In this document: positions 1 through 64,000 of the stretch, in pieces
How positions within the stretch are numbered: position 1 is the stretch's first letter
Layout of the letters: each line of letters starts with the position of its first letter
Assembly (NCBI GenBank): GCA_023954815.1
Contig: JAGSHB010000007.1
Location: 3,626 to 67,625, forward strand
Direction of reading: 5' to 3'
DNA: 64,000 nt
Source of the DNA: Myxococcales bacterium
GTDB taxonomy: Bacteria; Myxococcota_A; UBA9042
Position numbers and translations under genes: made by a program
Notes under the pieces: model-generated
The model's input: the letters and a program-made list of their open reading frames with translations, nothing else
The model's database searches: none
What the model was told of the DNA's origin: nothing

Positions 1-1167
1 AAGCCCCCGTTCATCAGGCGAACGGCCCTTCAAGTCATTGCGATAGTGATCATCCCACACCGTCCAACCCATGTCCGCTAGCTGTGCGGGCCGATAGCCG
101 CCCAAACTCCACGGCTCAGCGATCAGCAACGCATCGGGGCGAATGGCCGTGGCGACGGCGCGAATCTCGCGGAGCGTCTCGTCGTCGATCAACTCAGCGA
201 GGTCGAAGCGCAAGCCATCGACGCCGATCTCTGCGAACCAACGCCGCACACTGGCGACCACCAGCGCGCGCATCTCTGCGGCGCTGGTATTGAGATCGTT
301 GCCGCAGCCACTATGCGAGCGGTAGCCGCCGTCTTGGTCGCGATGAAACCAGTCGCCCGGATCGAGGAGCAACAAGGGGTTCTGGTCGTGCGCGGAGACG
401 TGATTGTAGACGACGTCGAGAATGACCCCGAGCCCTTGCGCGTGGAGGGCGGTAACCAGATCACGCAACTGCGCCGCAGGGTCATCGAAGACACCGTTGT
501 CGTCGACGCCGACCCACGCGCCACGCTCCGCGGCCGCCCACGCCGGCGTGTAGCGCGCGCTGGCAGCGAGAAGGTAGCTCGGCATGTAGCCCCAGTGATT
601 CGTTCGATCGCCCTCAAACACGGGCCAGGAGGTCACCGGCAGCAGCTCAACTGTGTCCGCACCAAGGGCTCGGACGTGGTGTGAACCGCCGATCGCCGCT
701 GCATGTTGCTCGGCAAACCCGGCGTAGGTCCCCGGGGCGGTCGTGCCAGCGCTAGCGTGGGCGGTTGCGTCGCTGAGGTGAACTTCGATGATCACTGCGG
801 CGTCTCGGTCGATGGTCACGCCAGTGCCAGTGGGGTGAAGCGGTGGAGTAGCGACCGACCAAGTGGGATGGCCCGCTGTCTTGCGACGCACGACCGCCCG
901 AGACCACGGATCTGCGACCGTCACCGTGCCCCAACGGTGGTGAACACGAAACCGATAATACCCCAGCGGAACTGGTACATCCGCCCGCCAAACGCCGCGA
1001 TCGCCCGGCGCCAGCCGCATCGTGGTTAGGCGCTGTGGTTCAGCGTTTGGGTGCCGACGCTCGACCAGCTCCACGTGGTCGGCTTTGGGCGCACAGAGAC
1101 GGAAGCAACCCTCGGAGGCACACCATCCCAACGGGCTGCGAACGGCGGAGCTGTGGTCCCTGCTCAT
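1..1167 (-). CDS. GH13 glycogen debranching enzyme / pullulanase-isoamylase family (3' end runs off the window)
   Basis: Not in the ORF track. Manual translation of the minus strand from ATG 1167 (ATGA overlap with the glgB stop) is open to base 1. It shows VELLPV, NHWGYMPSYLLA, LDVVYNH, SGCGNDL, DGLRFDLA (nucleophile) and IAEPW (acid/base). Confidence 0.9.
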   Translation of the reverse strand, partial: MSRDHSSAVRSPLGWCASEGCFRLCAPKADHVELVERRHPNAEPQRLTTMRLAPGDRGVWRADVPVPLGYYRFRVHHRWGTVTVADPWSRAVVRRKTAGHPTWSVATPPLHPTGTGVTIDRDAAVIIEVHLSDATAHASAGTTAPGTYAGFAEQHAAAIGGSHHVRALGADTVELLPVTSWPVFEGDRTNHWGYMPSYLLAASARYTPAWAAAERGAWVGVDDNGVFDDPAAQLRDLVTALHAQGLGVILDVVYNHVSAHDQNPLLLLDPGDWFHRDQDGGYRSHSGCGNDLNTSAAEMRALVVASVRRWFAEIGVDGLRFDLAELIDDETLREIRAVATAIRPDALLIAEPWSLGGYRPAQLADMGWTVWDDHYRNDLKGRSPDERGL

Positions 1168-3056
1168 GCGCGCCCCAGTACGAGGACGCTGTACGCAGGG
1201 ACGTCCAATAAAATACCGACGTTGTCCCCATGTGGGCCCGATGGCATCGGGGGGCGTGCTTTGGCGGTGCTGCCATCGAAGTCGCTGCTGTGCAGAAGCA
1301 CCCGCCAAGACCCAGACGTCGGCAGAACGTACCCCTCGCGAGGGACGTCGGCGGCGTTGACAATCACCAATAGAGAGTCGGCTTCGGCGTCAGGTTCAGC
1401 CATGCTGTGGCGGGAAAATGCGTAGATGGAGTGGGCTGCATCGTCCGCATCGACCCACGAGAAACGGCGGGTATCGTGGTCGCCGCCAACCAATGCTGGG
1501 TGACTTCTGTAGAGTCGATTGAGCGCTGCGAGCCAGTCTTCAAGGGATTTTCGCGGCTTTTCTGCTGCTTGGCCCCAGGGGATCTCACCGTCAAAATCCC
1601 ACTCCCGCTCCTGACCGAACTCGCAGCCCATGAACACCAGCTTCTTGCCTGGCGACAACCATTGCAGCCCATAAAGCACGCGTAATTGCGCCAGACCCGT
1701 TCGCCAGTCGCCGCCCATTTTTCGGACCAGACTCCCCTTGCCGTGCACAACCTCGTCGTGGCTCAGCGGCAGCACAAAGGCCTCGGCGTCGGCATAGGAC
1801 GACGAAAACGTCAGCTCGTGGTGGTGCCAGCGGCGATGCTCCGGTGCGCGCGAGAAATAGGACAGCGAGTCGTGCATCCAGCCCATGTTCCACTTCAGCG
1901 AAAACCCAAGGCCCGCATCCTGAGGCGCAAGCGGTGGCACCGGGTCGCCCGTGACGGCAGCAAACGCGGTCGACTCTTCGGCGATGGTCACCACCCCTGG
2001 GTAGGTCTGACGCACGACACGGTTGAGATCTTGCAAGAAGCTGATGGCGTCCAGGTTCTCTCGCCCGCCGAAGCGGTTGGGCAACCACTGGCCGGCCTCG
2101 CGGCTGTAGTCGAGGTAGAGCATGGAGGCGACCGCGTCGACCCGCAGCCCGTCGATATGAAACGACTCGATCCAATGGCACGCGCTCGCCAACAGGAAGC
2201 TGCGCACCTCGGGTCTGGCGTAGTCAAAGACCAGCGTGCCCCAGTCCGGATGCTCGCCGAGTCTGGGATCTGCGTACTCAAATAGGGGGGCGCCATCGAA
2301 CTGCGCGAGCGCGTGAGCGTCCTTTGGAAAGTGTGCGGGCACCCAGTCCATAATGACGCCGATGCCTGCCTGATGCAGCCGATCGATGAGGTAGCGCAGG
2401 TCATCGGGGTTGCCATAGCGCGACGTCGGCGCAAAGAACCCGGTCACTTGGTAGCCCCAGCTCGGGTCGTAGGGATACTCGGCGAGCGGCAGGAACTCGA
2501 CATGGGTAAACCCGAGCCTCATCACATGAGCCACAAGCCGATCCGCGACCTCCCGATAGCCCCAGGATCGGCCATCCCCGTGACGCAGCCAAGATCCCAA
2601 GTGGACCTCGTAGATGCTCATCGGCTGCTGATGATCGTCGCCTTTTCGCGCGGCCAACCAATGACCGTCGCCAAAGATGTGTCGCGCGTGGCCGACCAAA
2701 CGCGATGCAGTCCCCGGCCGTAGCTCCGAGGCAAACGCAAAGGGATCGGAGCGTTCTGCCCACTGGCCGCTCAGGTCGCGAACGGCGAGTTTGTAGAGCT
2801 GCCCAGCTTGCGCTTGCTCAATGTGACCGACAAAGCAATCGCCGTCCCGAGTCAGCGCCTCGCCCTGCCAAGCCGAAAAGTCGCCTTTGACCTGAATTTC
2901 CTGGGCTCTCGGCGCCCAAACAGCGAAGTGAAAGCCACCATCTGGGTGCGGATGCGCCCCCAACCAACGCCACGCATCAAACCCCATGGCCGCGTGGAAG
3001 CGCTCGCGTAACGCTTGCACCTCGGTTGACGACAAAGCTGTGGCGTCTGGCAACAT
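1164..3056 (-). CDS. glgB: 1,4-alpha-glucan branching enzyme
   Basis: Motifs FAVWAPRA, IYEVHLGSW, WGYQVTG, DWVPAHF, DGLRVDAVASMLY, IAEEST, LSHDEVVHGK. Start placed at ATG 3056, which has a GGAGGG RBS. Confidence 0.96.
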   Translation of the reverse strand: MLPDATALSSTEVQALRERFHAAMGFDAWRWLGAHPHPDGGFHFAVWAPRAQEIQVKGDFSAWQGEALTRDGDCFVGHIEQAQAGQLYKLAVRDLSGQWAERSDPFAFASELRPGTASRLVGHARHIFGDGHWLAARKGDDHQQPMSIYEVHLGSWLRHGDGRSWGYREVADRLVAHVMRLGFTHVEFLPLAEYPYDPSWGYQVTGFFAPTSRYGNPDDLRYLIDRLHQAGIGVIMDWVPAHFPKDAHALAQFDGAPLFEYADPRLGEHPDWGTLVFDYARPEVRSFLLASACHWIESFHIDGLRVDAVASMLYLDYSREAGQWLPNRFGGRENLDAISFLQDLNRVVRQTYPGVVTIAEESTAFAAVTGDPVPPLAPQDAGLGFSLKWNMGWMHDSLSYFSRAPEHRRWHHHELTFSSSYADAEAFVLPLSHDEVVHGKGSLVRKMGGDWRTGLAQLRVLYGLQWLSPGKKLVFMGCEFGQEREWDFDGEIPWGQAAEKPRKSLEDWLAALNRLYRSHPALVGGDHDTRRFSWVDADDAAHSIYAFSRHSMAEPDAEADSLLVIVNAADVPREGYVLPTSGSWRVLLHSSDFDGSTAKARPPMPSGPHGDNVGILLDVPAYSVLVLGRA

Positions 3057-3166
3057 CTTCCCTCCGAGGCGGGAAGGTAGCGCCTGACAACTCACAGCGA
3101 AACCGAGATGACACTGGCCTGCTGCGTATCGCCCAACAGACCTTACCGCCCCACCAACTGGAGTTG

Positions 3167-4258
3167 ATGATGACCCACCGCTGGCGAACCCTGCTTGGCA
3201 TCCTGCTGACGAGCCCCCTGATTGCGTGCGCAGAGGAGCCGTCGCCGGCCTATGAGCCAGTCCCGATGCCATTTCATCCGCTAGCAGATGCGCTTGTGCA
3301 CGTAGGGGACGAGGCGATCACCCTGCCCCTGACGACGGCCACGGTCAGCGGTCACGTCGCGATCGGTGACCTGACCGCATGCACGCCTGAGCTCACGATC
3401 CGAACAACCGGCACATCTGACACCTGCGCCCTGACCCTGACCGCGAGCAAGCAAAAAGACAGCCTCGGCCTAGCGATCACAGGGGCGACCCTTGTCGCTC
3501 GCAATCAATCGGGTGTCTGTGCGCCGCTGGCCGCTCGTTTACCGAACGGGACAGCCGACGTGGTCTATGAACTGGCCGGTGGCGACGCTTGGCTGCCCTG
3601 GGTAGAACCCAAGGAACTGAGCGCTGTGGATGGCGTGCTTGCGGTGGATAAGGTGTTGCTCGCCCTAAAGGGGACCCTCAAGCTAGTCGCCGGATCCGAT
3701 GCGTTGCAGATGCGAGATTTGAGTCTGCAGCTCGGTGGCGATATCGAGCTGACCATCGACGACAAGGTGACCTGCGCGCCCTGCACAAGCCCTGACTGCC
3801 AGAGTCCCTACCCGACCATGAGACTGCGCGATGCGCAGCCCAAGAGCGTGGCTCACAACCTGAAGTACAGCCTAGATCGGTGGCTTGGTCAGTACTTGGT
3901 GGTGATTTTGACGCAGGGATGGTGAACGAGCTGCCGGGCCCAGGCTGGGTCCTTCGATAAGATGCACAAAGAACTCACAGCCAGCGGCTACGACGTCGCC
4001 TTCGTGGGTGCGCACGGCAAGAGCGCAGACAGTCTCTCAGAGCAAAAGGCGATCTACGAGCGCATGGGCTATGCCTTGTTGCAGGAGCGAGATGAGGCGA
4101 GCCTACGAGACGTCTGGCAGACGAAAAATCGCCACGATATCTTCGTATTCGACCCAGCCGGCGGGCTCGTTGCGCAGATCCACGACACAAAGAACGCCAT
4201 GACGCCCGACGGCTACGCCAAGTTGCGGGCCAAGCTGCTTACACTCCTAAAAAAGTGA
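3167..4258 (+). CDS. Putative selenoprotein: lipoprotein with N-terminal 4-Cys domain and C-terminal UxxC thioredoxin-fold (redoxin) domain; TGA 3923-3925 read as Sec
   Basis: Lipobox LIAC. ORF 3026-3925 and ORF 3962-4258 are in the same frame, separated only by TGA. The read-through GW-U-TSC aligns with GW-C-ASC of 4404-5579. A hairpin lies just downstream of the TGA. Confidence 0.8.
3926..3955 (+). promoter_or_regulatory. Candidate bacterial SECIS element
   Basis: GGGCCCA-GGC-TGGGTCC stem-loop (3936-3952) with a G-initiated loop about 18 nt 3' of the UGA. Confidence 0.6.
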
Positions 4259-4403
4259 GTGTAGAGGCGCGAGCGTGACCTGGAAATTTACCAGATGTGC
4301 CCAATAGTTGCAGATGTATGCTGATCAACGCAGACCAATATGGTAGGGTCTTCGGGTCAAAAATATCACGTCACTGATCGGGCGTGTGGCAGCAGGAGAG
4401 ACG

Positions 4404-5579
4404 ATGAACACGGCACGGAATTTGGCACTGGCCCTCACTGCTCTGGCAGCGATGATGATGGCTGGATGCGGCGCAGAAGGCGGCGGAGCAGCGACGACAC
4501 CGCTCACCGCGACCGGCACGTTCACCGCAGGTATCGACAACAGTGAGTACACTGTCGACTACGCGGGCGCACAGGTCACGGCCGAGCTGCAGCACAAACT
4601 CACCAAGGAAGGGCAGTACGCTTGCGTCCCCTCGGTGAAGATCTCGATCACACCCAAGCACAGCGACGCAGACGACAAGTCCTGCGGGCTCGATCTGGAG
4701 TTCAAAGCTGACTTCAACGGTGAGTTGAAGCTCAAGAAAGCCAAGTTCTACGCCAAGAGCGCCATCTTCCAGGACGGCGTCGCGATTATGACCTTCCCGT
4801 GTGAGGGCTGGGCGAAAGAGCCCGCCAGCGGCGAGGTGGTCTACGAGAGTCTCGACGGCGCCGAGGGTTCGCTCAGCATGAAGCCCATCGCGCAGCCCCA
4901 AGCTGGACAGGCCAAGGCGGTGCTCAGCAGCACAGCGCTGTCGCCCAAAGGCATCGTCGACATGAAGTTCAAGGGTCGGAAGTTCAAGCTCGATCTCAGC
5001 CAGATCAAGGTCAATGGTTCGGTGACCAGCGCAGGTTCGGAGGACGTCTCCTGTGCGCAGAAGTACCAGCCGCTGCCGTTCGTGGAGCTCAAGGACATCA
5101 ACCCGGGCAGCCCGCTGCACAATCAGACCTACTCGCTGGAAGAGTTCAAGGGCAAGTACGTGGCCGTGCTCATGGGCGCTGGCTGGTGCGCTTCTTGCCT
5201 GAGCCAGACCGACTACATGCAGAAGATCAAGACCGATCTTGAGGCCCAGGGTCGCAAGGATTTCGCGATGGTCGTGATGAACGACAAGACTGCGGCAAAG
5301 CCCAACGACCAGAAGAAGATTTCGACCTGCAATACCAAAGGCAAGTGCACGATTGGTGAGAACGTGCAGTTCACTGTGTTCCAGGCTGATGGGACGTACG
5401 GGTGGAGCTCGTTTACCGACCCCAAAACCGGACAGAAAGGCAAGAAAAACGATTGCTTCATCTATGCCCCTGATGGCCGCTTCATCTTCAAGCACATCGG
5501 CAAGGGCACGGTGCAACTCGGCCAGTTCGACTCGGAAGTTCGGGCTGCGCTCAACACCAAGATCGAAGACATCCCTTAG
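4404..5579 (+). CDS. Lipoprotein with N-terminal 4-Cys domain and C-terminal CxxC redoxin (TlpA/AhpC-like fold)
   Basis: AGGAGA RBS, lipobox MAGC, GWCASC motif. Paralogue of 3167-4258 and 21694-22911. Confidence 0.85.
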   Translation: MNTARNLALALTALAAMMMAGCGAEGGGAATTPLTATGTFTAGIDNSEYTVDYAGAQVTAELQHKLTKEGQYACVPSVKISITPKHSDADDKSCGLDLEFKADFNGELKLKKAKFYAKSAIFQDGVAIMTFPCEGWAKEPASGEVVYESLDGAEGSLSMKPIAQPQAGQAKAVLSSTALSPKGIVDMKFKGRKFKLDLSQIKVNGSVTSAGSEDVSCAQKYQPLPFVELKDINPGSPLHNQTYSLEEFKGKYVAVLMGAGWCASCLSQTDYMQKIKTDLEAQGRKDFAMVVMNDKTAAKPNDQKKISTCNTKGKCTIGENVQFTVFQADGTYGWSSFTDPKTGQKGKKNDCFIYAPDGRFIFKHIGKGTVQLGQFDSEVRAALNTKIEDIP

Positions 5580-5722
5580 CCGCTCCCCCCGCCCCTGAAG
5601 AGAGGGTCGCCGCCCATTCACAACTAGCCGTTGGCACCGTACTGTGCACGCGCGTCAGCTTGTGTGGTGCATTCACCGATTCATAGCCGGCGCACGTGAT
5701 CGTGATCTGCCGGAGGTTCTAG

Positions 5723-6091
5723 ATGCTCGTCAGTCGCTCGGTTGTTGGCCTACTTTTGCTTGCAGCGCTATCGGTGATGCCAGGGTGCAGCACCGACGGA
5801 GGCGAGGGCGACCTGCCGCTCGATCGACCCTCGCAAATCGCCGCGCTGACGGCGAATTTAGCAGCGGGCGCAGCGAGCTACGAGACCAACTGTCTGGTAT
5901 GTCATGCCAAGGACGGAAAAGGCGACTCAGGGCCCAACTTGGTCTCGGGCACCGCCGCTGCGCTGCCAACCAAAGCCATGGCCAGCGTCATTCTCAACGG
6001 CAAGGGCTCCATGGGCGCCTACGACTCGCTGACCAACCAAGAGGTCGCCGACATCATTGGCCACGTGATGACCACGCTCGCGGGCAACTAG
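5723..6091 (+). CDS. Monoheme c-type cytochrome lipoprotein
   Basis: CLVCH heme motif, GPNL, distal Met in GSMGAY, lipobox MPGC. Confidence 0.9.
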   Translation: MLVSRSVVGLLLLAALSVMPGCSTDGGEGDLPLDRPSQIAALTANLAAGAASYETNCLVCHAKDGKGDSGPNLVSGTAAALPTKAMASVILNGKGSMGAYDSLTNQEVADIIGHVMTTLAGN

Positions 6092-6131
6092 CCACATTCA
6101 TCGCTGGGCCATGGCCTAGTAGGAGCTCTCC

Positions 6132-7916
6132 ATGCCCATTCGTGGTGCGTACCGTGAATTGACCGCCGCTGCCCTCATCTTGGGCATCATCCAGGGCGTC
6201 ATCATGACGGCGGCCTTTGTCTACATCGGCCTCAAGCTCGGGTTTGGCCTGTCCGGCTCCACCGTCGCCGCCATCATGGGCTTTGTGCTGCTGCGCGGGG
6301 TGATGGGCAAGGGCACGCTGGTCGAAAACAACCTCAATCAGACCATCGCATCGGGCATCAACACCGCCTCGGCTGGCGTGGTGTTTACCCTGCCCGCCTT
6401 GCTACTGATGAGCGTCAAACGCCCAGAGCTCGGCGACTTTGACCTGTGGCCCATGCTGCTCGCGGCTGTGGCGGGCTCATTCATGGGCATCGTGGTCATC
6501 ATCCCGTTGCGCAAGCAGTTTATCGAGCTCGACCGGCTGCGTTTCCCGTCGGGTATTGCGGTTGCGAGCATCCTGAAATCCCCTGGTGAAGGCGCGGTGA
6601 AGGCGCAGCTGCTCGTCGCAGGCTCATTGTTGGCCGCGGTGGGCACCATCTTGGTCAACCTCGGCATCATCCCGTCAGCTATCGATCTGAACGGCGCGTT
6701 TGGCATCCCCACGTGGTTCCCTCTGGCGATCAGTGTCAGCTTTGCAAACTTGGGCGCCGGGCTCCTGAGCGGTCGCGGCGGCCTGCCGTTCTTTCTTGGC
6801 GGCGCCTTGGCTTGGTGGGTCATCTCCCCGGTCATCACGCACGTGGGGTGGCTGCCATCGCCTGTGAACGCACCAACCGAAGCGGCGGTCTTCGCGCAGC
6901 AGAAGTTGACCATGTACGGCGAGATGATTCGCCCGCTCGGTATCGGCATGCTCATCGGTGGTGCGCTGGCTGGGGTGGTCGCCTCCTATCCTGCGCTCAA
7001 AGCGGCGCTGCGGAGCCTCTCCGTGGCCGCACAGACCGGCACTGCGGGCGGCGGCGCTGAAGAACTCTCGCCGAAAGTGCTCTACATGGGCCTCGGCGGC
7101 AGCGTGGTCGCGCTATTTTGCGCCAGCCTGCTCAGTGACCCAGGTATCGGTGTCGGCACGGCGTTGGTCATGGCGGGGGCTGGCACACTCTGGCTCGGAC
7201 TCGCTGGCCTCATTGTGGCCCAGGCCACCGGTGCCACGGACATCTCGCCGCTCTCGGGGCTGGCACTCATCGCGGTCACGCTGCTGTTTGCGATCACCGG
7301 CGGCAACATCGTCGCCTCGATTCTCATTGGCCTGACGATCTGCATCGCCTCGAACCAGTGCGCGGACATGATGAGCGACCTAAAGACCGGTCACCTCGTC
7401 GGTTCACGCCCCCGGGCACAACAGCTCGCTCAGCTGACAGTCGCCTGGGTCGGCCCGCTGGTGGCCATCGCGGTCATGTTCTTGTTGTGGCGCCAAGGTG
7501 GTGACTTGGGCGGCTTTGGCCCCCAGAGCCAGGCGTGTTTGGACGCCGCTCCCGGTTGTCTGCCCGCGCCCCAGGCCGGTGCGCTGCAGGCCATGGTCGA
7601 ATCGCTGGAAAGTGGCAAAGCCCCGCTCGATAAATACGCAGCGGGCGCGGTCCTCGGAGGCGCCCTCAGCGCGTTCCCCATCGGCGGGTTGGGCGTGCTG
7701 GTTGGCTTGGCCATGTACCTGCCCTTCGACATCACGTTTGGTTACGGCATCGGCTGTGTGGCGAGCATGGGTCTGCAAAAAGGCAAGGGTGTCAACTGGA
7801 TCGGTGATCGCCTGGTCCCCATCGCCGCTGGATTCATCATCGGCGAGGCGTTGACCAACCTGACGTGGGCGATGCTGCAAATGACAGGCGTGGTCGGCGC
7901 CGGCGGAGGTCACTGA
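6132..7916 (+). CDS. OPT/YSL family oligopeptide transporter
   Basis: Multi-TM protein with YIGLKLG, ENNLNQTIAS, LRFPSGIAVA, MSDLKTGHLVG..PRAQQLAQ and LPAPQA motifs. Confidence 0.92.
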   Translation: MPIRGAYRELTAAALILGIIQGVIMTAAFVYIGLKLGFGLSGSTVAAIMGFVLLRGVMGKGTLVENNLNQTIASGINTASAGVVFTLPALLLMSVKRPELGDFDLWPMLLAAVAGSFMGIVVIIPLRKQFIELDRLRFPSGIAVASILKSPGEGAVKAQLLVAGSLLAAVGTILVNLGIIPSAIDLNGAFGIPTWFPLAISVSFANLGAGLLSGRGGLPFFLGGALAWWVISPVITHVGWLPSPVNAPTEAAVFAQQKLTMYGEMIRPLGIGMLIGGALAGVVASYPALKAALRSLSVAAQTGTAGGGAEELSPKVLYMGLGGSVVALFCASLLSDPGIGVGTALVMAGAGTLWLGLAGLIVAQATGATDISPLSGLALIAVTLLFAITGGNIVASILIGLTICIASNQCADMMSDLKTGHLVGSRPRAQQLAQLTVAWVGPLVAIAVMFLLWRQGGDLGGFGPQSQACLDAAPGCLPAPQAGALQAMVESLESGKAPLDKYAAGAVLGGALSAFPIGGLGVLVGLAMYLPFDITFGYGIGCVASMGLQKGKGVNWIGDRLVPIAAGFIIGEALTNLTWAMLQMTGVVGAGGGH

Positions 7917-8686
7917 TGCAACGCATGATTGGGCTCTTATTGCTGTCTCTTGGTACTGGAATCGCTGCCGTCTTTGGGGCTTGGTTGCCCGGGGGCGATT
8001 CCGCTGACCATCGCGCTCGCATGGAAGCGCAGGCGCATCTCGACATGGCGACCCGGGTCGACAAAGACCTGAAGAAGACGACGGACGAAAGCGCGCGTAA
8101 ACAGCTCACCGCGCTCGCTGGTAAAGTGGGTCCCATGGCTCCCAAAGGTGCCGACGGCAAGCCCCTGGCGGCGCCGCGCGGTGCGGACGGCGTGAGCATG
8201 TGGGCGGGAGAGGCGGGGCTTCCATTTGGCCTGGGCGTGCTACTGGTCATCATCGGTGTGGTGCTGGCGCGGCGCGGCATCTCCGCAGAAGCCGCGGCCA
8301 ATCACACGGACAGTGCCACCTCCGGTACCGCAACGGGCCCCTTACTCGAGCAACTGGTGACGGAGACGGCAGGGCTCTGTGCGCAGTACACAGACAAAGA
8401 CGAGCTGCCCGACCTGATGGCCGTTCGCACGGACGTGGAGCGCGTGCAGCAACAGATCGTCTCGCCGCTTGTGGAGGGTCGTGGTCAGATCTCGCAAGAG
8501 TACGGTGTGGCTGCCTACGCCGAGGTGTTCGTGCCGTTCTCGGCAGCTGAGCGGCTGCTCAATCGCGCTTGGTCCGCTAGTGTCGACGAGTATGTCGATG
8601 AGATCGCGCCGTGCTTGGTCAAGGCCAGCGCGTCGGCGCAACAGGCCCTGGCGGCCTATCAGCTGGTCAGTAAGCAGGCGAGTTGA
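7916..8686 (+). CDS. Membrane protein (2 TM plus helical C-terminal domain), coupled to the OPT gene
   Basis: TGATG overlap with the OPT stop; two hydrophobic segments. Confidence 0.75.
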   Translation: MQRMIGLLLLSLGTGIAAVFGAWLPGGDSADHRARMEAQAHLDMATRVDKDLKKTTDESARKQLTALAGKVGPMAPKGADGKPLAAPRGADGVSMWAGEAGLPFGLGVLLVIIGVVLARRGISAEAAANHTDSATSGTATGPLLEQLVTETAGLCAQYTDKDELPDLMAVRTDVERVQQQIVSPLVEGRGQISQEYGVAAYAEVFVPFSAAERLLNRAWSASVDEYVDEIAPCLVKASASAQQALAAYQLVSKQAS

Positions 8687-8831
8687 TCTTTTTTCGCCTC
8701 GCGCGCCCCCTATGATGTATGGCCCCGGCACCAGCGTAGGTTGCCGGTGCTCCCCGGAGTCAGTGGAAGTCATGGCCCAGCGGCGCCCCCCACAATGCGA
8801 GAACGCACACATCACACAGCGTCGCCCGGCG

Positions 8832-10928
8832 ATGTGGCTCGTGGCGGTCTTGCTATGGGCCATCGTTGGATGCGCGGGCCGGACGTACGATGACGACAGC
8901 GGCGGCATCAACAGCGGCCAAGTCACGCTGGATGCCACCGTGGGCGATGGTCCCAGCACCCGAGCGCGCCTCAACCTGCTGGGCGCGTCGGTCGCCAGCC
9001 CGCACGCGTGTATGGCGACGTTGCCCAAGAAGGCCGAAGGGTGGTTCCAGGTCGATGCGCTGCGATGCCAGATAGACCCGGCTCCGTGGACAGGTGCGGT
9101 CAGTGCTCCAGCTGGCGCTGTGATCGTCGCTGAGACCTCCCTGACGGCGATCCAGGCGGCGATTGCCAAAGCGGGAACGGGCGGGGTCGTCGCTTTTGTG
9201 GGCGGCAAGACCTACGAGCTCTGCGCCCCCATCTCGCCGCTCAAAGGGCAGCGCTGGACGCGTTCGGGCGCTGGTGCTGCCATCTTCAAGCGCTGTGACG
9301 CTGTGACCACCACGCTCGCGAACGCCAGCCAAGCGGGTGCCACGGCGATCACCGTCGCTGACCCATCGAAGTTTCCTGTCGACAGCCAATTGACCGTCAT
9401 CACCGGCGCTGGGGCTCAAACCACAGGCAGCCCCCGCTCCCACCGGGTCACCAGTGTCTCCGGCAGCTCTCTCACGCTGACCCCGTCGCTAGCCCAAGCC
9501 TACCCAAGCGGCGCCAAGGTCATCTCGGCCTTCGCCCTGGTCGAGATCAGCCACGACGATGTCCAGATCGAGCGACTGACCTTCGACGGGAGCAGCGGCA
9601 AGAACGCAGGTTTCCTGGCATTTGAGACCTTCCAGTCGGTCGTCGCAAAGGGCGCTACCAACGTCCGCATCAGTCACAACGCCTTTCGCGATAGCCCGGC
9701 GGACCACGTGACCCTCCAGGGGTGCATCGACTGCGAGGTCAGCGGCAATCACATGACGGCTGCCACGGGGGCCTTCGTCGCCTTGCAGGGCACACATCAG
9801 CTGCAGATGAATGACAATCGCTGGGTCGGCGCAAAGGCGGCCACGGGCGCGATTCGGTGGGGGGGCGACAACCTGCAGGTACAGGTCGCTCGTAGCTGCC
9901 TATCCGACACGACGGGGCCAGCGTTTGGGCAACCGTTGGCGAGCGACGTGGGTCTGCGCTTCGCAGACAACGGGCTCCTGCGCGTGGGCGGTGTGCTGAC
10001 GGTCGGCAGTCCCAGCGGGCAGGTCGACGCAGCCAGTCACCTGGCTGTGGTGGGCAATTTTGGTGTCTCGGTTGGCCCGTTGACCGTCGGGCGCGTCCCG
10101 GGGGACAGCAGCGCGGCCGTGGTCACTGCCACAACCCCGCGCTGGGTGGATGTCGAGATTGGTGACAACAAGCTGCTCGGTGGATCGATCGAGGTGCATG
10201 GCTGCCGCAGCGTACGCGTCACTGGAAACCGACTTGCCGCCTGGTCGACAGCGTCGGCGCCGGACGGAACACCCGCACCTATCGAGCCGGACAAACCCAT
10301 CGATGGCGGCGGATGGGCATTGATGGCGCTACGCGGGCTGGTCGACGCACGCATAGGCGACAACCTCATCCTTGGCGGTCAGCGAGGCCTGCAGCTGGAG
10401 CAGCGCGCCGCCGGTGGGAGCCGCAACGTCACCATCGACAACAACATGCTGCTGATGCAGCGCCAGACCGGAACAACGCTCGGCGACGTCGCAGCGATGA
10501 CCAAACAACTGGCGACGGCGACGGCGATGAGCGCGATCACCCTGCGGCGCAACACGGTGTCATCGACCCTGCCCGATGGCGGCAGCACCCCGTGGGCGGT
10601 CACGGCGGCGCAGGGAACACACGTGCTCGGCAACTGTATTCAGACTCCGAACGGCGTGCGCTTGAGCAGCGGCAACGGCGATGGACCGACGACCACCATG
10701 CTCAGCAACAGCGTGGTGCCGACCGCGACCTCCGTTGGCATGCTCGGCGACGGAACCGGCCTCATCGTGACGCAAAACTGGCTAGATGGCGCCGTCTCCA
10801 AGTCCTTGCTGAACAGTAAAAAGGCCCAGGTGGGCGGCAATGTCGACGCGCTCATCGCCTGCATTCCGTGCTGGCCAAGCGCCAACCTGTGGCAACAGCT
10901 CCCTGCCCTCGTCGAGGTGACCCCGTGA
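8832..10928 (+). CDS. Right-handed parallel beta-helix (pectate lyase-like) lipoprotein
   Basis: Lipobox IVGC. Repeated N/G-rich turns (VRISHNAF, EVSGNH, VEIGDNKL, VTGNRL, IGDNLI, IDNNML). Start uncertain (8772 or 8832). Confidence 0.75.
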   Translation: MWLVAVLLWAIVGCAGRTYDDDSGGINSGQVTLDATVGDGPSTRARLNLLGASVASPHACMATLPKKAEGWFQVDALRCQIDPAPWTGAVSAPAGAVIVAETSLTAIQAAIAKAGTGGVVAFVGGKTYELCAPISPLKGQRWTRSGAGAAIFKRCDAVTTTLANASQAGATAITVADPSKFPVDSQLTVITGAGAQTTGSPRSHRVTSVSGSSLTLTPSLAQAYPSGAKVISAFALVEISHDDVQIERLTFDGSSGKNAGFLAFETFQSVVAKGATNVRISHNAFRDSPADHVTLQGCIDCEVSGNHMTAATGAFVALQGTHQLQMNDNRWVGAKAATGAIRWGGDNLQVQVARSCLSDTTGPAFGQPLASDVGLRFADNGLLRVGGVLTVGSPSGQVDAASHLAVVGNFGVSVGPLTVGRVPGDSSAAVVTATTPRWVDVEIGDNKLLGGSIEVHGCRSVRVTGNRLAAWSTASAPDGTPAPIEPDKPIDGGGWALMALRGLVDARIGDNLILGGQRGLQLEQRAAGGSRNVTIDNNMLLMQRQTGTTLGDVAAMTKQLATATAMSAITLRRNTVSSTLPDGGSTPWAVTAAQGTHVLGNCIQTPNGVRLSSGNGDGPTTTMLSNSVVPTATSVGMLGDGTGLIVTQNWLDGAVSKSLLNSKKAQVGGNVDALIACIPCWPSANLWQQLPALVEVTP

Positions 10929-11440
10929 CCGTAAAGCGCCTCGCGCCGCTGCTCATTGCACTGGTCTGCATGCTCGCGCCGCAGACGGGCACGGCAAAGG
11001 ACTACGATCGCAACGACGTGTCCGCCCGAGAGATCGGCCTGATGATCGCTCGCACGTCCCTGCAAGGTGGGCCCTTCGCGACCCTGGTCCGCGGCGCCGC
11101 TCGCCGGCACACCCGCTTTTTCTATGTCGGCACCGAGGTGATGGTCGGGACGACCTTTGAGCCGACCATCTACGGCTCATTTGGCGTGCTCGCCGGCGTG
11201 GAAACTGCGCAGGATAGCTACAAGAAGGTGCGTGGCTATGCTGAGGTCGGCGCGTCGGCCCAGTGGAGCCGTAGCACGGTCTTCGAAGTGCTGAACCTCC
11301 ACCTGGAGACCGGCGTGCGATTGCAGCTGCATACGGTCAGTCGTCCGCACATGTATACCCACGTGGGCTTGCGTGTGATGAGCAGCTTTCGCACCTATGG
11401 TGTCGGTCTGGTCGGCGGGATGGGCTGGACGTTCGACTAG
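10925..11440 (+). CDS. Small secreted, probably outer-membrane beta-barrel protein
   Basis: GTGA overlap with the upstream gene, signal peptide, alternating aromatic/Gly strands, C-terminus GMGWTFD. Confidence 0.6.
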   Translation: MTVKRLAPLLIALVCMLAPQTGTAKDYDRNDVSAREIGLMIARTSLQGGPFATLVRGAARRHTRFFYVGTEVMVGTTFEPTIYGSFGVLAGVETAQDSYKKVRGYAEVGASAQWSRSTVFEVLNLHLETGVRLQLHTVSRPHMYTHVGLRVMSSFRTYGVGLVGGMGWTFD

Positions 11441-11459
11441 AGATCTTGGGCCGCGACGA

Positions 11460-12452
11460 CTAGAGAGCCACTGGCTCGCCGGATTGGGCGCTGCGATAGA
11501 GCGCGTCTGTGACGCTCGCTGACCACACCCCGGCGGCAAGACTTGCGCCCGCCGGGCCATCACCGCGGGTGACCCAGCGCAAGAAGTCGTCCGTGTCCTT
11601 TTGCCAACTGGCCATCGGGCCCGCGTCCACGACACTGACCTCCTGCCAATCACCGCCGTCAGCCCGCCATCGCACCCCCACGGGGCCAGCGATCCGAATC
11701 TCGCCGCCCTGCCCTTGGATGTGCACCCTGAACCGGTAGCCATCGGTAAACTGCCAGCTTGTGTGCAGCGCCAACGTACGCCCGCCGCCGCTTGTCACCT
11801 GACCGACAAACTCGCCGTCGACGTCACTACCGGGGAGCGCAGCGGAGCGAATCGCCCGCGCCGTAACAGCCGTGTCGGACTGCGCCGCCCACACCGCCTC
11901 GCAGATCAGCAGGCCGTGCGCGCCGTTGTCGCGCAGACAGCCGCCGCCAGCGTTCGCCTGGCTCCGATGCCATGGAGACAAGTCCGCGCCGCGACCGTGA
12001 CCGACCTGCGCATCGATGTGGGTCACTGCGCCGATCTTGTCCTCAGCGATCAAGGCGAGGGCGGCCGCCACGGAAGGCAGGTGCAGGTGATTGCGAGCCA
12101 TGGCCAGGCGCTTGCCCAGCCGCCCGGCGAGGTCTGCGAGCGCGCGGACCTCCTCCGCGCCAAGGCCCAGGGGTTTTTCGCAGAGGACGTGGGCACCGGC
12201 CTGCAGCGCCGCCGTGACTTGCTGCAGATGGGCACCGTGCGGTGTGGAGACGATGACCACGTCGGGCTGCGTTTTCGCCAGCGCATCATGGAGGTCGGCG
12301 CCAAGCCACGGCACATCCCCAACATGGCTGGCTGCGCTTGGATCTAGGTCAACGGCGCCCACCACATTCACCGAAGGACGAGCGCCCAGGATGGCCAACC
12401 TCCGGCGCCCGACACTGCCGACGCCGACTTGCAACACATCAAGGGTACTCAA
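11460..12452 (-). CDS. Gfo/Idh/MocA family NAD-dependent oxidoreductase
   Basis: GVGSVG Rossmann motif, HVLCEKP, GGGCLRDNGAH. Confidence 0.92.
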   Translation of the reverse strand: MSTLDVLQVGVGSVGRRRLAILGARPSVNVVGAVDLDPSAASHVGDVPWLGADLHDALAKTQPDVVIVSTPHGAHLQQVTAALQAGAHVLCEKPLGLGAEEVRALADLAGRLGKRLAMARNHLHLPSVAAALALIAEDKIGAVTHIDAQVGHGRGADLSPWHRSQANAGGGCLRDNGAHGLLICEAVWAAQSDTAVTARAIRSAALPGSDVDGEFVGQVTSGGGRTLALHTSWQFTDGYRFRVHIQGQGGEIRIAGPVGVRWRADGGDWQEVSVVDAGPMASWQKDTDDFLRWVTRGDGPAGASLAAGVWSASVTDALYRSAQSGEPVAL

Positions 12453-13609
12453 GCTGCCACCTGCTCTGCGAAGGCAACGAGGACAGCCACCACACGGTCG
12501 ATCTCGGCATCGGTGAGCCCGTTGCCGCTGGGCAACACCAATCCGTGTGGTGCGATCGCCTCACAGACTGGGAGACCGGGGGCGTTGGGATCGTGTGCGT
12601 TGGGGGCAAAGGCCCGCAGCGGGGCATGCAGATGAAGCGGGTGATACAGACGCCTTGTGGCGATGTTCTGGCTACGAAGCAGCTCAGCCACCGCGGCAGC
12701 CTCCGCGCCGAAGCCTTGCGGCTCAATCATGACCACGTGGCCCCACCAAGCGTGGCGCGTCGTCCACGGGGCGGGCGCCAACATGCGCAGCCCAGGCACA
12801 TTCTCGAGCCCTGTGCGGTATCGATCGGCGACCTGCTGCCGGCGCGACAAGCGCTCGTCGAGTTGCGGGATCTGCGCCAGGCCAAGCGCTGCTGACAGCG
12901 CCGGCAGCCTGAAATTGAAGCCACAGGCCTCGTGCTCGTAGGGCTTGCCGCCGCGGACCATGCCGTGACTACGCAGACTGCGTGCAAGGGCTGCGACGTC
13001 GGCATCATCTGTCACCACCATGCCGCCTTCACCGGTCGTCAGCAGCTTGTTGGCGTACAGCGAAAAGCACGCTGCCTTGCCAATGGTGCCCACCGCGCGC
13101 GCGTGGCACCGGCTGCCCAGGGCCTGCGCGGCATCTTCGAGCAGGATCACGCCGCGCTCGTCGCACAGCCGCTCCACCGCGTCCAAGTCGGCGCTCTGAC
13201 CATAGGCATGGACCGCCATGACAACCCGGGTCTTGTCGGTGATGGCTGCGGCTAGCGCGCGGACATCGAGCTGCAGGCGGTCGGGCTCACAATCGACGAA
13301 CACGGGCGTCGCCCCGGCGTGCACGATCGTGTCTGCGCAGGGGGCAAAGGTCATCGATGGCAGCACCACCTCGTCTCCAAGACCGACACCCAGGGCGCTG
13401 AGTGCCAAGCGCAGCGCCGTGGTGCCACTGCTGACAGCGATGGCGTGCTTCACCCCTAACCAAGCGGCGAACTCGGCCTCAAACTGCCGAACTGTCGGGG
13501 CGTTACCCGAGATCTCCGTGCGCTCCAGACAGGCCATCACTGCCGCGGTCGTTGCAGCGTCGAGCACCGGCGCGTGCACGGGGATCGGAGCGGGTGATTC
13601 GTTGGGCAT
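12449..13609 (-). CDS. DegT/DnrJ/EryC1/StrS family PLP sugar aminotransferase
   Basis: SSGTTAL, EDAAQALG, FSLYANKLLTTGEGG (PLP lysine), GFNFRL. GAGGAG RBS before ATG 13609. Confidence 0.94.
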   Translation of the reverse strand: MPNESPAPIPVHAPVLDAATTAAVMACLERTEISGNAPTVRQFEAEFAAWLGVKHAIAVSSGTTALRLALSALGVGLGDEVVLPSMTFAPCADTIVHAGATPVFVDCEPDRLQLDVRALAAAITDKTRVVMAVHAYGQSADLDAVERLCDERGVILLEDAAQALGSRCHARAVGTIGKAACFSLYANKLLTTGEGGMVVTDDADVAALARSLRSHGMVRGGKPYEHEACGFNFRLPALSAALGLAQIPQLDERLSRRQQVADRYRTGLENVPGLRMLAPAPWTTRHAWWGHVVMIEPQGFGAEAAAVAELLRSQNIATRRLYHPLHLHAPLRAFAPNAHDPNAPGLPVCEAIAPHGLVLPSGNGLTDAEIDRVVAVLVAFAEQVAA

Positions 13610-13801
13610 CTGAGCTCCTCGGTGCAGCTGAGCGGCGCCTTTGCCATGCGGCGGGGTCAGCGGCGGTAGAGGGTAGTGCAGGCATGTTCGTTTGTTGAGC
13701 CGTCGTAGGTCATGATTACGTATTTTTGCGCTAGGCTGCCGAGGTTGGCGGCCGCTCCCGCCTCCTCGACCTTCACTCTTTGTTCCAGGCGACAGCAGAC
13801 G

Positions 13802-15316
13802 ATGCGAGTAACGTTCATTGGATACGGCACAGAGCAGCTGGGTATCAGCCAACTGTCCGCCATCGCCAGGCACCGGGGCCACGACGTCTCCCTCGCGTTC
13901 ACCGCCGCGCTGTTCAACGATCATTATAACCTCGACGTGCCCTGGCTCGCGCCGCTCTTTGACGAGAAGGACCGCCTCGTCGACGACATCGTCCGGCTCA
14001 ACCCCGATCTGCTGGCCTGCTCACCGCTGACCAACACCTGGGGATGGATGCAGAGCATGTTGGCCGCCGTACGGAAGCGACTGCCAAATCTGCGTGTGAT
14101 TGTCGGCGGGGTGCACGCGACGGCGGCGCCAGAACGGATGTTGGCGCTCTCTGATGTGGACTATGTGGTCAGCGGTGAGGGCGACTTGGCGTTTCCGGCG
14201 CTGCTCGATGCCTTGGCCGATGGCGGGCCGACGGAGCCTATCGACAACCTGCTCTTCACCGACAGGCACGGCGCGGTGATTCGCGGCAAGCAGGCGGGGT
14301 TCGTGCAAGACCTCGATACACTGCCGGCCTTCGACAAACGGCTGTGGGAAGACCACCTGCGCTTGGGCGACATCTACCTCACCATGGCAGGGCGGGGTTG
14401 TCCGTTTCGCTGCACCTTTTGCTTCAACTCCTTTTTCGCCAGCCTGCCAGACGGTCGCAAGGGCAAGTACGTGCGAATGCGGAGCGTCGACCATGTGATG
14501 GCGGAGCTCCTGGCGGCCAAGAAACGCTACAACCTCAAGCTGGTTGACTTTGAGGATGACGTTTTTACGGTCGACAAGAAGTGGCTCAAGCGCCTTTTGG
14601 ACCGCTATCGCCGCGAGATCGCGGTGCCGTTCATCTGCCTGACCCATCCCCGCTATATGGACGATGACATCGCGCGCTGGCTGGCCGACGCCGGTTGTAC
14701 GTGGGTGCAAATGGGCGTGCAGTCGGCCGATGAAGACTTTCGGGTCAAGCATCTGCAGCGGCCCGAAGCCGATGACGCGGTCGAGGTCGCGATGCGTGCG
14801 CTGCGGCGCTATGGCATCGAGGTCAAGGTCGACCACATCTTCGGCCTGCCCGATGAGCCGCTGTCTGCCCAGGACAAGGCGCTCAAGCTCTATGCCCACC
14901 TCGATGCGGGCCGGATCCAGACCTTTTGGGCGAATCTCCTGCCCGGCACGGTGATGTTTGAGCAGGAACGAGCGACGGGCCGGCTCAGTCAGGAACAGGC
15001 CGAGCGGATTCTCGATGGGCACGGCGGGGAGTATTTTCGTGCACAGGGTGCACGGGGATCGGAGCGGGACAGTCACCTAGCCTACGAGACGGTCTTTCGG
15101 CTGATGCCGCTGTTGCCGACGGGGCTCCGCGACCAGCTGCAAGCCTCCCACGTCCGGTGGCTGCCAGGTACGGCCAAACAGGTGGTCGGCATCGGCGCAG
15201 ATCTGCTCAATGCGGCGGTACGGCGCAATCCGGACCATGGATTCTATGCGCGGCACTATGCCGATCAGCTGCGGCGATTTGGTCAACGTCGGGTGAGGCG
15301 CACGCTCAATCTGTGA
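13802..15316 (+). CDS. Cobalamin-binding-domain radical SAM protein
   Basis: N-terminal B12-binding-like region (GGVHAT...GEGD), GRGCPFRCTFC (CxxxCxxC), DDVF, GVQS. Confidence 0.92.
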   Translation: MRVTFIGYGTEQLGISQLSAIARHRGHDVSLAFTAALFNDHYNLDVPWLAPLFDEKDRLVDDIVRLNPDLLACSPLTNTWGWMQSMLAAVRKRLPNLRVIVGGVHATAAPERMLALSDVDYVVSGEGDLAFPALLDALADGGPTEPIDNLLFTDRHGAVIRGKQAGFVQDLDTLPAFDKRLWEDHLRLGDIYLTMAGRGCPFRCTFCFNSFFASLPDGRKGKYVRMRSVDHVMAELLAAKKRYNLKLVDFEDDVFTVDKKWLKRLLDRYRREIAVPFICLTHPRYMDDDIARWLADAGCTWVQMGVQSADEDFRVKHLQRPEADDAVEVAMRALRRYGIEVKVDHIFGLPDEPLSAQDKALKLYAHLDAGRIQTFWANLLPGTVMFEQERATGRLSQEQAERILDGHGGEYFRAQGARGSERDSHLAYETVFRLMPLLPTGLRDQLQASHVRWLPGTAKQVVGIGADLLNAAVRRNPDHGFYARHYADQLRRFGQRRVRRTLNL

Positions 15317-15328
15317 TCATTGGGTCCG

Positions 15329-17095
15329 CTACTTTGGCAACGTGATCTTCAGTAGACGCCACGCTTCGGTCTTGTCGCGAGTCGTCCATCGGGTGATCTC
15401 CGTCAGCTTGCCACCCCTAACAGCGAGCGCGATGGGCACTGCGGCGGCGATGGCTGGGCCGTCTTCGAGCGGACTGATCGCGATGCGCGGTGGGTTCATG
15501 GCCAGCAGCAGGTAGTGAGTGCCCGGCGGCCAGCGGTTGAGGATCGCGCTCCAGGCAGCTGTATGTCGACGCAGCGGCTCGCGGCCGTCCTTGCCAAACT
15601 CACGCAGCGCCGCGGACAGATTGTGGGTGCGTAGCACGCCACCGCTCAAGGTCTCGAAGACGCCGGCTTCGGCGTAGGTGGTCGTCCAAAATGTGGTGAT
15701 ACCCCGCCCCACAAGCGCGCTCGCGACCCGACGTTGCAACGACAGATCGAACATCGGCTGCTGCGCGGCAAAGACAGCCGCTCGGAGGCGCTGGGCCTGC
15801 TGCAGCTGCCCGCCAACCGTCACCGCTAGCAGCCCGCCGAGCACAACAGAGGTGATGCTGCGGGTGCGCTGACCACGGGTGCGAGCAGCACGCCAGACGA
15901 GCCACCCTGCGACGCCAGCCACCACAGGTACCCACGGCGCAAGCAGCAAGAACAGGGACATACCGCGGTAGTACAGGCCCAGGTAGAGCAGCCCCACGAC
16001 CAGCGCGCCCAACCCCAGCATGCGTACAGGCCGCCCCGCACGGCGCACCCAGGGCATGGTCACGACCACCGCGCAGGCCAGCCCGAGACTCACGCCCGCC
16101 ACCGGCCACGCAGGCGCCGAGGGCACCGCGCCGATGACCTGCGCGGCCCAGAAGTCCCCTGCCGCGCCGAAGGCGTCGACGAAATGACGGGCGAAAAAGG
16201 CGATGCGTTCGTCCGAAAACGCCTGCACCGGCGACGGCAGCTTGTTGACCCGCGCAGCCAACGGCCCGCGGCTCGGCGCCAGCAGGAACCAGGCCACGTG
16301 GGCTGTCATCGGCAGCGTGAAGGCGAGGCCGATAGGAAGCCAAAGGCGCACGGGCGGCAGCTGTCTGAAGGCCGTAGCGGCGACGAGCGCTGCGATGAGC
16401 AGCCAGCCAGAGGTGAGCTTTGACGCGGCGCCCACACCAAAGAGCAGACCGCACAGCAGCCACCAGCGCGTCGCGTGACGTTGGCCGTGGGCTACACGCA
16501 TCGCGGCCAACACGGCCAGCAGGGGGGCTAGGCCAGCGAGCTGCTCATCCGGGCGAGACCAGTGAAAAATGAGGGCAAAATGGGGCGACGAAGCGGCGAT
16601 CAGCGCAGCGGCCCAGGCAGCCCGGCGACCGGCGATGGGCTCGGTGAGTTTGAACACCATGGCGAGGGTAAGGAGGCCGAGGGCGATGGAGAGCAGGCGG
16701 CCAAAGAGGATGCCGATGCCCACAGACCCGCCCATCGCGGAGCCGATCCCATCACCCACTGCGATCGCCGCCCGCCACGGCAGCGACGTCAGCGCGCCCA
16801 TGTGCCCGTCGATCATCAGCGGCAGGTGAAAGCCGCCTGGCAGCGACCAAGTCCATACGGGCAGCTCGGTCGACGCGCGCAGGCCAAGCTGCGCGGGAGC
16901 GGTGAGCGGCAATTCGCCAGCGTTGGGCACCATACGGCTGAGCGGCACAGGGACGACCGGCGCGACCTCCTCGAGATGTGTACCCATGGAGAGACTGAGC
17001 GGCAGGGTTTGCGCGACGAAGAGCAGCGCGAGCAGGCCGGCGGCAACCCTCGCTCGGCGGTCGTTCGGCAAGCTGGGCTGGGTGGGGGAGGTCAT
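15329..17095 (-). CDS. GT-C fold membrane glycosyltransferase (ArnT/PMT-like)
   Basis: Many TM helices. Periplasmic acidic motif HLEE, H.GAL.S loop, GRLLS..LGLLTL, ASKLT. Start approximate. Confidence 0.7.
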   Translation of the reverse strand: MTSPTQPSLPNDRRARVAAGLLALLFVAQTLPLSLSMGTHLEEVAPVVPVPLSRMVPNAGELPLTAPAQLGLRASTELPVWTWSLPGGFHLPLMIDGHMGALTSLPWRAAIAVGDGIGSAMGGSVGIGILFGRLLSIALGLLTLAMVFKLTEPIAGRRAAWAAALIAASSPHFALIFHWSRPDEQLAGLAPLLAVLAAMRVAHGQRHATRWWLLCGLLFGVGAASKLTSGWLLIAALVAATAFRQLPPVRLWLPIGLAFTLPMTAHVAWFLLAPSRGPLAARVNKLPSPVQAFSDERIAFFARHFVDAFGAAGDFWAAQVIGAVPSAPAWPVAGVSLGLACAVVVTMPWVRRAGRPVRMLGLGALVVGLLYLGLYYRGMSLFLLLAPWVPVVAGVAGWLVWRAARTRGQRTRSITSVVLGGLLAVTVGGQLQQAQRLRAAVFAAQQPMFDLSLQRRVASALVGRGITTFWTTTYAEAGVFETLSGGVLRTHNLSAALREFGKDGREPLRRHTAAWSAILNRWPPGTHYLLLAMNPPRIAISPLEDGPAIAAAVPIALAVRGGKLTEITRWTTRDKTEAWRLLKITLPK

Positions 17096-17379
17096 GGGGC
17101 TCGGAGTGGTTGGGCGTTCTGGGCGGATGCTGGGCGTGGGGTGGGCGCTCGGCGTGGAGGGCAGCTGCGGCCCCACGATACGGGAGATGGGCCGGGAGGT
17201 CTTCTGCCTGGTGCTGCGCCGTTCTGGCGTGGGGGCGCGCGAGGCTGCAAGGCCACGGAGAGGGCCGTTGCTGGGGAGTACCCACTAATGTGCCTGTCGT
17301 GACCTAGAACGGCTGTAGCGGGCTCCCAGGGCCCTTTCCGGGCATTTTGGGGTCGGAAATGAGGTGAATTTCGTGCCCG

Positions 17380-17409
17380 CAGCAGCACAACAGCAGCACA
17401 ACAGCAGCA
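17380..17409. repeat. 11-bp tandem repeat (CAGCAGCACAA x2.7)
   Basis: Directly visible downstream of the tRNA terminator hairpin. Confidence 0.85.
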
Positions 17410-17411
17410 AG

Positions 17412-17434
17412 GCGTGCCTCTCATGGAGGCACGC
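17412..17434 (-). terminator. Hairpin downstream of tRNA-Arg, probable terminator
   Basis: GCGTGCCTC-TCATG-GAGGCACGC perfect 9-bp stem about 35 nt after the tRNA 3' end; weak U-tract. Confidence 0.5.
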
Positions 17435-17469
17435 CCGCACAACCGTCTGATCTGACTTGATAACTTTAG

Positions 17470-17543
17470 CACGCCCAGCAGGGCTCGAACCTGCGACCCT
17501 CGGCTTAGAAGGCCGATGCTCTATCCAGCTGAGCTATGGGCGC
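17470..17543 (-). tRNA. tRNA-Arg (anticodon UCU)
   Basis: GCGCCCA acceptor stem, TAGCTCAGCTGGATAGAGC D arm, TCGGC-CTTCTAA-GCCGA anticodon arm, GGTTCGAGCCC T arm. CCA is not encoded (CTA follows). Confidence 0.97.
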
Positions 17544-17636
17544 TCTGCCTCTCCGGCGAACCGTGAGAGCCATGCTGCGCGACCGTCCGTTGCTGACGAC
17601 GCGCGACGCTGTATCTGCCCCGTCCGGGCGACGTCG

Positions 17637-18302
17637 TCAACCACCACCTGCCAACCACTCGACCAGACTCGCCACTGCCCACCACTCCGCCGGCACCACT
17701 AGCCCCTGCGCGGCGCCATGCGCCACCGCTGTGATCCACACGCCAACACACCCCGTCACCGCGGCGCGTAGCACCTCGATATGCAGCCACCGCTTGCGAC
17801 CATCCGGGCTCAAGCGCGCCCGCGTCCGCGCCGCCTGGGCCATGTCTCGCACCACCAGAGCCCGGGCTAACAGCCCCGTCGCCAGGGCGCCCGCCCAGAG
17901 GTAGCGCAGGTGCCACAGCTGATCGCCGCTGAGCACCGTGCCCCAGAATTGAGCGTCCATATGGCTGTGGGCCAGGTGACAATGCAGTCCGTCGACAGCC
18001 CGAGCGAATGCGGCCGCGAAAAGCACCGCGCTCAACAAGCCGACGGCGATCTTGGGTTTGGCGTGGTCACCTGTGCGCAGCGTCACATCACCGGAGCGCC
18101 ACCGCACCAGCGCCAGCATCGAATCGAGGATCAGGGCGTCAACGAGATAGCCGGCGGTGGTCGGCCAGGCGAGTTGGTTGTAGCCGGGCAGTTGGGACGC
18201 AGCGCCATAGCGCCAGAGCCACCACAGCGTCCACAGGCTCAGCAACCAGGGCGACGGCAGCCAGGCGAGGCGTTGCGCGAGGGAGGTGCGAGAGGCGCTC
18301 AC
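17637..18302 (-). CDS. Hypothetical multi-pass membrane protein
   Basis: GTGA overlap with the cysteine synthase stop; about 5 hydrophobic segments. Confidence 0.6.
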   Translation of the reverse strand: MSASRTSLAQRLAWLPSPWLLSLWTLWWLWRYGAASQLPGYNQLAWPTTAGYLVDALILDSMLALVRWRSGDVTLRTGDHAKPKIAVGLLSAVLFAAAFARAVDGLHCHLAHSHMDAQFWGTVLSGDQLWHLRYLWAGALATGLLARALVVRDMAQAARTRARLSPDGRKRWLHIEVLRAAVTGCVGVWITAVAHGAAQGLVVPAEWWAVASLVEWLAGGG

Positions 18303-19282
18303 TCGTCCCACAAGCGGGTGGAGAAGTAGCGCTCACCGGTGTCGGGCAGCAGGGTCACGACGACGCCGGACTCACCGCGAGCGGCAATCTCCCGGGCCAC
18401 GCGGATGGCAGTCCACACGTTCGCGCCGGAGCTCTGTCCGCCGAAGAGGCCGGCTTTGGCGAGGGTCTGGCTGACTTCCCAGGCTTCGTCTACGTCCAGG
18501 TCCCAATCGCGATCGGCGAGCTCTTGATCCAAGATCTCGGGCACGTGGTCATCTGGATCACGCAGCGGCTTGAGGCCCTCAACACCGGGGAAGGCGTCCG
18601 GGATCAGCAGCTCGATCTGCACATTCGGGTTCTCTTGTTTGAGCCGACGCCCAACCCCAGTCAGCACGCCGCCAGTACCGACGCCGTAGACAAAGTGCGT
18701 GATCTTGCCGCCGGTCTGCTCCCAGATCTCAGCGCCAGTCGTGTCGAAGTGGGCCTGCCAGTTGCCGTCGTTGCTGTACTGATCGCAGTAGAAGTACTTG
18801 TCGGGATCGGCCGCGACCAAGCGCCGCACGTGCCTGATCGCCTCGTCATAGCCGTCGTGGGCTGAGGTGTGCGTCACCTTCGCGCCGTGGGCCCGGAGGC
18901 GCTTGAGACGCTCCGTAGAAGCGTTGTCGGGGATCACGATCTCCACGTCGTACCCCAGCGCCCCGCCGATGACCGCGTAGGCGATGCCAGCGTTGCCCGA
19001 GGACGAATCGATGATGGTCTTGCCCTTGGTGAGCCGACCGTCAGCGATGCCCTGCGCCAACATCCGCAGCACGGGCCGATCCTTGACCGAACCGCCGGGA
19101 TTGAAGCTCTCCATCTTGGCCCAGATCTCGACGCCCGGATGGCTGTCCTGCCAAGAATTGATCCGCACCAGCGGCGTATTGCCCACCAAACCCAGCGCGG
19201 GCACCTCAGAGATAAGGGGTAGCACTGCAGGGACGGGCGGGACGTGCGTGAACACCGTTGCGTTGGACAGGGCGTCGGTCAT
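18299..19282 (-). CDS. Cysteine synthase family PLP enzyme (CysM/CysK-like)
   Basis: VGNTPLV, FNPGGSVKDR (PLP Lys), SSSGNAGIA, GVGTGG, GQSSGAN, PDTGERYFS. Confidence 0.93.
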   Translation of the reverse strand: MTDALSNATVFTHVPPVPAVLPLISEVPALGLVGNTPLVRINSWQDSHPGVEIWAKMESFNPGGSVKDRPVLRMLAQGIADGRLTKGKTIIDSSSGNAGIAYAVIGGALGYDVEIVIPDNASTERLKRLRAHGAKVTHTSAHDGYDEAIRHVRRLVAADPDKYFYCDQYSNDGNWQAHFDTTGAEIWEQTGGKITHFVYGVGTGGVLTGVGRRLKQENPNVQIELLIPDAFPGVEGLKPLRDPDDHVPEILDQELADRDWDLDVDEAWEVSQTLAKAGLFGGQSSGANVWTAIRVAREIAARGESGVVVTLLPDTGERYFSTRLWDE

Positions 19283-19475
19283 GGCAACCTCATGGCTCGG
19301 TACGCTGCCGCAATGGTCAGCGTGGGGCGGGTACAGTTCAAGCTGCGACGCGGCGTGTCAACCGAGCGGAGTCTGTGCATTTCGGGGTGAACGCGCCCCG
19401 GTGATTGCGGAGAGACAACAGGCAAAGCTCGCGCTTGATGTGGATCGGGTGGTACGCTCAGCCCTGGAGGTACGC

Positions 19476-20213
19476 ATGGCCCATGATGACGAGCTGCTAC
19501 AGATTGAAGCTGAATCAGCGTTCATCGCCGAGCAGCAGCTTGGTGTAGACCCCGGTCAGCTCGCGCAACGTCTCGCCGGCGCTCGCGCGGCCGCCATGGG
19601 TGATCGCATGGCTGATCGCTACGCCTCGGCTGGTACGCGCATGCTCGCAGATGCCGCGCCGACCCGCCTCGATACGGACCTCATCGACCGCCTCGCCGCC
19701 GTCGGCTTTCAACGGGACCAGCTGCGTAAAGTGCGTGTTCACCGTGGCCTCAAAGCCCACGCAGCCGCCGACGCGCTCGGTGCCCGCGCCTTCGCTATGG
19801 GCGACGCCGACATCTTCTTCGGCCAAGGCGAGTTCAACCCTGCCACCCGCGAGGGTCGCGCCGTCATCGCCCACGAAATCGCCCACATCGCCCCGCCAAC
19901 GACCCAAGGCGGCATGCCCGCCAGCTACTCGGCAGCGTCCAGCACCCCCGTGCTCAACGAGCGCAAACGCGGTGACGAAGATGCGGCCGGCGAAGAAGCC
20001 CACGAGGAACGTGCGCGCGAAGCCGAGGCCATGGTCTACGCTCAAGAGGACGAAGGCGGCGCAAGCCCGACCCTCGCTGGCGGCAACATGCCCAACATGG
20101 AGCCGCGCGAAAGTCCGGCACCGAGCTTCACCGCGCATCACCTGGAAGCGAAAGTGATGGAGATCATCACCAAGCTCGAGCGCAGTCAGATCGAGCGCCG
20201 CGGCCTGTTCTAG
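19476..20213 (+). CDS. DUF4157 (eCIS core-like) domain protein
   Basis: VRVH...AADALGARAFAMGDADIFFGQGEFNP.T.EG..VIAHEIAH. GGAGG RBS before ATG 19476. Confidence 0.85.
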   Translation: MAHDDELLQIEAESAFIAEQQLGVDPGQLAQRLAGARAAAMGDRMADRYASAGTRMLADAAPTRLDTDLIDRLAAVGFQRDQLRKVRVHRGLKAHAAADALGARAFAMGDADIFFGQGEFNPATREGRAVIAHEIAHIAPPTTQGGMPASYSAASSTPVLNERKRGDEDAAGEEAHEERAREAEAMVYAQEDEGGASPTLAGGNMPNMEPRESPAPSFTAHHLEAKVMEIITKLERSQIERRGLF

Positions 20214-20263
20214 GTCTCTCTCTTAGACCCAACGCAAACACGCAGACACAGGCCAAGCGGCCG

Positions 20264-21562
20264 CTACGGATTCGTGGCGCTGCTCGTGTGCTCGGCGAAG
20301 TGGCTATCCCACAGCTGCATCTCAGCGAAAAACAGGCGCCCCGCATCCGTCGGCTCGGCGTGGGTCAACACCGTCTCGGCGCCGTCGCGAATCTTCCCCA
20401 CAATGACATCGAACCGGCGCGTCCATGAGGGCTGGGTTGACCAGGCGTGGGCGTCGTCGCGCATCCGCTCGTACAACAGCGCCACCGGTTGAAAGGCGTG
20501 TACCGCCAAGATCACCCCGTGCAGCGGCCTGGGATCGGGGCGCACCGGCGAGGAAAACAGCGGCGCGAACGCGTTATGCAACAAGGGATCGAGGTTGAAC
20601 GCGGCGTTGATCTTGTTGTGCTGAAACTCGTGGATCACCGCTTCGACCATGGTCATGTCGTTGGGATGCAGGGTCATGTAGATGGCGCCAATGTACTCCT
20701 GATAGCTCGCCGATAGGTGACGCTCGGGCTCGAAGCCGACGGGCACGATCAGCGTCGCGACGAGCCGCAGCTCCTCGGCAAAGTGCGGCAGGTAGCGCGC
20801 CATCATCGCCCAACAACGCTGCAGGCTCTTGGTCCACTCCGCGGCGGTCTTATCCCCCAAAGACAGGGTGTTGCCCTGCTTGTCTGGATGGGCCTCAAAA
20901 TCACTGAGGGGGTTATTGTCACTGCAGGCGAGGTACACGCCCGGCACGATCTCGTGGTACGGCCGACTCGCCCCGGCTGGCAGGTCCGCGTCCGGCAAGA
21001 GCGCCACTCGCTCCTGAGAATCGGCTGTTTCGATCTGCACGGCGCCCGGCTCAAAGTGCAGGGCCGTGACGCCAGCGCCCAATGGCAGCAGCAGGTTGAG
21101 TCGAATGGAGCGCAGGTCCCGCAGCGCTGCGGGATACGGCGCAATCCAGTGAATCCCACCGGCCGGCAGCGCGCCTTGGGCAGCGAGTTCCAACAGCACC
21201 AACGCACTGAGCTCCCGCACCCACGCCGATAGCGCTGCGTGATCGCCATTCGGCCCTTGATGACGAAGCGCACACTCGATCAACACCGAGTGGGTCGGCA
21301 GACGCAGAATTTGCGCTGCACGGCCGCGATCACGGGCAGAAAGTTGCCGCCACGCTGTCACCGCATCGACGTAGAGCTGCCGATCGTGCTCGGCCAACAG
21401 CCGCACCGGCACCGACTGAAAGGCGCGCTCTAGCCGCCGCACCCAACGAGACAGAACATGTCGCACGGTGTGGGTATCTCTGCGGGCGATGGTCAGCTCG
21501 TCGAGGGTGAGCGCCTTCTTCTGCAAGGCGGTGCGACGGCGGGTGTGGGAGCGAGTCGACAT
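20264..21562 (-). CDS. HEXXH-motif domain protein (aKG-HExxH family)
   Basis: SAS..EYIGAIY, EAVIHEFQH.K, SPVRPDPRPLHGVILAVHAF. Confidence 0.85.
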   Translation of the reverse strand: MSTRSHTRRRTALQKKALTLDELTIARRDTHTVRHVLSRWVRRLERAFQSVPVRLLAEHDRQLYVDAVTAWRQLSARDRGRAAQILRLPTHSVLIECALRHQGPNGDHAALSAWVRELSALVLLELAAQGALPAGGIHWIAPYPAALRDLRSIRLNLLLPLGAGVTALHFEPGAVQIETADSQERVALLPDADLPAGASRPYHEIVPGVYLACSDNNPLSDFEAHPDKQGNTLSLGDKTAAEWTKSLQRCWAMMARYLPHFAEELRLVATLIVPVGFEPERHLSASYQEYIGAIYMTLHPNDMTMVEAVIHEFQHNKINAAFNLDPLLHNAFAPLFSSPVRPDPRPLHGVILAVHAFQPVALLYERMRDDAHAWSTQPSWTRRFDVIVGKIRDGAETVLTHAEPTDAGRLFFAEMQLWDSHFAEHTSSATNP

Positions 21563-21693
21563 GGATCCTCAAGGCGGGCTAAACGAGCAATGAAACGGCG
21601 CACCCACACGGTTTTGGACCCGGTGGCCAACACTTCGTATCATCCCCCGACAACGAACGCCTACCCTCTCCCGCCACGACGAGGTCGACCCTG

Positions 21694-22911
21694 ATGAATG
21701 CTCTCTCCCGGCTCCCACGCTTTCTCCTCATTTTGTCCTGCATCGCCGCCTTTGCCTGCGGGAGCGACGAGACGGGCGAGACCACACCCACCGGCGCCAA
21801 ACTGAGCGGCTCGTTTTCGGCATCCGTCGATGGCTCAGACGTGACCGTGGACTACGCTGGCGGCAAGTTGGTCGCGGAGCTGGTGCACAAGATCAACACC
21901 AGCGAAAAGGGCTACGGGTGCATCACCTCGGTGTTCCTCTCGGTCGCCAAGGCCGACGGCAGCTGCGCGTTGGAGCTGACGTACCAACCCGGCGCGGGAG
22001 ATGGGCTGGCGCTGTCCAAAGCCAGCTTCTTTGCCGTGGGGGGCGACAAGCAGGGCGGCATCCTGATCAACCCGATCAAGTGCGCGGGATTCCCAGGTGC
22101 AGAGGGGAACTCAGAGGTCGAGTGGACCCTCGCCGGCGGCGACAGCAACCTGTCGGTCAAGCCTGTGAAACCGGGTGAGGCGAACAAAAAGTCGGCCTCG
22201 TTGGCGGACCAAGATCTGAAGCTCAGCGGCAAAATCAAACTGAAGAAGGGCGGCAAGCTCTTCGAGCTCGATCTCAGCAGCATTCGCATCCAAGGCACGC
22301 TGACTAGCGTCGGCAGCACGCAAGTCTCCTGCGGCACGGCGAAAGGCGTCGAGGTCTGCCCCAAGGGCGTCACCTACGGCAACAAGGTGGGCACCTATGT
22401 GCGTCGGCCACTGGGTGCCTACCACTGCACAGACGACAGCATCTACGATCCGGGCGAGCTCTGTGGCAGCCCCGCGCAGGTCCTCGTGGCGTACCAGCAC
22501 TGGGTCACGGAAAAGGACAACTACGGCGGTAAGGACGTGCTCGGCGGCCTGGGCAAGACCGTCACCAACACCAAAGATCTAGGGGTGATCTTCGTGGTCC
22601 TGACCGGCAAGCAAAAAGTCGTGGTGAAGAACGCGGAAGGCAAGTTCGAGGCGAGCGGCCCAGCGCCGACCCAGGCGGACTGCGCTGAGATCAAGAAGCT
22701 GTACAACCTGCCCGATAGCGTGGTCATGCTCTACGACAAGGACAAAGCGTTGACGAGCACGGAAAAAATGCCGGTGGGCGCGGGCTTCACCCCTGGTATC
22801 GCGGTGGCGTCGTCAACGGGTAAAATCGTGCAGTTGCTGCCGGACAGCGCGGGCAAGATGGACCAAGGGATGCTCGACGCGGCGATTCAAGCGGCCGTAG
22901 ACGCAGAGTAG
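21694..22911 (+). CDS. Lipoprotein paralogue of 4404-5579 with a degenerate redoxin domain
   Basis: Lipobox AFAC. Near-colinear N-domain (TVDYAGG.L.AEL.HK). HWVTE is found where WCxxC is expected. Confidence 0.8.
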   Translation: MNALSRLPRFLLILSCIAAFACGSDETGETTPTGAKLSGSFSASVDGSDVTVDYAGGKLVAELVHKINTSEKGYGCITSVFLSVAKADGSCALELTYQPGAGDGLALSKASFFAVGGDKQGGILINPIKCAGFPGAEGNSEVEWTLAGGDSNLSVKPVKPGEANKKSASLADQDLKLSGKIKLKKGGKLFELDLSSIRIQGTLTSVGSTQVSCGTAKGVEVCPKGVTYGNKVGTYVRRPLGAYHCTDDSIYDPGELCGSPAQVLVAYQHWVTEKDNYGGKDVLGGLGKTVTNTKDLGVIFVVLTGKQKVVVKNAEGKFEASGPAPTQADCAEIKKLYNLPDSVVMLYDKDKALTSTEKMPVGAGFTPGIAVASSTGKIVQLLPDSAGKMDQGMLDAAIQAAVDAE

Positions 22912-23070
22912 CGGTCGATTGATGCGTCGCCTTTGCAGCCAGGTCTGCGCGAAAACCGGATAAATCAGGGATTCTTGCGTCGATTGCGAATGCCGGCCGG
23001 TGCCCAGGCGTTGCACCCAGGCGCGGTGGGTCGCATGCTGCCGACCCGAAATCGCACCCTCGGAGCGTTC

Positions 23071-24165
23071 ATGTCGCCTACTCGTTTGCTGATGTCCTGT
23101 ACTGCGCTGCTGCTCGCTGCGGCGCCGGTCTCCTCTGCCCTCGCTCGCTGCTCGGTGACGCTGCGTGCCGACGGCAACACGGCGGCGATTCAGCGGGCGA
23201 TGGACAAGCCAGGGCGCCGGGTTCCCGTGGTGTGCCTAAAACCGGGTATCTACAAAGGAGCCCGCCTCATCGCGACGCGGTCGGTCATCGTCAAACGGGT
23301 CGGCAAAGGGCGCGCAGTCTTCGATGCAGGCGGTCGCGGCCGCGTGCTGACGGTCATGGGAGACAAGGTCAAAGTGACGCTCGACGGGATGACCCTGACC
23401 AATGGGTCGAGCAAAGAAGGCGGCGCGGCGGCGGTGCTCGGCAACAGCACGCTCCGCATGGTCCGCAGCTGGGTGACGGCCAACCAAGCCATCCGCAAAG
23501 GCGGCGGCATCTGGGTCAAGCAGGGGCGACTGGAGTTGGTCGAGACCCGGGTCAGCGGCAATCGCTCTGGCGCCGGCGGAGCGGTGTTCATCAGCCCTGG
23601 AGCCACCGCCAAGATCGCCTCTACCCTGATCAGCGACAACAAGAACGCATCCGGCAATGACGGCCCGCTGCACGTGCGCCCCGGCGGCCGTTTGGAGCTG
23701 CTGTCGAGCACATTGGCCTACAACTCTGGCCAAGGGGTCTACGTCGTTCCAGCCGCCAAGGGCGCCAAACCGGCGACGGTGGTCATCGAATCCAGCATTC
23801 TGATGGGTACGCCCGATGCAGTCCGAGTCAGTCGCAAGGAGGCCGGGGCGCTGAGCGTTTACCGTTCGGTCTTGTACGGCGGCATCGGCTTCATCCCGCT
23901 CGACATGGACAGCAGCCGCGACCTGCCTGGCTTCAACCTGACGGACTCCGAACGCTACCGACCAACTTTCGGCTCACCGGCCATCGGCATGGGCAAGTGC
24001 AGTGACCGGGACACCAAAATCGACGTCGCTGGCAAGCGGCGCGGGCGCAACTGCACAGCAGGCGCGCTGGAGAGCACCCGGGCCGAGATTCGGAAGACGC
24101 TGAAAGACCGGAAACTCACCAAAAAAGCGAAAAAGAAGCAGGCCTGGGAGTACCCGACCGAGTAG
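23071..24165 (+). CDS. Secreted beta-helix protein (polymorphic outer-membrane repeat-like)
   Basis: Signal peptide; GGAA/GGGI/GGAV and FxxN-like repeats; basic tail. Confidence 0.7.
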   Translation: MSPTRLLMSCTALLLAAAPVSSALARCSVTLRADGNTAAIQRAMDKPGRRVPVVCLKPGIYKGARLIATRSVIVKRVGKGRAVFDAGGRGRVLTVMGDKVKVTLDGMTLTNGSSKEGGAAAVLGNSTLRMVRSWVTANQAIRKGGGIWVKQGRLELVETRVSGNRSGAGGAVFISPGATAKIASTLISDNKNASGNDGPLHVRPGGRLELLSSTLAYNSGQGVYVVPAAKGAKPATVVIESSILMGTPDAVRVSRKEAGALSVYRSVLYGGIGFIPLDMDSSRDLPGFNLTDSERYRPTFGSPAIGMGKCSDRDTKIDVAGKRRGRNCTAGALESTRAEIRKTLKDRKLTKKAKKKQAWEYPTE

Positions 24166-24177
24166 TCGGGCAGTGGC

Positions 24178-24639
24178 TTACGCCAAGCCTTCCAGCATCA
24201 GCTTCTTGACTAGATTGGCGTCGACCTTGCCCTTGTGGCTCTTCATCACGAGCCCCATGCCGCGCCCCATCATCTTGGCACCCGCCAGGCCGTTATCAGC
24301 GATAACGCCAGCGACAATCGCGCGCGTCTCGTCCTCGCTGAGCAGCTGTGGCATCCAGCGCTGCAGCACGGCGATCTCCGCGGTCAGCGTCACGATGTTG
24401 TCGTCATCTTCCGGCGTACCGTTTGCGCGAAACTCATCCAGCGCTGAGCCCAGACTCTTGACGTAGCTGGCGATCACGCCGCGAATGGCCGTGTCGTCGA
24501 GTTCGCCCGCGCCCTTGGCGGTACGCGCTTCCGTCACCTTGCTGCGGGCCATGCGAATCGCGGCCAACGCCACCTTGTCGCGCGCTTTCATCGCGGCTTT
24601 CATGTGGGCTAGCAGCTCTTTTTCGATCTCGGTGCTCAT
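24178..24639 (-). CDS. GatB/YqeY domain protein
   Basis: MKAAMKARDK..LAAIR, WMPQLLSEDE, MMGRGMG, GKVDA. Confidence 0.92.
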   Translation of the reverse strand: MSTEIEKELLAHMKAAMKARDKVALAAIRMARSKVTEARTAKGAGELDDTAIRGVIASYVKSLGSALDEFRANGTPEDDDNIVTLTAEIAVLQRWMPQLLSEDETRAIVAGVIADNGLAGAKMMGRGMGLVMKSHKGKVDANLVKKLMLEGLA

Positions 24640-24725
24640 GAGGGTCTCCGATACGGCAACGACCGAACCCTTGGGCCGGCGTGCACGGTCGAGGTTTGCG
24701 TGGATTTTCTGTGGCGGATCGCGGG

Positions 24726-25307
24726 CTATTTTCCCGCTTTCTTCGCGGCCTTTTTCGCCTTGCGGGCCTTCGCGCGTACCTTCGCAGCTTTGCGTTTCAG
24801 TGCCTTGAGCGGGGCGAACGCCTTGGTCATCCGCGTCTCCGCAGACTTGAGGCGACCGATGGCCTCACCCGCATTTGCAGGCGTCTTGGTCTTGAGCATG
24901 TGCAAAGTACGGCGCACGGCCCCTTCCGCGCTCTCCATCGGCCCGCGAACGACGCCCATGGGGATGCGGCGCAAGTCGCTGTCCCGCTTGAGCGAGTCCC
25001 ATTCGCGCATCTTTCTCTCGACGGCGCGAAAACGAAACAGGATGGTGTTCAGCTTAGCGTTGGCGACGCTCATCGCCTTGATCTTCGCCTCACCACTCAG
25101 CGCTTCGGCGGCCTTCATGTCTTTCGTGGCTTCTGCGACACGACTCTCAATCGCCGGCTTGAAACCGCTGTATTTCGCGCTGAATTCCTGAGCGCTCAGC
25201 TTGTTGGCATCCCAGCTCTTCAGCTCTCCTTCAACGGACTTGCTGCATCCAGACAGGCCGGATAGCGCGAGAGAGCAGACGAGCAACAGGGCGAAACGGC
25301 GAGTCAT
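24726..25307 (-). CDS. Helical lipoprotein with Lys/Ala-rich C-terminal tail
   Basis: Lipobox LSGC; tail KRKAAKVRAKARKAKKAAKKAGK. Confidence 0.8.
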   Translation of the reverse strand: MTRRFALLLVCSLALSGLSGCSKSVEGELKSWDANKLSAQEFSAKYSGFKPAIESRVAEATKDMKAAEALSGEAKIKAMSVANAKLNTILFRFRAVERKMREWDSLKRDSDLRRIPMGVVRGPMESAEGAVRRTLHMLKTKTPANAGEAIGRLKSAETRMTKAFAPLKALKRKAAKVRAKARKAKKAAKKAGK

Positions 25308-25400
25308 GACGGGCTCCTATGGAACGGTTCGATGGCCTACGGGAGCACACCGGGCTGTGCCGGGTCAAGCGATGAGCGCAAGCAGCGCAACACAGAGCGA

Positions 25401-26342
25401 CTATTGCGCGTCTTGCTCAGCCCACTGACCCAAGGTCTGCACTTCGTGGGTCCGTGCCAGGGACTCGACGGCCCGCACAAAGAGCGGCCATTTCTGACTC
25501 AGCGGGACGCGCTGATCGGGCTGCGTGCGCAGACGCGTCGGGATCTGGTCAGCCTCGTGGTCGGTCAAATCGATGGCGTGGCACTCAAAGTTGACCCAGC
25601 GGCTGCGGGCTAGCAGCGGACGCGACAGCTGCCAGCCGATCTCGCCCAGGGCGATGAGCGAGGTGCCGATAAAGGGCATGCGCACGCCGGGCAGGACACC
25701 GATGGGCAGCTCCAGCAACGCGCGGCCGGATGGCGTCCGCTCGACGTACGGTCTGCGTTCACCCAACCACACCGCTGGCGACTCTGGGATGGAGCCACTC
25801 GGCCGGCCCAAAGCGCGATAGAGCCCGATAACTGCCGCCTTTGCGCCCTGATACGGTGGGCAGGGAAAGCGTGAGCTGTCGTAGACGTGCCCGGCTTCAG
25901 CGACCCCTTCTAGGAGCGCAGGCGACAGCACATAACCGGGCGCGCGGAAGCCAACGACAGCTTGCCCCGTCGCGTCCTGCAACGCCTTACGTGCATCACC
26001 CACTTCGCTAGCGATCTCCACCGCGCTGAGCCGGCTGAGGTCGTAGGGGTGGGTCATGGAGTGGTTGCCGATCTCGTGGCCCGCGCGCACGCACTCATTG
26101 AGTACCGCCACCACATCGGGGTTGGCGAGGTCTTGGGCGACCACGAAAAATGTGCCTTTGACACCACAGCGCTCGAACAGATCGAGAAAGCGCACGACGC
26201 CGCGGGTCCACGCGGTGGCGACGGCGGTGGCTGGATCAAATCCTGTGCTGTTGCCGCTACCGCCGGCGTGACCATGAATGCGGTCGTAGAGGTACAGGCC
26301 GTCGACATCGACGTTGACCGCCGCTCGCAAGCGCTCACTCAT
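25401..26342 (-). CDS. Polysaccharide deacetylase family protein
   Basis: VNVDVD, TFFVV, HEIGNHSMTH, GFRAPGY, YDSS. Confidence 0.88.
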   Translation of the reverse strand: MSERLRAAVNVDVDGLYLYDRIHGHAGGSGNSTGFDPATAVATAWTRGVVRFLDLFERCGVKGTFFVVAQDLANPDVVAVLNECVRAGHEIGNHSMTHPYDLSRLSAVEIASEVGDARKALQDATGQAVVGFRAPGYVLSPALLEGVAEAGHVYDSSRFPCPPYQGAKAAVIGLYRALGRPSGSIPESPAVWLGERRPYVERTPSGRALLELPIGVLPGVRMPFIGTSLIALGEIGWQLSRPLLARSRWVNFECHAIDLTDHEADQIPTRLRTQPDQRVPLSQKWPLFVRAVESLARTHEVQTLGQWAEQDAQ

Positions 26343-27070
26343 CTGTTGCGGATACGCACAACCCACACGAGGCGCGCCATGTTCTTGAGCACATTGGGCA
26401 CGCGACGAAACAGGTGGATGCTCGGCGGGCGCTTTTCGTGAATGACGATCGGAATCTCGACGACGCGCAAGTGGTAGCGCTCTGCCCGAATCACCAGCTC
26501 ACTAGCGAACAGGTCTTTGTCGACCACACAGCGGTTGACCGTCTCGAGCACACGCTCCCGGTTGAACGCCTTGAGGCCGTGGGTATCAGTGCCCTTGAAG
26601 CCCAGCAGCACGCGCAGCATGCCGTTGATCACCTGCGTCGCCGTCCGCCGGAGCATTGGCCGCTGGTCGTTGGCGTCTGGGTGGGCCTTGGAACCGATCA
26701 CAAAGTCGGCCTCGTCGGCGTCGAGCACCGCCAGCGCGCGCTTGTGAAAGTCGAGGTCGCAGAGATCGATCTCTTCGCAGAGGATGATCTTGCCGCGCGC
26801 CGCTTTGATGCCGCGACGAAGTGCTTTGCCGTAGTTCGGCTCTTCACTTTGCAGGGCGCGCACTTCTGGGTAGGCGCGACTGAGCTTCTCGGCGATCGCA
26901 CGGGTGTCGTCTTTACTGCCGTTTTCGCTGATGAGGATCTCGAACGAGCGCCCCAACTCCAGCATCCCGGCGTGCAGTTCTTCAACCGCGCCCCAGAGGA
27001 TCGCCTCTTCGTTGTAACAAGGGATAACGACGCTCAGCTCGGGGCTTTCGTCCGCTTTGGATGTCACCAC
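26339..27070 (-). CDS. Glycosyltransferase family 2 (polyprenyl-phosphate sugar transferase-like)
   Basis: VVIPCYNEE, ENGSKDDT, NYGKALRRG, DTHGLKAF. Confidence 0.9.
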   Translation of the reverse strand: MVTSKADESPELSVVIPCYNEEAILWGAVEELHAGMLELGRSFEILISENGSKDDTRAIAEKLSRAYPEVRALQSEEPNYGKALRRGIKAARGKIILCEEIDLCDLDFHKRALAVLDADEADFVIGSKAHPDANDQRPMLRRTATQVINGMLRVLLGFKGTDTHGLKAFNRERVLETVNRCVVDKDLFASELVIRAERYHLRVVEIPIVIHEKRPPSIHLFRRVPNVLKNMARLVWVVRIRNR

Positions 27071-27193
27071 AGAGGCCTCCTTTGCCGCACCCCTCAGTGT
27101 ACGGGCGCGCCACCTTTGCGAATTGTGTCGGCTGCGTCAAACAATGGCGTGTTCTACGGCGAATTGCTGTGCAGCCTGACAATCGGTCGGCCG

Positions 27194-28417
27194 CTACAGC
27201 ATGTGGCCAAGACGATCGCGCTTGGTCGCTAGGTAGCGTTGATTGTGCTCGGTCTGCGGCAGCACCAAAGAGACGCGTTCGACCACCTCGATACCCAAAC
27301 GCTCCATGGCCGTGACCTTCTCGGGGTTGTTGGTCATCAAGCGCACGCGCCGAATGCCCATGGTCCGCAGCACCTGGGCTGCGGCGGCGTAATCGCGCTG
27401 ATCGACCGGAAAACCAAGCTCTAAGTTGGCATCCACCGTGTCCATCCCGGCGTCTTGCAGATCGTAGGCCTTGATCTTGCCTACCAGCCCGATGCCGCGA
27501 CCTTCCTGACTCAAGTAGATCAGCGCGCCGCAGGCTTCATCGTCGATGCGGCGCAGGGCCTCATGCAGCTGCACGCCGCAATCGCACCGATGGGAGTGCA
27601 GAATGTCTCCCGTCAGGCATTGGCTGTGCACGCGCACGAGCGGGGCAGTCTGGCCACAGAGCTCACCGCGAGCGAGCGCAACGTGGGCGCCGCCGTCAAG
27701 GACCGTCCGCCAAACCTGCACGCGAAAGTTGCCATCCTCAGCGGGGACTTCGCCCTCACGGACGATCTGCACCAGCTGCTCGTCGACCGAGCGGAGCAAC
27801 ATCACATCGCTGACGTAGACCACCGGCCAACCCCGCTCGGCAGCAAAGTCCGGCGCGTCGGCAGCGCTCAACTCACTGACACCGCTGATCACATGGGCCA
27901 AGGCAGCACCGCCCTGCTGGCCGGCGATGGCCATCAGATCGTGCGCGGCTTCAGGACCGTAGGGCCGCTTGAGGCAACCCATCTGCGCAACGCGAATCGG
28001 CATCACGTGCCCGGGACGAAGCAGATCGTCGTGGTCGGTGCTCGGATTGCACAGCGCCGCGACCGTCAAAGCGCGATCCAGGGCGCTGATCCCAGTGCTG
28101 ACACCCTCAGCCGCCTCAACGCTCACGGCATAGCGCGGCGTGTCAGGGGTCGTCCGGCGGGGTGGAATCTCGGCCAGGCGGAGGGCGTCGGCCCGCGTGT
28201 CGCCAACAGTCGTGGAGATGATGCCACCTGCCGCGGAGACGAGATGGTTCATGCGATCAGCGGTCATGCCGTGACCGATCATCACCGCCCAGACCGCGCT
28301 GGAAGCGCCAGCGTCTTCGACTACGCAAGCGACCTTTCCTGCGCAGAGGGCCTGCACTGCAGCGTTGACGCGCGTGCGGACAGCTTCGATTCGTTGATGG
28401 GAGGGAGTGGCGTTCAA
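27194..28417 (-). CDS. ribA: RibBA fusion: degenerate DHBP synthase domain plus intact GTP cyclohydrolase II
   Basis: C-domain RVHSQCLTGD...RCDCG, QEGRGIGL, RDY, LMTNNPEK. N-domain keeps TGISA.DRA and RPGH but lacks RENEGD. Confidence 0.9.
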   Translation of the reverse strand: MNATPSHQRIEAVRTRVNAAVQALCAGKVACVVEDAGASSAVWAVMIGHGMTADRMNHLVSAAGGIISTTVGDTRADALRLAEIPPRRTTPDTPRYAVSVEAAEGVSTGISALDRALTVAALCNPSTDHDDLLRPGHVMPIRVAQMGCLKRPYGPEAAHDLMAIAGQQGGAALAHVISGVSELSAADAPDFAAERGWPVVYVSDVMLLRSVDEQLVQIVREGEVPAEDGNFRVQVWRTVLDGGAHVALARGELCGQTAPLVRVHSQCLTGDILHSHRCDCGVQLHEALRRIDDEACGALIYLSQEGRGIGLVGKIKAYDLQDAGMDTVDANLELGFPVDQRDYAAAAQVLRTMGIRRVRLMTNNPEKVTAMERLGIEVVERVSLVLPQTEHNQRYLATKRDRLGHML

Positions 28418-28607
28418 GGGATGCCTCCGGTGGCGCCAGGCCTGGCGCGGGGCGGATGGTCCGGATCAATGAGCCGAGAGTCAACGGTCAAGTCGCTATC
28501 AGTGGCGCTGGCCTACAAAATTGCGCGATTGACACCCGGGTTTCCGGTCGGTGACTGTACCGCCACTTGGTGCCAACCCAACCCCAAATGGCGCCTCGGA
28601 GACGACC

Positions 28608-29591
28608 ATGAAATCGACCCGCCTCGCCGTCCTCGCTGTTGTAGCGATCGGAGGACTCAGCCAGTCTGCCTGCAACAGTTGCAACGAAGAAGCCGCGCCC
28701 AAAGCCCGCAATTCTGGGGAAAAAGCGACCGCTGCCCCAGCAACTCCAGCGGCGGCTCCCACGGCTGCGCCCCCTACCAAGGCCGTGCCCAAGGCCGAGC
28801 CAGAGGCCAAAGTCGCGTATCGCGGCCCGACATCGAACAACACGGCTGGCTACACGATCACGACCGGGTTCTCTGGCGAAAAGGGCAAGCCGGTGTCGCA
28901 GCCGAGCGCCCTGGAGACCACCACCGCGTTCGTCACCGTCCTCGGTCCGGGTGATATCCCGATGGGCGTGTTCGACACGTTCGAGGGCGCGGAGATGCAC
29001 GCGTTTCTGCTCGCGCGGGACATGCGGCACGCGCACTACACGAAGACATCCGGGGCGGTGGCTGAGGGCGCAGATGCACGAAAAGTCGCGTTCGCGCCGC
29101 GGGAAGGTGGCGATCACGCGCTCGTGACGGTGTTCAAGCCGGTGGGCAAGCCCCCTCAAGCCGTGGCGACGCCCGTCGTCTTCAAGGGCGCCCTGCCGCA
29201 GATCGCAGGTCGCGGCGTCGCTGGCCTCTCCCATGCCAGCCGCATCAAGGGCGGCGATGTACGGATGAAGGTGACGCCTACGAAGCCGCACGTGGGTCAG
29301 ACGATCACCCTGACGACCGAGACCTTCAACAATACGGGCGCGGCCACCGGCTCCAAACGACTGCCGTTTCTAGCGATTGTGAACGACCAGATGGGCGGCG
29401 GCGAGGTATTGACGGTCTCTGCAGCCGGCACCAGTCAGTGGACTCCAAAGACCGCCGGAACATGGCTCGTGGTCGCACCGATGAAGGACAGTGGCACGCC
29501 CGTGACGTTCAAGCTGGTCGTCGCCGAAGCCCCAGAAGCCGCAGAAGCCCCAGAAGCCCCAGCCCAGCCCGCAGCCAAGGGAGCCAAATAA
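28608..29591 (+). CDS. Secreted/lipoprotein, possible heavy-metal-binding family
   Basis: Signal/lipobox QSAC, Ala/Pro linker, MHAFLLARDMRHAH motif. TAATG overlap with tyrS. Confidence 0.6.
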   Translation: MKSTRLAVLAVVAIGGLSQSACNSCNEEAAPKARNSGEKATAAPATPAAAPTAAPPTKAVPKAEPEAKVAYRGPTSNNTAGYTITTGFSGEKGKPVSQPSALETTTAFVTVLGPGDIPMGVFDTFEGAEMHAFLLARDMRHAHYTKTSGAVAEGADARKVAFAPREGGDHALVTVFKPVGKPPQAVATPVVFKGALPQIAGRGVAGLSHASRIKGGDVRMKVTPTKPHVGQTITLTTETFNNTGAATGSKRLPFLAIVNDQMGGGEVLTVSAAGTSQWTPKTAGTWLVVAPMKDSGTPVTFKLVVAEAPEAAEAPEAPAQPAAKGAK

Positions 29592-30898
29592 TGAGCAAGG
29601 ACAATTTGCTAGATGAGCTGCAATGGCGCGGCCTCGTTCACCAAGTCACCGACGAAGCTGTCGCGCGGAAAGCGTTCGACGGCCAAACCGCTGCCTACAT
29701 CGGCTTCGACCCCACGGGCACCAGCCTGCATGTCGGATCGCTCCTGCAGATCATGAATCTCGTCCGGCTGCAGCGTGCTGGCCATCGCGCCATCGCGCTG
29801 GTGGGCGGTGGCACAGGGCTGATCGGCGATCCCAGCGGCAAGTCGGCAGAGCGCACCCTGCTCACGAGCGAACTTGTACGCGCAAATGCGGAGGCGATCC
29901 GCAGCCAATTAGCCAGATTTCTGGACTTTGAGGGCGAAAACCCCGCGCAAATGGTCAACAACGTCGACTGGCTCGAGGGCGTCGGCTTACTGGCCTTTCT
30001 GCGGGACGTTGGCAAACACTTCAGCGTCAACGCCATGGTCCAGCGCGACTCGGTGCGCACCCGCCTCGAAGGGCGCAACCAAGGCATCTCCTACACCGAG
30101 TTCAGCTACATGCTGCTCCAGGCCTACGACTTCCTGGCGCTGTACCGAGACCACGGCTGCCAGGCGCAGCTCGGTGGCTCCGATCAGTGGGGCAACATGG
30201 TCAGTGGCTCGGACTTGATCCGGCGCGAAGGTCTGTCGGGTGACGGTGCTGCCAATGACAGGCCGCCCTTCGCTGTGACTTCGCCGCTGATCACGACGCG
30301 CGCGGGCAAGAAGTTCGGCAAGACTGAAAAGGGCGCCGTCTGGCTCGATGCGGATCGCACGTCGCCCTACGCCTTCTACCAATTCTGGCTACAGACAGAA
30401 GATGCCGACGTGGGGCCGTACCTGCGCTACTTCACCTTGCTTGGCCGCGCCGAGATCGAGGCGCTGGAGACCGCACACGACGCCGAGCCCCACAAGCGTA
30501 TCGGGCAGAAAGCGCTGGCCGAGAACGTGACCGCATTCGTGCACGGCGACGAAGCGCTGGCCGATGCGATGCGGGCGACGCAGGTTCTCTTTACCGGAGA
30601 CGTGCAGGGTGTGCCGGCAGCGACGCTGGAGCAGATCTTCGCCCATGTGCCCGGTGGGACCGTCTCGCGGGATGAGATGGATGCGGCGGAGTGGGGCGTG
30701 CGAACGCTGCTGGTCGGGCAAGGGCGCCCATTTGCCAGCAATGGCGAGGCCAAGAAGGCCCTCAAGGCGGGGAGTGTGCGCATCAACGGCACGCGGCTCG
30801 ACGCCAACCCCAACGCCAAGTTCGACACGCTCATCGACGACCGACTTGCCGTCATTCGCGTCGGCAAAAAGCGCTACCACTTGATGCAGGTGACGTAA
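29591..30898 (+). CDS. tyrS: Tyrosine--tRNA ligase
   Basis: YIGFDPTGTSLHVGS, ISYTEFSY, QLGGSDQWGN, KFGKT, C-terminal S4 domain. Confidence 0.98.
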   Translation: MSKDNLLDELQWRGLVHQVTDEAVARKAFDGQTAAYIGFDPTGTSLHVGSLLQIMNLVRLQRAGHRAIALVGGGTGLIGDPSGKSAERTLLTSELVRANAEAIRSQLARFLDFEGENPAQMVNNVDWLEGVGLLAFLRDVGKHFSVNAMVQRDSVRTRLEGRNQGISYTEFSYMLLQAYDFLALYRDHGCQAQLGGSDQWGNMVSGSDLIRREGLSGDGAANDRPPFAVTSPLITTRAGKKFGKTEKGAVWLDADRTSPYAFYQFWLQTEDADVGPYLRYFTLLGRAEIEALETAHDAEPHKRIGQKALAENVTAFVHGDEALADAMRATQVLFTGDVQGVPAATLEQIFAHVPGGTVSRDEMDAAEWGVRTLLVGQGRPFASNGEAKKALKAGSVRINGTRLDANPNAKFDTLIDDRLAVIRVGKKRYHLMQVT

Positions 30899-31216
30899 GA
30901 GAGCGGCGCCCGTGTGATGAAACTGCGCCCAACGCTGCTCGGCAGTGGCGTCCCCACCGTTGTCGAAGCCATCAGCGCGCGAAAAGGCTGATTGGCCGGG
31001 TAAATGAGCCCCGCAGCGCTAGGATGGGTAGGTTGAGGGGCCAGTTCGCAGGTGGTGCAGCCGATACCTTCCGAGCATGGCCAGCCCCCATGGACGCCCG
31101 CCAATGACGCGACCACGCGGGGAAGTTGACGCAGTGCGCCAAAACGTGCACTCCGAGACGGTCACAGTGCGCTCGACGAAGGGTCGATCGCCACTGCCGA
31201 CTCACCAGGAGAGACG

Positions 31217-31843
31217 ATGACCACCGAGACCGCCCGCGAGCCCCGGCTGATCAAGCGCTACGCCAATCGCAAAATGTACGATACCGAGCGGTCTTGCTAC
31301 ATCACGCTGGAAGAAGTCTCGCAGATGGTTCGCGCTGGCGAAGACGTCAAAGTCATCGACAATAAAACCAAAGATGACCTGACGGAAGTGACGCTGACCC
31401 AGGCCCTGCTCGACAGCAAGCGCAAGAAGCGCAGCGGCGTGTCGCTGGTCGAACTGCGCAAGATGATAGCTTCCGGCAGCGATTTCATTCAGCGCAGCAT
31501 CGGTGAGCCAGTCAGCCGCGCCCAGCGCGACGCCGAGCGCACCGTCGAAAAGTGGCGCACGGAGGCCGAACGCACGGTCGATCGCGTACTGCAACGCTCC
31601 GAAGGGGAAGACGGCGAAGAGGTCGTCGTTCCCGCCCCGCCAGAAGCCACGACCCCAGAAGAAGCGGCGTTCGACAGCCGCGTGTCGGCTCTTTTTGCCC
31701 ATCTGGCCGCCGATGCCCGCAAAGAGTTAGGCGCTCAGAACAAAGAACTGCGGCAACGTGTGAGCGCGCTGGAAGCGCGGATCGAGGCGCTTGAGTCCGC
31801 AGGTCAAAGCAACGGCGCGGCCAGCGACGACGCGAGCGACTAA
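31217..31843 (+). CDS. PHA synthesis regulator (PhaR-like) DNA-binding-domain protein
   Basis: IKRYANRKMYDTERSCYITLEEV..MVRAGEDVKVIDNKT.DDLT..TL.Q; coiled-coil C-terminus. Confidence 0.88.
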   Translation: MTTETAREPRLIKRYANRKMYDTERSCYITLEEVSQMVRAGEDVKVIDNKTKDDLTEVTLTQALLDSKRKKRSGVSLVELRKMIASGSDFIQRSIGEPVSRAQRDAERTVEKWRTEAERTVDRVLQRSEGEDGEEVVVPAPPEATTPEEAAFDSRVSALFAHLAADARKELGAQNKELRQRVSALEARIEALESAGQSNGAASDDASD

Positions 31844-31933
31844 GGCTTGAGCAATGCCTCGGTCTTGGTGAACAATTGGTGTCACACATACGTTGAGAAC
31901 CCGGTGCCCCAACATCCGAATCAGGAGGACCCC

Positions 31934-32401
31934 ATGACCCACCCCAAGTTTGTCACCGCCACGGCTGCCCTGCTGGCCTGCGCGCTGTTTGTCACCGCTG
32001 CACCATCTGTTGCCTTCGCTGACGAGGACGAGGTGCCCGGCGAGGCGTCGTTCAAAACGCCATTCGAGTTCGTAAAGTTCAGCGTCAATGGCAAGACTGA
32101 GTGGGAAAACCACGAGTACACCGGTCGTCAAAAGACCCTGGTGATCATGGGTCTGTCGCGCTCGGACGACGCAACGATCGTGCTGACGCCGCGCAATGGC
32201 GAATATCAGCCCCTGACGATCGTCATCAAACCGTCGGACTACAAGCGCAAGCGAGTCCGCAAAAATGGCCGCCGCATCGCTGTGTTTCGCTACGCAAAGC
32301 GCGTGAAATTCACCAAGATTGGTAAGGAAAAGCCCAAAGCGAAGGCCAAGGCAAAGCCCGCTCCAAAGGCGAAGAAGAAGGCTGCCAAGAAGCGCAAGTG
32401 A
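31934..32401 (+). CDS. Secreted protein with Lys/Ala-rich C-terminal tail
   Basis: AGGAGG RBS, signal peptide ending AFA, tail KPKAKAKAKPAPKAKKKAAKKRK. Confidence 0.8.
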   Translation: MTHPKFVTATAALLACALFVTAAPSVAFADEDEVPGEASFKTPFEFVKFSVNGKTEWENHEYTGRQKTLVIMGLSRSDDATIVLTPRNGEYQPLTIVIKPSDYKRKRVRKNGRRIAVFRYAKRVKFTKIGKEKPKAKAKAKPAPKAKKKAAKKRK

Positions 32402-32536
32402 TCCCAATAAAACCCTAGCGCCACTCATCTCAGTGGCGTGGATCAATGTTCATGAGGCGGTCGACAGCGTACGCTCTTGCGCAGGAGAGCCGCCTCAGAA
32501 CTGGGCCGACCGCGCCCCCTTGCCCCGAGGGTTGTC

Positions 32537-33643
32537 ATGTCAGATTCGATGGACCGTTTTGGTATCATCCTGCGCTTTGCTGCTGAGCGGCACCTGACCG
32601 ATGTGCATTTCAAGGCCGGCCAACGCCCGCTGTATCGGCGGGCTGGGCGCCTGATTTCACGGCGCGAAGAAGCCACTTTTGACGATGTCGCCCTGACCGA
32701 GATCGCTGGCGGCCTGTTCAACGCCGAGCAAGCCCAAGCGTTCAATGAAGGGGAAGAAGTCACCACGTCCTACGGGCTGGTGGGTACCGGGCGCTTCCGT
32801 GTTCACGTCTTCCGCCAACGCGGCACCATCAGCCTGGCTGCCCGGGTGCTCCCGTCCCGCGTAGTCTCCATTCGCGAGCTGCACTTGCCCCAAGCGACGG
32901 GCAGTCTCGTCAACGCTGAAAGCGGACTGGTGCTGGTCTGCAGTGGTGGCGGCCAAGGTCGTACGTCGACGCTCGCGGCGATGATCGACGCCGTAAATAC
33001 GGCCTCTCAGCTCACCCGCCACGTCGCCACCGTCGAGTCGCCAATCGAGGTCCTCTTCGAAGACAAACTCGCCTGGATTAGCCAGCGCGAAGTGGGCATC
33101 GACTGCAATAGTTACGTGGCCGGCATCAAGGGTGCGCTCAAGCAAGACCCAGATGTGCTCATGGTTGACGACGTGGGTGACCGCGATGTGTGGGATGCGG
33201 TCCTCGGCGCCGCCGAGTCTGGTTGTCTGGTCGTGGCGTGTGTGCGGGCGATGGATCTGTCGCAGATGTTCCGCTACCTCATCGGCCTCGGCGGCGAGCA
33301 AGAGGCGGGTTGGCGTAGTCGACTCGCCGGGCTGTTCCTCGGTGCGATCTCCACGAAGTTGGTACACTCCGCCGACGGCAAGGCCCGCTATCCGGCGTGT
33401 GAAGTCCTCATGGCGAACGATGTCGTCTACACACTGGTACGCGACGGTCACGATCCGGCGACCCTGTACGACGTGATGCACCAGCACCAGCCACAGGGCA
33501 TGCAGACCATCGATCAGAGCCTGCACGACATGCTCAACGCGAAGGTGATCACAGGCGAGATCGCCCTCGCTCACGCCATGCGGCCGGCCGAATTGCAGAA
33601 TATGCGCTCCACCGGCGCGCGCTATGAGTCGGGTCTATTTTAG
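32537..33643 (+). CDS. PilT/PilU-family protein with degenerate ATPase motifs
   Basis: TDVHF, GRFRVHVFRQRG, ESPIE, QREVG.D, ALKQDPDV and GMQTIDQSL are retained. Walker A reads SGGGQGRT. Confidence 0.85.
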   Translation: MSDSMDRFGIILRFAAERHLTDVHFKAGQRPLYRRAGRLISRREEATFDDVALTEIAGGLFNAEQAQAFNEGEEVTTSYGLVGTGRFRVHVFRQRGTISLAARVLPSRVVSIRELHLPQATGSLVNAESGLVLVCSGGGQGRTSTLAAMIDAVNTASQLTRHVATVESPIEVLFEDKLAWISQREVGIDCNSYVAGIKGALKQDPDVLMVDDVGDRDVWDAVLGAAESGCLVVACVRAMDLSQMFRYLIGLGGEQEAGWRSRLAGLFLGAISTKLVHSADGKARYPACEVLMANDVVYTLVRDGHDPATLYDVMHQHQPQGMQTIDQSLHDMLNAKVITGEIALAHAMRPAELQNMRSTGARYESGLF

Positions 33644-33716
33644 CAGCGTGCGGCGTAGTTAAAATGACTGTCGCAGCACCCCGCTAGTTTTCTTCATCAT
33701 TGGGGGACTAGGAGCG
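33641..33716 (+). repeat. 76-bp dispersed structured element, copy A
   Basis: 70/76 identical to the reverse complement of 54256-54331 (manual alignment). Confidence 0.9.
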
Positions 33717-33871
33717 GCCCCTGTCGTTCACGTGTCAGCGCGGAACAGTTCGAAGTGCTGGGCCGTGATGCGGGAATCTCCGGCGCGCGTATCGCGTTGA
33801 TCCAAGGTTGACGCCCCCGCCCGTCCGCTTACCTTCTCTTATCGCAGTTCATGCGCTCAAGGAGACCTACG

Positions 33872-34648
33872 ATGCCCACCCAGCAAGACCCTCGCACTCA
33901 GACTCGCCCATGGGCTGAGCCCCAGGAGCAGCCGACCGGCGTGCCGGGTACCCGCGGCCTCGGCAACGTCGGTTCATTCGAGCACGGACGCCGCTCCGAG
34001 ATGGCCGTGACCTTCATGAACCATGTCTTCGGCTGGATGGCAGGCGGATTGGCCCTGTCCGGTGCCGTCGCCTGGGTCGTGATGAGTTCTGCGGCAATAT
34101 TCAGCACCGTCTCGAGCCTCTTCTTGCCCCTCGTCATCGGCGAGCTGGTGATGGTGGTCGTGCTCAGCGCGCGACTGCACAAGATGAGCGCCGCGACTGC
34201 AGGTGCCATGTTCCTGGCCTACGCCGCGCTCAACGGACTGACGCTGGGTGTCGTCGTGGCGATGTATACGGGCGCCTCGGTCGCGAGGGTGTTCTTCATC
34301 ACCTCGGGCACGTTCGGCGCCATGGCTGTCATTGGCGCGACGACCAAGAAAGACCTGACGGGCATGGGCTCGTTCCTGATGATGGGGGTGATCGCCATTA
34401 TCATCGCATCGGTCGTCAATCTCTTCCTAGCCTCGTCGGCGTTGGATTGGACGATTAGCGTCGTCGGCGCGCTCATCTTCGCTGGGCTGACCGCCTACGA
34501 TGTGCAGAAGTTCAAGGCTGCGGGTTACATGGGGTTCGCGACCAAGCGTGAGGCCGGTCAGGGCGCGATTCGCGGTGCGCTGAACCTGTACCTCGACTTC
34601 ATCAACATGTTCCTCTTCATGCTGCGCCTGTTTGGCGACCGGCGGTAA
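33872..34648 (+). CDS. Bax inhibitor-1/YccA family membrane protein
   Basis: FMNHVFGWM, TKKDLT.MGSFL, AYDVQK, ALNLYLDFINMFLFMLRLFG. Confidence 0.93.
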   Translation: MPTQQDPRTQTRPWAEPQEQPTGVPGTRGLGNVGSFEHGRRSEMAVTFMNHVFGWMAGGLALSGAVAWVVMSSAAIFSTVSSLFLPLVIGELVMVVVLSARLHKMSAATAGAMFLAYAALNGLTLGVVVAMYTGASVARVFFITSGTFGAMAVIGATTKKDLTGMGSFLMMGVIAIIIASVVNLFLASSALDWTISVVGALIFAGLTAYDVQKFKAAGYMGFATKREAGQGAIRGALNLYLDFINMFLFMLRLFGDRR

Positions 34649-34683
34649 GATCCAGCGGGGCACAGCCATCCGCCCAACAAATA

Positions 34684-34717
34684 GAAGGGCCGCTCTCCAT
34701 TGGGAGAGCGGCCCTTC
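34684..34717. terminator. Bidirectional intrinsic terminator between convergent yccA-like and typA genes
   Basis: GAAGGGCCGCTCTCC-ATTG-GGAGAGCGGCCCTTC perfect 15-bp stem. Confidence 0.85.
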
Positions 34718-34774
34718 GTCTTTGGCGGAAACCGCGAGCCGTTACGCGGCTATGTGGCTGATTTTGTAGGCAGA

Positions 34775-36595
34775 TTAGGCCTTTTTACGCTTCTTGTCGT
34801 AACGCTTACGCTCGTTGTGATCGAGGTAGCGCTTGCGCAGGCGAATGCTCTTCGGTGTGACCTCGACCAGCTCGTCGTCGTCGATGAACTCCAGGCATGC
34901 CTCAAGGTTCATCTCCTTCGGTGGGGTCAAGATCAGCTTGTCATCAGCGCCGGCCGACCGGATGTTCGTCAGCTTCTTCGCCTTGCCTGGGTTGATGACC
35001 AGATCACTGTCCCGTGCGTGGATGCCGATAACCTGACCCTGGTAGATCTTGGCTGCAGCGCCAACCAACATCTGACCACGCTCCTGCAACGTAAAGAGGC
35101 TGTACGGGGTCGTTGTGCACGCCTCCAACGCGATGAGCATGCCGTTCTTACGACGACGGATCACACCGCGCCACGGTCCGTAGTGGCTGTAGTTGTGGTA
35201 GACGACGCCGGTTCCACGGGTGTCGGTCAGGAACTCAGACCGGTAACCGATGAGGCCGCGTGACGGCACGATGAACACCATCCGAGTGGTGCCGTCGCCG
35301 TTGACTCGCATGTCCTGCATCTCGCCGCCGCGCTTGGCGAGCTTGTCGATGACGGCGCCCGAGAATTCATCACCGCATTCAGCGACGACGTCCTCGTAGG
35401 GCTCAAGCACCGCACCCGACTCGTCCTTACGCGTGATCACGCTGGGCGAACCGACCTGCAGCTCGAACCCCTCGCGGCGCATGGTCTCAATGAGCACCGA
35501 CAGGCTCATGGTGCCGCGGCCTTTGACGCGCAGGACCTCGGGGCGCTCCGTCTCTTCGACGACGAGGCTGACGTTGTGCTCCAGCTCGCGATCGAGACGC
35601 TGCCGGATGTTACGACTGGTCACGAACTTGCCTTCCAGACCGGAAAACGGCGAGTCGTTGACCATGAACTCCATGCTCAAGGTGGGCTCATCGATCGGAA
35701 TGGAATCCAAGGGATCGAGGTGGCCTTCTGCGCAGAGCGTCTCACCGACGGTCACATCACCGACACCGGCCAAGGCGACCACGTCACCGGCGATGGCCGA
35801 ATCGATGTCGACGCGGTCGGTGCCCAAGAAGCCCATGAGCTTGCTGACACGGAAGCTCTCGGTGGAGCCGTCGACGCGAATCTGCACCAGGCGATCACCT
35901 TTGGCGATTGTGCCGCGGTAGATCCGGCCGATGGCGATACGGCCGACAAAGTCATCGCGATCGAGGGTCGCGACCTGCAGCTGCAGCGGGCCCTCGATGT
36001 CAAAATCGCAGGCTGGGACGTGCTCAAGCACCAGATCCATCAGCGGCGACAGGTCTTTCGGCTCGTCGTCCGGCTCATGCATCGCATAACCATCACGACC
36101 GCTGGCGTAAATGACCGGGAACTCCAGCTGATCTTCGTTGGCGTCCAGGTTCACGAACAGGTCGAAGACGTCATCGAGCACGCGATCGAGATCGCGGTCT
36201 GGGCGGTCGACCTTGTTGATGACCACGATCGGCTTGAGACCGAGCGCCAGGCTCTTGCGCAGCACAAAGCGCGTCTGCGGCATCGGGCCCTCGGCGGCGT
36301 CGACGAGCAACAGCACGCAATCAACCATGCGGAGGATGCGCTCCACTTCAGCACCGAAGTCGGCGTGGCCCGGGGTGTCGACGATATTGACGACGTTGCC
36401 CTTGTAGTGAACCGCCGTGTTCTTCGACAGAATCGTGATCCCGCGCTCGCGCTCAAGGTCGTTGCTGTCCATGACCCGCTCGTGAGCGAGGCCTGATCTG
36501 CCGACTGCGCCACACTGCTTGAGCACCTCGTCGATGAGGGTGGTCTTGCCGTGATCGACGTGGGCGATGATTCCGATATTGCGGACGCGCTGCAT
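34775..36595 (-). CDS. typA: Translational GTPase TypA/BipA
   Basis: [49 protein letters not shown]. Confidence 0.98.
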
Positions 36596-36715
36596 GAGCG
36601 GACCCCTTTTCTGCGGCGCGGAGGCCGTGCTGACAAGAGGAGCCAGAAGGCTCCGTGAAAAAAATGGCGGGAAGGTTGTGCGGACTGAGTCACCCGCAGC
36701 GATGCGCTGGTGACA

Positions 36716-37093
36716 CTACCCTTCTGAGCAGACACATTGCCGCGGGACGCGACGACGGTGATCCCGGCAGCGCTCGCGGCCAACGCGACACTGACCGATG
36801 AGTGCGGCTACCTCAGGGTAGGCGCGGCCGTAGGCGCAGAGATCTTCGGAGAGGTGGCAACTCTCCACACTGCGACCACACATTTCGTGACAGAAGTCCA
36901 AGGCGTCATCTTTCGAGGCGACTGAACTGATTTGGTAACCAAGCTGAAGTTGGCGGCTCGTAGCGACCTGAATCGCTACGCGATCCTTTTCGTCGACGCC
37001 CATGAGGCCGTCGATCCGCTGATCGGGTGCACTGCAAGCGCCAATGGCGCAAACCCCCACTAACAACAAGGCGATGACGAGTAGTCGACTCAT
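36716..37093 (-). CDS. Small Cys-rich lipoprotein
   Basis: Lipobox IGAC followed by eight further Cys in a helical C-terminal region. Confidence 0.65.
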   Translation of the reverse strand: MSRLLVIALLLVGVCAIGACSAPDQRIDGLMGVDEKDRVAIQVATSRQLQLGYQISSVASKDDALDFCHEMCGRSVESCHLSEDLCAYGRAYPEVAALIGQCRVGRERCRDHRRRVPRQCVCSEG

Positions 37094-37390
37094 GAAAATG
37101 CCGCGCTTCCGCGTCTCCTGCTTGGTCAAGTGCCGACCGCCAACGTCGTGGCGTAGGCGGAGCGTCTACCTGTGTAGGTCGCCAGTGTAAAGGCCGGGGT
37201 GACCCATAGCAAGGCGACGCGGGCGCAGTATCCCGATGACGGAGCGTTCGCTTTTATCAGTGATGTCCCACCCATGCCGTGAGCATCCGTCATCGCCTGG
37301 ACACTGGCCCACCATTGCACACAGACTCTGCCCTGCCGTCGCCTGGGCAGCAGCGCCCCGGCGGTCCCCCCCTATTAGCTGAGAACCGCC

Positions 37391-39247
37391 GTGACCGATT
37401 CTGCCCGCAAGCCTCGGACCCTGGTTACCCTCTTTGAAGCGACCACTACGCAACATGCCGGTCGAGGTTTGTTGCGCAGCCGCCCTGCGGATGTTTGGCA
37501 ACGTGAGACGGGCAGCGAGTGGCGCACACGCGCCTGCACGTGGGCCCGAGGGCTGATGGCACAGGGGCTGCAACCCGGTGAGCGAGTTCTGGTATTGGCG
37601 GAGACATCACCGCAATGGTGCATGGCCGAGGCCGCGATCCTCATCGCCGGTGGCGTCGTTGTGCCCGTATATAATAGCCACCTCCCCGAGGATATCGCCT
37701 GGGTTGCCGGTGACTGTGACGCGCGTTTTGTGATCGCCCACTGCCCCTTCCAGGTGGAAAAGCTGGTTCGTGTTCGGGACCGCATGCCGGCGGTGAAGCG
37801 GGTCTACTACTTCCACGCCACGGGTCGCCGCACCCTGCCCGACCGTGATGGTCGCCGGGAGCTGACCATCGACGTGGTCGTTCCGCCGTCGGATGAGTGG
37901 GTGCGGCCGATCAGCGAGCTAAAAGCCGAGAAAACCAGCGTAGAAGCCATGCGGGACCGGTCCGCGGCCATCACGCCGGAGACCCCCTGCACCTTTGTCT
38001 ACACCTCGGGAACGACGGGTCGGCCGAAGGGGGTCGTGCTGACCCACGGCGCCTTCGTGGCCGAGATCGAAGCCGCCACCGGTGCCTTGGCGATCGGTGA
38101 GCGTGATGCCCTGCTGCTGGGTCTCCCCTTGGCCCACATCCTCGCTCGCGTGGTGGCGTGGGTGGCGATTGCAGTGGGCGCGGAGCTGATCTTCCCGCGC
38201 AGCCATCGGACCCTCGCTGAAGACGTCAAAGCGACCCAGCCCACGATCATTCCGGCGGTTCCCCAACTTCTTGAAGATGTGCAAGCCGCCGTTATCAGCG
38301 AAGCGGCGAGCGCAGGGCGCATCCAACGGCGTGTTTTCAACCGTGCTGTGCGCGTGGGGCTCCAAGTGAGTCAGCTGCGTCAACAGGGTCAGGAGCCGGC
38401 GGGACTGCTGGCGGCGCGTCATGCGGTGGCCAAGAAGGTCGTGCTCGACAGTCTGCAACAGCGGCTGGGCGGGCGCGTGCGCTTTCTCATTAGCGGCGGT
38501 GCGCCCTTAGCCCGCGATCTGGCCGAGTGGTTTCATGCCTTTGGTCTGTTGGTGCTCGAGGGTTATGGCCTGACCGAGACCTGCGCGGCGGTGACGGTCA
38601 ATCGCGTCGATCGCTATAAGTTCGGTACCGTCGGCCTGCCGCTCGATGGCGTCGAAGTCGCGCTGGCCAAAGACGGCGAGGTCTTCATTCGCAGCCCCGG
38701 GCTCATGAGCGGCTATCACGGCAGGCCAGATGAGACAGCAGAAGTACTCGACAAGGACGGCTGGCTGCATACGGGCGACATCGGCGAGATCGACAGCGAC
38801 GGCTACCTGCGCATCACCGATCGAAAAAAGGACATCATCGTCACGGCAGGCGGCAAAAACATCGCGCCACAGAACATCGAGGCCCATCTCAAGGGCGATC
38901 CACTCATCGGCCAGGCCATGGTCTATGGCGACAGGCGGCGCTTTCTCACCGCGCTGCTGACCCTGGACGAACCGGAGCTCAAGCGGTGGTGCGCCGCGGA
39001 AGATGTGCCGTACACCACCTATGCCGAGGTCTGCCAGCGGCCTGAGGTCTACCGGCGAATTGAAGCCGTGGTGCAAGAGCGCAATCGGCGGCTGGCGAGC
39101 TACGAGACCATCCGTAAATTTGCGGTCCTCGATCGGCAGTTCGCGCTCCATGAAGGCGACCTGACCCCAACTGGGAAGGTCCGCCGCAAGCAGGTGACGC
39201 GGCGTTATCGCACGCTGCTGGATGCGTTTTACTCCGAGGCGTTCTAG
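37391..39247 (+). CDS. Long-chain fatty acid--CoA ligase (AMP-dependent synthetase)
   Basis: YTSGTTGRPKGV, LPLAH, EGYGLTET, WLHTGDIG, ITDRKKDII, GKNIAPQ. Confidence 0.94.
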   Translation: MTDSARKPRTLVTLFEATTTQHAGRGLLRSRPADVWQRETGSEWRTRACTWARGLMAQGLQPGERVLVLAETSPQWCMAEAAILIAGGVVVPVYNSHLPEDIAWVAGDCDARFVIAHCPFQVEKLVRVRDRMPAVKRVYYFHATGRRTLPDRDGRRELTIDVVVPPSDEWVRPISELKAEKTSVEAMRDRSAAITPETPCTFVYTSGTTGRPKGVVLTHGAFVAEIEAATGALAIGERDALLLGLPLAHILARVVAWVAIAVGAELIFPRSHRTLAEDVKATQPTIIPAVPQLLEDVQAAVISEAASAGRIQRRVFNRAVRVGLQVSQLRQQGQEPAGLLAARHAVAKKVVLDSLQQRLGGRVRFLISGGAPLARDLAEWFHAFGLLVLEGYGLTETCAAVTVNRVDRYKFGTVGLPLDGVEVALAKDGEVFIRSPGLMSGYHGRPDETAEVLDKDGWLHTGDIGEIDSDGYLRITDRKKDIIVTAGGKNIAPQNIEAHLKGDPLIGQAMVYGDRRRFLTALLTLDEPELKRWCAAEDVPYTTYAEVCQRPEVYRRIEAVVQERNRRLASYETIRKFAVLDRQFALHEGDLTPTGKVRRKQVTRRYRTLLDAFYSEAF

Positions 39248-39324
39248 CCAACACGCGTCTTTCATTGGGGCGCTAGCGACGGAGCGGCGGCTCGCGTATA
39301 CATCCGCTCCGAGGAGGTCTGTGC

Positions 39325-40059
39325 ATGCCCATCGCTCCCCCAGTTTCTGAGCCACATCCCAAGACGCTCATCTGCCTACCGACCTACAATGAGGCGGAGA
39401 ACCTGCCGTTGATGGTCACCGCTATCTTCGACGTCGTGCCGGCGGTCCACATCTTGGTGATCGACGACAACAGCCCGGACGGTACCGGCGCCATCGCCGA
39501 CGAATTGGCTTCGACAGACGAGCGCATCCATGTGCTGCATCGAACCGCAAAGGAAGGACTCGGCAGAGCCTACATAGCCGGGTTCAAGTGGGCGCTTGAG
39601 CGTGACTATGCGCTGATCTTCGAGATGGACTGCGACTTCTCTCATCAGCCGAAATACTTGCCGGAATTCATCAAAAAGACTGAATCTGCGGACGTTGTGC
39701 TCGGATCGCGCTACATCCCAGGCGGCGGCACAGAGGACTGGGGCGCGAGCCGCAAGCTCATCAGCCGCGGTGGTAATGTCTACGCCCAGGCGATCTTGGG
39801 CCTGCCGTACAAAGACCTGACAGGCGGCTTCAAGTGCTTCCGGCGCGAAGTGCTGGAGGCCTTGCCCCTCGATGACATTTTCGGCGGCGGTTACGTCTTT
39901 CAGATCGAGTTGACCTACCGCAGCGTGAAGCTCGGCTTCAAGATCGGCGAAGTCGCCATCGTCTTTCCAGATCGCACACGCGGCGAGTCGAAGATGGATA
40001 AATCGATCGTCCTGGAGGCAGTCCGCAACGTGTGGAAGTTGCGCCTGCGGGTGCACTAA
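39325..40059 (+). CDS. Polyprenol monophosphomannose synthase (Ppm1/DPM1-like GT2)
   Basis: PTYNEAENL, IDDNSPDGT, GLGRAY, MDCDFSHQP, DLTGGFKCFRR, DRTRGESKM. Confidence 0.92.
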   Translation: MPIAPPVSEPHPKTLICLPTYNEAENLPLMVTAIFDVVPAVHILVIDDNSPDGTGAIADELASTDERIHVLHRTAKEGLGRAYIAGFKWALERDYALIFEMDCDFSHQPKYLPEFIKKTESADVVLGSRYIPGGGTEDWGASRKLISRGGNVYAQAILGLPYKDLTGGFKCFRREVLEALPLDDIFGGGYVFQIELTYRSVKLGFKIGEVAIVFPDRTRGESKMDKSIVLEAVRNVWKLRLRVH

Positions 40060-40213
40060 TTGGCTCCGATTGGCCTGCAATCGTCGTCATCGCGCCGGTT
40101 GTTGTTGGCTCAGAAGAGGCGACCCCCTACACTCCGGGCCCGCGGTGCCAGCCGCTACCAAATCTGACCCCGCGCCGACCCACCCTGGCGCCCAACAGTG
40201 AGAACGCAACACC

Positions 40214-40693
40214 ATGGATATCAACGCACTGCTCGGCAAAGGCAGCGAGTTCGAGGGCAAGCTGACCTTCGAAGGCACAGTTCGCATCGACGGACGTTTC
40301 ACCGGCGAGATCTTCAGCGATGGCCATCTCGTCGTCGGCGATGGTGCCCAGGTTCAGGCTGAGATTCGCGTGGCCAACGTCACAGTCTACGGAACGATCA
40401 ACGGCAACATCCATGCGTCTGAGAGCGTCGAGCTCCACGCGCCGGCCTCCCTGCGCGGCAACATCACGTCGCCGGCGCTACACATCGACAAGGGTGTGTT
40501 CTTTGAGGGCGCCTGCCAGATGTCCTCCCGTTCAGGCGCGGGAGCGCCGGCTCCAGCGCCACAGGCTCCGCCGCCCAAGCCATCGGTTCGTGAGAGCCAG
40601 CCGCTGCCGTCCCCTGCGAGCCGCTCCAAGATCAGCGGCTTGTTCCAGGGCGACGCGCCCGGCCGTGCGCCGGATCTGAAACACAAGTTCTAG
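40214..40693 (+). CDS. Bactofilin (polymer-forming cytoskeletal protein) with Pro-rich C-terminal tail
   Basis: LGKGSEFEGKLTFEGTVRIDG.F.GEI...GNI.SP.L.I.KG..FEGAC.M. Confidence 0.93.
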   Translation: MDINALLGKGSEFEGKLTFEGTVRIDGRFTGEIFSDGHLVVGDGAQVQAEIRVANVTVYGTINGNIHASESVELHAPASLRGNITSPALHIDKGVFFEGACQMSSRSGAGAPAPAPQAPPPKPSVRESQPLPSPASRSKISGLFQGDAPGRAPDLKHKF

Positions 40694-40836
40694 TAATCCG
40701 TCCCTACGAGCGTAGATAGCTGTACCGCAACGACGACTCAGGCACGTCCTCCCCTGCAATCGGCACGGGCGGACGAGGCGGCTGACTGCTCGGTCGCCGC
40801 GTGGCCAGAAAGTCGATCGGTCACCGCGAGGAATTG

Positions 40837-41781
40837 ATGACCCAGCACTTTCTCTGCATGGCTGATCTCAGCCCCGCCAAAGCGGCCGACCTGCTCTCCT
40901 TAGCCCATCAGATCAAGCGCGATCCCAATGCCTACCGGCAGGTCCTCGCCGGTCAGACGCTGGGCATGATCTTTCAGAAGCGGTCAACGCGGACACGTGT
41001 CAGCTTCGAGGTGGGCATGTACCAGCTCGGCGGCCACGCGCTGTTCCTGTCGTCGCAGGACATCCAGATCGGTCGCGGTGAGACCATCGCCGATACAGCG
41101 CAGGTGCTCAGTCGCTATGTCGACGGCATCATGGCGCGGGTCTTTGGTCACGACGTGCTCGAACAGCTCGCCGCGCACGGCTCGATTCCAGTGATCAACG
41201 GCCTCAGTGACCTCCTGCACCCCTGCCAGACGCTGGCCGACGCCCTGACCCTGGCTGAGAAGTGGTCACCAGCGGGTAGCTTCGACCCCGGCGTGCTCAA
41301 GGGCCGCAAGCTGGTGTACGTCGGCGACGGCAACAACATGGCGCACAGCCTGCTCTACACCGGCGCAGTATTCGGTATGGACGTGACGATCGTGGCGCCG
41401 CGCGGCTATTGGCCCGACCTCGGCGTCATGGATAGCGCGCGGAAAGTCGCGGCCGAGACGGGTGCCACCTTGGAAGTCACCGCCGATACGATCGGCGGCG
41501 TTCGCGGTGCAGACTGTATCTACACGGACGTCTGGGCATCCATGGGCCAAGAGGAAGAGGCGGCCAAGCGCCTCGCTGATTTCGCGGGCTTCCAGGTCGA
41601 CGCGCAGATGATGGCGCGGGCCAATGACGATGCGGTGTTCATGCACTGTCTCCCGGCCCACCGCGGCGAGGAAGTCAGTGCCGAGGTCTGTGACGGGCCG
41701 CAGTCCATCATCTTCGACGAAGCTGAAAATCGGCTCCACGCGCAGAAGGCGGTTCTCGTTGATCTGATGAAGCGAGACTAG
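40837..41781 (+). CDS. argF: Ornithine carbamoyltransferase
   Basis: FQKRSTRTR, HPCQ, GDGNNM, YTDVWASMG, MHCLPAHRG, AENRLH. Confidence 0.96.
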   Translation: MTQHFLCMADLSPAKAADLLSLAHQIKRDPNAYRQVLAGQTLGMIFQKRSTRTRVSFEVGMYQLGGHALFLSSQDIQIGRGETIADTAQVLSRYVDGIMARVFGHDVLEQLAAHGSIPVINGLSDLLHPCQTLADALTLAEKWSPAGSFDPGVLKGRKLVYVGDGNNMAHSLLYTGAVFGMDVTIVAPRGYWPDLGVMDSARKVAAETGATLEVTADTIGGVRGADCIYTDVWASMGQEEEAAKRLADFAGFQVDAQMMARANDDAVFMHCLPAHRGEEVSAEVCDGPQSIIFDEAENRLHAQKAVLVDLMKRD

Positions 41782-41784
41782 GGT

Positions 41785-42948
41785 TTGTACAGCACACCAT
41801 CCGGCCCGGACACCAGCTCTCCATTAGAGCCAAAGCGAAGCTACAACCCCGTATTTCCTAGATTATTGCTCGGCCTCGGCTTGGTGATGACAATCGGTTC
41901 GGGCGCCTGCAACCGCCCGGTTTCCGAGCCCGCCGCCCACAAGACTGCGGTGGGTCCAGCCGCTGATCAGGCCGCGACTGCTCCGAAGGCGCCTGGACAA
42001 AGCGCTGCCAAGGTCAACCTTGGGACGGTCGACGACACCCCGATTCCCCTCGCGTGGATGCAGGCTCGCCTCCGTCAGTCCGAACCCGATCTCTCCAAGG
42101 ATGAAGCGGTCGCCATCGCCTTGCTCGCTGCCGCCGCGGACATCATTTGTCTGCGGGAGTTCAAAGTGCTGGGGCTCGAGGCCAATCCGGGTGAGTCTCC
42201 ACAGGGCGCCGTCGATCGCCTGCTGGCAGGCACGTGGCCGGCGACACCTGCGTGCCGTGTCGACCCCGCCGATTTAAAGTTGGCGTACCTGGGGCAACCG
42301 GGGAAGTGGCGCCACCCGACGTCATTGACCCTCTGGGAGGTTCAGCTCGCCTGTTGCGACGATTGCGACACGCGACAGACCTGCGAGGCGGGGCTCGCTG
42401 ACGCTGCAAAATTACTACATTCCAGGCTCAAGAAGGCCCTCCCGCCGCCGCTAGCGGTAACCCAAGCGGCGCTGGCTGACAGCCCGGCCGTGGCCGCGCA
42501 CGTACCTGCTTTTGAGCGGACGGTGGCCAGCGCCTCGGGGCCGATCAAGCCCAAAATGATGCGCTACACGGCGTTCGCCCGGGAGCTGGCGTTCCGCAAG
42601 TTGGCGTTCCGGCGGGCCGATCCACGGGTCGAGCAAGCCACGTTGCCGCTGCCCATCGGCGGGCTGACCGAACCGATTCCTACAGGTACCGGCTGGACGA
42701 TCGCAATGGTGGTCGGTCACGAACCGCCGCTGGCGGGCGGGCTGTCTTCGCCCAAGACACGGCGAGCTTTGCGCGCGCACGTCTGCGCTGAGCAAGCCGT
42801 GGGTCAGCGCGCAGCCTATCGCGAACGCATGCTATCCAAGTCGATTTTGAAGTGGGACAAAGCTGAGATCGCGCGTCTGTTTGGCGACGGGGTAGTCGCC
42901 CTGCTGCCCACGCCACGGCGGCGGCCGAGGCCAGTGGTTCCGCACTAA
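41785..42948 (+). CDS. Exported protein with SurA/PpiC-like (peptidylprolyl isomerase) remnants
   Basis: Hydrophobic segment plus GAC, LP.GGLTEPI.TGTGW. Start uncertain. Confidence 0.45.
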   Translation: MYSTPSGPDTSSPLEPKRSYNPVFPRLLLGLGLVMTIGSGACNRPVSEPAAHKTAVGPAADQAATAPKAPGQSAAKVNLGTVDDTPIPLAWMQARLRQSEPDLSKDEAVAIALLAAAADIICLREFKVLGLEANPGESPQGAVDRLLAGTWPATPACRVDPADLKLAYLGQPGKWRHPTSLTLWEVQLACCDDCDTRQTCEAGLADAAKLLHSRLKKALPPPLAVTQAALADSPAVAAHVPAFERTVASASGPIKPKMMRYTAFARELAFRKLAFRRADPRVEQATLPLPIGGLTEPIPTGTGWTIAMVVGHEPPLAGGLSSPKTRRALRAHVCAEQAVGQRAAYRERMLSKSILKWDKAEIARLFGDGVVALLPTPRRRPRPVVPH

Positions 42949-42973
42949 ATGGACGGGCCGCTCGCATGACGAC

Positions 42974-44152
42974 CTAGATAAAACGGCGGGCGGAATACGG
43001 GCCCGCGCTCTCCCCATGCAGCATCACATCGGCGAGGACCTTCGCAACGCGAAACGCCTGCCCGATGCCGTGACCGGTGAACCCACCCATAAAATAGACC
43101 TGTGGATGCTGCGGCAAACTGCCGACCATCGGCTGCCCATCTGCCGAAAACCCCATGATTCCGGCCCATCTGTAGTCTACGCGGGCTTTTTCAAGCGAGG
43201 CGAAGTGGCGCCGCAGGAAGGCTTCAAGGGCCGCGTGGATCTCCGGGTTCGGCGTATCAGCGACGCCCACTTCCGCCTCTTTGGCGAGCTGCCGAAAGCC
43301 TCCGATGAGCACCCGGCCATCGGGTAGCTGGCGAAAGTAGTCCAGTACGTGATTGCAGTAGCACGGCGCCGCCATCATCGGCGCCACCGGCTCGGTCACC
43401 AAGATCTGACCGCGGGTCGGGTAGATCTTGTCGGCAAACCACGGATGCAGCTGCGCAGACAGGCCGTTGGTCGCCATCACCACAAAACTCGCCCGAAAGA
43501 CGGCCCGCTGGGTGTGCACCCGCACGACGTCGCCCGTGGGCTCCAGCCGATGCACCTCGTGGTGGCTGTAAACAGACGCCCCGCTGAGCTGCGCGATGCC
43601 TCGAACCAGCTTGACCGGATGACACTCGCCGTCATCGTGAAAAAGCGCGCCGCCAAAGAAACCGCGCGCGCCCAATTTGTCTGCGATGTGGGCCTGATCG
43701 ACCAATGACACAGCAATCCCCCGCTGCTGCATCATCTCGGCTGATTCTTCGAGCTCCCGCATCTCGTGTTCACTACCCGCGAGCGAGTAGGTTCCCTGCT
43801 GCCGAAAATCGCAGTCCACGCCGCCGTCAGCAACGATGTAGTCGCGAATCATGGCGAGGTTTTCTTGGCTGTGCTGCCACAAGGTGTGAGCCAGATCTTC
43901 ACCCAAACGGCCGACTTGGCGGGTGTAGTGCTCCACCGATCCGCAGGTGATGAAGCCCGCGTTTCTGCCTGACGCACCCGCCGCAATATCGCCCTTGTCG
44001 ACGATCGCGATGGACAGGCCACTGTCTTTGAGCCACCAGGCCAAGCTCGTGCCAGAGATGCCCGCACCGATGATCAAGACATCCACTTCGACGTCCGCAC
44101 CCGCTGGTTTGTGGGCGGTGTGGGTCTCATCGAGCCAAACGGAGATACTCAT
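42974..44152 (-). CDS. FAD-dependent oxidoreductase (DAO/PuuB-like)
   Basis: IIGAGISG, GASGRNAG, CHPVKL, WAGIMG, GFTGHG. Confidence 0.9.
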   Translation of the reverse strand: MSISVWLDETHTAHKPAGADVEVDVLIIGAGISGTSLAWWLKDSGLSIAIVDKGDIAAGASGRNAGFITCGSVEHYTRQVGRLGEDLAHTLWQHSQENLAMIRDYIVADGGVDCDFRQQGTYSLAGSEHEMRELEESAEMMQQRGIAVSLVDQAHIADKLGARGFFGGALFHDDGECHPVKLVRGIAQLSGASVYSHHEVHRLEPTGDVVRVHTQRAVFRASFVVMATNGLSAQLHPWFADKIYPTRGQILVTEPVAPMMAAPCYCNHVLDYFRQLPDGRVLIGGFRQLAKEAEVGVADTPNPEIHAALEAFLRRHFASLEKARVDYRWAGIMGFSADGQPMVGSLPQHPQVYFMGGFTGHGIGQAFRVAKVLADVMLHGESAGPYSARRFI

Positions 44153-44751
44153 GACTCAGCCTCCTGACTGCCGGTCGAGCCGGTCAGCGCAAGGAACATC
44201 TCGATCGCCGTACAATGACACGGGCGCCCGTCGCGGACGCAGTCGTAGTCCACGTCGACCCAATAGTCGGCAAACTCGCGGACGGGCTCAAACCCAAGGC
44301 GAGACAGGTAGCGAAAAGAGGAGTTGTTTGGGGATTCCTTCCAGCAGTGGGTCACAACGCCGCGCGCACCGAGGCGCTGTAGATTGCCCAACGCCGCAGT
44401 GGCCATCGCCCTACCCACGCCCTGCCGTTGAACGACGGGGTCAACGTAGGCCGTCTGAAAATAGCCGCATGCATCGAGCTCGATTGGCCACAGCTCCGGC
44501 GACAACCCGCGGCCGCGACCGTGCTGCCAGCGCCCCGGGGGCAAACTAAATCGAAAGCCGACAATCTCGCCGCTGCGAACGGCGACGTGGGAGCAGACGA
44601 CGCTGCCAACAGTGGATCTGCTGAGCATGTCGCTGACGGCGTCGGCATCGTAGTAGCCAGCACCCACGAGGCGGTCAGCCAACGTCACCACAGCGGCGAC
44701 ATCACTGCCGCGCATCGCTCGAACAGTCACCGCCAGCTCAAGTGCACTCAT
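44149..44751 (-). CDS. GNAT family N-acetyltransferase
   Basis: YVDPVVQRQGVGRA acetyl-CoA motif; SFRYLSRLGF. Confidence 0.85.
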   Translation of the reverse strand: MSALELAVTVRAMRGSDVAAVVTLADRLVGAGYYDADAVSDMLSRSTVGSVVCSHVAVRSGEIVGFRFSLPPGRWQHGRGRGLSPELWPIELDACGYFQTAYVDPVVQRQGVGRAMATAALGNLQRLGARGVVTHCWKESPNNSSFRYLSRLGFEPVREFADYWVDVDYDCVRDGRPCHCTAIEMFLALTGSTGSQEAES

Positions 44752-44802
44752 GGGGTGCTCCAGGGTGATTTCTGCAGCCAGTATTCAAAGCGATTTGAGC
44801 GC

Positions 44803-47025
44803 TTAGGCCCTGACACGCTCGACTTTATGAACGAATTGCAGCTTCTTCAGGCCGCGGATCACCGACGCCAGTTGATCGGCGTTCTTGACCTCGACTTCGA
44901 ACTCATTGACCGCCCGGCGGCTGTTCACCGCACGGCAGTTGGCCTGCAGGATGTTGACGCCAGATTCGCGGAAGCGCTGGGTCATCTCCGCCAACATGCC
45001 GGGACTATTGCCGGTGTGCACGCGAACGGTCACCGGAGCGACCTCGTCCTCGGCGCCGTCACTCCAGCCCACATCGATGCGGCGCAGCGGATCGGCGTCC
45101 CGGGCCCGTGGGCACCTGTACTGGTGGACGGTGATACCGCGACCACGGGTCACAAAGCCGATGATGTCGTCCCCTGGCACGGGTGTGCAGCAACGACCGA
45201 GACGCACGACCACGTCGTTGATGCCTGCCACGACCACAGTCGCAGGCCCCGAGCCACGCATCTTCTTGGCACGCCGCGGTGAGGGCGGCGGCGGGGGCTG
45301 GGGTTCGCCTTCTTCTTCGGTCGGCAGGAGCCAGCGCACGACTTCGTCCGCCGCAATTTTGCCGTACCCGACCTGAATCTGGAGCTCTTCGAAGGTCTGC
45401 GTGCGAAAACGAGACAGCATCTTGGCGAAGTTCTCGTGCTTTTCAGCCCGCGTCAGCGAGTAGCCACCCCGGCGGAACGCCTTTTCGAGCAGATCACGAC
45501 CGATATCCAGGGCGCGCGAACGCTGCTCTTGCCGGATGTAGTTTCTGATCTTGGTCTTGGCCCGGGCCGTCTTCACGAAATCGAGCCAGCCGCGACTCGG
45601 GCGTGAATCGGCGCGGGTCATGATCTCGACGACGTCGCCGTTGCGCAGCTCGGTGTTCAGCGTGGTGATGCGGCCATTGACCTTGGCACCCAGGGCCGTC
45701 TCGCCGACGCGCGTGTGAACCGCGTAGGCAAAATCGACCGGTGTCGCACCGCGGGGAAAGACCTTGAGCTCACCCGCAGGCGTGAAGGTGTAGACCTCGT
45801 CGTTGAAGAGATCGACCTTCATGTTGTCGAGGAATTCGTCGTTGTCGGAGACGCCCGCGTTCCACTCCAGCAGCTGCTTGAGCCAGGTAAAACGCTCCTC
45901 GTCTTTGGGCGAGATCGCCTTGCCCGCTTCTTTGTAGCGCCAGTGAGCCGCGACCCCATTTTCGGCGATGCGGTGCATCTCTTTGGTCCGGATCTGAATC
46001 TCGATCTGCTGGCCAGCGGGCCCCATGACCGTCGTGTGAAGGCTTTGGTAGTTATTGGCCTTCGAAAGCGCGATGTAGTCCTTAAAACGCCCCGGAATCG
46101 GCGTGAACTTACTGTGCACCACGCCGAGCGCTCGGTAGCACTGCTCGACGCTGTCGGTCAGCACGCGAAACCCCTGCGCGTCGTAGATCTGAGCGTAGGG
46201 CAGGTTCTGCCGCTTCATCTTCCGATAGATGCCGTACAGGTGCTTCGGCCGGCCACTGAGCGCCACATCATCGAGCCCCGCCGCCGACAGGGAGGTGCGA
46301 ATCAGCGCCACCACCCGTTTGACGTAGGCTTCGCGCTCGGTGCGCCGCTGCCCCACATCCGCCTTGAGAGACGTATAATCGTCCGGGTAAAGGTAGCGGA
46401 AACAGAGATCTTCGAGCTGGGACTTCATCCAGCCCATGCCGAGGCGGTTCGCCAAGGGCGCGTAGATCTCCAGTGTCTCCAGCGCGATGCGCTGCTGCTT
46501 GTCGGGCCGCATGGCTTCGAGCGTCGACATGTTGTGCAGCCGATCGCACAGCTTGATCAGCAAAACACGGATGTCTTTGCTCATCGCGATCAACATTTTA
46601 CGAAAATTCTCAGCTTGCTTGTGTTCGGTGCGGGAGAACGGGATTTTGTCGAGCTTGGTCACGCCTTCGACGATGTGCGCGATGTCCTCGGAAAACAGCG
46701 CCGTGATGTCCGCCGTTGTGACCGGCGTATCTTCCACCACATCGTGCAGCAGCCCGGCGCAAATGCTGGCCTCGTCGAGGCGCATACGCATGATCAACTG
46801 GGCCACAGCGACCGGATGCATGTAGTACGGCGCGCCGGATTTGCGACGCTGCCCGTGGTGGTGCGCAGCCCCGTACAACCAAGCCTTCTTGAGCAGTTCT
46901 CCTTCGGCAGACGGTAAATAGGTGCGCATCTGAGCGACGAGCTCGTCGGCCGTCGGCACGTTCCATTGAGCCAGTTCGGCCAGGGCTTCTTCGAGATTGG
47001 GGAGCGGCGTGCTGGGGGGCGTCAT
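44803..47025 (-). CDS. relA: Bifunctional (p)ppGpp synthetase/hydrolase (long RSH)
   Basis: RKSGAPY..HP, intact HDVVED, DRLHNM, GRPKH, YQSLHT, EIQIRT, TGS and ACT domains. Start approximate. Confidence 0.96.
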   Translation of the reverse strand: MTPPSTPLPNLEEALAELAQWNVPTADELVAQMRTYLPSAEGELLKKAWLYGAAHHHGQRRKSGAPYYMHPVAVAQLIMRMRLDEASICAGLLHDVVEDTPVTTADITALFSEDIAHIVEGVTKLDKIPFSRTEHKQAENFRKMLIAMSKDIRVLLIKLCDRLHNMSTLEAMRPDKQQRIALETLEIYAPLANRLGMGWMKSQLEDLCFRYLYPDDYTSLKADVGQRRTEREAYVKRVVALIRTSLSAAGLDDVALSGRPKHLYGIYRKMKRQNLPYAQIYDAQGFRVLTDSVEQCYRALGVVHSKFTPIPGRFKDYIALSKANNYQSLHTTVMGPAGQQIEIQIRTKEMHRIAENGVAAHWRYKEAGKAISPKDEERFTWLKQLLEWNAGVSDNDEFLDNMKVDLFNDEVYTFTPAGELKVFPRGATPVDFAYAVHTRVGETALGAKVNGRITTLNTELRNGDVVEIMTRADSRPSRGWLDFVKTARAKTKIRNYIRQEQRSRALDIGRDLLEKAFRRGGYSLTRAEKHENFAKMLSRFRTQTFEELQIQVGYGKIAADEVVRWLLPTEEEGEPQPPPPPSPRRAKKMRGSGPATVVVAGINDVVVRLGRCCTPVPGDDIIGFVTRGRGITVHQYRCPRARDADPLRRIDVGWSDGAEDEVAPVTVRVHTGNSPGMLAEMTQRFRESGVNILQANCRAVNSRRAVNEFEVEVKNADQLASVIRGLKKLQFVHKVERVRA

Positions 47026-47389
47026 GCGATAGGCTGGCTCCACGCGGTGAAAACGCGCTGGGGTACTGTACGCAGCGTCCACCATTTGCACACCATCTAA
47101 GAACAAAATTTGCGCTCTCGGGAACACTTTTGTTACCGCGTGGGGTTAGGTCAGGAGGTCGGCACGCGCGTGACCGGCTTGCATCCCATCAGGGGCGCTG
47201 TCACGATTCGCCGCGCAATCAGGCGCCCAGGGCACGACAGCCAGGGTCCTCAGATAGCAAGCAGATCACTGTCGAAACGGACGATACACCGACGGCGCGC
47301 CCACCCTGGGTGTTTGATCTGAAACCTACCTCGCCCCTGACGACTCGCTCGGGGCCACGAGGAACCCGCCCCTCCACAGAGGACAAACG

Positions 47390-48034
47390 ATGGTCGAGCA
47401 GCTAGCCCATATTCTCAATCAGCTCGGAGCCGAGTGGGTGCTTTGGACCCTGATCGTGCTGAGTGTGATCTCGGTCGCCATTGTGATCGAGCGCATCTTG
47501 TTCATGCAGCGCAACCGCGTGCCGGTGGCGGAGCTGCAGCCGCGCCTGCTGAGTGCCTTGGGCGAGGGCAAGGACGCCGCCGAGAAGGTGTTGGCGCCCC
47601 ACTCCGGCATGGAAGCGCAGGTGGCGCTCGCCGGTGTGCGCGAGATGGATCGCGGCCCTGCTGCGGTTGAGGAGTTGATGGCGGCGAGCATGGCTGTCGA
47701 GCGGCTCAGATACGACAAATTCCTTGGTTTTCTGGGGTCTTTGGGTGCAAACGCGCCATTCATTGGCCTGCTCGGCACGGTGATCGGCATCATGGGCGCG
47801 TTCGCTGATCTGCAGACGACCATGGGCGGAGAGGGCGGCGACGCCAACCGGACCCAAGCGATCATGGGCAGCATCTCGGAGGCGCTCGTTGCGACCGCTG
47901 TGGGTCTGTTCGTCGCCATTCCGGCGGTCTGGGCCTACAACCAGTTCAAAGGTCGCATCAAGCATGTTCAGGGCAACGCCACGGCGCTCGGTGCGGTCGT
48001 GCTCGCCCACGTGAAGACGGAAGATCAAGACTGA
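47390..48034 (+). CDS. MotA/TolQ/ExbB proton channel protein
   Basis: LGSLGANAPFIGLLGTVIGIM, ISEALVATAVGLFVAIPA. Confidence 0.95.
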   Translation: MVEQLAHILNQLGAEWVLWTLIVLSVISVAIVIERILFMQRNRVPVAELQPRLLSALGEGKDAAEKVLAPHSGMEAQVALAGVREMDRGPAAVEELMAASMAVERLRYDKFLGFLGSLGANAPFIGLLGTVIGIMGAFADLQTTMGGEGGDANRTQAIMGSISEALVATAVGLFVAIPAVWAYNQFKGRIKHVQGNATALGAVVLAHVKTEDQD

Positions 48035-48076
48035 CCGCCTCATCCAGGAACTGACCCCACTTTCTCGGAGCACACC

Positions 48077-48511
48077 ATGGCTGCAAAGCTCGGCGGCGGT
48101 GACGACGACGCCATCACCGACATCAACGTGACGCCGCTGGTCGACATCATGTTGGTGCTCTTGATCATTTTCATGCTGACCAGTGAAGCGGTCACCAAGA
48201 AGGTGAAGAATCCAGCGATCGATGTGGACTTGCCGACCGCGGCTTCGGGGGAAGACAAACCCGAGGAGCCGCTGAGTGTGGTGATCAACAAAGAGGGCGC
48301 GCTGTTTCTCAACGGCAAGGAACTCAAAGAGGCGGACTTGCGCGCCAAAGTGAAGGCGCGGGTCTTGTTGCGCGGCAAGGCCAAAGTCGAAGCGGTGCTC
48401 AGCGCGGACAAGGGGCTGTCCCACGGCCGTGTGGTTCGTCTCATCGATATGCTGCGTGTGCTTGGGGTCCAGAACGTCGCGATTAATACGAAAGAACAGG
48501 AAATTCAGTAG
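48077..48511 (+). CDS. ExbD/TolR protein
   Basis: INVTPLVDIMLVLLIIFM, ADKGL.HG.VV. Confidence 0.95.
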   Translation: MAAKLGGGDDDAITDINVTPLVDIMLVLLIIFMLTSEAVTKKVKNPAIDVDLPTAASGEDKPEEPLSVVINKEGALFLNGKELKEADLRAKVKARVLLRGKAKVEAVLSADKGLSHGRVVRLIDMLRVLGVQNVAINTKEQEIQ

Positions 48512-48561
48512 CGCTGGAGCCTCCGCAATCGCTACGGTCGATTTCTTCGGCAACGCCCACC

Positions 48562-49404
48562 TTGACGAGGTCGCTCATCGCCACTGACTCCCCGCTGTTT
48601 GATCGCGATCTCATCGTCGGCCTCGGTCTGGCGCTGGTGCTGCATATTGCGCTCGGGTGGTGGGGCGCGCAGCTCGACATCAGCCATCCTGAGACCAAGG
48701 AAAAAGAGCGGACTGTGGCGCGCGCGGTCTATCAAGACGTCAAGTTGCCCCCGCCGCCGCCGCCGCCTCCCCCGCCGCCGCCGCCGCCGCCCAAGCCGGA
48801 GCCGAAGCCCGAGCCCGTGGTGAAGAAGGAGGCGCCGAAGCCGCCCAAAAAGCGCGGCCAGCCCAAGCGCAAGAAGAAAAAGCGCAAGAAGAAACAGAAA
48901 AAGCCGAAGACCAACGAGCCGGCGCCCTTGGTGCTGTCGAAGACCTATGGGGCCACCGGCGGCGACAGTGGCGTCGTGGTGCAGACAGGCGACGACGACA
49001 TGTTTGGCGATCCCGCGATCGAGGCCAACGAAAACAACACCCGGCCGCGCGGCGACGATGATGACGCCCCCAAGACCGCATCCCCCGGCCCGACCGGTGA
49101 CGGCAAGAAGAAAGAGCACAAGGTCGTCATCGTGCACGCCCGACCTAAGACGCGCTGCAAAGTGGACTGGCCCAAGGGCGCGCCAGCGTCGCGGCGGATC
49201 GTTGAAGTGACCATGCTGTTGCGGATTTCTAAGAGCGGAAAAGTCACTCCCAAACGCATCCTCAAGGGGGCGGGAGAGCCCTTCGATAGCGCAGCTAAAA
49301 CGGCGCTGAGACGCTGTAAATTCAAGCCAGGCACCCGAGACGGCAAACCATTTGCCGATCGCGTACCCTTCATCGTGGAGTTTCGGCCCGGGAGCGGTAC
49401 ATGA
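48562..49404 (+). CDS. TonB-family energy transducer
   Basis: TM helix with S.xxH-like ALVLH, 15-Pro run, Lys-rich linker, TonB_C (G.V....ILKG.G..FD.AA..AL...KFKPG.RDGKP). Confidence 0.88.
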   Translation: MTRSLIATDSPLFDRDLIVGLGLALVLHIALGWWGAQLDISHPETKEKERTVARAVYQDVKLPPPPPPPPPPPPPPPKPEPKPEPVVKKEAPKPPKKRGQPKRKKKKRKKKQKKPKTNEPAPLVLSKTYGATGGDSGVVVQTGDDDMFGDPAIEANENNTRPRGDDDDAPKTASPGPTGDGKKKEHKVVIVHARPKTRCKVDWPKGAPASRRIVEVTMLLRISKSGKVTPKRILKGAGEPFDSAAKTALRRCKFKPGTRDGKPFADRVPFIVEFRPGSGT

Positions 49405-50477
49405 GCCGGAGAGCGCTGCAGAATATCGGGCGATTGGTCCTGGGCTGCGCGCTTGCACTGTCGCTTGGATGTCAGCAGCCCTACGACCCGCCGTCGCTCA
49501 TCAACAAGCTGCGCGTGGTGGCGGTCAACGCTCAGCCGCCAGTCCTAACCACGGCGCCTACGACGCTGCGGCCCTTGGTCATCGGCAATGATCCAGAGCA
49601 GGGCCTGTGCTACGCATGGTCTCTGTGCCTGTTCGCGGTGAGTCAGAACGGCAACTACGTCTGTGTCGACCCGGAGCTTGAGGTCGGGCTGGGCAACGAA
49701 CCGACGGCGAAAGTCGCGTTGGTGGATGCGCTGACGCTGCTGCCCAAGATTCCCGGTGTGTTTGAGAAGTTGAAGATCGAGTTACCCAAGGGGCTCGGTC
49801 TGCCCGACCCCAGCGACGCGAACAAACAACCGAGCCTCGAGGATTTGAGCGGTTTGGAGATCTTCGTTCGTTTCAAGGTGGCCGAAGACGGTGCAGCGGC
49901 CTGCCCGACAGACACCGCCAAGTGGCTTGATCAACCTTGCGCCGACCGGACGACGTGTCTGGCGGGTTACAAGCGGATCGCCATCGCCACGGCCGACAAG
50001 GACAAGCATACGAACCCCGAGCTCACCGGGTTGGAGCTCGATGGCGTGCTGTGGCCAGCCGATGTGACCCCGACGGTGCGCTGCTACGGTGGCGACGACG
50101 GGTACGGCCAGTCTGGATCAGGCGCGGTGCCGATGAAGCCTGTCTGGAGCCCTGAAAGTATCGAGGTCATCGGGCCGAATCCGGACCCCACAAAGACGGA
50201 GCCACTAGAGGAGGGCATGCTCTTTTCGTGGCTGTCGACCGAAGGCGGCTGGGACAAACAACGCTCCTACGACGATGTGCCCGAAAACGATTTCTATCCA
50301 CCTGACTACGACGGAGAGCCCACTCGCCGGGTGCGGATTTGGGTGGTGTTGCGAGATGGCCGAAACGGCACCGTCTGGACCACGCGACAGGTGGACGTCA
50401 GCGCCTCGGCACCGGCGACTGGCCATCCGCTTTGTCGCGAAAAGGCCGATTTACCGGGCTGTTCCGACCTCAAGTAG
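49401..50477 (+). CDS. Lipoprotein coupled to tonB
   Basis: ATGA overlap; lipobox SLGC; PSLINKLRVVAV.AQPP, NPEL, VVLRDGRNG. Confidence 0.8.
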   Translation: MSRRALQNIGRLVLGCALALSLGCQQPYDPPSLINKLRVVAVNAQPPVLTTAPTTLRPLVIGNDPEQGLCYAWSLCLFAVSQNGNYVCVDPELEVGLGNEPTAKVALVDALTLLPKIPGVFEKLKIELPKGLGLPDPSDANKQPSLEDLSGLEIFVRFKVAEDGAAACPTDTAKWLDQPCADRTTCLAGYKRIAIATADKDKHTNPELTGLELDGVLWPADVTPTVRCYGGDDGYGQSGSGAVPMKPVWSPESIEVIGPNPDPTKTEPLEEGMLFSWLSTEGGWDKQRSYDDVPENDFYPPDYDGEPTRRVRIWVVLRDGRNGTVWTTRQVDVSASAPATGHPLCREKADLPGCSDLK

Positions 50478-50496
50478 CTTCTGGGCTGGTCGCAGT

Positions 50497-50543
50497 GCGG
50501 TCTCGGCGCGGTCTCGGCGCGGTCCCATGGGAGTCCCATGGGA
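50497..50543. repeat. Two adjacent 11-bp tandem duplications (GCGGTCTCGGC x2.5; GTCCCATGGGA x2)
   Basis: Directly visible; TCCCATGGGA is a perfect palindrome. Confidence 0.85.
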
Positions 50544-50593
50544 TGAGAGTTGGACCCACGGCCATCCCATAACTAGCGATCATCATTGTCGTC

Positions 50594-51328
50594 ATGCGCT
50601 GGCATGGACGCTGCACAGTCATGGGCCGAACCACGCTGGAGGCCCCCATGAGACGACACGACCCACAATCCGCATCAGCCAATCGCCACTCCCTCAGCAC
50701 GCGTCGTCGCTTGGGAGCGCCACCTGACACACATGTCGGCGGGCAACCCAGACCCGCCATCGGGCCGTCGCACGCACTGCTGCTCTTGATCGTTGTGATG
50801 ATGGGAGCATGGGCGACGCCCAGGGCAGGCCTCGCCCAGGCGAGGAGTCCTCGGGCGCATTGTATCGTGCCAACAGTGGACCGCGCCCGCATCACCCGGG
50901 CGCTGAGCCGCGTCGCTCGCCGACCGAAAGCCAATCACCCATCCAGACTGTGGGCGCTGCTGCCGACGAAGGTCGCGGCATCGGGGCGGCAGATGATCAA
51001 CTCGGGTGCGGGCGTGTATCTGGGCGAGCTGTCGCAGACGGAGCGATGGCTCATCGGCGACCGCCGCGGCTGGAGCGTGCGGGTGACGTGGGATCTCAGG
51101 CAACTCTGGCAAAGCAACCGCCGGCCGCGACCGAGCAAGCTTAGTCATATTCTACGGACGGACCACATCGCAGAGCGCGTCGCAAAGACCTTGATGAAGG
51201 TGGGGCGGGCGCGTGCCACTGCGATGCGGCTGAGCGCAGGCACGCCCGGGTGTGTGCAAGCCCAAACCACGGCAGAGGCCGCTATTTTACGGCTCAGAAG
51301 CTTATTGGCAGCTGTGAATTCGCGGTGA
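50594..51328 (+). CDS. Hypothetical exported protein
   Basis: Hydrophobic signal-like segment, LWALLP.KV, WSVRVTWDLRQLW. Start uncertain. Confidence 0.5.
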   Translation: MRWHGRCTVMGRTTLEAPMRRHDPQSASANRHSLSTRRRLGAPPDTHVGGQPRPAIGPSHALLLLIVVMMGAWATPRAGLAQARSPRAHCIVPTVDRARITRALSRVARRPKANHPSRLWALLPTKVAASGRQMINSGAGVYLGELSQTERWLIGDRRGWSVRVTWDLRQLWQSNRRPRPSKLSHILRTDHIAERVAKTLMKVGRARATAMRLSAGTPGCVQAQTTAEAAILRLRSLLAAVNSR

Positions 51329-51329
51329 G

Positions 51330-52403
51330 CTACGCCAGTCCGGCCGTCGCCATACGCTTGGTGCGCTCGGCGGCGTGCAGGCCTTCGACGACCGGATCGA
51401 GCCCGCCTTCGATGACACTGTCGAGCGCGTGCAGCGTCAGACCGATGCGGTGATCGGTGACCCGATTTTGCGGGAAGTTGTAGGTGCGAATGCGCTCGGA
51501 GCGGTCACCCGAACCCACCTGCGCGCGACGATCAGCGTCGTGGGCGCTCTTGGCCTTGCGCTGTTTTTCGTCGTAGAGCTTGGTACGCAACAAGCTCATC
51601 GCCCGGTCGCGATTCTTGTGCTGCGAACGCTCGTCTTGGCATTGCACCACCACGCCGGTCGGCACGTGGGTAATCCGCACGGCAGAGTCGGTCCGGTTGA
51701 CGTGCTGGCCACCCGCGCCGCTGGCCCGATAGGTGTCGATGCGCAGGTCGGCGGTGTTGATCTCGATGTCGACGTCTTCCACTTCGGGCAGCACCGCGAC
51801 GGTGACGGCCGACGTGTGGATGCGCCCCTGACTCTCCGTCGCTGGAATCCGCTGAACCCGGTGCGTCCCCGACTCGTGCTTGAACTGCGAAAAGGCCCCG
51901 AGGCCGTTGATGACGCAGACAACCTCTTTGAGACCGCCCTGAGCCGCTTCATTGGCCGACAACTGCTTCATCTTGAAGCCTTTCGACTCCGAAAAGCGGG
52001 CGTACATCCGCAGCAAGTCACGCACAAAGAGGGCCGCTTCTTCGCCGCCTGTACCGGCACGAATTTCCAAGACGACATTGGCGTTGTCCCGCGGATCTTT
52101 GGGGATCATCAGCTCTTTCAGCTGGCTCTCCGCCTCACCGCGCTGGCCGACCAGATCGTCGAGCTCTTCCTTCGCCATGGCCCGCATTTCCGGGTCTTTT
52201 TCGTCCTGCATCATCTCGCGGGTGGCATCGACCTCGTCCGAGAGCTCGACCAATCGCTTGTACGTAACCACCGTCTCTTCGATCGACGTGCGCTCCCGCA
52301 TGAGCTTGGTCATCTGCTTGGGATCAGAGGCGATCTCCGGGGTGGAGAGCGCGGCATCGATCTCGTCGAAGCGAGCGACGACTTCTTCGAGTTGCTCAAA
52401 CAT
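51330..52403 (-). CDS. prfA: Peptide chain release factor 1
   Basis: GAGGQHVN (GGQ), RIPATES (PxT, RF1 type), RIRTYNFPQNRVTDHR. Confidence 0.98.
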   Translation of the reverse strand: MFEQLEEVVARFDEIDAALSTPEIASDPKQMTKLMRERTSIEETVVTYKRLVELSDEVDATREMMQDEKDPEMRAMAKEELDDLVGQRGEAESQLKELMIPKDPRDNANVVLEIRAGTGGEEAALFVRDLLRMYARFSESKGFKMKQLSANEAAQGGLKEVVCVINGLGAFSQFKHESGTHRVQRIPATESQGRIHTSAVTVAVLPEVEDVDIEINTADLRIDTYRASGAGGQHVNRTDSAVRITHVPTGVVVQCQDERSQHKNRDRAMSLLRTKLYDEKQRKAKSAHDADRRAQVGSGDRSERIRTYNFPQNRVTDHRIGLTLHALDSVIEGGLDPVVEGLHAAERTKRMATAGLA

Positions 52404-52537
52404 TGCGAACTCCTGCAGGCACCAAAGCGAAACGAACCGGCTCCGCATCACGGAGCCGTGTGCCGGTGGTGTAGTCGGCCAGCCAGGGAAACTCAACCAT
52501 CGAGGTCACACCCGGGGCCTTCGCCGGCGCTTGACGG

Positions 52538-53431
52538 CTAGTCAGCGTCGGAATCAGGGAGCCCGCGACCGAGGAGAGCGGCGTATGCAGCACCCGCAAT
52601 CTCAAGTTCGGCTGCCTCTGGCTCCGGGCGCGCGACACTCGCCAGGGTCTCGGTCCAGCCAGGGAGCGCCTTGCCAAGGCTGACTCGCCAACCCACCAAC
52701 ACTAGGCAGATCGGGGCCGACACAAAGGGCGCCCACACCATCGGGGCAACGAGCAGGGGGTTATGGGTCGCGGCACCACCGGCTGTGCCCGTCGTGTCGA
52801 TCAACAGCAGCAGAAGCAGTGACAGCTCCACGAGGCTGGCCGCAAACGAGGTCGTCAGCAACATCGCAGCGCCACAGGTAAGCGGCCCGGTGTGCTCGTG
52901 CTCGGCTGCATGCAGACGCTGGCGAAGGGTCGGTCGTCCGACAGCGACCCGCAGGGATTGGACGATCCAAGGCGCCAGGCGACCCACGAGCCGCAGCACC
53001 ACAGCCGTCAACCCAATGACCATGGGCCGGGATGCGCCTTCCCACGGCTGCGTCGCCCAAATCCAGACCAAAATCGGAGGCATCAGCAGCCAAGTCGCAA
53101 GCGGCAAAAGCGCGCGCAATCGCGAACCCTTGGCGACGATCGGCGAAGCTGAAAAGGCGCTCGGCGGCCCGCGTTTTAGGTGCTGGCGCGCGTTTTCGGC
53201 TGCAGTGACCAGCGACCAGGGCCCCCAGAAGCCAGAATCAGGCGCCGGAAAACGGGCGATCCCAACAGCACCTGACGGCAACCTAGCTGCAACGACACCG
53301 ACGTCGCCGGAGACCATGGCGACGCCATCCGATAGCGCGCTGGCCCAACGCAGGGCGCGGCTCGGCGAAGGCACCACTGGTTGAGATTGCGCCAACATAT
53401 TTACCATCTCCCCAAACTTTGCTCTTGCCAC
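52538..53431 (-). CDS. Divergent DUF1385-like membrane protein
   Basis: Position upstream of prfA; DGVAM, HAAEH, TCG and RPEPEAAELEIA echo DUF1385 motifs. Confidence 0.55.
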   Translation of the reverse strand: MARAKFGEMVNMLAQSQPVVPSPSRALRWASALSDGVAMVSGDVGVVAARLPSGAVGIARFPAPDSGFWGPWSLVTAAENARQHLKRGPPSAFSASPIVAKGSRLRALLPLATWLLMPPILVWIWATQPWEGASRPMVIGLTAVVLRLVGRLAPWIVQSLRVAVGRPTLRQRLHAAEHEHTGPLTCGAAMLLTTSFAASLVELSLLLLLLIDTTGTAGGAATHNPLLVAPMVWAPFVSAPICLVLVGWRVSLGKALPGWTETLASVARPEPEAAELEIAGAAYAALLGRGLPDSDAD

Positions 53432-53491
53432 AGCGCATTTGCGAAGCTAATTGCTGGACCCCAGCGGCGCTAGTCCGCGCAGGAGACACTT

Positions 53492-54163
53492 ATGGCGGTC
53501 GTACACCACCCCGATCCGAAGACAGTCCTCGCCCTCATCGACGCGGTACCCGCCGGCGGCCATATCGCGACGGACTGCGACGGCACCGTTTGGTCTGGCG
53601 ATGTCGGCGATGATCTGGTCATCGCTGCCGAGCGCGACCCGGCCCGTTTCGGTGGAGCTGAGATCAGCTTCGACGCCTACATCACCCGCCAACAGACCGA
53701 CTACGAGGGCGCCTGCCTGTCGGCCTGCGAAGTGCTGCGCAATATCAGCGAGCAAGACGCGGCCGAGGCCCTGCGAGATGTCGTGCCAGACGACTTTACC
53801 GGTCGACGCTACATGGTCGAGGCCCTGCAAGCCGCCATGGCCCGGGGCGTGTCTGTGTGGCTCGTGAGCGCCTCCCCGTTGCTCGCGGTGCAGGTCGGCG
53901 CTGGGCTCGTCGGCCTGGAGTCCGCCGGTATGATCGGCATCGAGCTGGACCCGAAAGATGGTTTTGTGGCGCCGTGGCCCATCGGCCCAGGAAAGGCAGC
54001 CGCGTGGCGTGCCCGCGGTCTCCCGCAACCCGATCTGGCCTTCGGTGACAGCAAGTGGGACTTGCCCCTGCTCAACAGCGCCGCCACCGGCGTGATGCTG
54101 GTGCCCGCTCCCAAAGACGCCCTCGTCACCCGCTCCGCTGCCGAGGTGCGCCAAGCCTGCTAG
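53492..54163 (+). CDS. HAD-superfamily hydrolase
   Basis: DCDGT (DxD), LVSAS, GKAAA, AFGDSKWD. Confidence 0.88.
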   Translation: MAVVHHPDPKTVLALIDAVPAGGHIATDCDGTVWSGDVGDDLVIAAERDPARFGGAEISFDAYITRQQTDYEGACLSACEVLRNISEQDAAEALRDVVPDDFTGRRYMVEALQAAMARGVSVWLVSASPLLAVQVGAGLVGLESAGMIGIELDPKDGFVAPWPIGPGKAAAWRARGLPQPDLAFGDSKWDLPLLNSAATGVMLVPAPKDALVTRSAAEVRQAC

Positions 54164-54255
54164 GAGACTGCGCTTTTTCTCGACTTTTCGGAGAAGGACG
54201 CATTTGGAGCGCAGTCTGCTGGGATGGGGAAGTCGCGGCTCGCCGCGACTGGGGG

Positions 54256-54331
54256 CGCTCCTAGCCCCCCAATGATGAAGAAGACTAGCAGTGTGCTGCG
54301 ACAGTAATTTTAATTACGCCGCACGCTGCTA
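54256..54331 (-). repeat. 76-bp dispersed structured element, copy B (inverted relative to copy A)
   Basis: 70/76 identity to 33641-33716. Confidence 0.9.
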
Positions 54332-54341
54332 GGATCGGGGC

Positions 54342-55235
54342 ATGACTGACACTCCCAAAGCGCAAAAACCAGACCGCGCCACCGCTTGGCCAGACCCCAA
54401 CGCCGGCAGCGCGCCACGACGCTTCTTGGCCGGCGCCAAGGCCGCATTTGGTGGGTTTGGCTTTGTCACGCGCCATCCCAAGGTCCTGATTTGGTGCGCC
54501 GCAGCCTTTGTGTTGTACGTCATCGTGATGAGTATCGTGCTCGCCTTCGCAGCGAGTTGGGACGAACGATTCGTGCAGGCGCTGATGTGGGAGCGCGGCC
54601 CTGCGTGGTGGCAATCGGCGTTGTACGAGATGGCCCGCGCCGGTCTGTACGTGCTCTGGTGGATCGTCGCCCTACTCGCCTCATTCACTGCCGCCCTGCC
54701 GCTGATGGCGCCGCTCTTTGCGTTCCTCGCCGAGGCCACCGAGACCGCATTTTACGGCTTCCCATCCGAGGAGCAGACCTTCGCTGTGCTCGCGCGCGAG
54801 ATGATCCAAGGCGTCATTCGCAGCCTCATGCTCGTCGTACTCAACGTCTTCGCGGCGGGGTTCATCTGGTTGGTGGGGTTCGGCCTGGGCCTTATCTTTC
54901 CTCCCCTGGGCACGGCGGTCGCCATTGTCATCGGCGGCGGTTGGGCGGCGCTGTGGTACGGCCTGCTCGGCATGAACTACACCTTTGAGAACAACCAGAC
55001 CTCTCTCGCCAAGCAGATGCAGGTGCCCCAGCGCATCGCACCGCTGCTGCTCGGCTACGGCACGGTCGCTCACCTGATGAGCTACTTTCCGCCCTTTGTG
55101 CCGTTCATCGTCGTCAGCGCGACGGTCTTGGTCTGCCGCCTGGAAACCCACGGCCACGCCGAGTTGAGCCTGCGTTTGGGTCAGCGACGATCGGCCGAGC
55201 AAGCCGATTTGGCGGATACCCCGGCGGCCTCGTAG
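54342..55235 (+). CDS. EI24/CysZ-like membrane protein
   Basis: G..FV.RHP.VL, multi-TM, APLFAFLAE.TE, pattern of the EI24 domain. Confidence 0.75.
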   Translation: MTDTPKAQKPDRATAWPDPNAGSAPRRFLAGAKAAFGGFGFVTRHPKVLIWCAAAFVLYVIVMSIVLAFAASWDERFVQALMWERGPAWWQSALYEMARAGLYVLWWIVALLASFTAALPLMAPLFAFLAEATETAFYGFPSEEQTFAVLAREMIQGVIRSLMLVVLNVFAAGFIWLVGFGLGLIFPPLGTAVAIVIGGGWAALWYGLLGMNYTFENNQTSLAKQMQVPQRIAPLLLGYGTVAHLMSYFPPFVPFIVVSATVLVCRLETHGHAELSLRLGQRRSAEQADLADTPAAS

Positions 55236-55451
55236 CGAAGGCTTCGTCTCGCTCAAAATGCGCTACGCGCCTGACATATCAGGGTTAATAGCGCATTTAC
55301 AGCGATGAGCCTGCCCATACGCCACGGGTTTCTACGACCTAATCAGCTGTGATAGGTGCGTCACGCGCATTGCGATTGCCACCGGATTTGGATCGCTTTC
55401 GATTCCAGCCTACATTGCACCGGCGGACACCGCTTCGATGGGACTCTCTTC

Positions 55452-56399
55452 ATGCGCAACTTGCTCGATCGTCACATTCTGCTTGTCACCGGCAAGGGCG
55501 GCGTGGGCAAATCCACCGTCGCGCTGACGCTGGCCCGGAGAGCGGCCCGTGACGGCAAGAAGGTGCTGTTGATCGAGTTTGAATCCGTCTCCCGCGCAGG
55601 TCCGCTCTTCGGTCTGGACCAAGCGCCGGCTGAGGCCACGACGGTGGAGCCAGGGCTCGACCTCATGGGCTTCGATCTGCTCTACAGCCTGCATTTTTTT
55701 GCCGTCGATCAGCTGAAACTCAAGGCGCTGGTCAAAATGGCCCTGCGCAATGACAGCGTGCGCGGCTTCTTCTTGGCGATGCCCGCGATCAAGTCGATTC
55801 TTTTTCTCTACCACCTGTACCGCCTCGAAGCGGCTCACGGCACTGAAGGAGACGGGCGCTGGGATCTCATCGTCTGCGACATGCCGACCTCGGGATTTGT
55901 CGCTGGGCTGTACGGCGTGCCGGCCATGGTCGGGCAGATCTTCCGTATCGGGCCCCTGGCGAAGACCGCTGAAGGGATGGGCAAACTGCTCTTCGATCCG
56001 CTCAAGACCGGCGTGGTGCTCGTCACCCTGCCGGAAGAGATGCCGGTCGTGGAGACCATCGAACTTCGCAACGCGCTGCGCCAAAAGCACGGGATCGACA
56101 CCGCCGCGATCGTCGTCAACGGCGTCTATCCAACGCTGATCGAGAGCGCTGAGATGACGGCGCTGTCCGAAGCCGTGGGCACGGGCGAGGCTGGCGACGA
56201 CAACGGTGTCGACGGCATGTTGTGGGCGGCTCAAGTGCTGCGTGGGCGCAGTGAACGGGCGGCGCAGCTGCTCCCGCAACTCAGGCGCGCTGCGGGCGGT
56301 CGGCTCATCGAGCTACCCCACCTGTTCAAGCGGCATCTGCCGCTGAGCGCCATCGACGAACTCGCAGATGTGGTCGACCAATCGACTCGTAAGCGCTAA
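55452..56399 (+). CDS. ArsA/Get3-related P-loop ATPase (first of a pair)
   Basis: VTGKGGVGKST, DMPTSG, LVTLPEEMPV.ET, IVVN. Confidence 0.9.
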   Translation: MRNLLDRHILLVTGKGGVGKSTVALTLARRAARDGKKVLLIEFESVSRAGPLFGLDQAPAEATTVEPGLDLMGFDLLYSLHFFAVDQLKLKALVKMALRNDSVRGFFLAMPAIKSILFLYHLYRLEAAHGTEGDGRWDLIVCDMPTSGFVAGLYGVPAMVGQIFRIGPLAKTAEGMGKLLFDPLKTGVVLVTLPEEMPVVETIELRNALRQKHGIDTAAIVVNGVYPTLIESAEMTALSEAVGTGEAGDDNGVDGMLWAAQVLRGRSERAAQLLPQLRRAAGGRLIELPHLFKRHLPLSAIDELADVVDQSTRKR

Positions 56400-56456
56400 C
56401 CCTGTCCTTCCGGCCGCGGTGCTACGCGCCATATCCTCACCTCTCGGAGCCACACC

Positions 56457-57683
56457 TTGGCCAGTTCCCCAAACCCACTGCTTGAAACCCTAGATAGCAG
56501 CGAGCTGATCATCTGCATCGGTAGTGGCGGCGTGGGCAAAACCACCTCCTCCGCTGCCCTGGCGCTGCTCGCCGCGCTCCGTGGTCGCAAGACGCTGGTG
56601 CTGACCATCGATCCGGCCAAGCGGCTGCTCCAGGCCCTCGGGCTGCACGACGACGATCTGCCCGCCAACACGCCGCTGGAGGTCTTTCCCCGGATGACCA
56701 GCGCGCTGAGTCACCCAGAGCCGGGGCCCTTTGATCTGGGCACGGAAAAGGCCGGCAGTCTGCACGCCATGATGCTCGATCCAGAGCAGGGTGCGAGCCT
56801 GATGGTCGAGCGCTTATTGCCCGATAAATCAGTGCGCGAGGAGGTTTTGGCCAACCGCATCTACCGGGCGCTGCTGCCGGCGCTATCAGCTTCGCCTGAC
56901 CTGGTTGCGCTGGAGCTCATCGCCGATCTGCACCGCGAAAATAACTTCGATCTCATCGTTTTGGACACGCCGCCCGCCCACAACACCATGGACTTTTTGC
57001 AGGCCGGTCAGACGTTTTCAAACTTCATCAACGAGCGTGTGCTCAAGTGGTTTTCCCGTGTTCCTCGCAAGGATAGCGCCCACAAACGCAGCATTTTCCG
57101 GCGCGGTGGTTCCGTCGCCATGAGCGTGCTCGGTCGGCTGTTTGGCGCCGAGATTTTGCCGGATATCGCGGAGTTCTTTTATAGCTTCCGTGAGGTCATG
57201 CCGCTGATGCGAGAGCGCAACGAGCAGACCGACGCGCTGATGCGGTCTGACGTCACCGCCTTCATCGCCGTCACCGCGCCAGGCGCCACGAGTCTGCGTG
57301 AGGCCTACCACCTGCGCGAGCTACTCGAGACGGAAGGCCTGCCCTTCGCTGGTTTCGTGGTCAACCGCGTGCTGCAAGCCCCGGCGAGTCTGTCCGACGA
57401 GGAGACGCTGCAGCAGCTGAGCGAAGACCTGCAGGGGCGCCTCGAATCAACGGGCGTGCCGACCGATCAAGCCGAGAACCTCGCTGCCCGTGTGCGAGAG
57501 GGGGCCAAACGGCTCCACTTTATGGACCGCGCCGACCGCACGCAGGTCAAAGAGCTGAGAAAGTTGGCTGGCGATCATGCGTTTTGCGCTGTCGTCCCGC
57601 AGATGGAGCACGATATTCATGTGCTCGACGAGCTGCGTGATCTCGCCAATCAGCTGGTCGCAGGCGTCACCGAGGCGGCTTAG
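56457..57683 (+). CDS. ArsA/Get3-related P-loop ATPase (second of a pair)
   Basis: GSGGVGKTT, TIDPAKRL, LDTPPAHN, FVVNR. Confidence 0.9.
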   Translation: MASSPNPLLETLDSSELIICIGSGGVGKTTSSAALALLAALRGRKTLVLTIDPAKRLLQALGLHDDDLPANTPLEVFPRMTSALSHPEPGPFDLGTEKAGSLHAMMLDPEQGASLMVERLLPDKSVREEVLANRIYRALLPALSASPDLVALELIADLHRENNFDLIVLDTPPAHNTMDFLQAGQTFSNFINERVLKWFSRVPRKDSAHKRSIFRRGGSVAMSVLGRLFGAEILPDIAEFFYSFREVMPLMRERNEQTDALMRSDVTAFIAVTAPGATSLREAYHLRELLETEGLPFAGFVVNRVLQAPASLSDEETLQQLSEDLQGRLESTGVPTDQAENLAARVREGAKRLHFMDRADRTQVKELRKLAGDHAFCAVVPQMEHDIHVLDELRDLANQLVAGVTEAA

Positions 57684-57819
57684 ATGGCGCGAAATCAGAC
57701 CTCCAATTCCCGCCTCTCAGCGCGCCTGTCTGCGCAGGGGTGGACGGTGACGGCGCGCTGACACACAATGCAACGCGATCGCTGGTGCGGCAGATCGTGC
57801 CTGCACCCATGGAGACGCC

Positions 57820-58686
57820 ATGAACCGCCATTTCGCCCGCTGCCTTCCAGCTGCTGCCTTCATCGCCATGGCTATGGCGCTGCTGGTGACGCCGCATCAG
57901 GGGGGCGTGTCGCTCGCGACTGAAGCCCGCGCCGGCGGCTTAGACCTCGATTTTCGCGCTTTTTACGACCCCAACCGCGCGGTCGAAGAGCGTACCCAGA
58001 GCAAGGCCTACCAATCGCTCATGAGTGAGCTGAGCCTCGCCATGGGCTCCAGGATGGTCGGCCCGGCCGCGTCTCTCGGCGCCCTCGGCATCGAAGCGGC
58101 CTATGAGCTGTCCATCGTCGGCACCAACGCCTCCGCCAGCTATTGGAAAGACACCGCCTCCTCGCCGCAGTCCAGCGTGATGACCGGTCAGCTGCGTGTC
58201 CGCAAAGGTCTACCCTACGGTCTGCAACTCGGCGCCAATCTGACGCATCTGTACGACTCGAACATGTGGGCCATCGGCACCGAGATGAACATGAGCCTGG
58301 TCGACGGGTTCGCCAACATCCCGGATCTAGCCGTTCGCAGCAGCATCAACGTGGTCCTCGGCAACGCCGACCTGGGCATGCTGATCGTCGGCGCAGACGC
58401 GGTGCTGTCGAAGTCCTTTGGCATCGCCGGCATCTTGTCGCTGCAGCCCTGGGCGTCCTACAGCTTTGCGTATACCCACGTCAGTACGCACCAGATCGAC
58501 GTCTACCCGAACGCCTCGTCGATCACGCCAGACCTCATGCTGCTCAAGCAGATCAACGACACCAGCCACCGTGCCGCGTTCGGTCTGCGCATCGTGGTGA
58601 CGCGCGTGTCCCTCGGGTTTGAGTTCTTGCGTTCGTTCTCGGACAACCTCAACGTCATGACGTCGAAGCTCGGCGTCGACTTCTAG
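57820..58686 (+). CDS. Probable outer-membrane beta-barrel protein
   Basis: Signal peptide, amphipathic strands, C-terminal Phe (KLGVDF). Confidence 0.65.
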   Translation: MNRHFARCLPAAAFIAMAMALLVTPHQGGVSLATEARAGGLDLDFRAFYDPNRAVEERTQSKAYQSLMSELSLAMGSRMVGPAASLGALGIEAAYELSIVGTNASASYWKDTASSPQSSVMTGQLRVRKGLPYGLQLGANLTHLYDSNMWAIGTEMNMSLVDGFANIPDLAVRSSINVVLGNADLGMLIVGADAVLSKSFGIAGILSLQPWASYSFAYTHVSTHQIDVYPNASSITPDLMLLKQINDTSHRAAFGLRIVVTRVSLGFEFLRSFSDNLNVMTSKLGVDF

Positions 58687-58704
58687 CCCGGGCTTTCGGC
58701 ACCT

Positions 58705-59631
58705 ATGGCCGACTCTCAGCAAGCGCTGGTCGCTGCAATTCGGCGCAGAGAGCTCCGCCCGCTCGCCCGTCTCCTTCGCGATATTGACGACAACGTGCCT
58801 GGCGCGGACGCGATGATTCGCGCCCTCTGGCCGCACGGTGGCCATGCTCATATCGTCGGCATCACTGGACCACCAGGCGCAGGTAAATCGACGCTGGTCT
58901 CCGGATTGATCTCAGCCTGGCGCGCGCGCGGCAAGACGGTGGCGGTGCTCGCCGTCGACCCGAGCAGTCCGTTTTCTGGCGGTGCGTTGCTCGGCGATCG
59001 CGTGCGCATGATGCACCACGCCACCGACCCCGACGTCTTCATCCGTTCCGTGGCGACGCGCGGCGCGCTGGGAGGGTTGGGCCCGAGCACCTTGGAGCAG
59101 GTCGGCGTGCTTGACGCTGCTGGCTTTGACATCGTCATCGTCGAGACGGTGGGCGTCGGCCAAGACGAGGTCGACATCATTCGGGCGGCCCACAGCACTG
59201 TGGTCGTGTGTGTGCCGGGTCTCGGCGACGCGATTCAGGCGATGAAGGCGGGGGTGATGGAGATCGCTGATCTCTTCGTGGTCAATAAGTCCGACCGTCC
59301 TGGCGCGCAGACGACGGTGGCTGAGCTGGTCCGACTCGGCCGCATGGCGCCCAAAGCGGACGGTTGGCGGGTGCCTGTGCTCCGTGTGGTCGCCACGACA
59401 GCGACGGGGCTGGAAGCGGTGGTCGATGAGCTCCAGCGCCATCGAACGGCTGGCGACGGCTCCGATCGCAGTCGCGCACGGGCGATTCACGCGATCAGTC
59501 AGGCAAAACGGCGCCAGCATGAATCGGCGCTGCTGCCGTGGCTGGAGTCGTCAGCTGATGGCCAGGCCCTGGTACATAGGGTTGTCACGCGTGAAATGTC
59601 GCCGAGAGATGCAGCCGATCGCTGCCAGTAG
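58705..59631 (+). CDS. meaB: Methylmalonyl-CoA mutase-associated GTPase
   Basis: GITGPPGAGKST, VDPSSPFSGGALLGDR.RM, ETVGVGQDE, NKSD. Confidence 0.93.
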   Translation: MADSQQALVAAIRRRELRPLARLLRDIDDNVPGADAMIRALWPHGGHAHIVGITGPPGAGKSTLVSGLISAWRARGKTVAVLAVDPSSPFSGGALLGDRVRMMHHATDPDVFIRSVATRGALGGLGPSTLEQVGVLDAAGFDIVIVETVGVGQDEVDIIRAAHSTVVVCVPGLGDAIQAMKAGVMEIADLFVVNKSDRPGAQTTVAELVRLGRMAPKADGWRVPVLRVVATTATGLEAVVDELQRHRTAGDGSDRSRARAIHAISQAKRRQHESALLPWLESSADGQALVHRVVTREMSPRDAADRCQ

Positions 59632-59670
59632 TTGTGTGGGGGCGTCTCCTCGGCGGCCATCTGCGAGCAA

Positions 59671-61308
59671 CTAGCGAACGCCAATCAAGCTGACCCAGCC
59701 GTCCATGTGCCCGCGACCGCACCCGGCCGCCGCGCCCAAGATCAGGACGCGCTTGCGCTTGGCAGGTAGCAGGACGCTCGCGCCAGTGCTGCCAGAGAAG
59801 GCGACGGTGGTCTTGGCCTTGAGCTTTCCGCGCCGGCCGACCGTGGCGAGCCACGCGGCTGCGGTGGGTGCTTGGCCGTGCGCAAGCAGGGTGAACCCGC
59901 GGCGATGGGGGAGCAGCTTTACGCGCTGCTGGGTTGTAAATACGGGCCGAAAGCGCCGGAGCAGCTTCAACCGGTGTTTGCGATTCATGGTGCCCAGCCA
60001 GCCCGTGCCGTCTGGTTTGCGCCCGACGACCCACAGCGCCTTTCCCTTGGGTTGCGGGGCCAGCCCCAACACCACGCCGGGGACCTTTCCGCTGGCGACC
60101 GCGGTGGTGCGACCGGCGCCGTCGAAGGCTTCGAGCAGGGGCTTGTCGCCATCGGACCCACCGGCCCACAGCTGCCCCCCAGCGTGGACGAATGCGTGCG
60201 CGTGCTGCTTGCCAGGGCGCCGCACACGGGCTTTGCCTCTGATCTTGCCGGCAGCATCGATGCGCAAGAATAAGAAGTCCGCCTGCCGATTTTGATCCAC
60301 CTCGGCGAGCGCCAGCGCCCGACCCGGCGCAATAGCAACCACAGCGACCGCCTTGTCGACACCACCGCCGTCCAAATCCGCGTGCCCGCGAACACGCCCC
60401 TGACTATCGATGCGGGCGATCAAGATGTCGCTGCCGCCGGATGCATCGGTCTCGCCGACCACCCACGCTCCAGCAGCGCCATCGAGCGCCAACGCCGCGG
60501 GGCGATCGGGACCACCGGCACCAAAGTCGGCGCGCCGTTTGGTACGCCCCGTAGAATCGAGCAGCCACGTGCGTAGCTGGGTGTCCCCATCGGCTGCTGT
60601 CGCTTCGCCAGCCGCGAGGATGTAGCCGTTGGGCAGCGTCGCTGCCGCGTGCACATGGTCGTAGCCAATGCCGCCGAGGCACCGCTCGACGCTCACCTTG
60701 AACTGCCGACGGCCTGGCTGCTTTGCGGCTGCGCGGCCGGAAAACCAACCCGATTTCGCGGAAGCAGCCATGGCGCGCCACTTGCGCGCTTGGCGTTTGA
60801 GTCGGCACTGACGCGCCAACTGGGCGGCGGCGTGGAGCGTGGCTGCTGGCAGGGGCCACTTCGCCTGATGGGCCTGCCGCACAAAGGTCTGCATAGCCGA
60901 TAAGAGCTGCTTCTTGCCTGCGCGTGCCTTGCCAGCGGCGGCGGCATCTTGGGCAATCCCGAGCTCAGCCAGGGCGTTGGCGCGGCGCGTACCCTCCAGC
61001 CCCTGATTGCCGGTGCCCGCCCGGCCGAAGGCGCGAAAGCGGTGACCCGCCTCGTCGAACAGCCCTGCAGCCTCCAGCTTCTGCGCCAAGGCGAGTAGAT
61101 TGGCGGCGCCGCGTGCCTGATGCTGCTGCTCGTGGCAGGCCAAAGCGATGCCCGGCTGAGCCGACTTCGGTGCTTTGTCGCACTGCAGTTGGGGAATCTT
61201 CGCTGCGGCTGCGGCGGCGCGCGCCGTATGGGTGAGCAACGTGGAAGACACGAACAGACACAGCGCGACCAGGGCGAGCCGCATCGGTACGCGCACCGCT
61301 TCGGTCAT
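59671..61308 (-). CDS. Secreted basic protein: helical (TPR-like) N-region plus beta-propeller
   Basis: Signal peptide; repeats GG.G.D...A.A....G....G. Start approximate. Confidence 0.65.
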   Translation of the reverse strand: MTEAVRVPMRLALVALCLFVSSTLLTHTARAAAAAAKIPQLQCDKAPKSAQPGIALACHEQQHQARGAANLLALAQKLEAAGLFDEAGHRFRAFGRAGTGNQGLEGTRRANALAELGIAQDAAAAGKARAGKKQLLSAMQTFVRQAHQAKWPLPAATLHAAAQLARQCRLKRQARKWRAMAASAKSGWFSGRAAAKQPGRRQFKVSVERCLGGIGYDHVHAAATLPNGYILAAGEATAADGDTQLRTWLLDSTGRTKRRADFGAGGPDRPAALALDGAAGAWVVGETDASGGSDILIARIDSQGRVRGHADLDGGGVDKAVAVVAIAPGRALALAEVDQNRQADFLFLRIDAAGKIRGKARVRRPGKQHAHAFVHAGGQLWAGGSDGDKPLLEAFDGAGRTTAVASGKVPGVVLGLAPQPKGKALWVVGRKPDGTGWLGTMNRKHRLKLLRRFRPVFTTQQRVKLLPHRRGFTLLAHGQAPTAAAWLATVGRRGKLKAKTTVAFSGSTGASVLLPAKRKRVLILGAAAGCGRGHMDGWVSLIGVR

Positions 61309-61662
61309 GGGTAATCTCAGCTTCACGTCGACTCCTTCACCGCGGCCAACAGCCGGGGTACGCGTGTGCACTGTATCCCCTGACGAACCCCATTCGCCAG
61401 GGCGAGCCGAATGCCGTGAAAGCCGCAATCCGCCGATCGTTCCTCGACGAACCCGAACGGTGCGCTATGGTGCGGCTCGCATCGACGACTAGCCCGAACT
61501 TCTCACAAGCCGGGAAGGAATGGACGTCTAGATGCAAGCCAGGCGGGTTCTTCGAGGCGAAGTCATCCTACCGGGCTGTCGAGACGCGAAGGGCCCGCAT
61601 GGCGCCGCAGATCGGCGTTCAGGCCGACTGGCGGTGAGAAGGACGGGCGAGGAGCGAAGGCG

Positions 61663-62967
61663 ATGACCGCGGACCTTGTCTGGATTGGCTACACAACAAG
61701 GTATCGAACGGGCGGCGCCGAGTTGAAGCGGGCGGCCGAAGATCTCGCACGCCGGTCGCGCCGCGGTGGCGCTGTCGTCATCTGTCGACCTGTAGAACGC
61801 AAGGCTGCGTTCGTGCAAGAGATGGCGCGTATCTCAAAATGTGGCCAGCACATCCGGCAACTCCACCTGCTGACGCACAGCGGCCTCTACGGCCCGATGT
61901 TCGGCACCACCGAGTGGCCTGAACAGCTGAGCCCGGCGGAGTGGCGCGAGCTGCACATCCCGTTTTCAAACGAGGGCGAAGCCTTCTTCCACGCCTGCCG
62001 CACCGCGCGCTGGTTCGCGCCGTTTTTCGCCCGCACATTCAGTGTCCCGGCCCACGGCTATCACTGGTACACGACGTTTTCTGCCCGGCCCGACAAGTTT
62101 CGGCGCCCGCCCTGGTCGGACAAGTCGAAAGACGTCTATTTGGTTGGATTTCCGGGCCGAACCTCCCATGGACTGCTGGCATCCCTAGGTAAATACAGCG
62201 GTCTCGGCGCAGCGGAACCGATGAAACGCTTCGAGCCGGCGTTCGGTCCGCTGGCCGGCGGCTACGATCCCGTCGCGACCCTGTACGACCGCGTTTTTGA
62301 CGATATCTCTGTGCGCGCTGACGAAGTGAAGTGGCTCGAACAGCACCTGCCCGCAGACCGGCCGCGCGTGCTCGATCTGGGCTGCGGCAACGGCGCGCTC
62401 CTGGCTCGCTGGGCGGATCGAATCAAAAGTGGTGTCGGTATCGACGCGAGCCAGGGGATGCTTGCCCATGCTATCGCCCGCAACGCCAAACAGCCTCACA
62501 TCGCCTTTCATCACTGCCCTGAGCCGCAGCTGCCGTTAGCGGACAACAGCGTCGATGTGGCCGTCTCCCTCCTGTCATTTCGCTACCTGGACTGGGACCC
62601 GATGATGAACGAGCTCGCCCGCGTGCTGGTGCCGGGCGGCCGTATTCTCATTGTCGATATGGCCGCGCGCGCGCCGCGGTGGCAGGAGTGGCCCCAGCTG
62701 TTGTGGGACAAGGCGCAAACCGCGGCGAAAGCGAAGATGCGGCCGCAGTGGGGCCGGGACTTGGCGCGACTGGTGGCCGATCCCGAGTGGCAGACCATGC
62801 TCAACTACAACCCGATGCGTGCCGAACACGAGTACGTCTGGTACCTGCAGAGCCGATTTCCCGATGGGCAGTTGGAGCTGCTCAACATCGGGCGAACTGC
62901 GCGGGTGCTGGCCTTCGACAGCGGGCCCATTGAGCACATGCGTGACGCGAGGCTGACGTGGCCATGA
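61663..62967 (+). CDS. Class I SAM-dependent methyltransferase with an uncharacterised N-terminal domain
   Basis: VLDLGCGNG, GIDAS, VDVAVS, LARVLVPGGRILIVD in the C-terminal half. Confidence 0.88.
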   Translation: MTADLVWIGYTTRYRTGGAELKRAAEDLARRSRRGGAVVICRPVERKAAFVQEMARISKCGQHIRQLHLLTHSGLYGPMFGTTEWPEQLSPAEWRELHIPFSNEGEAFFHACRTARWFAPFFARTFSVPAHGYHWYTTFSARPDKFRRPPWSDKSKDVYLVGFPGRTSHGLLASLGKYSGLGAAEPMKRFEPAFGPLAGGYDPVATLYDRVFDDISVRADEVKWLEQHLPADRPRVLDLGCGNGALLARWADRIKSGVGIDASQGMLAHAIARNAKQPHIAFHHCPEPQLPLADNSVDVAVSLLSFRYLDWDPMMNELARVLVPGGRILIVDMAARAPRWQEWPQLLWDKAQTAAKAKMRPQWGRDLARLVADPEWQTMLNYNPMRAEHEYVWYLQSRFPDGQLELLNIGRTARVLAFDSGPIEHMRDARLTWP

Positions 62968-63773
62968 CGCCGGATTGGCCGGACCATGACAGCGGCGCTT
63001 CCCGCGTGACCGTCGTCGACTGGGGCGTCGGTGGGGTGGGATTGCTGAAGATGCTGCGTCAGTCCCGGCCCCAGTGGGCGCTGCGCTATCGCTCGGACTC
63101 CGGCTATCGGCCGTGGGGCACGGTGCCAACCCGCCAATTGCGTGACCGTCTCTCGGCGCTCATCGAACAAGAACAACGCTTGGGCGCGGATGCTGTGCTG
63201 ATCGCCTGCAATGCGGCGAGCACGGTGATTGGGCTGCTGGACCGACAGAGGCTGCGATGCGGGGTCCACGGCGTGATCGTGCCGGGGCTTGCGCGTCTGA
63301 CGCAGTCGGATTGGTCACATTTCGGCATCGTAGGCGGACGACGGACGATCCGCTCTGGCGCTTGGGCGCGCCCGCTTCGGCTGGCGGGGCGTCAGGTCAC
63401 CCAGCGTGTGGCCCAGCCCCTCAGCGCCAGAATCGAGCTAGGCGACGTCGACAGCGAAGCCACCAGAGCGCTTATCGCCCGAATCTGCGGCCCGCTCGCG
63501 AGCTGTGACGCTGTCGTATTGGCCTGCACGCACTACCCGGCCGCGTCGGCAGGCTTTGCCGCAGCGCTGCCAACGACAGTCCTCGTCGATCCGGCTACAG
63601 CGGCCCTCGATGCCCTCCTCGCCGCCCAGCCCTCCCCTACGCCCGATGCCGCAGCCGCAACCGCGCCGATTGCCGTCACCACAGGGGACGCAATCATGAC
63701 CAGACAGGCGGCCCAAAGTGCCTTTGGCCTGGACCTAGGTGTCGTAAGAGCCATCCCGATGACGACCCCATAG
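62964..63773 (+). CDS. murI: Glutamate racemase family protein
   Basis: DWGVGG, LIACNAAS, VLACTHYP (two catalytic Cys). ATGA overlap with the methyltransferase. Confidence 0.85.
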   Translation: MTPDWPDHDSGASRVTVVDWGVGGVGLLKMLRQSRPQWALRYRSDSGYRPWGTVPTRQLRDRLSALIEQEQRLGADAVLIACNAASTVIGLLDRQRLRCGVHGVIVPGLARLTQSDWSHFGIVGGRRTIRSGAWARPLRLAGRQVTQRVAQPLSARIELGDVDSEATRALIARICGPLASCDAVVLACTHYPAASAGFAAALPTTVLVDPATAALDALLAAQPSPTPDAAAATAPIAVTTGDAIMTRQAAQSAFGLDLGVVRAIPMTTP

Positions 63774-63869
63774 ACGGCCTCTGTCGCCCTTCGCCGCTCA
63801 CCCGTCGCTCGTCGCCCACCGGTCACAGGATTTTTGCCCAACCCCCACACCCGTGATGGGATGACGGCC

Positions 63870-64000
63870 ATGGGATTTTTACTCAAAAAGATGATCAGCG
63901 CATGGCTAGCCCCCCTACCTGTCGCCTTGGTGCTCCTCGCGCTCGGGCTGTGGTGGACGTGGTCCGAAGAGACGTGGAAACGCGGCTGGTGGACTGGTTT
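63870..64000 (+). CDS. N-terminus of a YdcF/ElyC (DUF218)-like membrane protein, truncated by the window edge
   Basis: MGFLLKKMISAWLAPLPVALVLLALGLWW resembles ElyC-type N-termini. Confidence 0.55.
   Translation, partial: MGFLLKKMISAWLAPLPVALVLLALGLWWTWSEETWKRGWWTG

Follow-up and report, generated by a model that had tools for sequence, protein, structure and literature searches.

Since 2004, catalogues have included selenoproteins that carry selenocysteine (Sec) in a U-x-x-C motif of a thioredoxin fold (Kryukov & Gladyshev 2004 and later, Table 1 of PMC13188914), and a 2026 review lists 119 selenoprotein families (PMC13188914). The U-x-x-C redoxins (Prx-like thiol:disulfide oxidoreductase, thiol-disulfide isomerase-like, and "Redoxin family"; PF00578, cd02966, and PF08534) have the fold of the AhpC-TSA/Redoxin/TlpA group, with Sec first in the motif, Cys-containing homologues, a SECIS element just 3′ of the UGA, and functions that are predicted. 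One related group is described by the curated model NF053656 ("TUGYCR motif thioredoxin fold (seleno)protein"). In animals, selenoprotein P (SelP; PF04592, SelP_N) has Sec at the homologous U-x-x-C position, and this protein is only distantly linked to bacterial TlpA and ResA (Lobanov et al. 2008, PMC2397514).

Here we describe a locus of this kind in a contiguous stretch of 64,000 nucleotides (the window) from an uncultured myxococcal genome (GCA_023954815.1, contig JAGSHB010000007.1). We consider it highly probable (about 0.92) that two separately called open reading frames (ORFs) are one gene, which encodes a 363-residue exported lipoprotein and in which an in-frame TGA specifies Sec in a U-x-x-C redox site. 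The protein is a U-x-x-C redoxin selenoprotein of a known general kind with an unusual architecture. It shares with the catalogued redoxins the fold, the place of Sec, the existence of Cys homologues, the SECIS position, and a function known by prediction. It differs from them in being a predicted lipoprotein with an additional N-terminal domain of ~190 residues, in its motif (GW-U-TSC), and in its distribution, which as far as sampled is confined to one uncultured Myxococcota family. Relative to NF053656, the protein aligns over profile positions 2 to 145 of 146 (E = 2.7e-13) with Sec/Cys at the same position, but it scores 50 bits against a cut-off of 100 and is thus not a member; it also reads WUTSCR rather than TUGYCR and has the extra N-terminal domain. 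Judged by these profile matches, the family is related to recognized selenoproteins and is not captured by the NF053656 model. The original prediction for this locus, made from the DNA letters and a list of ORFs, therefore went too far in one respect only, its novelty, since U-x-x-C selenoproteins of thioredoxin fold are long catalogued and a related curated model exists. What goes beyond the catalogue is a confidently folded N-terminal domain without a known family; the presence of Sec, Cys, and inactive paralogues in one window; and conserved neighboring genes for a cytochrome c and an OPT transporter.

Two called ORFs very probably form one gene

The sequence and the ORF list agree with the original prediction on the arrangement of the reading frame. 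A 299-amino-acid ORF that begins at TTG 3026 and ends in VVILTQGW is closed by the TGA at 3923 to 3925. The frame goes on with ACG AGC TGC (T-S-C) and stays open up to a terminal TGA at 4256 to 4258, and ATG 3962, 3′ of the first TGA and in the same frame, is the start of a separately called 98-amino-acid ORF. Translation of positions 3167 to 4258 with read-through of the first TGA yields a protein of 363 residues, the length that had been proposed. The features of the gene are as follows.

3160 to 3163, plus strand: Shine-Dalgarno-like GGAG before ATG 3167/3170 (read from the sequence)
3167 to 4258, plus strand: complete gene of the proposed selenoprotein, 363 codons, of which codon 253 specifies Sec, followed by the terminal TGA at 4256 to 4258 (read-through translation, AhpC-TSA match across the TGA, colinear orthologues)
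3167 to 3229, plus strand: predicted lipoprotein signal peptide with lipobox L-I-A-C and lipidated Cys21, codon 3227 to 3229, counted from ATG 3167 (sequence MMTHRWRTLLGILLTSPLIAC)
3230 to 3811, plus strand: N-terminal all-beta domain, approximately residues 22 to 215, ~190 residues (AlphaFold2 model of the domain alone, Foldseek, conserved Cys)
3812 to 4255, plus strand: thioredoxin-fold redoxin domain, approximately residues 216 to 363, ResA/TlpA/CcmG-like (AlphaFold2, Foldseek, AhpC-TSA, NF053656)
3923 to 3925, plus strand: Sec codon UGA, residue 253, first position of U-T-S-C (sequence, translation, orthologue alignments)
3932 to 3934, plus strand: TGC for Cys256, the resolving Cys of U-x-x-C (sequence; Cys invariant in the alignment)
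3936 to 3952, plus strand: bacterial SECIS hairpin, GGGCCCA / GGC loop / UGGGUCC (free energy, pairing, covariation)

The true start is ATG 3167 or 3170 and not the upstream TTG 3026, because the GGAG at 3160 to 3163 is followed from there by a signal peptide and the lipobox L-I-A-C. From this start, the product opens with a typical lipoprotein signal (RWRTLLGILLTSPL-IAC or MMTHRWRTLLGILLTSPL-IAC) that fits the lipobox pattern [LVI][ASTVI][GAS]C, and the lipobox Cys is kept in six orthologues (P0005, P0007, P0008, P0012, P0013, and P0018). The protein is accordingly predicted from its sequence to be exported and lipid-anchored at Cys21; an exported lipoprotein had been originally proposed.

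Two comparisons span the TGA. The Pfam family AhpC-TSA (PF00578) matches residues 232 to 334, on both sides of residue 253, with 29.9 bits against a gathering cut-off of 26. In a BLASTP alignment, the read-through product and the product of the neighboring gene at 4404 to 5579 (E = 1e-17) match column for column, YSLDRWLGQYLVVILTQGW-[TGA]-TSC against YSLEEFKGKYVAVLMGAGW-C-ASC. The TGA thus coincides exactly with the first Cys in the neighbor's CxxC motif (GW-C-ASC), where the original prediction had placed it.

The TGA and the codons that follow it are conserved

A six-frame search of 61 related genomes detected homologues in 43, mostly with exactly one in-frame TGA. From other genomes, 30 homologous loci were extracted; 20 contain TGA, always as the first residue of W-U-x-x-C, and the same column is TGC or TGT in the other 10, a recurrence beyond chance. 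The comparison of TGA with TGC/TGT that the original prediction had proposed for orthologues came out in its favor: the TGA is kept at GW-U in all seven sequenced orthologues (35 to 54% identity, from separate genomes and assemblies), and the more distant homologues provide Sec/Cys pairs. The seven comprise the window itself, genomes G002, G008, and G010, plus three independent contigs from metagenomes (the same protein is encoded by two of them). In the full-length orthologues from G002 (53% identity), G008 (35%), and G010 (40%), there is one TGA each, at GW-U; the metagenome contigs (L045/L046 and L047) read LTQGW-U-TSCKAQAG. Orthologues are colinear with the Sec gene across the UGA and through to the C terminus.

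Public protein collections bear the imprint of the same codon. When 1.84 billion representative proteins were searched exhaustively with HMMER, each of the seven fragments of the N-terminal domain stopped at query residue 252 ("GW"), and the matching C-terminal fragments began at residues 255 to 279, such that every public copy found of the Sec gene is split or cut off at the UGA. An ordinary search for homologous proteins returned four matches only, all truncated, whereas full-length Cys relatives came from the exhaustive search. Protein-level conservation extends over the 12 codons that separate the TGA from ATG 3962 (TSCRAQAGSFDK, NSCKAQAGSFDT, and VSCRAQAASFET). On the basis of the conserved TGA, the coincident fragment ends, and these 12 codons, we exclude that the TGA is a nonsense mutation private to this genome, that the assembly is in error, or that the locus holds two genes. 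The Sec redoxin family has therefore been hidden from ordinary annotation and is missed by the closest curated selenoprotein model; correcting the annotation adds a selenoprotein family.

A covarying SECIS hairpin lies 3′ of the TGA

Bacterial SECIS elements have been described by a loop of 3 to 9 nucleotides with G among its first two positions, a stem of 4 to 16 bp, a UGA-to-loop distance of 16 to 37 nucleotides, and a free energy of −7.5 kcal/mol or lower (PMC13188914). The hairpin at 3936 to 3952 starts 10 nucleotides 3′ of the UGA, has a stem of 7 to 9 bp with a GGC loop, and falls within all of these ranges (3-nucleotide loop, 7-bp stem, 17 nucleotides from UGA to loop, −10.1 to −11.5 kcal/mol). 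In the 19 Sec forms compared, pairing holds in 90.8% of cells, against 29 to 47% in controls in which the 3′ arm was slid. The covariation score was 0.414, compared with at most 0.096 in the slid controls, and none of 500 shuffles reached the observed value. Compensatory (double) changes occur in five of eight hairpin pairs. Pairing rises to 95.8% of cells within the orthologue clade and stands at 24% in 12 Cys forms, from which the hairpin is absent. Some compensatory changes replace residues of the product (Ala/Ser paired with Ser/Met/Lys), and the RNA structure is therefore evidently preserved at a cost to the protein.

By folding energy, the 96-nucleotide SECIS region was not more stable than its shuffles (z = +1.0), a comparison that is uninformative in GC-rich coding sequence. 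A search of Rfam at a permissive E-value returned noise and no SECIS family. Given the energy result, the support for the SECIS comes from covariation and position, not from energy.

The genome encodes a selenocysteine system in use

The genome that contains the window (6.44 Mb in 314 contigs, 63% GC, 97% complete) has all the components whose presence the original prediction had proposed to check, namely, selA, selB, selD, and tRNA-Sec. The tRNA-Sec(UCA) is 97 nucleotides long, with the bacterial 8-bp acceptor stem and a long extra arm. SelA was detected with 407 bits, SelB with 278 bits (cut-off, 242), and SelD with 397 bits. SelD has its own in-frame TGA at the canonical active site, GAG-U-ACK. 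Because SelD itself carries Sec, the complete system is evidently in use.

Gene callers annotate the TGA at 3923 to 3925 as a true stop, on which reading the locus would be a pseudogene, a product of misassembly, or a pair of genes (for a lipoprotein of 252 residues and a protein of 98 residues), and a TGA is also the real terminator of this gene at 4256 to 4258. Against a stop at 3923 stand the occurrence of the same TGA in seven orthologues as divergent as 35% identity, the 12 codons beyond it that are kept as protein, and the covarying hairpin on its 3′ side; termination there would also break off the thioredoxin fold after strand 1 and before helix 1, with loss of the second Cys. We regard a true stop as very improbable. 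A frame open across TGA would likewise be produced by a changed genetic code or a suppressor, with the codon read as Trp, Gly, or Cys. In this 63% GC genome, however, TGA terminates the Sec gene and many others, the homologues have exactly one internal TGA, always in the column of the redox Cys, and a dedicated tRNA-Sec with SelA, SelB, and SelD is encoded, which renders reassignment of the codon slightly less credible still. We therefore rejected a pseudogene or nonsense mutation, a sequencing error, two genes, and an alternative code on the evidence of the conserved TGA, the SECIS hairpin, and the Sec machinery. Neither of the two circumstances that the original prediction had named against itself was observed: the genome has the machinery, and the TGA is neither a private nonsense mutation nor a sequencing error. 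Its reading as a Sec-containing redoxin is supported by the machinery, the conserved TGA, the Sec/Cys pairs, and the covarying hairpin.

Sec, Cys, and inactive paralogues share the window

The Sec gene is followed on the same strand by three genes, which are listed here.

4404 to 5579, plus strand: tandem paralogue with Cys (GW-C-ASC), a lipoprotein that shares the N-terminal domain and redoxin domain (ORF list, Pfam, BLASTP)
5723 to 6091, plus strand: class I c-type cytochrome lipoprotein, CLVCH (Pfam Cytochrome_CBB3, E = 7.9e-12; synteny in G002, L045, and L047)
6132 to 7916, plus strand: OPT-family transporter (Pfam OPT, E = 4.7e-52; synteny in G002 and L045)

The four genes are separated by gaps of 146, 144, and 41 nucleotides, and a terminator and promoter scan found no plus-strand terminators between them and no sigma-70-like promoter. 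G002 and metagenome contig L045 have the same series of genes, namely, glgX-glgB, the Sec gene, the paralogue, the gene for the cytochrome c lipoprotein, and the OPT transporter gene. The cytochrome c gene directly follows the Sec gene in L047, and G010 shares only glgX-glgB, the Sec gene, and the paralogue. A third paralogue in the window, at 21694 to 22911, has the same N-terminal domain, but its active site has decayed to HWVTE. The presence of Sec, Cys, and inactive versions of one two-domain design within a single window amounts to a natural experiment on Sec versus Cys.

In a maximum-likelihood tree of the redoxin domains, the family divides into two well-supported halves. Clade A, all Cys in the tree, includes the neighbor at 4404 to 5579. 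Clade B is Sec rich and holds the orthologue group of the Sec gene (in which every member has Sec and whose sister is the Cys form P0010) together with many shorter lipoproteins that read AGW-U-S/G-Y/F-C. Sec and Cys have been exchanged repeatedly in this family: Cys forms are nested within Sec clades, and the G010 orthologue of the Cys neighbor has Sec.

The N-terminal domain is a candidate new fold

An AlphaFold2 model of the full protein, built on an alignment of 26 sequences, has two domains (pLDDT 91.4, pTM 0.87), and the modelled fold is intact only when the UGA is read through. The N-terminal domain was also modelled with confidence by itself (pLDDT 90.4, pTM 0.86). The original prediction could assign this domain to no known family, and the searches bear this out: profile searches gave no Pfam or NCBIfam match, and Foldseek against the PDB gave nothing significant (best E = 0.055, TM at most 0.26). 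Weak matches to beta-barrel lipoproteins and lipocalins were discarded (TM < 0.26). Four Cys residues are conserved in the domain (Cys72, Cys87, Cys118, and Cys203) and probably form two disulfides. In the genomes sampled, the domain occurs only in the window's own family of uncultured Myxococcota. The domain is a candidate new fold.

The redoxin domain most resembles envelope thiol-disulfide oxidoreductases

The best Foldseek matches of the redoxin domain in the PDB were ResA, DsbE/CcmG, and DsbF (E ~1e-6; target TM, 0.72 to 0.79). All of the top 20 structural matches are thiol-disulfide oxidoreductases, with the Bcp peroxiredoxin and GPx7/8 ranked lower. A sequence search of the PDB gave marginal matches only, the best to TlpA (1jfu, E = 0.068). 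The protein resembles ResA, TlpA, and CcmG (DsbE) further in the extra elements of its thioredoxin fold, its motif of the W-C-x-x-C type at the N terminus of helix 1, its predicted tethering to a membrane outside the cytoplasm, and its genomic setting, in which a c-type cytochrome gene is a conserved neighbor and a DsbD/CcdA-type partner is available (one gene for a DsbD_TM membrane electron transporter, elsewhere in the genome). It differs from them in having Sec in place of the first Cys, a predicted lipid anchor rather than a transmembrane helix, and the extra N-terminal domain. By sequence it falls outside that group, with 16.8 bits to NF047696 (TlpA) against a cut-off of 230.

The recoding signals, fold, motif, and export signal that the analyses establish are consistent with the following scheme. 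SelB and Sec-tRNA(Sec) would recode the UGA at 3923 to 3925, directed by the hairpin at 3936 to 3952, and the lipid-anchored product would expose a Sec253-x-x-Cys256 center in the envelope. Sec253 stands where a CxxC motif has its attacking, solvent-exposed Cys and should accordingly act as the nucleophile, with Cys256 to resolve the adduct. Sec253 would thus attack an oxidized envelope substrate, a disulfide or possibly a hydroperoxide, and Cys256 would resolve the intermediate to a selenenylsulfide. Re-reduction could plausibly proceed through the DsbD/CcdA-type membrane electron transporter or possibly through a small thiol. The N-terminal all-beta domain is probably a spacer or a substrate-binding module that bears the redoxin domain.

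The nature of the substrate divides two readings that agree on the selenoprotein and differ in function only. As an envelope hydroperoxide reductase of the GPx/Prx type, the protein would fit its best Pfam family, AhpC-TSA, and the presence of Bcp peroxiredoxins and GPx7/8 among its lower-ranked fold matches. In addition, the Sec clade has an invariant Arg (R-H-D; Arg325 here) at what we take from the alignment to be the position of the cis-Pro expected in ResA/TlpA. Peroxiredoxins have Arg at this position. The paralogous clade matches SelP_N, and peroxidase activity has been reported for the animal counterpart of that domain. However, thiol-disulfide oxidoreductases occupy all of the top 20 structural matches, and in Sec peroxiredoxins the Sec stands second in the motif (TxxU; Table 1 of PMC13188914), not first as here. 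We consider a peroxidase the less likely of the two, though a serious rival. We favor the reading as a substrate-specific disulfide reductase or isomerase, to which the reductases among the top structural matches, the first place of Sec in the motif, and the cytochrome c neighbor all point in sequence and model.

Shorter Sec paralogues resemble the domain of animal selenoprotein P

The shorter paralogues of clade B, including two in this genome (C187 and C124), match SelP_N with 43 to 55 bits against a gathering cut-off of 23.2; matches to SelP_N occurred in 0 of 14 control genomes. The Sec protein itself, with Cys written for Sec, falls just below that cut-off (23.0 bits) and gave no match in the genome scan. 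In contrast to SelP, it is a bacterial lipoprotein and lacks a Sec-rich C-terminal tail. The origin of animal SelP's redox domain becomes more approachable through this link to SelP_N-like paralogues.

A broader reading joins several of these results. In it, (i) the Sec lipoprotein, its paralogue (Cys here, Sec in G010), the cytochrome c lipoprotein, and the OPT transporter would constitute, in one uncultured Myxococcota family, a dedicated redox module of the envelope; (ii) the N-terminal domain, with its four conserved Cys, would represent a new fold by which the redoxin docks on a specific substrate; and (iii) the Sec-rich clade would be, among prokaryotic proteins, the one most closely related to the U-x-x-C domain of animal SelP. 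We offer this combination tentatively and, taken as a whole, think it rather doubtful. If it is true, the U-x-x-C domain was already a selenoprotein before animals.

The genome contains at least four Sec paralogues of the redoxin family, which differ in their N-terminal regions and all have the same kind of hairpin. Their number points to heavy use of selenium in envelope redox chemistry in this uncultured Myxococcota lineage.

Sec and Cys forms within the redoxin family

The counterpart of the window's Cys neighbour (the tandem paralogue of the Sec gene) in the related genome G010 is itself a selenoprotein, with Sec in the motif AGW-U-ASC.

G010 contig C58 (locus L044), 5965-7317: orthologue of window 4404-5579, Sec form

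This orthologue also carries the SECIS-like hairpin GUAUCCCAGGUUGGGAU at an identical offset. Because a member of the Cys neighbour's clade thus carries Sec, its sequence indicates that Sec/Cys switching has occurred in both halves of the redoxin-domain tree. Three additional Sec paralogues, all with the hairpin type of the window's Sec gene, and a Sec-containing SelD were found in the window's own genome.

C187:48526-49083: Sec paralogue, above the Pfam SelP_N cut-off
C124:21179-21619: Sec paralogue, above the Pfam SelP_N cut-off
C240:5716-6135: Sec paralogue
C154:15282-16220, minus strand: SelD, with Sec in HGAG-U-ACKL

Of the three paralogues, one comes after a lengthy linker rich in Thr, Asp and Ala and another is short; the remaining one is a fusion, lying behind ~600 residues of Cys-rich C-x-x-D-x-C-T-x-D-S-C repeats.

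A third lipoprotein paralogue is encoded within the window.

Window 21694-22911, plus strand: P0156, 405 aa

At the N-terminus, P0156 has a beta domain that resembles that of the Cys neighbour (38% identity, E = 1e-33). Since H-W-V-T-E occupies the place of the redoxin active site, P0156 has neither Cys nor Sec there and looks, from its sequence, like a redox-dead member of the family.

Genomic context of the Sec gene

Window 1-3272, minus strand: glgX-like and glgB genes, divergent, upstream
Window 5723-6091: class-I cytochrome c lipoprotein
Window 6132-7916: OPT-family transporter

The glgB/Sec-gene junction is kept in the related genomes G002 and G010 and in the metagenome contigs L045 and L046; a functional link is not obvious. 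Four independent contexts (the window, G002, L045 and L047, a further metagenome contig) have the cytochrome c lipoprotein and OPT transporter 3′ of the Sec gene, and in L047 the Sec gene directly adjoins the cytochrome gene. Because OPT transporters include yeast glutathione importers, a tie between this neighbour and thiol supply is conceivable by analogy.

Oddities of the window's own genome

ARAGORN returned two odd tRNA calls, which may be caller artefacts; neither tRNA-Gln(ttg) nor tRNA-Leu(taa) appears in its filtered list for this genome.

C222 c[3979,4063]: type-II-like "tRNA-???(ttgg)", 85 nt, 8-nt anticodon loop CTTTGGTC
C276 c[8152,8239]: tRNA-Pro(tgg), unusually long at 88 nt

At residue 300 of the Sec protein (window 4064-4066), the closest orthologues (G002, G010, L045, L047 and the database fragment P0027) read Y/F-P-LLQE, whereas the window's protein reads MGY-A-LLQE; in this comparison, Ala takes the place of a near-invariant Pro in the window's own genome only.

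Follow-up and report, generated by a model that had tools for sequence, protein, structure and literature searches.

A predicted SECIS hairpin behind an in-frame UGA in a thioredoxin-fold lipoprotein gene of a Myxococcales bacterium

The locus and its predicted product

The window, by which we mean the whole stretch of 64,000 nucleotides that was analysed, carries a predicted selenoprotein gene with a GlgB-like branching enzyme gene upstream and, downstream, the genes for a cysteine-containing paralogue, a small c-type cytochrome and a transporter of the OPT family (Table 1). Two ATG codons, at 3167 and 3170, could serve as the start of the selenoprotein gene, with GGAG 4-7 nt upstream; counted from ATG 3170, and with the internal TGA read as U, the gene has 363 codons. 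This TGA is in frame both with ORF 3026..3925, which ends there, and with ORF 3962..4258. Translation through it yields the active-site stretch VVILTQGW-U-TSC-RAQAGSF, and the residues that follow VVILTQGW-U-TSC are RAQAGSFDKMHK.

In the translated product a signal peptide, whose lipobox reads L-I-A-C, is combined with an N-terminal domain of some 200 aa; the C-terminal domain has a thioredoxin fold. The C-terminal part (residues 231-333) matches the Pfam family PF00578, AhpC/TSA, at 29.9 bits against a cut-off of 26, while PF04592 (SelP_N, 23.1 bits) and PF08534 (Redoxin) give weaker matches. For the N-terminal domain (window 3170-3800) there is no Pfam match; a domain of this kind is also present in the Cys paralogue. 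The signal peptides and lipoboxes at the start of the two proteins (LIAC in the Sec protein and MAGC in the paralogue) were read by eye. Translated in full, the gene would give a lipoprotein that is exported and has U-T-S-C as the active site of its thioredoxin fold.

The Sec protein and the Cys paralogue share 25% identity over 225 residues, with U252 aligned to the first Cys of the paralogue's CxxC, and the similarity runs on in frame for about 80 residues past the TGA.

Table 1. Features of the locus in the window, and further predicted selenocysteine genes of the host genome (G000; C numbers are contigs).
Feature	Position	Strand	Remarks
GlgB-like branching enzyme	1164-3056	opposite strand	upstream of the selenoprotein gene
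Predicted selenoprotein gene	3167/3170..4258	+	one frame across the TGA; stop TGA 4256-4258
In-frame UGA, predicted selenocysteine codon U252	3923-3925	+	first position of the U-T-S-C redox motif
TGC, resolving Cys of UxxC	3932-3934	+	T16 and G17, its first two bases, invariant in alignment A1
Hairpin, 5' arm GGGCCCA	3936-3942	+	
Hairpin, apical loop GGC	3943-3945	+	predicted SelB contact; pentaloop A-GGC-U 3942-3946 if the closing A-U is open
Hairpin, 3' arm UGGGUCC	3946-3952	+	
Cys paralogue, lipoprotein	4404..5579	+	GW-C-AS-C motif, TGC at 5187; without hairpin; internal negative control
Small c-type cytochrome	5723-6091		PF13442, CxxCH, possible lipobox; directly downstream of the Sec/Cys lipoprotein pair
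OPT-family transporter	6132-7916		downstream of the Sec/Cys lipoprotein pair, after the c-type cytochrome
selD	G000 C154:15282-16220	-	hairpin UUGCGGGUC-GGA-GACCU(C)GCAA, 18 nt from UGA to loop
FdhA-like 943-codon ORF	G000 C39:4714	+	CAAT-U-HAPTVAGL; hairpin GUCGCCG-GUC-UGGUGAC, 19 nt from UGA to loop
Bcp/Prx	G000 C65:40360	-	FYPKAQTSG-U-TLE; hairpin GUCGCGG-GUU-CCGCGAC, 17 nt from UGA to loop
Three further UxxC thioredoxin-fold genes	G000 C124:21301, C187:48759, C240:5877		in-frame TGA, same SECIS apex

Anatomy of the hairpin

Ten nucleotides after the UGA, and inside the coding sequence, lies a hairpin of 17 nt, GGGCCCAGGCUGGGUCC, whose bulge-free stem consists of seven pairs, six of them Watson-Crick and one G-U. 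The first-pass annotation, made from the sequence alone, had proposed a GGGCCCA/TGGGTCC stem closed by a GGC loop that begins with G about 18 nt past the UGA. Arms and loop are indeed where it placed them, and the spacing between the A of the UGA and the first loop G is 17 nt (3926-3942). It had also suggested an additional GAA/TTC pairing below the stem. That pairing exists in the window, but it is not conserved: across homologues the share of paired cells is 70%, and of its pairs one never varies while another is open in 35 of the 63 sequences. The 17-mer alone has a ΔG of -10.1 kcal/mol, or -11.5 kcal/mol when evaluated in context, and in a 100-nt context the pair probability is about 0.84. 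The same annotation had stated that the Cys paralogue has no equivalent stem from 5187 onward, and this is correct: the same register sets TGAGCCA opposite CGACTAC.

Chance expectation

Does the single sequence, then, say anything about function? The fold of a 61-nt segment is no better than that of dinucleotide shuffles (z = +0.62), and an equally stable overall fold is reached by 31% of synonymous recodings. Single-sequence thermodynamics was accordingly rejected as proof of function, being powerless in a genome of 63% G+C. The hairpin itself is nevertheless no accident: when TSCRAQAGSFDK is recoded synonymously with the codon usage of the genome, only 0.1% of the recodings keep all seven pairs in register.

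In the host genome, a metagenome-assembled genome of an uncultured myxobacterium (6.4 Mb, 97% complete, 63% G+C), 901 TGA sites with frames open on both sides fit a loose bSECIS-like hairpin rule. Since there are about 20,300 open TGA sites in the genome, counted under slightly laxer frame criteria than the 901 matches, roughly one open site in twenty matches. Nearly all of these matches lie in spurious off-frame ORFs, and the loose scan, uninformative without filters for frame or composition, was discarded as evidence. Stricter scans recovered the four UxxC genes together with FdhA and Prx. The genome has 91 hairpins that combine an A-G[GU][CU]-U triloop with a stem of 7 bp or more, and six of them have a TGA exactly 17 nt upstream, where 1.3 would be expected. 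Four of the six are the UxxC redoxin genes; the remaining two lie in closed frames and were set aside as chance matches.

Conservation and covariation among homologues

A six-frame search with the protein, run on 81 related genomes, found UGA-bearing homologues in 44 of them, which are Myxococcota. The 66 homologues extracted, which amount to 63 distinct sequences, include three full-length orthologues (L018, L019 and L020), the first of which is 53% identical to the protein of the window. Every one of the 66 keeps TGA at the U252 column, where the paralogue and seven Cys homologues (W-C-x-x-C) have the first Cys of their CxxC.

Every one of them also has a hairpin after the UGA, and in 65 of the 66 it stands in the same register with the same 17-nt spacing. 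The apex in these 65 reads CCCA-GG(C/U)-UGGG or is a compensated variant of it (UCCA/UGGA, CUCA/UGAG, GCCA/UGGC or GCGCA/UGCGU). Over all 66 sequences the loop is G-G/U-C/U. Its first base, G27, is invariant over the 63 distinct ones, L034 included, and A26 and U30 on either side of the loop vary hardly or not at all. RNAalifold found the same helix independently, and it left A26 and U30 unpaired, so that the loop becomes AGGCU. These homologues are paralogues and orthologues of a single family, and their identical apexes are therefore inherited and do not count as independent events.

Covariation was computed on the ungapped codon alignment against 500 shuffles. Paired cells make up 88.5%; the shuffles give 73.5%, and sliding the 3' partner by 1-3 columns leaves no more than 50%. 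Six of the 8 pairs have changed on both sides, and five stem pairs have done so and remained paired. There are 67 cells with changes on both sides; the shuffle mean is 16, and none of the 500 shuffles reached the observed value. Twenty further pair types occur, a number reached by one shuffle in 500. Individual sequences illustrate the point: where the window has GGG opposite UCC, L019 has UCG opposite CGA, and in L020 a C-to-G change is matched by a G-to-C change. The outcome that the first-pass annotation had named as fatal to its proposal, namely TGA-bearing orthologues without the hairpin, was looked for in this set; the three full-length orthologues and 62 more sequences keep the register with compensatory changes.

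The one exception in register is L034 (G040:C532, about 160 nt into the match), in which the hairpin lies some 8 nt further downstream and the Q-A-G register is lost. Its hairpin, GGCCUCUA-GGC-UAGAGGCC, has an 8-bp stem 25 nt from the UGA and the same A-GGC-U apex.

The codons and residues beneath the stem are constrained as well. The Ala at +7 is encoded by GCT in 54 of 55 cases (GCT makes up 14% of Ala codons genome-wide), the Gly at +8 by GGG in 53 of 60 (16% genome-wide, GGC accounting for 56%) and the Ser at +5 by TCC in 44 of 47 (17% genome-wide). Outside the stem, codon choice is free. Neither the stem nor the A-G residues of Q-A-G occur in the seven Cys homologues or in the neighbouring paralogue; six of the seven homologues keep the Gln at +6. 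Since the Cys forms have no stem and retain only the Gln of Q-A-G, the SECIS appears to impose both the residues A-G and the choice of codons on the Sec forms.

Selenocysteine machinery and other selenoprotein genes

The host genome encodes a tRNA-Sec with the anticodon UCA (78.5 bits), together with selA (480 bits), selB (278 bits) and selD (397 bits), all of them above the curated cut-offs. The selD gene has an in-frame TGA of its own. In this gene, as in those for the FdhA-like and Bcp/Prx proteins, the in-frame TGA is followed by a hairpin of 7-9 bp with a G-first triloop at a distance of 17-19 nt (Table 1). The three further UxxC genes of the genome have the motifs W-U-SFC-VSQAG, twice, and Y-U-PTC-AFQVG, once. 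Several related genomes have 4-7 UGA copies of the UxxC gene, seven being the maximum (for example in G008 and G010).

Over the 81 related genomes, tRNA-Sec was found in 39 of the 44 that have the UGA form, as against 23 of the 37 that do not (Fisher p = 0.008). Of the five UGA-bearing genomes in which tRNA-Sec was not detected, three have a completeness of 67-80%, but the other two reach 91% and 95%, which means that missing sequence cannot account for every exception.

Comparison with known SECIS elements and selenoproteins

The bSECIS model of Zhang and Gladyshev (bSECISearch), as restated in the legend to Fig. 2 of PMC13188914, describes an upper stem of 4-16 bp that carries an apical loop of 3-9 nt. 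A G occupies the first or second loop position, or both, mostly as N1-G-[G|U]-N-N2 with N1 and N2 paired. According to the same legend, the UGA and the apical loop are 16-37 nt apart, the minimum free energy is at most -7.5 kcal/mol and the element lies inside the ORF directly after the UGA. The hairpin of the window falls within all of these limits: it is located in the ORF, it has a loop of 3 nt (or 5 nt), a stem of 7 bp, G-G at the start of the loop and a spacing of 17 nt, and its free energy is -10.1 kcal/mol. There is no essential difference from the model, although the loop, at 3 nt, or 5 with the A-U open, is at the small end of the range and no lower stem that extends back as far as the UGA is conserved here.

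A narrower likeness, to the apex of the E. coli fdhF SECIS, had been put forward in the first-pass annotation. That apex reads CAG-GU-CUG, against CAG-G-CUG here, and the resemblance stands only in part. The minimal fdhF SECIS is described in PMC8659212, which cites Liu et al. 1998, as an upper stem-loop of 17 nt at a distance of 11 nt from the UGA, with a bulged U17 and with G23 and U24 in the loop. Like it, the hairpin of the window is 17 nt long, begins 10 nt from the UGA and opens its loop with G. Unlike it, our hairpin has no bulged U in the 5' arm, its loop is GGC rather than GGUC and it has no conserved lower helix. Because a bulged U like U17 of fdhF is missing, the contacts of SelB are not simply transferable from E. 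coli. The loop is GGC and no lower helix is conserved, and it is doubtful that E. coli SelB would recognise the hairpin.

As for the protein, it fits, by its sequence, the class of Prx-like thiol:disulfide oxidoreductase selenoproteins, whose activity is predicted. This class (PF00578, with UxxC or UxxU) is catalogued in PMC9312934 and PMC13188914, has been a predicted class since 2005-2008 and is known only by prediction (PMC9312934); the 'Prx-like 1/2/3' proteins of the GOS survey (PMC2398784) belong to the same class. The protein of the window shares with it the thioredoxin fold, a PF00578 match above the cut-off, Sec as the first residue of UxxC and Cys homologues in the same genomes. It differs in its lipoprotein signal, in the N-terminal domain of some 200 aa without a Pfam match and in its tandem Cys paralogue. 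It is, moreover, part of an expansion in Myxococcota in which the SECIS apex is almost invariant.

Interpretation

We propose that the hairpin (3936-3952) serves the UGA at 3923-3925 as a bacterial SECIS element, and we put the probability of this reading at roughly 93%. The earlier suggestion of a SECIS-like hairpin is thus borne out by conservation, by compensatory changes, by the presence of the selenocysteine machinery and by the fit to the bSECIS model. What identifies the hairpin as a SECIS is that it is conserved and covaries together with the UGA and is absent from the Cys homologues; the comparison is decisive here, and the single sequence is not.

In the mechanism that we envisage, the G-G-C apex on its 7-bp stem would be bound by the C-terminal winged-helix part of the host SelB. 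SelB, carrying Sec-tRNA(Sec) and GTP, would in this way tether the ternary complex at the A site as the ribosome nears the UGA, which would then be read as selenocysteine and not as a stop.

The alternative that survives best, though we consider it quite improbable, is that the conserved CCCAGGCUGGG reflects a need of the protein for S-Q-A-G, or some other role of the RNA, for example in mRNA stability or in pausing ribosomes to allow folding or export, and does not form a SECIS that binds SelB. The retention of the Gln at +6 in six of the seven Cys homologues does indicate that part of the motif is a constraint on the protein. Ala at +7 and Gly at +8, however, are kept only in the UGA forms, with their codons fixed to the rare GCT and GGG, and the residues on either side of the apex change together in ways that preserve Watson-Crick pairing. 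L034, moreover, has rebuilt the same A-GGC-U apex elsewhere, and the spacing, loop and stem agree with the SECIS model as well as with the other, unrelated Sec genes that the genome carries.

It could be argued instead that the TGA is a real stop in a split or decaying gene and that the hairpin is a by-product of G+C-rich coding sequence, a reading to which we assign a still smaller probability. ORF callers do break the gene in two (3026..3925 and 3962..4258), the fold of the single sequence is no better than that of shuffles, and the loose hairpin rule is matched by 901 open TGA sites, or about one in twenty. Against a stop speak the alignment of the TGA with the catalytic Cys of CxxC and the in-frame similarity to the paralogue for some 80 residues beyond it, as well as the retention of the TGA column and the downstream hairpin in 66 homologues from 44 genomes, the covariation, the frozen synonymous sites and the full Sec machinery.

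Low-level read-through of UGA exists in bacteria. That the UGA is decoded in some such manner without selenocysteine, as Trp or Cys by near-cognate read-through or under a reassigned code, has nothing specific in its favour beyond that general phenomenon and strikes us as the least credible reading of all, since TGA serves this same gene, like many ORFs of the window, as its ordinary stop, tRNA-Sec, selA, selB and selD are all present in the genome, and the position is that of a redox Cys, the classic site of Sec/Cys exchange (PMC9312934).

With the SECIS reading preferred, it is tempting to go further, although we would hold the following proposal only tentatively and well short of even odds. 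The gene may belong to a Myxococcota-specific, multi-copy family of UxxC redoxins whose near-frozen apex, CCCA-GGY-UGGG, dictates S/A-Q-A-G after the active site. The copy in the window would be the Sec half of a pair of envelope lipoproteins, one Sec and one Cys, encoded in tandem and sharing the N-terminal domain, and together with the adjacent c-type cytochrome the pair could form an extracytoplasmic, selenium-dependent redox relay, while the frozen and bulge-free apex might point to a recognition of RNA by SelB unlike that of E. coli.

The findings leave our knowledge of Sec decoding unchanged, the hairpin being an ordinary example of a known SECIS type. For annotation, they mean that the two 'hypothetical' ORFs, 3026..3925 and 3962..4258, are to be replaced by one predicted selenoprotein gene, and the same correction applies to dozens of genes of uncultured Myxococcota, as gene callers stop at UGA. 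The homologues also constitute a natural data set of 63 distinct covarying sequences, with one relocated hairpin and matched Cys controls, which shows how a predicted SECIS inside a coding region can constrain codon choice and amino acids past the active site and which could be used for training predictors of bacterial selenoproteins.

Distribution

A search of Rfam returned no family for positions 3700-4300 even at E <= 10, which is to be expected, as a bSECIS of this type is absent from Rfam.

The pattern TGA-N6-TGY-N4-CCCAGGCTGGG was scanned against 185,579 species genomes, and at least 118 stretches matched. About 50 of the matches listed have a redoxin context, and the titles of almost all of them name Myxococcota, Myxococcales, Polyangia, Kofleriaceae or Deltaproteobacteria; the remaining redoxin-context matches listed have titles that are uninformative or evidently mislabelled. 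Matches listed from other phyla lie in closed or nonsense frames and were dismissed as chance.

One further sequence, L140 (CAZLMW010000020.1), is titled 'uncultured Enterobacteriaceae bacterium', yet its content matches G010:C20, from a genome of the window's family (Myxococcota). This metagenome-assembled genome is probably mislabelled.

Follow-up and report, generated by a model that had tools for sequence, protein, structure and literature searches.

A 64,000-nucleotide stretch of contig JAGSHB010000007.1 from a Myxococcales bacterium (hereafter, the window) encodes three lipoproteins, A, B, and C, that share a lipobox, an N-terminal domain (N-domain) with four conserved cysteines and a predicted all-beta structure, and a thioredoxin (Trx)-fold domain resembling ResA and TlpA. 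Drawing on homology, fold, selenocysteine (Sec) decoding signals, phylogeny, and distribution, we consider it probable that A, with Sec at its active site, and B, with Cys, are independent, lipid-anchored, extracytoplasmic thiol(selenol):disulfide oxidoreductases, that C is non-catalytic or a pseudo-enzyme, and that the N-domain serves lipoproteins of this lineage in general as a membrane-proximal module.

Each protein begins with a signal peptide and, at its end, a lipobox whose cysteine is invariant, a pattern that identifies all three as bacterial lipoproteins. The lipobox reads MAGC in B (Cys22) and AFAC in C (Cys22), where the cysteine is invariant in nine orthologues that mostly read L-x-G-C, and in a further alignment the lipobox cysteine is conserved in at least 90% of sequences. 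The first-pass annotation had described a lipobox, a four-Cys N-domain, and a redoxin-like domain in all three, with the active-site states WUTSC, WCASC, and HWVTE; the open reading frames lie where it had placed them (Table 1), its Cys motifs align in MAFFT, and the three sites read as it described. The three-way alignment is also significant in profile comparison by hhalign (A-B, E = 1.2e-32; B-C, E = 3.7e-46; A-C, E = 7.7e-14), and at the sequence level we conclude that A, B, and C are true paralogues within a lineage-restricted lipoprotein family.

Table 1. Features of the three lipoprotein genes and their neighbors, in positions of the window
Feature	Position	Strand	Description or basis
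Gene A	3167..4258	+	363-aa lipoprotein selenoprotein, N-domain and Trx fold, GWUTSC
A signal peptide and lipobox LIAC, Cys21	3167..3229	+	Sequence; Cys invariant in 4 orthologues
A N-domain, conserved C72, C87, C118, C203	3230..3805	+	Alignment and profile comparison
A thioredoxin-fold domain, AhpC-TSA/SelP_N/TUGYCR-like	3806..4255	+	Pfam, NCBIfam, profile comparison
A in-frame TGA, Sec codon, U253	3923..3925	+	Aligns with first Cys of B CxxC
A SECIS hairpin, stem 3936-3942/3946-3952, loop GGC	3935..3953	+	13 nt after UGA; covariation
Gene B	4404..5579	+	391-aa lipoprotein, N-domain 4470-5069 and Trx fold
B GWCASC active site	Cys262 at 5187-5189, Cys265 at 5196-5198	+	
Small c-type cytochrome lipoprotein	5723..6091	+	Syntenic with A in 4 loci
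OPT-family transporter	6132..7916	+	Syntenic with A in 4 loci
Gene C	21694..22911	+	405-aa lipoprotein, N-domain 21760-22359 and Trx fold without CxxC
C HWVTE	22498-22512	+	Site in place of CxxC

The N-domain is approximately 190 residues long and is modeled with approximately 14 strands and no helices (pLDDT ~85-95), as its earlier label of a beta-domain would suggest. In the MAFFT alignment, the four cysteines of A (Table 1) correspond to C74, C94, C133, and C217 in B and to C76, C91, C130, and C213 in C. These cysteines make up four of the eight invariant columns in a nine-sequence N-domain alignment, an agreement that is, for these sequences, far above chance, and all four are kept in 118 of 123 near-full-length matches from a library of 1.84 billion proteins. 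The domain is rare in that library, forming 119 clusters that fall mostly in one Myxococcota-like family. One A-like protein lacks both the second and the third cysteine, which hints at disulfide pairing, and the four cysteines probably form two structural disulfides.

We found the N-domain to be without a Pfam, NCBIfam, or PDB counterpart. Neither Pfam nor NCBIfam gave a match, its profile produced only one chance match among PDB sequences, and a Foldseek search of PDB folds with the two-domain models, in which the Trx fold dominates the matches, returned no N-domain analogue; the sole non-Trx fold match was PsbO (probability 0.6, TM 0.13-0.17). Distant copies of the domain, with the four cysteines kept, stand before Kelch, RCC1, C-type lectin, FGE-sulfatase, Lcl_C, and PKD domains. 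Given that such copies precede Kelch, lectin, and FGE-sulfatase domains, we regard the N-domain as a general lipoprotein module and not as the redox adaptor it had been taken for. A bolder reading, which we entertain but consider doubtful, is that the four-Cys N-domain is a new fold and a lineage-specific membrane-proximal, perhaps surface-display, lipoprotein module of a marine Myxococcota-like family, with cargoes that include Sec/Cys redoxins, pseudo-redoxins, Kelch propellers, lectins, and FGE-sulfatase-like enzymes; the redoxin cargo would have switched between Cys and Sec repeatedly and would on one occasion have given rise to a pseudo-enzyme rich in Cys, in which PAPTxx[DE]C is a newly conserved site. 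Its cysteines are near-invariant and the PDB offers it no structural analogue; the N-domain constitutes a new conserved lipoprotein domain family and merits its own Pfam or NCBIfam model.

The C-terminal domain has a thioredoxin fold in all three proteins, and its earlier description as redoxin-like held for A and B by Pfam match and for C by structure model, without a sequence match. The best Pfam match of A was AhpC-TSA (PF00578; 6e-7; 29.9 bits against a gathering threshold of 26), and B matched Redoxin (PF08534; 8e-8; 32.6 bits against 26.6). C had no redoxin-domain sequence match in Pfam, and its redoxin-like label comes from its AlphaFold model, which superposes on ResA (TM 0.76-0.78, E 4e-5). 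For the models of both B (pLDDT 87) and C (pLDDT 80), the best PDB matches in Foldseek were ResA/DsbE/TlpA-like (TM 0.71-0.78), in keeping with the defining traits of that fold, an N-terminal beta-hairpin, a central insertion, and CxxC at helix 1, the last of which C lacks.

The AhpC-TSA match of A and the Redoxin match of B are the only ones that passed the curated cut-off of a named family. The NCBIfam model NF053656 (redoxin_TUGYCR) is the top match not only for A and B but also for the other redoxin paralogues of the genome (34-67 bits), and against its cut-off of 100 it gave 50.0 bits for A, 34.2 bits for B, and no match for C; in place of the TUGYCR-type motif, A reads GWUTSCR and B reads GWCASCL. 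The TlpA/ResA/DsbE models (NF047696, NF002854, TIGR00385) scored 11-25 bits against cut-offs of 123-230. Pfam SelP_N (PF04592), with a cut-off of 23.2 bits, gave A 23.0 bits and matched five of 45 close family members (best 1.5e-11). Since the redoxin scores fall under these other cut-offs, TlpA/ResA-type chemistry is to be read as an analogy. The domain is a sub-threshold relative of the marine Prx-like 2/TUGYCR/SelP_N-like UxxC selenoproteins, with a ResA/TlpA-like fold.

As with the disulfides of the N-domain, we infer which way catalysis runs, what the substrates are, which donor supplies electrons, and where in the cell the proteins sit; the scheme is as follows. The A selenolate would occupy the attacking position of UxxC at the N-terminus of helix alpha-1, with B having an ordinary CxxC. 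The N-terminal Sec or Cys would attack a disulfide or sulfenate of the substrate, and the mixed bond would then be resolved by the +3 Cys; a CcdA/DsbD-type membrane electron donor, or a small thiol, would recycle the enzyme. The genome encodes a DsbD_TM protein, which is a candidate for this donor.

It is also conceivable that A, and perhaps B, is a Prx-like or GPx-like selenol/thiol peroxidase that detoxifies envelope peroxides and not a disulfide oxidoreductase. AhpC-TSA as the best Pfam match of A and the SelP_N score just below its cut-off point in this direction, as does the presence of peroxiredoxins and GPx among the Foldseek matches (TM 0.55-0.61). The invariant R322 of A lies in RHDIFVFD, which we take to recall the peroxiredoxin Arg strand and which presumably makes peroxidase chemistry possible. 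The closest known selenoproteins are, moreover, classed as "Prx-like 2" by the GOS authors (PMC2398784). However, ResA/DsbE/TlpA structures fit better (TM 0.71-0.75), UxxC/CxxC sits at the Trx position with no PxxxTxxC peroxidatic motif in the sequence of either A or B, and B lacks the Arg, reading KKND there. We therefore consider peroxidase activity unlikely and favor disulfide exchange.

For C, the likeliest role is that of a pseudo-enzyme or of a binding protein without catalytic activity. In a tree of 43 family proteins, the C clade is monophyletic, with 12 members without CxxC (support 100/100), and is sister to a VSDWCxSC Cys clade; CxxC would have been lost a single time in this clade, from an ancestor of the Cys type, with the fold retained and four further conserved cysteines acquired (C222, C245, C257, and C330, all invariant). 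Given that C330 (conserved motif PAPTxx[DE]C) lies where helix alpha-2 begins, near the canonical site, the non-catalytic reading may nevertheless be wrong.

The first-pass annotation had joined the three proteins into one envelope redox system that pairs an adaptor domain with a fast Sec catalyst, a Cys backup, and a non-catalytic member. Spelled out further, such a dedicated system would use the shared N-domain to bring all three to a common docking partner, with B standing in when selenium is scarce and the inactive C as a regulator. A, B, and C do share the N-domain and are its sole carriers in this genome, A and B adjoin on the same strand in three loci, and a same-genus genome (G284) has the same trio. 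However, only two of the 24 genomes in the family have all three proteins, and another genome of the genus (G104) has C plus two other Cys-type paralogues. C stands 16 kb from A and B in an unrelated, separately conserved neighborhood, and the N-domain also precedes non-redox domains. The role of B as a Cys backup fares no better: A and B share just 25% identity, A stands at one locus (L014) without an adjacent B, and in the tree the A clade is all Sec (seven members, support 99/98), whereas the B clade comprises four Cys and two Sec proteins, the latter with GWUASC in two genera. A, B, and C represent, in this phylogeny, old separate clades. A related-locus search with the A alignment returned a single GTDB genome. 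Co-occurrence with Sec machinery, which had been suggested as a discriminating check, is uninformative, since SelA is present in all 24 family genomes and offers no contrast. We found no evidence that A, B, and C work together as one system, which we regard as improbable, and a new kind of system is not revealed here.

The UxxC/CxxC domains might alternatively handle a metal or metalloid, through Sco-like copper delivery or Hg/Se binding, in connection with the neighboring cytochrome c and not with disulfide exchange. The fold matches include Sco proteins (1xzo, TM 0.54-0.55), and the small cytochrome and the OPT transporter are both syntenic with A, as listed in Table 1. These Sco matches are weaker than the ResA matches, however, and the synteny carries little weight because it comes from a narrow clade in which OPT is 88-92% identical. 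We consider this reading very improbable, and disulfide exchange again the preferred one.

The assignment of Sec at the A active site, made in the first-pass annotation, is strongly supported. An in-frame TGA is present in all A relatives found, and both TGA and the downstream frame are kept at approximately 50% protein identity in five A loci (the window, L012, L014, L015, and L019); both are also conserved in two more distant A-like genes (L020 and L021). Across 11 family Sec genes, the downstream hairpin is 88.6% paired, with compensatory changes in six of eight pairs, a level that 0 of 500 shuffles reached; its apical loop reads GGC, GGU, or GUC approximately 18 nt after UGA, and it is absent from the Cys paralogue B. 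The support for the hairpin is comparative covariation: an Rfam scan of the SECIS region matched no family, and single-sequence folding of the region gave an unremarkable z-score. A separate promoter/terminator scan returned nothing useful. The genome encodes selA, selB, selD, and tRNA-Sec. Given the conserved TGA and frame, the covarying hairpin, and the Sec machinery, we conclude from these genomic comparisons that A is a real, unannotated selenoprotein, in which SelB, guided by the hairpin, would decode UGA as Sec. We give next to no credence to the reading in which TGA is a true stop, so that a lipoprotein cut down to its N-domain would precede a redoxin fragment that is either decayed or translated separately; gene callers do close A at UGA in every database copy (...VVILTQGW; 251 aa for A itself) and no Rfam SECIS family was matched, but, beyond the conserved frame, the covarying hairpin, and the complete Sec machinery, TGA aligns with a catalytic Cys, and at the junction neither a start codon nor an RBS context is present for the downstream part.

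UxxC lipoprotein redoxins number at least three in this genome and many more in its family, adding unannotated selenoproteins for a poorly studied marine lineage. The family also offers a natural series of Sec, Cys, and lost active sites on one scaffold, including a Sec/Cys sister pair in one genome, and so provides material for studying the preference for Sec over Cys among extracytoplasmic redox enzymes.

Among selenoproteins, the UxxC redoxin/Prx-like kind that has Cys homologues is already cataloged (PMC13188914, PMC2398784). The A/B family resembles GOS Prx-like 2/NF053656 in its Trx fold, in a UxxC motif (CxxC where the homologue has Cys) that opens helix 1, in the preceding strand motif L-x-D-x-N/Q-P-x-S, in its marine origin, and in its weak Pfam SelP_N similarity (PMC2398784 Dataset S1). 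It differs in its motif, GWU(T/A/N)SC as opposed to TUG(Y/T)C, and the lipobox and four-Cys N-domain belong to the A/B/C family; GWUTSC, GWUSFC, and GWUASC were not found in the searched portion of the GOS sequence supplement. The fusion partners of GOS Prx-like 2 and 3 (Unknown_2, Unknown_3, and Secretin_N-like) do not resemble the N-domain, including Unknown_2 and Unknown_3, which we compared as possible earlier descriptions of it. TlpA, ResA, and CcmG (DsbE) have the membrane-tethered, extracytoplasmic position that is predicted for A/B/C, their CxxC falls at the site of the A and B motifs, and ResA, DsbE, and a B. anthracis TDOR are the best structural matches (TM 0.71-0.78); the sequence scores, however, fall far short of the cut-offs of these families (15-25 bits against 170-230), A/B/C are anchored by lipid plus a large beta domain and not by a TM helix, the attacking Cys is Sec in A, and there are no adjacent ccm/res genes. 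Etrx1 and Etrx2 of Streptococcus pneumoniae are Gram-positive and have neither an N-terminal beta domain nor Sec forms, although they too are lipoprotein-anchored Trx-fold reductases (Etrx2, 4hqz, TM 0.71). Selenoprotein P is secreted by eukaryotes, has a C-terminal tail rich in Sec, and lacks both lipobox and N-domain, but its N-terminal domain (PF04592) is likewise a UxxC thioredoxin-fold domain.

The window holds three genes, A, B and C, for lipoproteins in which an all-beta four-Cys N-domain precedes a thioredoxin-fold (redoxin) C-domain. In each, a lipobox Cys ends the N-terminal signal peptide, and a MAFFT alignment placed the four N-domain Cys exactly as the first-pass annotation had listed them; its observation of the three proteins was right. 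By pairwise BLASTP, B and C matched over the N-domain (E=5e-32), A and B over the N-domain end and the redoxin domain (E=1e-17), and A and C only at E 0.03. Profile-profile comparison of orthologue sets (4 sequences for A, 23 for B and 9 for C) gave 1.2e-32 for A-B, 3.7e-46 for C-B and 7.7e-14 for A-C, and A, B and C are therefore homologous across the N-domain. A and B are homologous in the C-domain as well.

Coordinates of the lipoprotein genes and associated features (window positions unless a contig of the same genome, C124 to C187, is named)
Feature	Position	Strand	Details
A	3167-4255	+	363 aa translated with TGA=U; U253 within GWUTSC
SECIS-type hairpin of A	stem 3936-3942/3946-3952		loop GGC; 13 nt past UGA
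B	4404-5576	+	391 aa; GWCASC
C	21694-22908	+	405 aa; HWVTE at aligned active-site place
PALP enzyme	18299-19282	-	adjoins eCIS_core protein
eCIS_core (DUF4157-like) domain protein	18984-20213	+	adjoins PALP enzyme
HExxH protein	20264-21562	-	432 aa; VIHEFQHNK; divergently adjoins C
Lipoprotein redoxin, AGWUSFC	C187:~48100-49083	+	TGA at 48760
Lipoprotein redoxin, AAWUSFC	C124:~20950-21598	+	TGA at 21302
Cys-type (GWCASC) lipoprotein	C156:4057-~5080	-	redoxin domain 65% identical to B's
selD	C154:15282-16220	-	in-frame TGA

As far as sequence can show, A is a selenoprotein, and the earlier Sec call is borne out by Sec machinery, a kept TGA with its downstream frame, and a covarying hairpin. The genome (6.44 Mb, 63% GC) carries selA, selB, tRNA-Sec and a selD whose in-frame TGA makes SelD a selenoprotein in its own right. 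Every database relative of A is a gene call ending at ...VVILTQGW, and in the contigs of these relatives a TGA codon occupies the Sec site and the frame runs on into a conserved TSCKAQAGPFD... domain. The only GTDB-species genome with A (JAUIAC010000103.1, from the same genus) likewise has the TGA and downstream frame. The hairpin recurs at equal UGA distance in the C187 and C124 redoxin genes and in four further Sec genes of other family genera. Across 11 Sec genes, 88.6% of cells pair, with both-sided changes at 6/8 pairs; none of 500 shuffles reached the observed values, and slid registers collapse. A corresponding stem was sought in the Cys paralogue B and not found, and an Rfam scan of the hairpin returned no matching model.

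The C187 and C124 redoxin genes share A's SECIS apex, CCCAGGCUGGG, and their products lack the four-Cys N-domain; in the C187 protein its place is taken by a Cys-rich stretch together with an acidic linker of low complexity (D/A/T). The C156 lipoprotein begins with a different small Cys-rich domain and an acidic linker, and in several longer homologues of the B family (P0015, P0019, P0021) the same extension lies upstream of the N-domain.

The N-domain (~14 strands) is an undescribed domain: it matched no known family in Pfam, NCBIfam or PDB sequences, and a fold search gave PsbO as the sole non-Trx match, which is meaningless. When 1.84 billion representatives were searched with its profile, only 119 clusters matched at E<=1e-3, the close ones partnered solely with Redoxin/AhpC-TSA/SelP_N and the distant ones with Lcl_C, Kelch, RCC1, FGE-sulfatase, C-type lectin, DUF4215, PKD and others. 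All four Cys are retained in 118/123 matches, and the joint loss of Cys2 and Cys3 in one A-like protein hints at C2-C3 and C1-C4 disulfides.

The N-domain occurs in 23/301 genomes of the phylum, 18 of them from the window's own family (24 sampled; 1-4 copies each), and SelA is present in 24/24 family genomes. We extracted 43 N-domain/Trx proteins, comprising 9 Sec, 21 Cys and 13 CxxC-less forms (one a decayed copy). In their maximum-likelihood tree, the A clade is Sec throughout (7 rows, support 99/98), while four Cys and two Sec proteins make up the B clade, in which one genome supplies both sisters of a Sec/Cys pair. The CxxC-less C clade is monophyletic (12 rows, 100/100) and sister to a VSDWCxSC Cys clade; additional Cys clades are present. 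The trio occurs only in the window's genome and one congener, and another congener has C together with two VSDWC-type paralogues. Given this restricted distribution and the mixture of Cys and Sec in the B clade, the proposal that the three form one system, with a Cys enzyme as backup, is unsupported. Elsewhere, one contig carries a VSDWCNSC-type gene twice, 13 kb apart (L046/L048, G204:C21:19248 and 32767); the second copy, its C-domain unreadable and out-of-frame, is probably a decayed duplicate. Two C-type proteins (L024, G229:C18; L052, G139:C82) have a Cys-rich insertion past the degenerate active-site region, reading …CGGCDDGGTCY…CAKPDSDCAAGCG….

Three loci keep the gene order glgB(-), A, B, cytochrome c, OPT transporter, orf273, and one further locus keeps it minus B; all come from close relatives (OPT 88-92% identical), so this synteny says little. 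C is flanked by the HExxH protein, which has no Pfam match, and a 410-aa protein, an arrangement kept in another contig; in contig L016 the neighboring HExxH protein is 69% identical. The eCIS_core/PALP pair also recurs in L016. The genome's one DsbD_TM protein lies away from these loci.

Pfam placed A in AhpC-TSA and B in Redoxin, each slightly above threshold, with SelP_N slightly under; the best NCBIfam match, NF053656 ('TUGYCR motif thioredoxin fold (seleno)protein'), scored 34-67 bits, short of its cut-off of 100. The AlphaFold models of B (pLDDT 87) and C (pLDDT 80) best matched ResA/DsbE/TlpA-like structures (TM 0.71-0.78). The C-domain of C has no sequence-level match and no CxxC, yet its model matches these folds, so the earlier description of a redoxin-like domain without active site holds. 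The C clade has four additional invariant Cys, one of which belongs to a conserved motif, PAPTxx[DE]C, where helix 2 begins. By analogy with ResA/TlpA, A and B would most likely be independent lipid-anchored extracytoplasmic thiol/selenol:disulfide oxidoreductases, and C a non-catalytic derivative. Peroxidase chemistry, instead of disulfide exchange, is a live alternative.

Downstream of an N-domain/UPTC redoxin in locus L022 (G139:C40, ~2150-2750 of the locus, +), a gene codes for a thioredoxin domain (WCGPC) fused to an HMA-like domain whose reading frame contains two TGA (GATUMSUPNS, UxxU replacing CxxC), resembling catalogued UxxU metal-binding selenoproteins. The redoxin part is a new subfamily within the already catalogued marine UxxC selenoproteins (PMC13188914, PMC2398784). 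In PMC2398784, the sequences given for the GOS 'Prx-like 2' selenoproteins, which are pfam04592-like UxxC proteins (...LEDLNPTS...FTUGTC...), have the same layout as the C-domain.

Follow-up and report, generated by a model that had tools for sequence, protein, structure and literature searches.

The 64,000-nt stretch of DNA analysed here (the window), from an uncultured myxobacterium, contains a structured intergenic element in two inverted copies. The question is whether these copies are RNA genes or regulatory RNAs, a switch that inverts the segment between them, or mobile repeats. An earlier note had reported that positions 33641-33716 on the forward strand and the reverse complement of 54256-54331 are identical at 70 of 76 positions and that their intergenic surroundings are unrelated. 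Both observations were confirmed. The first copy (copy A) is flanked by a T2SSE/PilT-like ATPase gene and a Bax1-I gene, and the second (copy B) by a HAD hydrolase gene and an EI24/CysZ-like gene. In a whole-genome search the similarity reaches 33726 in copy A and 54246 in copy B, covering 86 nt at 91% identity (E ~4e-28). The repeat itself is real, but it is not a 76-bp element, as the full unit measures 172 nt. Both copies very probably belong to a lineage-specific family of small, non-coding and non-autonomous mobile repeats, with a mosaic organization that resembles MITEs and REP/BIME elements.

The full element carries CTAG at both ends and contains four hairpins. It is made of four copies of one 13-16-nt arm, CTAGCAG(A/C)(C/G)TGCG, which fold into the 5' terminal hairpin (48 nt) and the 3' terminal hairpin (~60 nt). 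Because the arms build hairpins at both ends, the element has terminal inverted repeats of 13 nt with the same consensus. These match at 11 of 13 positions in this genome, G000 (CTAGCAGCGTGCG compared with the reverse complement CTAGCAGACTGCG), and at 13 of 13 in G002, the only other species of the genus found to carry the element. The 60-nt spacer between the end hairpins holds two short GC hairpins. Conservation ends exactly at CTAG on either side, and the flanking sequences are unrelated among copies. The first base of the 5' NTAG is C in 81% of copies and that of the 3' CTAG in 95%; a GTAG tag is found in only ~10%.

Copy A comprises hairpin 1, the T-rich tract, hairpin 2 and the very start of hairpin 3. 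It begins with TTAG, its first base being T, and the upstream gene has its TAG stop codon at nucleotides 2-4 of this copy (33641-33643). In copy B the terminal CTAG (54160-54163) provides the TAG stop at 54161-54163 of the forward-strand hydrolase gene. This copy is among only three full copies in which the 3' end, rather than the 5' end, is on a stop codon. That the two copies are inverted relative to each other is not meaningful in itself: copy A shows the usual sense orientation, copy B the rare antisense one. A partial third match had been proposed at 39263-39286. Several unrelated tiles of the window score at least as well as this segment, which was missed both by nhmmer and by a scan allowing three mismatches.

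Table 1. Coordinates of the two element copies, their parts and the genes that share stop codons with them.
Feature	Position	Strand	Description
Copy A	33640..33726	+	Model positions 1-87, 3'-truncated; nhmmer C216:37266-37351, model 2-87, E 1.2e-21
Copy A hairpin 1	33640..33687	+	48-nt imperfect palindrome with AT-rich apex; from fold
Copy A T-rich tract TTTTCTTCATCATT	33688..33701	+	Directly 3' of hairpin 1
Copy A hairpin 2, GGGGGACT-AGG-AGCGGCCCC	33702..33721	+	Helix 2 paired in 99.4% of cells, 40 copies
T2SSE/PilT-like ATPase gene, upstream of copy A	32477..33643	+	TAG stop within the first 4 nt of the element
Copy B	54160..54332	-	173 nt, full length, CTAG...CCTAG, four hairpins; nhmmer C216:57957-57785, model 1-172, E 3.8e-54
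Copy B hairpin 1	54285..54332	-	5' end 9 nt from the start codon of the divergent gene 54342..55235 (+)
Copy B hairpin 4	54160..54221	-	Arms CAGCAGACTGCGC / GCGCAGTCTCCTAG, A-rich loop of ~36 nt; helix 4 paired in 89% of cells
HAD-family hydrolase gene	53492..54163	+	Stop codon inside the 3' terminal CTAG of copy B

The earlier note had listed a lack of further copies among the findings that would refute its proposal, and genome-wide blastn found such copies in abundance. Counted as non-overlapping hits of blastn and nhmmer, the genome contains ~129 loci: 56 full copies, 27 units of model positions 1-114, 21 5' parts, 14 solo copies of hairpin 1 and 11 others. At least 10 pairs among the 1-114 units are arranged in tandem with a period of ~111 nt. 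Mean identity to the consensus is 87.9% in G000 and 95.7% in G002. The full copies are located between convergent (23), unidirectional (24) or divergent (5) genes, and only six of them extend more than 10 nt into a predicted gene.

The element has a narrow distribution. Among 41 genomes (G000 and 40 relatives), it is carried only by G000 and G002, the latter with its own 160-nt subfamily. The 22-nt core motif has no other match among 185,579 species genomes and none in JGI metagenome contigs. In a third congener, G003, all 14 orthologous sites are empty, and at five of these the stop codon is part of one lone CTAG. Filled sites have CTAG at each end, and empty G003 sites have one. Seven of 10 orthologous sites are empty in G002, as are 11 of 14 sites in the reverse survey. 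At the site of copy A, the T2SSE/PilT-like orthologues in G003 finish with CTAA and the element is absent, and the orthologue in G002 finishes with CTAG followed by a 16-nt remnant of the element 5' end. At the site of copy B, the hydrolase orthologue in G003 finishes with TGA and lacks the element. The filled and empty sites fit a duplication of TA or CTAG, and they fit equally well the insertion of the element's own 3' CTAG after a target TAG.

These observations bear out the suggestion of a REP/MITE-like element: ~129 dispersed loci, terminal inverted repeats, CTAG ends, empty sites in a congener and occurrence in two species only. Like a MITE, the element is small and non-coding, occurs in many dispersed and near-identical copies, has terminal inverted repeats and is polymorphic for presence at orthologous sites. 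A cognate autonomous IS with the same ends was not found; the assemblies are fragmented, and this absence is weak evidence.

The positions of the copies relative to stop codons are highly biased. In 27 full copies, an upstream gene with the same orientation as the element has its TAG stop at element nucleotides 2-4. The 5' end is on the stop in 27 copies and the 3' end in three (binomial p ~1e-5). The element is found at or beside the stop in 74 of 1791 genes ending in TAG, compared to five of 1129 ending in TGA and three of 440 ending in TAA. CTAG occurs at 0.29 of its expected frequency, with 740 sites at stops and 1,694 in intergenic regions. Since over half of all genes here use TAG as their stop and CTAG is rare elsewhere, stop codons would offer an ample and harmless target for insertion. 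Neighboring copies within a contig are on the same strand in 10 cases and on opposite strands in 16, indicating that the polarity is independent of the chromosome strand.

We propose that a transposase supplied in trans would recognize the arms and insert the element at (C)TAG. The gene side of the element begins with TAG, and so insertion at a TAG stop would rebuild the stop and leave the protein unchanged. With less confidence, we attribute the polarity, 5' end on the stop and orientation following the gene, to selection on the transcript rather than to the chemistry of insertion. An element in the sense orientation may provide the transcript with a 3'-end hairpin or intrinsic terminator right after the stop, or at least be tolerated in that role, which we also propose with less confidence. 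In the younger G002 subfamily the polarity is weaker, 14:6, which fits a gradual purging by selection. The contrast between 27:3 and 14:6 is only suggestive.

Several known repeat families resemble the element. TA-duplicating bacterial MITEs include Correia/NEMIS of Neisseria, ERIC/IRU, RUP and IS630-derived MITEs, and IS630 inserts into CTAG and duplicates TA. Like them, the element falls in the size range of 100-200 nt, lies between genes, is bounded by terminal inverted repeats with TA/CTAG at the ends, shows one CTAG where a site is empty, folds into long hairpins and is probably co-transcribed with neighboring genes. Unlike them, it has no IS with matching ends among those found, its ends are whole hairpins, it has a strong sense polarity on stops and it commonly forms tandem 111-nt arrays. 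No autonomous partner with matching ends was found in the fragmented assemblies of G000 and G002, and in G000 no additional pair of element ends encloses a gene. G000 has no IS630-type DDE_3 gene; G002 contains a single IS630-like DDE_3 gene with inverted repeats unrelated to the element. BIMEs of E. coli are mosaics of REP units and linker motifs, and some attenuate transcription or stabilize the upstream mRNA. The element resembles them in its mosaic of hairpin, linker with small motifs and hairpin, in the tandem reiteration of a sub-unit and in its position at gene 3' ends. It differs from them in its unrelated sequence, terminal CTAG and larger units.

GTAG-tagged REPs, such as SMAG of Stenotrophomonas (Di Nocera et al. 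2013), are also high-copy extragenic palindromic hairpins located mostly between convergent or unidirectional ORFs, occurring as single units, dimers and arrays, and the TAG in their terminal tag is often the stop codon of the flanking ORF (PMC3733652). The element is similarly extragenic and enriched between convergent and unidirectional genes. In contrast to these REPs, it lacks a conserved GTAG/CGTC tag at one end and carries a palindromic CTAG at both. Its hairpin measures 48 nt, compared to 20-40 nt, its common unit is a four-hairpin mosaic of 172 nt bounded by true terminal inverted repeats of 13 nt, and no RAYT association was found. A REPIN consists of two inverted REPs, each palindromic, and is associated with a RAYT gene that has these REPs on either side (Bertels & Rainey 2011, PMC3116915; PMC3337134). 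REPINs likewise are hairpin-forming, non-autonomous and lineage-restricted repeats that evolve within each genome, with the same sites filled in related species (PMC3116915; PMC3337134), whereas our element shows neither paired palindromic REPs nor a REP-flanked RAYT gene.

As an alternative, the element could be of the REP/REPIN type, with a HUH tyrosine transposase, either a RAYT or an IS200/IS605 relative, moving it in single-stranded form. The enzyme would then insert the element on the 3' side of a (C)TAG target, and the polarity would be inherent in the reaction instead of being selected. The strength of the polarity, 27:3, is in keeping with this, as is the structure of the ends, which are hairpins rather than simple inverted repeats, and the occurrence of solo hairpins. 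The first base varies more in the 5' NTAG than in the 3' CTAG, as expected if one is flanking target and the other is borne by the element. GTAG-tagged REPs, which lend TAG stops and lie between convergent or unidirectional genes, provide a precedent (PMC3733652), and this genome contains 14 Y1_Tnp-domain genes with an intact HUH motif. However, the element is not present within 400 nt of any of the 14, and such flanking is the hallmark of REP-RAYT systems. Y1_Tnp genes are equally present in element-free relatives (four in G003 and five in G006). The element has a palindromic CTAG where REPs have GTAG or CGTC, and its single arms are not palindromes. The excess of opposite over same-strand neighbors on a contig (16 versus 10) argues against insertion coupled to the lagging strand, and copies of G000 and G002 at the same site differ in orientation. 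Altogether we consider transposition by a HUH enzyme unlikely.

We regard it as very unlikely that the copies are small RNA genes or cis-regulatory RNAs with a structure selected at the RNA level. The long hairpin with an AT-rich apex described in the earlier note is real. In the four-hairpin model 93.8% of the cells are paired across 40 copies. Compensatory changes are found at six pairs and in 36 cells; none of 500 shuffles reached 36 cells and five of 500 reached six pairs. Between the subfamilies the hairpins are kept by compensatory changes at pair 8-41 of hairpin 1 and pairs 85-100 and 87-98 of hairpin 3. In addition, most copies are co-oriented with the upstream gene and would be transcribed as part of its 3' UTR. 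Since transposition needs hairpins too, their conservation is not specific to RNA. Within the genome, changes that break a hairpin-1 pair are about 10 times as frequent as those that compensate (92 cells versus 11). A-C mismatches outnumber sense-strand G-U pairs in hairpin 1 (31:11), hairpin 2 (5:2) and hairpin 3 (10:6), and are level with them in hairpin 4 (19:18). The second hairpin suggested previously, CTAGTTTTCT/GGGGGACTAG, needs five U-G pairs, has its closing pair in three of 40 copies and shows no covariation; its G-run pairs instead with a C-run just downstream. The two substitutions that preserve pairing through G-U, which had suggested a strand-specific structure, are both located in this unsupported hairpin. 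A comparison with Rfam yielded nothing at the gathering threshold, the only covariance-model matches having E >5 and coming from eukaryotic snoRNA or HCV models. A promoter-like site was found at neither window copy. The element is missing from orthologous sites in congeners and from all other genera searched. An unannotated RNA family is therefore not supported: Rfam matches are absent, orthologous sites are empty, and variation within the genome mostly breaks pairs.

The suggestion that the inverted copies serve as a recombination substrate for flipping the 20.6-kb segment between them, for which their 86 nt of 91% identity in inverted orientation could speak, is almost certainly wrong: their longest unbroken identical run is ~20 nt, a poor substrate for RecA-driven recombination, nothing singles out this pair from ~129 copies, and in the element-free G003 the orthologues of the copy-A outer and copy-B inner flanks are on the same strand of one contig (C136:1000-1175 and 21546-21673), ~20.4-20.5 kb apart. 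As this is the flank order and strand found in the window, the segment is in its ancestral orientation.

The first part of the element has features of a terminator. Hairpin 1 has a folding energy of -26.5 kcal/mol in the G000 consensus and -26.9 in that of G002. It is followed immediately (0 nt) by TTTTCTTC in G000 and CTTTTCTG in G002, a tract that is T-rich in both subfamilies and whose first four T positions are kept in at least 90% of G000 copies. In sense RNA, this tract would serve as a terminator-like U-tract. Since the conserved T-tract adjoins its 3' side, hairpin 1 looks like a predicted intrinsic terminator. The corresponding layout, a stable GC-rich hairpin and a U-tract in the sense orientation downstream of a gene, is present, and it begins at the stop in 27 copies. 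A consensus terminator scan flagged neither window copy, because hairpin 1 has a bulge and a long apex. Co-oriented genes flank the element on both sides in 16 cases, and in about half of these the downstream gene begins less than 100 nt from the element end. Efficient termination at such a site would have a polar effect on that gene, which speaks against a terminator role.

The family is a new MITE/REP-like one, ordinary in kind, with a tidy stop-codon polarity. It is a fresh case of a well-known type of genomic parasite, neither a new RNA gene nor an inversion switch. A further idea, which we judge distinctly improbable, is that the element is a mobile terminator, a selfish repeat homing in the sense orientation to TAG stops, possibly via the non-template strand exposed by transcription. 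This genome contains few classic hairpin-plus-T-tract sites (86 sense versus 58 antisense among 1,434 genes), which also speaks against a terminator role. If the idea is true, every insertion of the element would install a 3' end with a hairpin and a U-tract, and transposition would have supplied a sizeable share of this lineage's intrinsic terminators, which are otherwise few in the genome.

The two inverted 76-nt sequences described in the earlier note are a genuine pair. Nucleotides 33641-33716 of the forward strand match the reverse complement of 54256-54331 at 70 of 76 positions, and the genes flanking the two sites (copies A and B) differ, so the surroundings are unrelated as was claimed. 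The similarity extends to 33726 and 54246, giving 86 nt with 91% identity. In a search of the whole genome (6.44 Mb), the match has an E-value of about 4e-28, which rules out chance. The 86-nt query found more than 40 matches in the genome of the window (G000; 314 contigs, 63.0% G+C), and 105 were found by a more sensitive blastn search. Alignments that included the flanks indicated that the 76-nt unit is only part of the element, which is 172 nt long. It is composed of CTAGCAGCGTGCGGCGTAATTAAAATTACTGTCGCAGCACGCTGCTAG / TTTTCTTCATTATT / GGGGGGCTACGAGCGCCCCC / AGTCGCGGCAAGCCGCGACT / TCCCCATCC / CAGCAGACTGCGCC...(A-rich loop)...GCGCAGTCTGCTAG. Conservation breaks off abruptly at the CTAG of either end, and the sequences beyond are unrelated. 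The arm CTAGCAG(A/C)(C/G)TGCG occurs four times in the element, at model positions 1 (+), 48 (-), 109 (+) and 172 (-), so that its ends are hairpins and terminal inverted repeats at once. In the G000 element, hairpin 1 measures 48 nt and hairpin 4 about 60 nt, and the terminal inverted repeats match at 11 of 13 positions.

An nhmmer profile identified 129 non-overlapping loci in G000. They include 56 full-length copies, 27 units spanning model positions 1-114, 21 copies with the 5’ end kept and the 3’ end truncated, 14 solo copies of hairpin 1 and 11 others. The 1-114 units form at least 10 tandem pairs, which repeat every 111 nt or so. After several stop codons in G000, nothing more than the initial 12-20 nt of the element (TAGCAGCGTGCG.. 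or TAGCAGACTGCG..) is present. These short remnants look like footprints or heavily truncated copies overlooked by nhmmer, and the 129 loci are therefore a lower bound. More than a dozen contig ends in G000 carry copies, indicating that the repeat itself fragments the assembly. A third partial match in the window, at 39263-39286, was dropped and is taken as chance. Only about 22 nt of it can be aligned, with gaps, and several unrelated tiles of the window score equally well or better. It was missed by nhmmer and by a scan allowing three mismatches.

Features of the window, the related genomes and the element model (G002 and G003 are congeners of G000 with and without the family, respectively)
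Feature	Position	Strand	Remarks
T2SSE/PilT-like ATPase gene	window 32477..33643		one flank of copy A
Copy A	window 33640-33726	+	3’-truncated class
Bax1-I gene	window 33851..34648		other flank of copy A
HAD hydrolase gene	window 53492..54163		one flank of copy B
Copy B	window 54332-54160	-	full length
EI24/CysZ-like gene	window 54342..55235		other flank of copy B
tRNA gene	window 17470-17543	-	68.4 bits
Short-remnant gene ends (examples)	G000 C190:5625, C219:35591, C65:45380, C100:15994, C261:406		
Shared occupied stop sites	G000 C133:5005, C212:9886, C218:27203, C314:11983		versus G002 L095, L096/L128, L104, L135
Orthologous sites in G003	C136:1000-1175 and 21546-21673		
1,263-nt repeat	G000 C65:14700-15960, C171:6900-8160		repeat 92% identical; two Y1_Tnp genes lie in it
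IS630-family element	L142 (G002:C835) 94-1605		DDE_3, 387-aa ORF; 36-nt imperfect inverted repeats
Compensatory pair, hairpin 1	model 8-41		C-G to A-U
Compensatory pair, hairpin 3	model 85-100		U-A to C-G
Compensatory pair, hairpin 3	model 87-98		G-C to A-U

The distribution of the element is narrow. Among 41 genomes, G000 and 40 relatives of the same genus, family and class, it is present only in G000 and G002. The G002 subfamily is 160 nt long, about 77% identical to the G000 consensus, and has perfect 13-nt inverted repeats. A 22-nt core motif common to both subfamilies was found in 45 stretches in a scan of 185,579 species (one genome each), all of them in a single metagenome bin, JAUIAC01 (‘bacterium isolate 5_bin.26’), which is G002. 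No relatives of the element were found in JGI metagenome contigs or public plasmids. The G+C contents of the two genomes differ by about 9 points within one genus (63.0% in G000, 71.7% in 262 kb of G002 loci).

To probe mobility, the 180-nt upstream flanks of 20 copies were joined into one query against three congeners, and the matching sites were retrieved. G003 is 100% complete and lacks the family, and each of the 14 orthologous sites retrieved from it is empty. In five of them, a lone CTAG stands precisely at the stop codon; the rest show TTAG, GTAG, CTAA or TGA. In G002, 7 of 10 orthologous sites are empty, and the remaining three contain a full copy, a solo hairpin and a 16-nt remnant of the 5’ end, the last at the orthologue of the copy A site. 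The reverse survey, from G002 copies to G000, found 3 occupied and 11 empty sites. At sites filled in both species, each species has its own subfamily, and at some of them the form (full or solo hairpin) or the orientation differs. Such sites are either repeated hits on a few permissive CTAG stops or older insertions that have since been homogenised or replaced. Shared ancestry of these copies was not adopted, as it is indistinguishable from repeated hits and the copies differ in type and orientation. Mean identity to the consensus is 87.9% in G000 and 95.7% in G002. The empty and filled sites, together with the different ages of the subfamilies, indicate that the element is mobile or was until recently, and show that the family expanded separately in the two species. 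A search for strain polymorphism through contigs encoding identical proteins found one Logan contig (run SRR13262724), which matches the window without differences through the HAD gene up to a point inside the element, where it breaks. The number of loci, the empty orthologous sites and the terminal inverted repeats bear out the earlier suggestion of a REP/MITE-like element, and we consider it very probable that the element is a mobile repeat.

The element is located at the ends of genes. Gene prediction in G000 relied on a simple finder based on codon usage (4,435 genes, 88% of the genome). Overlaps of more than 10 nt with a gene are seen in only 6 of the 56 full copies. Full copies are found between convergent genes in 23 cases and divergent genes in 5; between genes in the same direction, 16 are in the sense orientation and 8 are antisense. 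Nucleotides 2-4 of the element form the TAG stop of the co-oriented upstream gene in 27 full copies, whereas the 3’ terminal CTAG supplies the stop in only 3, including copy B. This 27:3 polarity among the 30 stop-abutting full copies has a binomial p of about 1e-5. A cruder test in G002, based on long high-GC3 ORFs ending on a terminal TAG, found 14 copies with the stop at the 5’ end and 6 at the 3’ end.

The preference for TAG is equally clear from the gene side. Of 1,791 well-scored TAG genes, 74 have the element at or next to the stop, compared to 5 of 1,129 TGA and 3 of 440 TAA genes. At 63% G+C, TGA is usually the dominant stop codon. In G000, however, TAG terminates 52% of the full set of predicted genes and 59% of those with the best scores, with TGA at about 28-36% and TAA at 13%. 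Long ORFs in the 262 kb of G002 end in TAG in 34 cases and in TGA in 40. The CTAG tetranucleotide is strongly avoided in G000, at 0.29 of expectation, with 740 sites at stops, 1,694 in intergenic and 3,837 in coding sequence. The majority use of TAG and the avoidance of CTAG elsewhere create a large stop-codon niche for the element, and roughly a tenth of the CTAG stop sites are filled. Since the element carries (C)TAG on its gene side, insertion at a TAG stop restores the stop and leaves the protein unchanged. The element itself was rejected as the driver of TAG-rich stop usage, because only 4% of TAG genes carry it. No enrichment of CAG after TAG was found elsewhere in G000.

Hairpin 1 has a folding energy of -26.5 kcal/mol in G000 and -26.9 kcal/mol in G002. 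In the sense direction, a conserved T-rich tract comes directly after it (TTTTCTTC.. in G000, CTTTTCTG.. in G002). The antisense direction has no hairpin followed by a T-tract. Hairpin 1 and the T-tract thus have the layout of an intrinsic terminator, and what follows hairpin 1 in sense is the one clear difference between the two orientations. Judged from these sequence features, a role as a putative terminator or 3’-end hairpin is a tentative reading to which we give limited credence. When a sense copy lies between co-oriented genes, the start of the next gene is less than 100 nt away in about half of the cases, which argues against an efficient terminator. The bulge and long apex of hairpin 1 also keep a simple consensus scanner from calling the site. 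In the 150 nt after each gene, classic hairpin-plus-T-tract sites are rare in G000 and barely enriched in sense (86 sense versus 58 antisense, 1,434 genes). The element contributes about 100 hairpin-plus-T modules, about as many as there are candidate native sites in total. The stronger bias in the older G000 subfamily than in the younger G002 subfamily fits gradual sorting by selection, but is only suggestive. A bias tied to the replication strand is an unlikely source of the polarity, because neighboring copies on one contig are on the same strand in 10 cases and on opposite strands in 16; this comparison replaced a GC-skew test, since skew is uninformative in G000 (genes are split 50:50 relative to local skew).

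Four hairpins make up the consensus fold, which totals -75.8 kcal/mol. In an alignment of 30 G000 and 10 G002 copies, 93.8% of the pair cells in this model are standard pairs, and pairing falls to 24-48% when the 3’ partners are slid. Six pairs show double-sided changes in 36 cells, compared to 10.8 cells in shuffles; none of 500 shuffles reached 36 cells and 5 of 500 reached six such pairs. The compensatory changes are mostly differences between the subfamilies. Variation within G000 mostly breaks pairs, with 92 broken and 11 compensated cells in hairpin 1. The earlier note proposed a second hairpin in which two substitutions keep the pairing through G-U, suggesting a strand-specific RNA structure. 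That hairpin relies on five U-G pairs between the T-tract and the G-run; its closing pair is formed in 3 of 40 copies, and it has no double changes, with 372 of 500 shuffles doing as well. The G-run instead pairs with a downstream C-run (helix 2), 99.4% paired. An excess of G-U on the sense strand is absent: A-C mismatches and G-U pairs number 31:11, 5:2 and 10:6 in hairpins 1-3, and are level in hairpin 4 (19:18). The pair-breaking variation and the lack of a G-U excess suggest that the hairpins are maintained in the copies that spawn new ones, and the pair-variation counts give no sign of strand-specific selection at the RNA level on resident G000 copies. Searches of Rfam found nothing relevant to the element, either in the window at the gathering threshold or with both copies at E up to 10. 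Its reading as a small RNA family is unsupported. The only gathering-threshold match in the window is a tRNA gene.

Several candidate movers were considered. A Y1_Tnp (HUH) domain is encoded by 14 paralogous genes in G000 (about 315 aa each), and such genes are also present in element-free relatives. No element is located within 400 nt of any of the 14. Since no such gene is flanked by the element, the defining REP-RAYT arrangement is absent, and the element differs from these systems in its tag as well. One pair of Y1_Tnp genes, on contigs C65 and C171, was rejected as a RAYT link, as it belongs to a different repeat of 1,263 nt, which has inverted repeats of its own. These are 23-27 nt long (GGTGCCAGGCGTTTCACGAAA...), and terminal inverted repeats are unusual for IS200-type transposases. 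IS630-type DDE_3 genes were not found in G000. The sole one in G002 is CTAG-flanked, with GGGCTAGTA at both ends, and appears to sit in a CTAG/TA target; it was rejected as a partner, since its inverted repeats are unrelated to the element. Outside the known copies, the terminal 12-mer is found only in short remnants after stops, and no pair of ends encloses a gene. Unlike a textbook MITE, the element is without a cognate IS in the G000 and G002 assemblies. IS630 duplicates TA within CTAG. The data fit either a DDE enzyme acting in this way or insertion after a target TAG with an element-borne 3’ CTAG. At the junctions, 81% of copies begin with C at the 5’ end, and 95% retain the 3’ CTAG. Given the stop-codon context, both mechanisms predict this profile.

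Inversion of the segment between the two window copies, also raised earlier, is unsupported: identical runs between them are at most about 20 nt, and G003 has orthologues of the gene upstream of copy A and of the HAD gene, which lies inside the segment next to copy B, on one contig and the same strand, 20.4 kb apart, the layout of the window, so that the segment is in its ancestral orientation.

The closest described systems include TA-duplicating MITEs (Correia, ERIC, RUP) and mosaic BIMEs. REPINs (PMC3116915, PMC3337134) are also among them. GTAG-tagged REP families, like the element, favor convergent and unidirectional spacers, and their terminal TAG was reported as a source of stop codons for flanking ORFs (PMC3733652). 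The element behaves in the manner of all these systems. We classify it, as found in two uncultured Myxococcota species, as a mosaic repeat of four hairpins bounded by CTAG and a new family of a known type.

Taken alone, the family adds one more MITE/REP-like repeat to those of bacteria, in an uncultured myxobacterial lineage known only from metagenome bins. In practice, it accounts for many contig breaks in the G000 assembly and can be used as a strain- and species-level marker. Annotation requires caution, as the stop codon of about 80 genes falls inside the repeat. Its scientific value is in one clean pattern, a rebuilt TAG stop with a hairpin and U-tract after it in 27 of 30 cases. If RNA data showed termination, the family would be a clear case of 3’-end signals spread by transposition, and the difference between the older (27:3) and younger (14:6) subfamilies would be a natural experiment in which selection sorts insertions by orientation.
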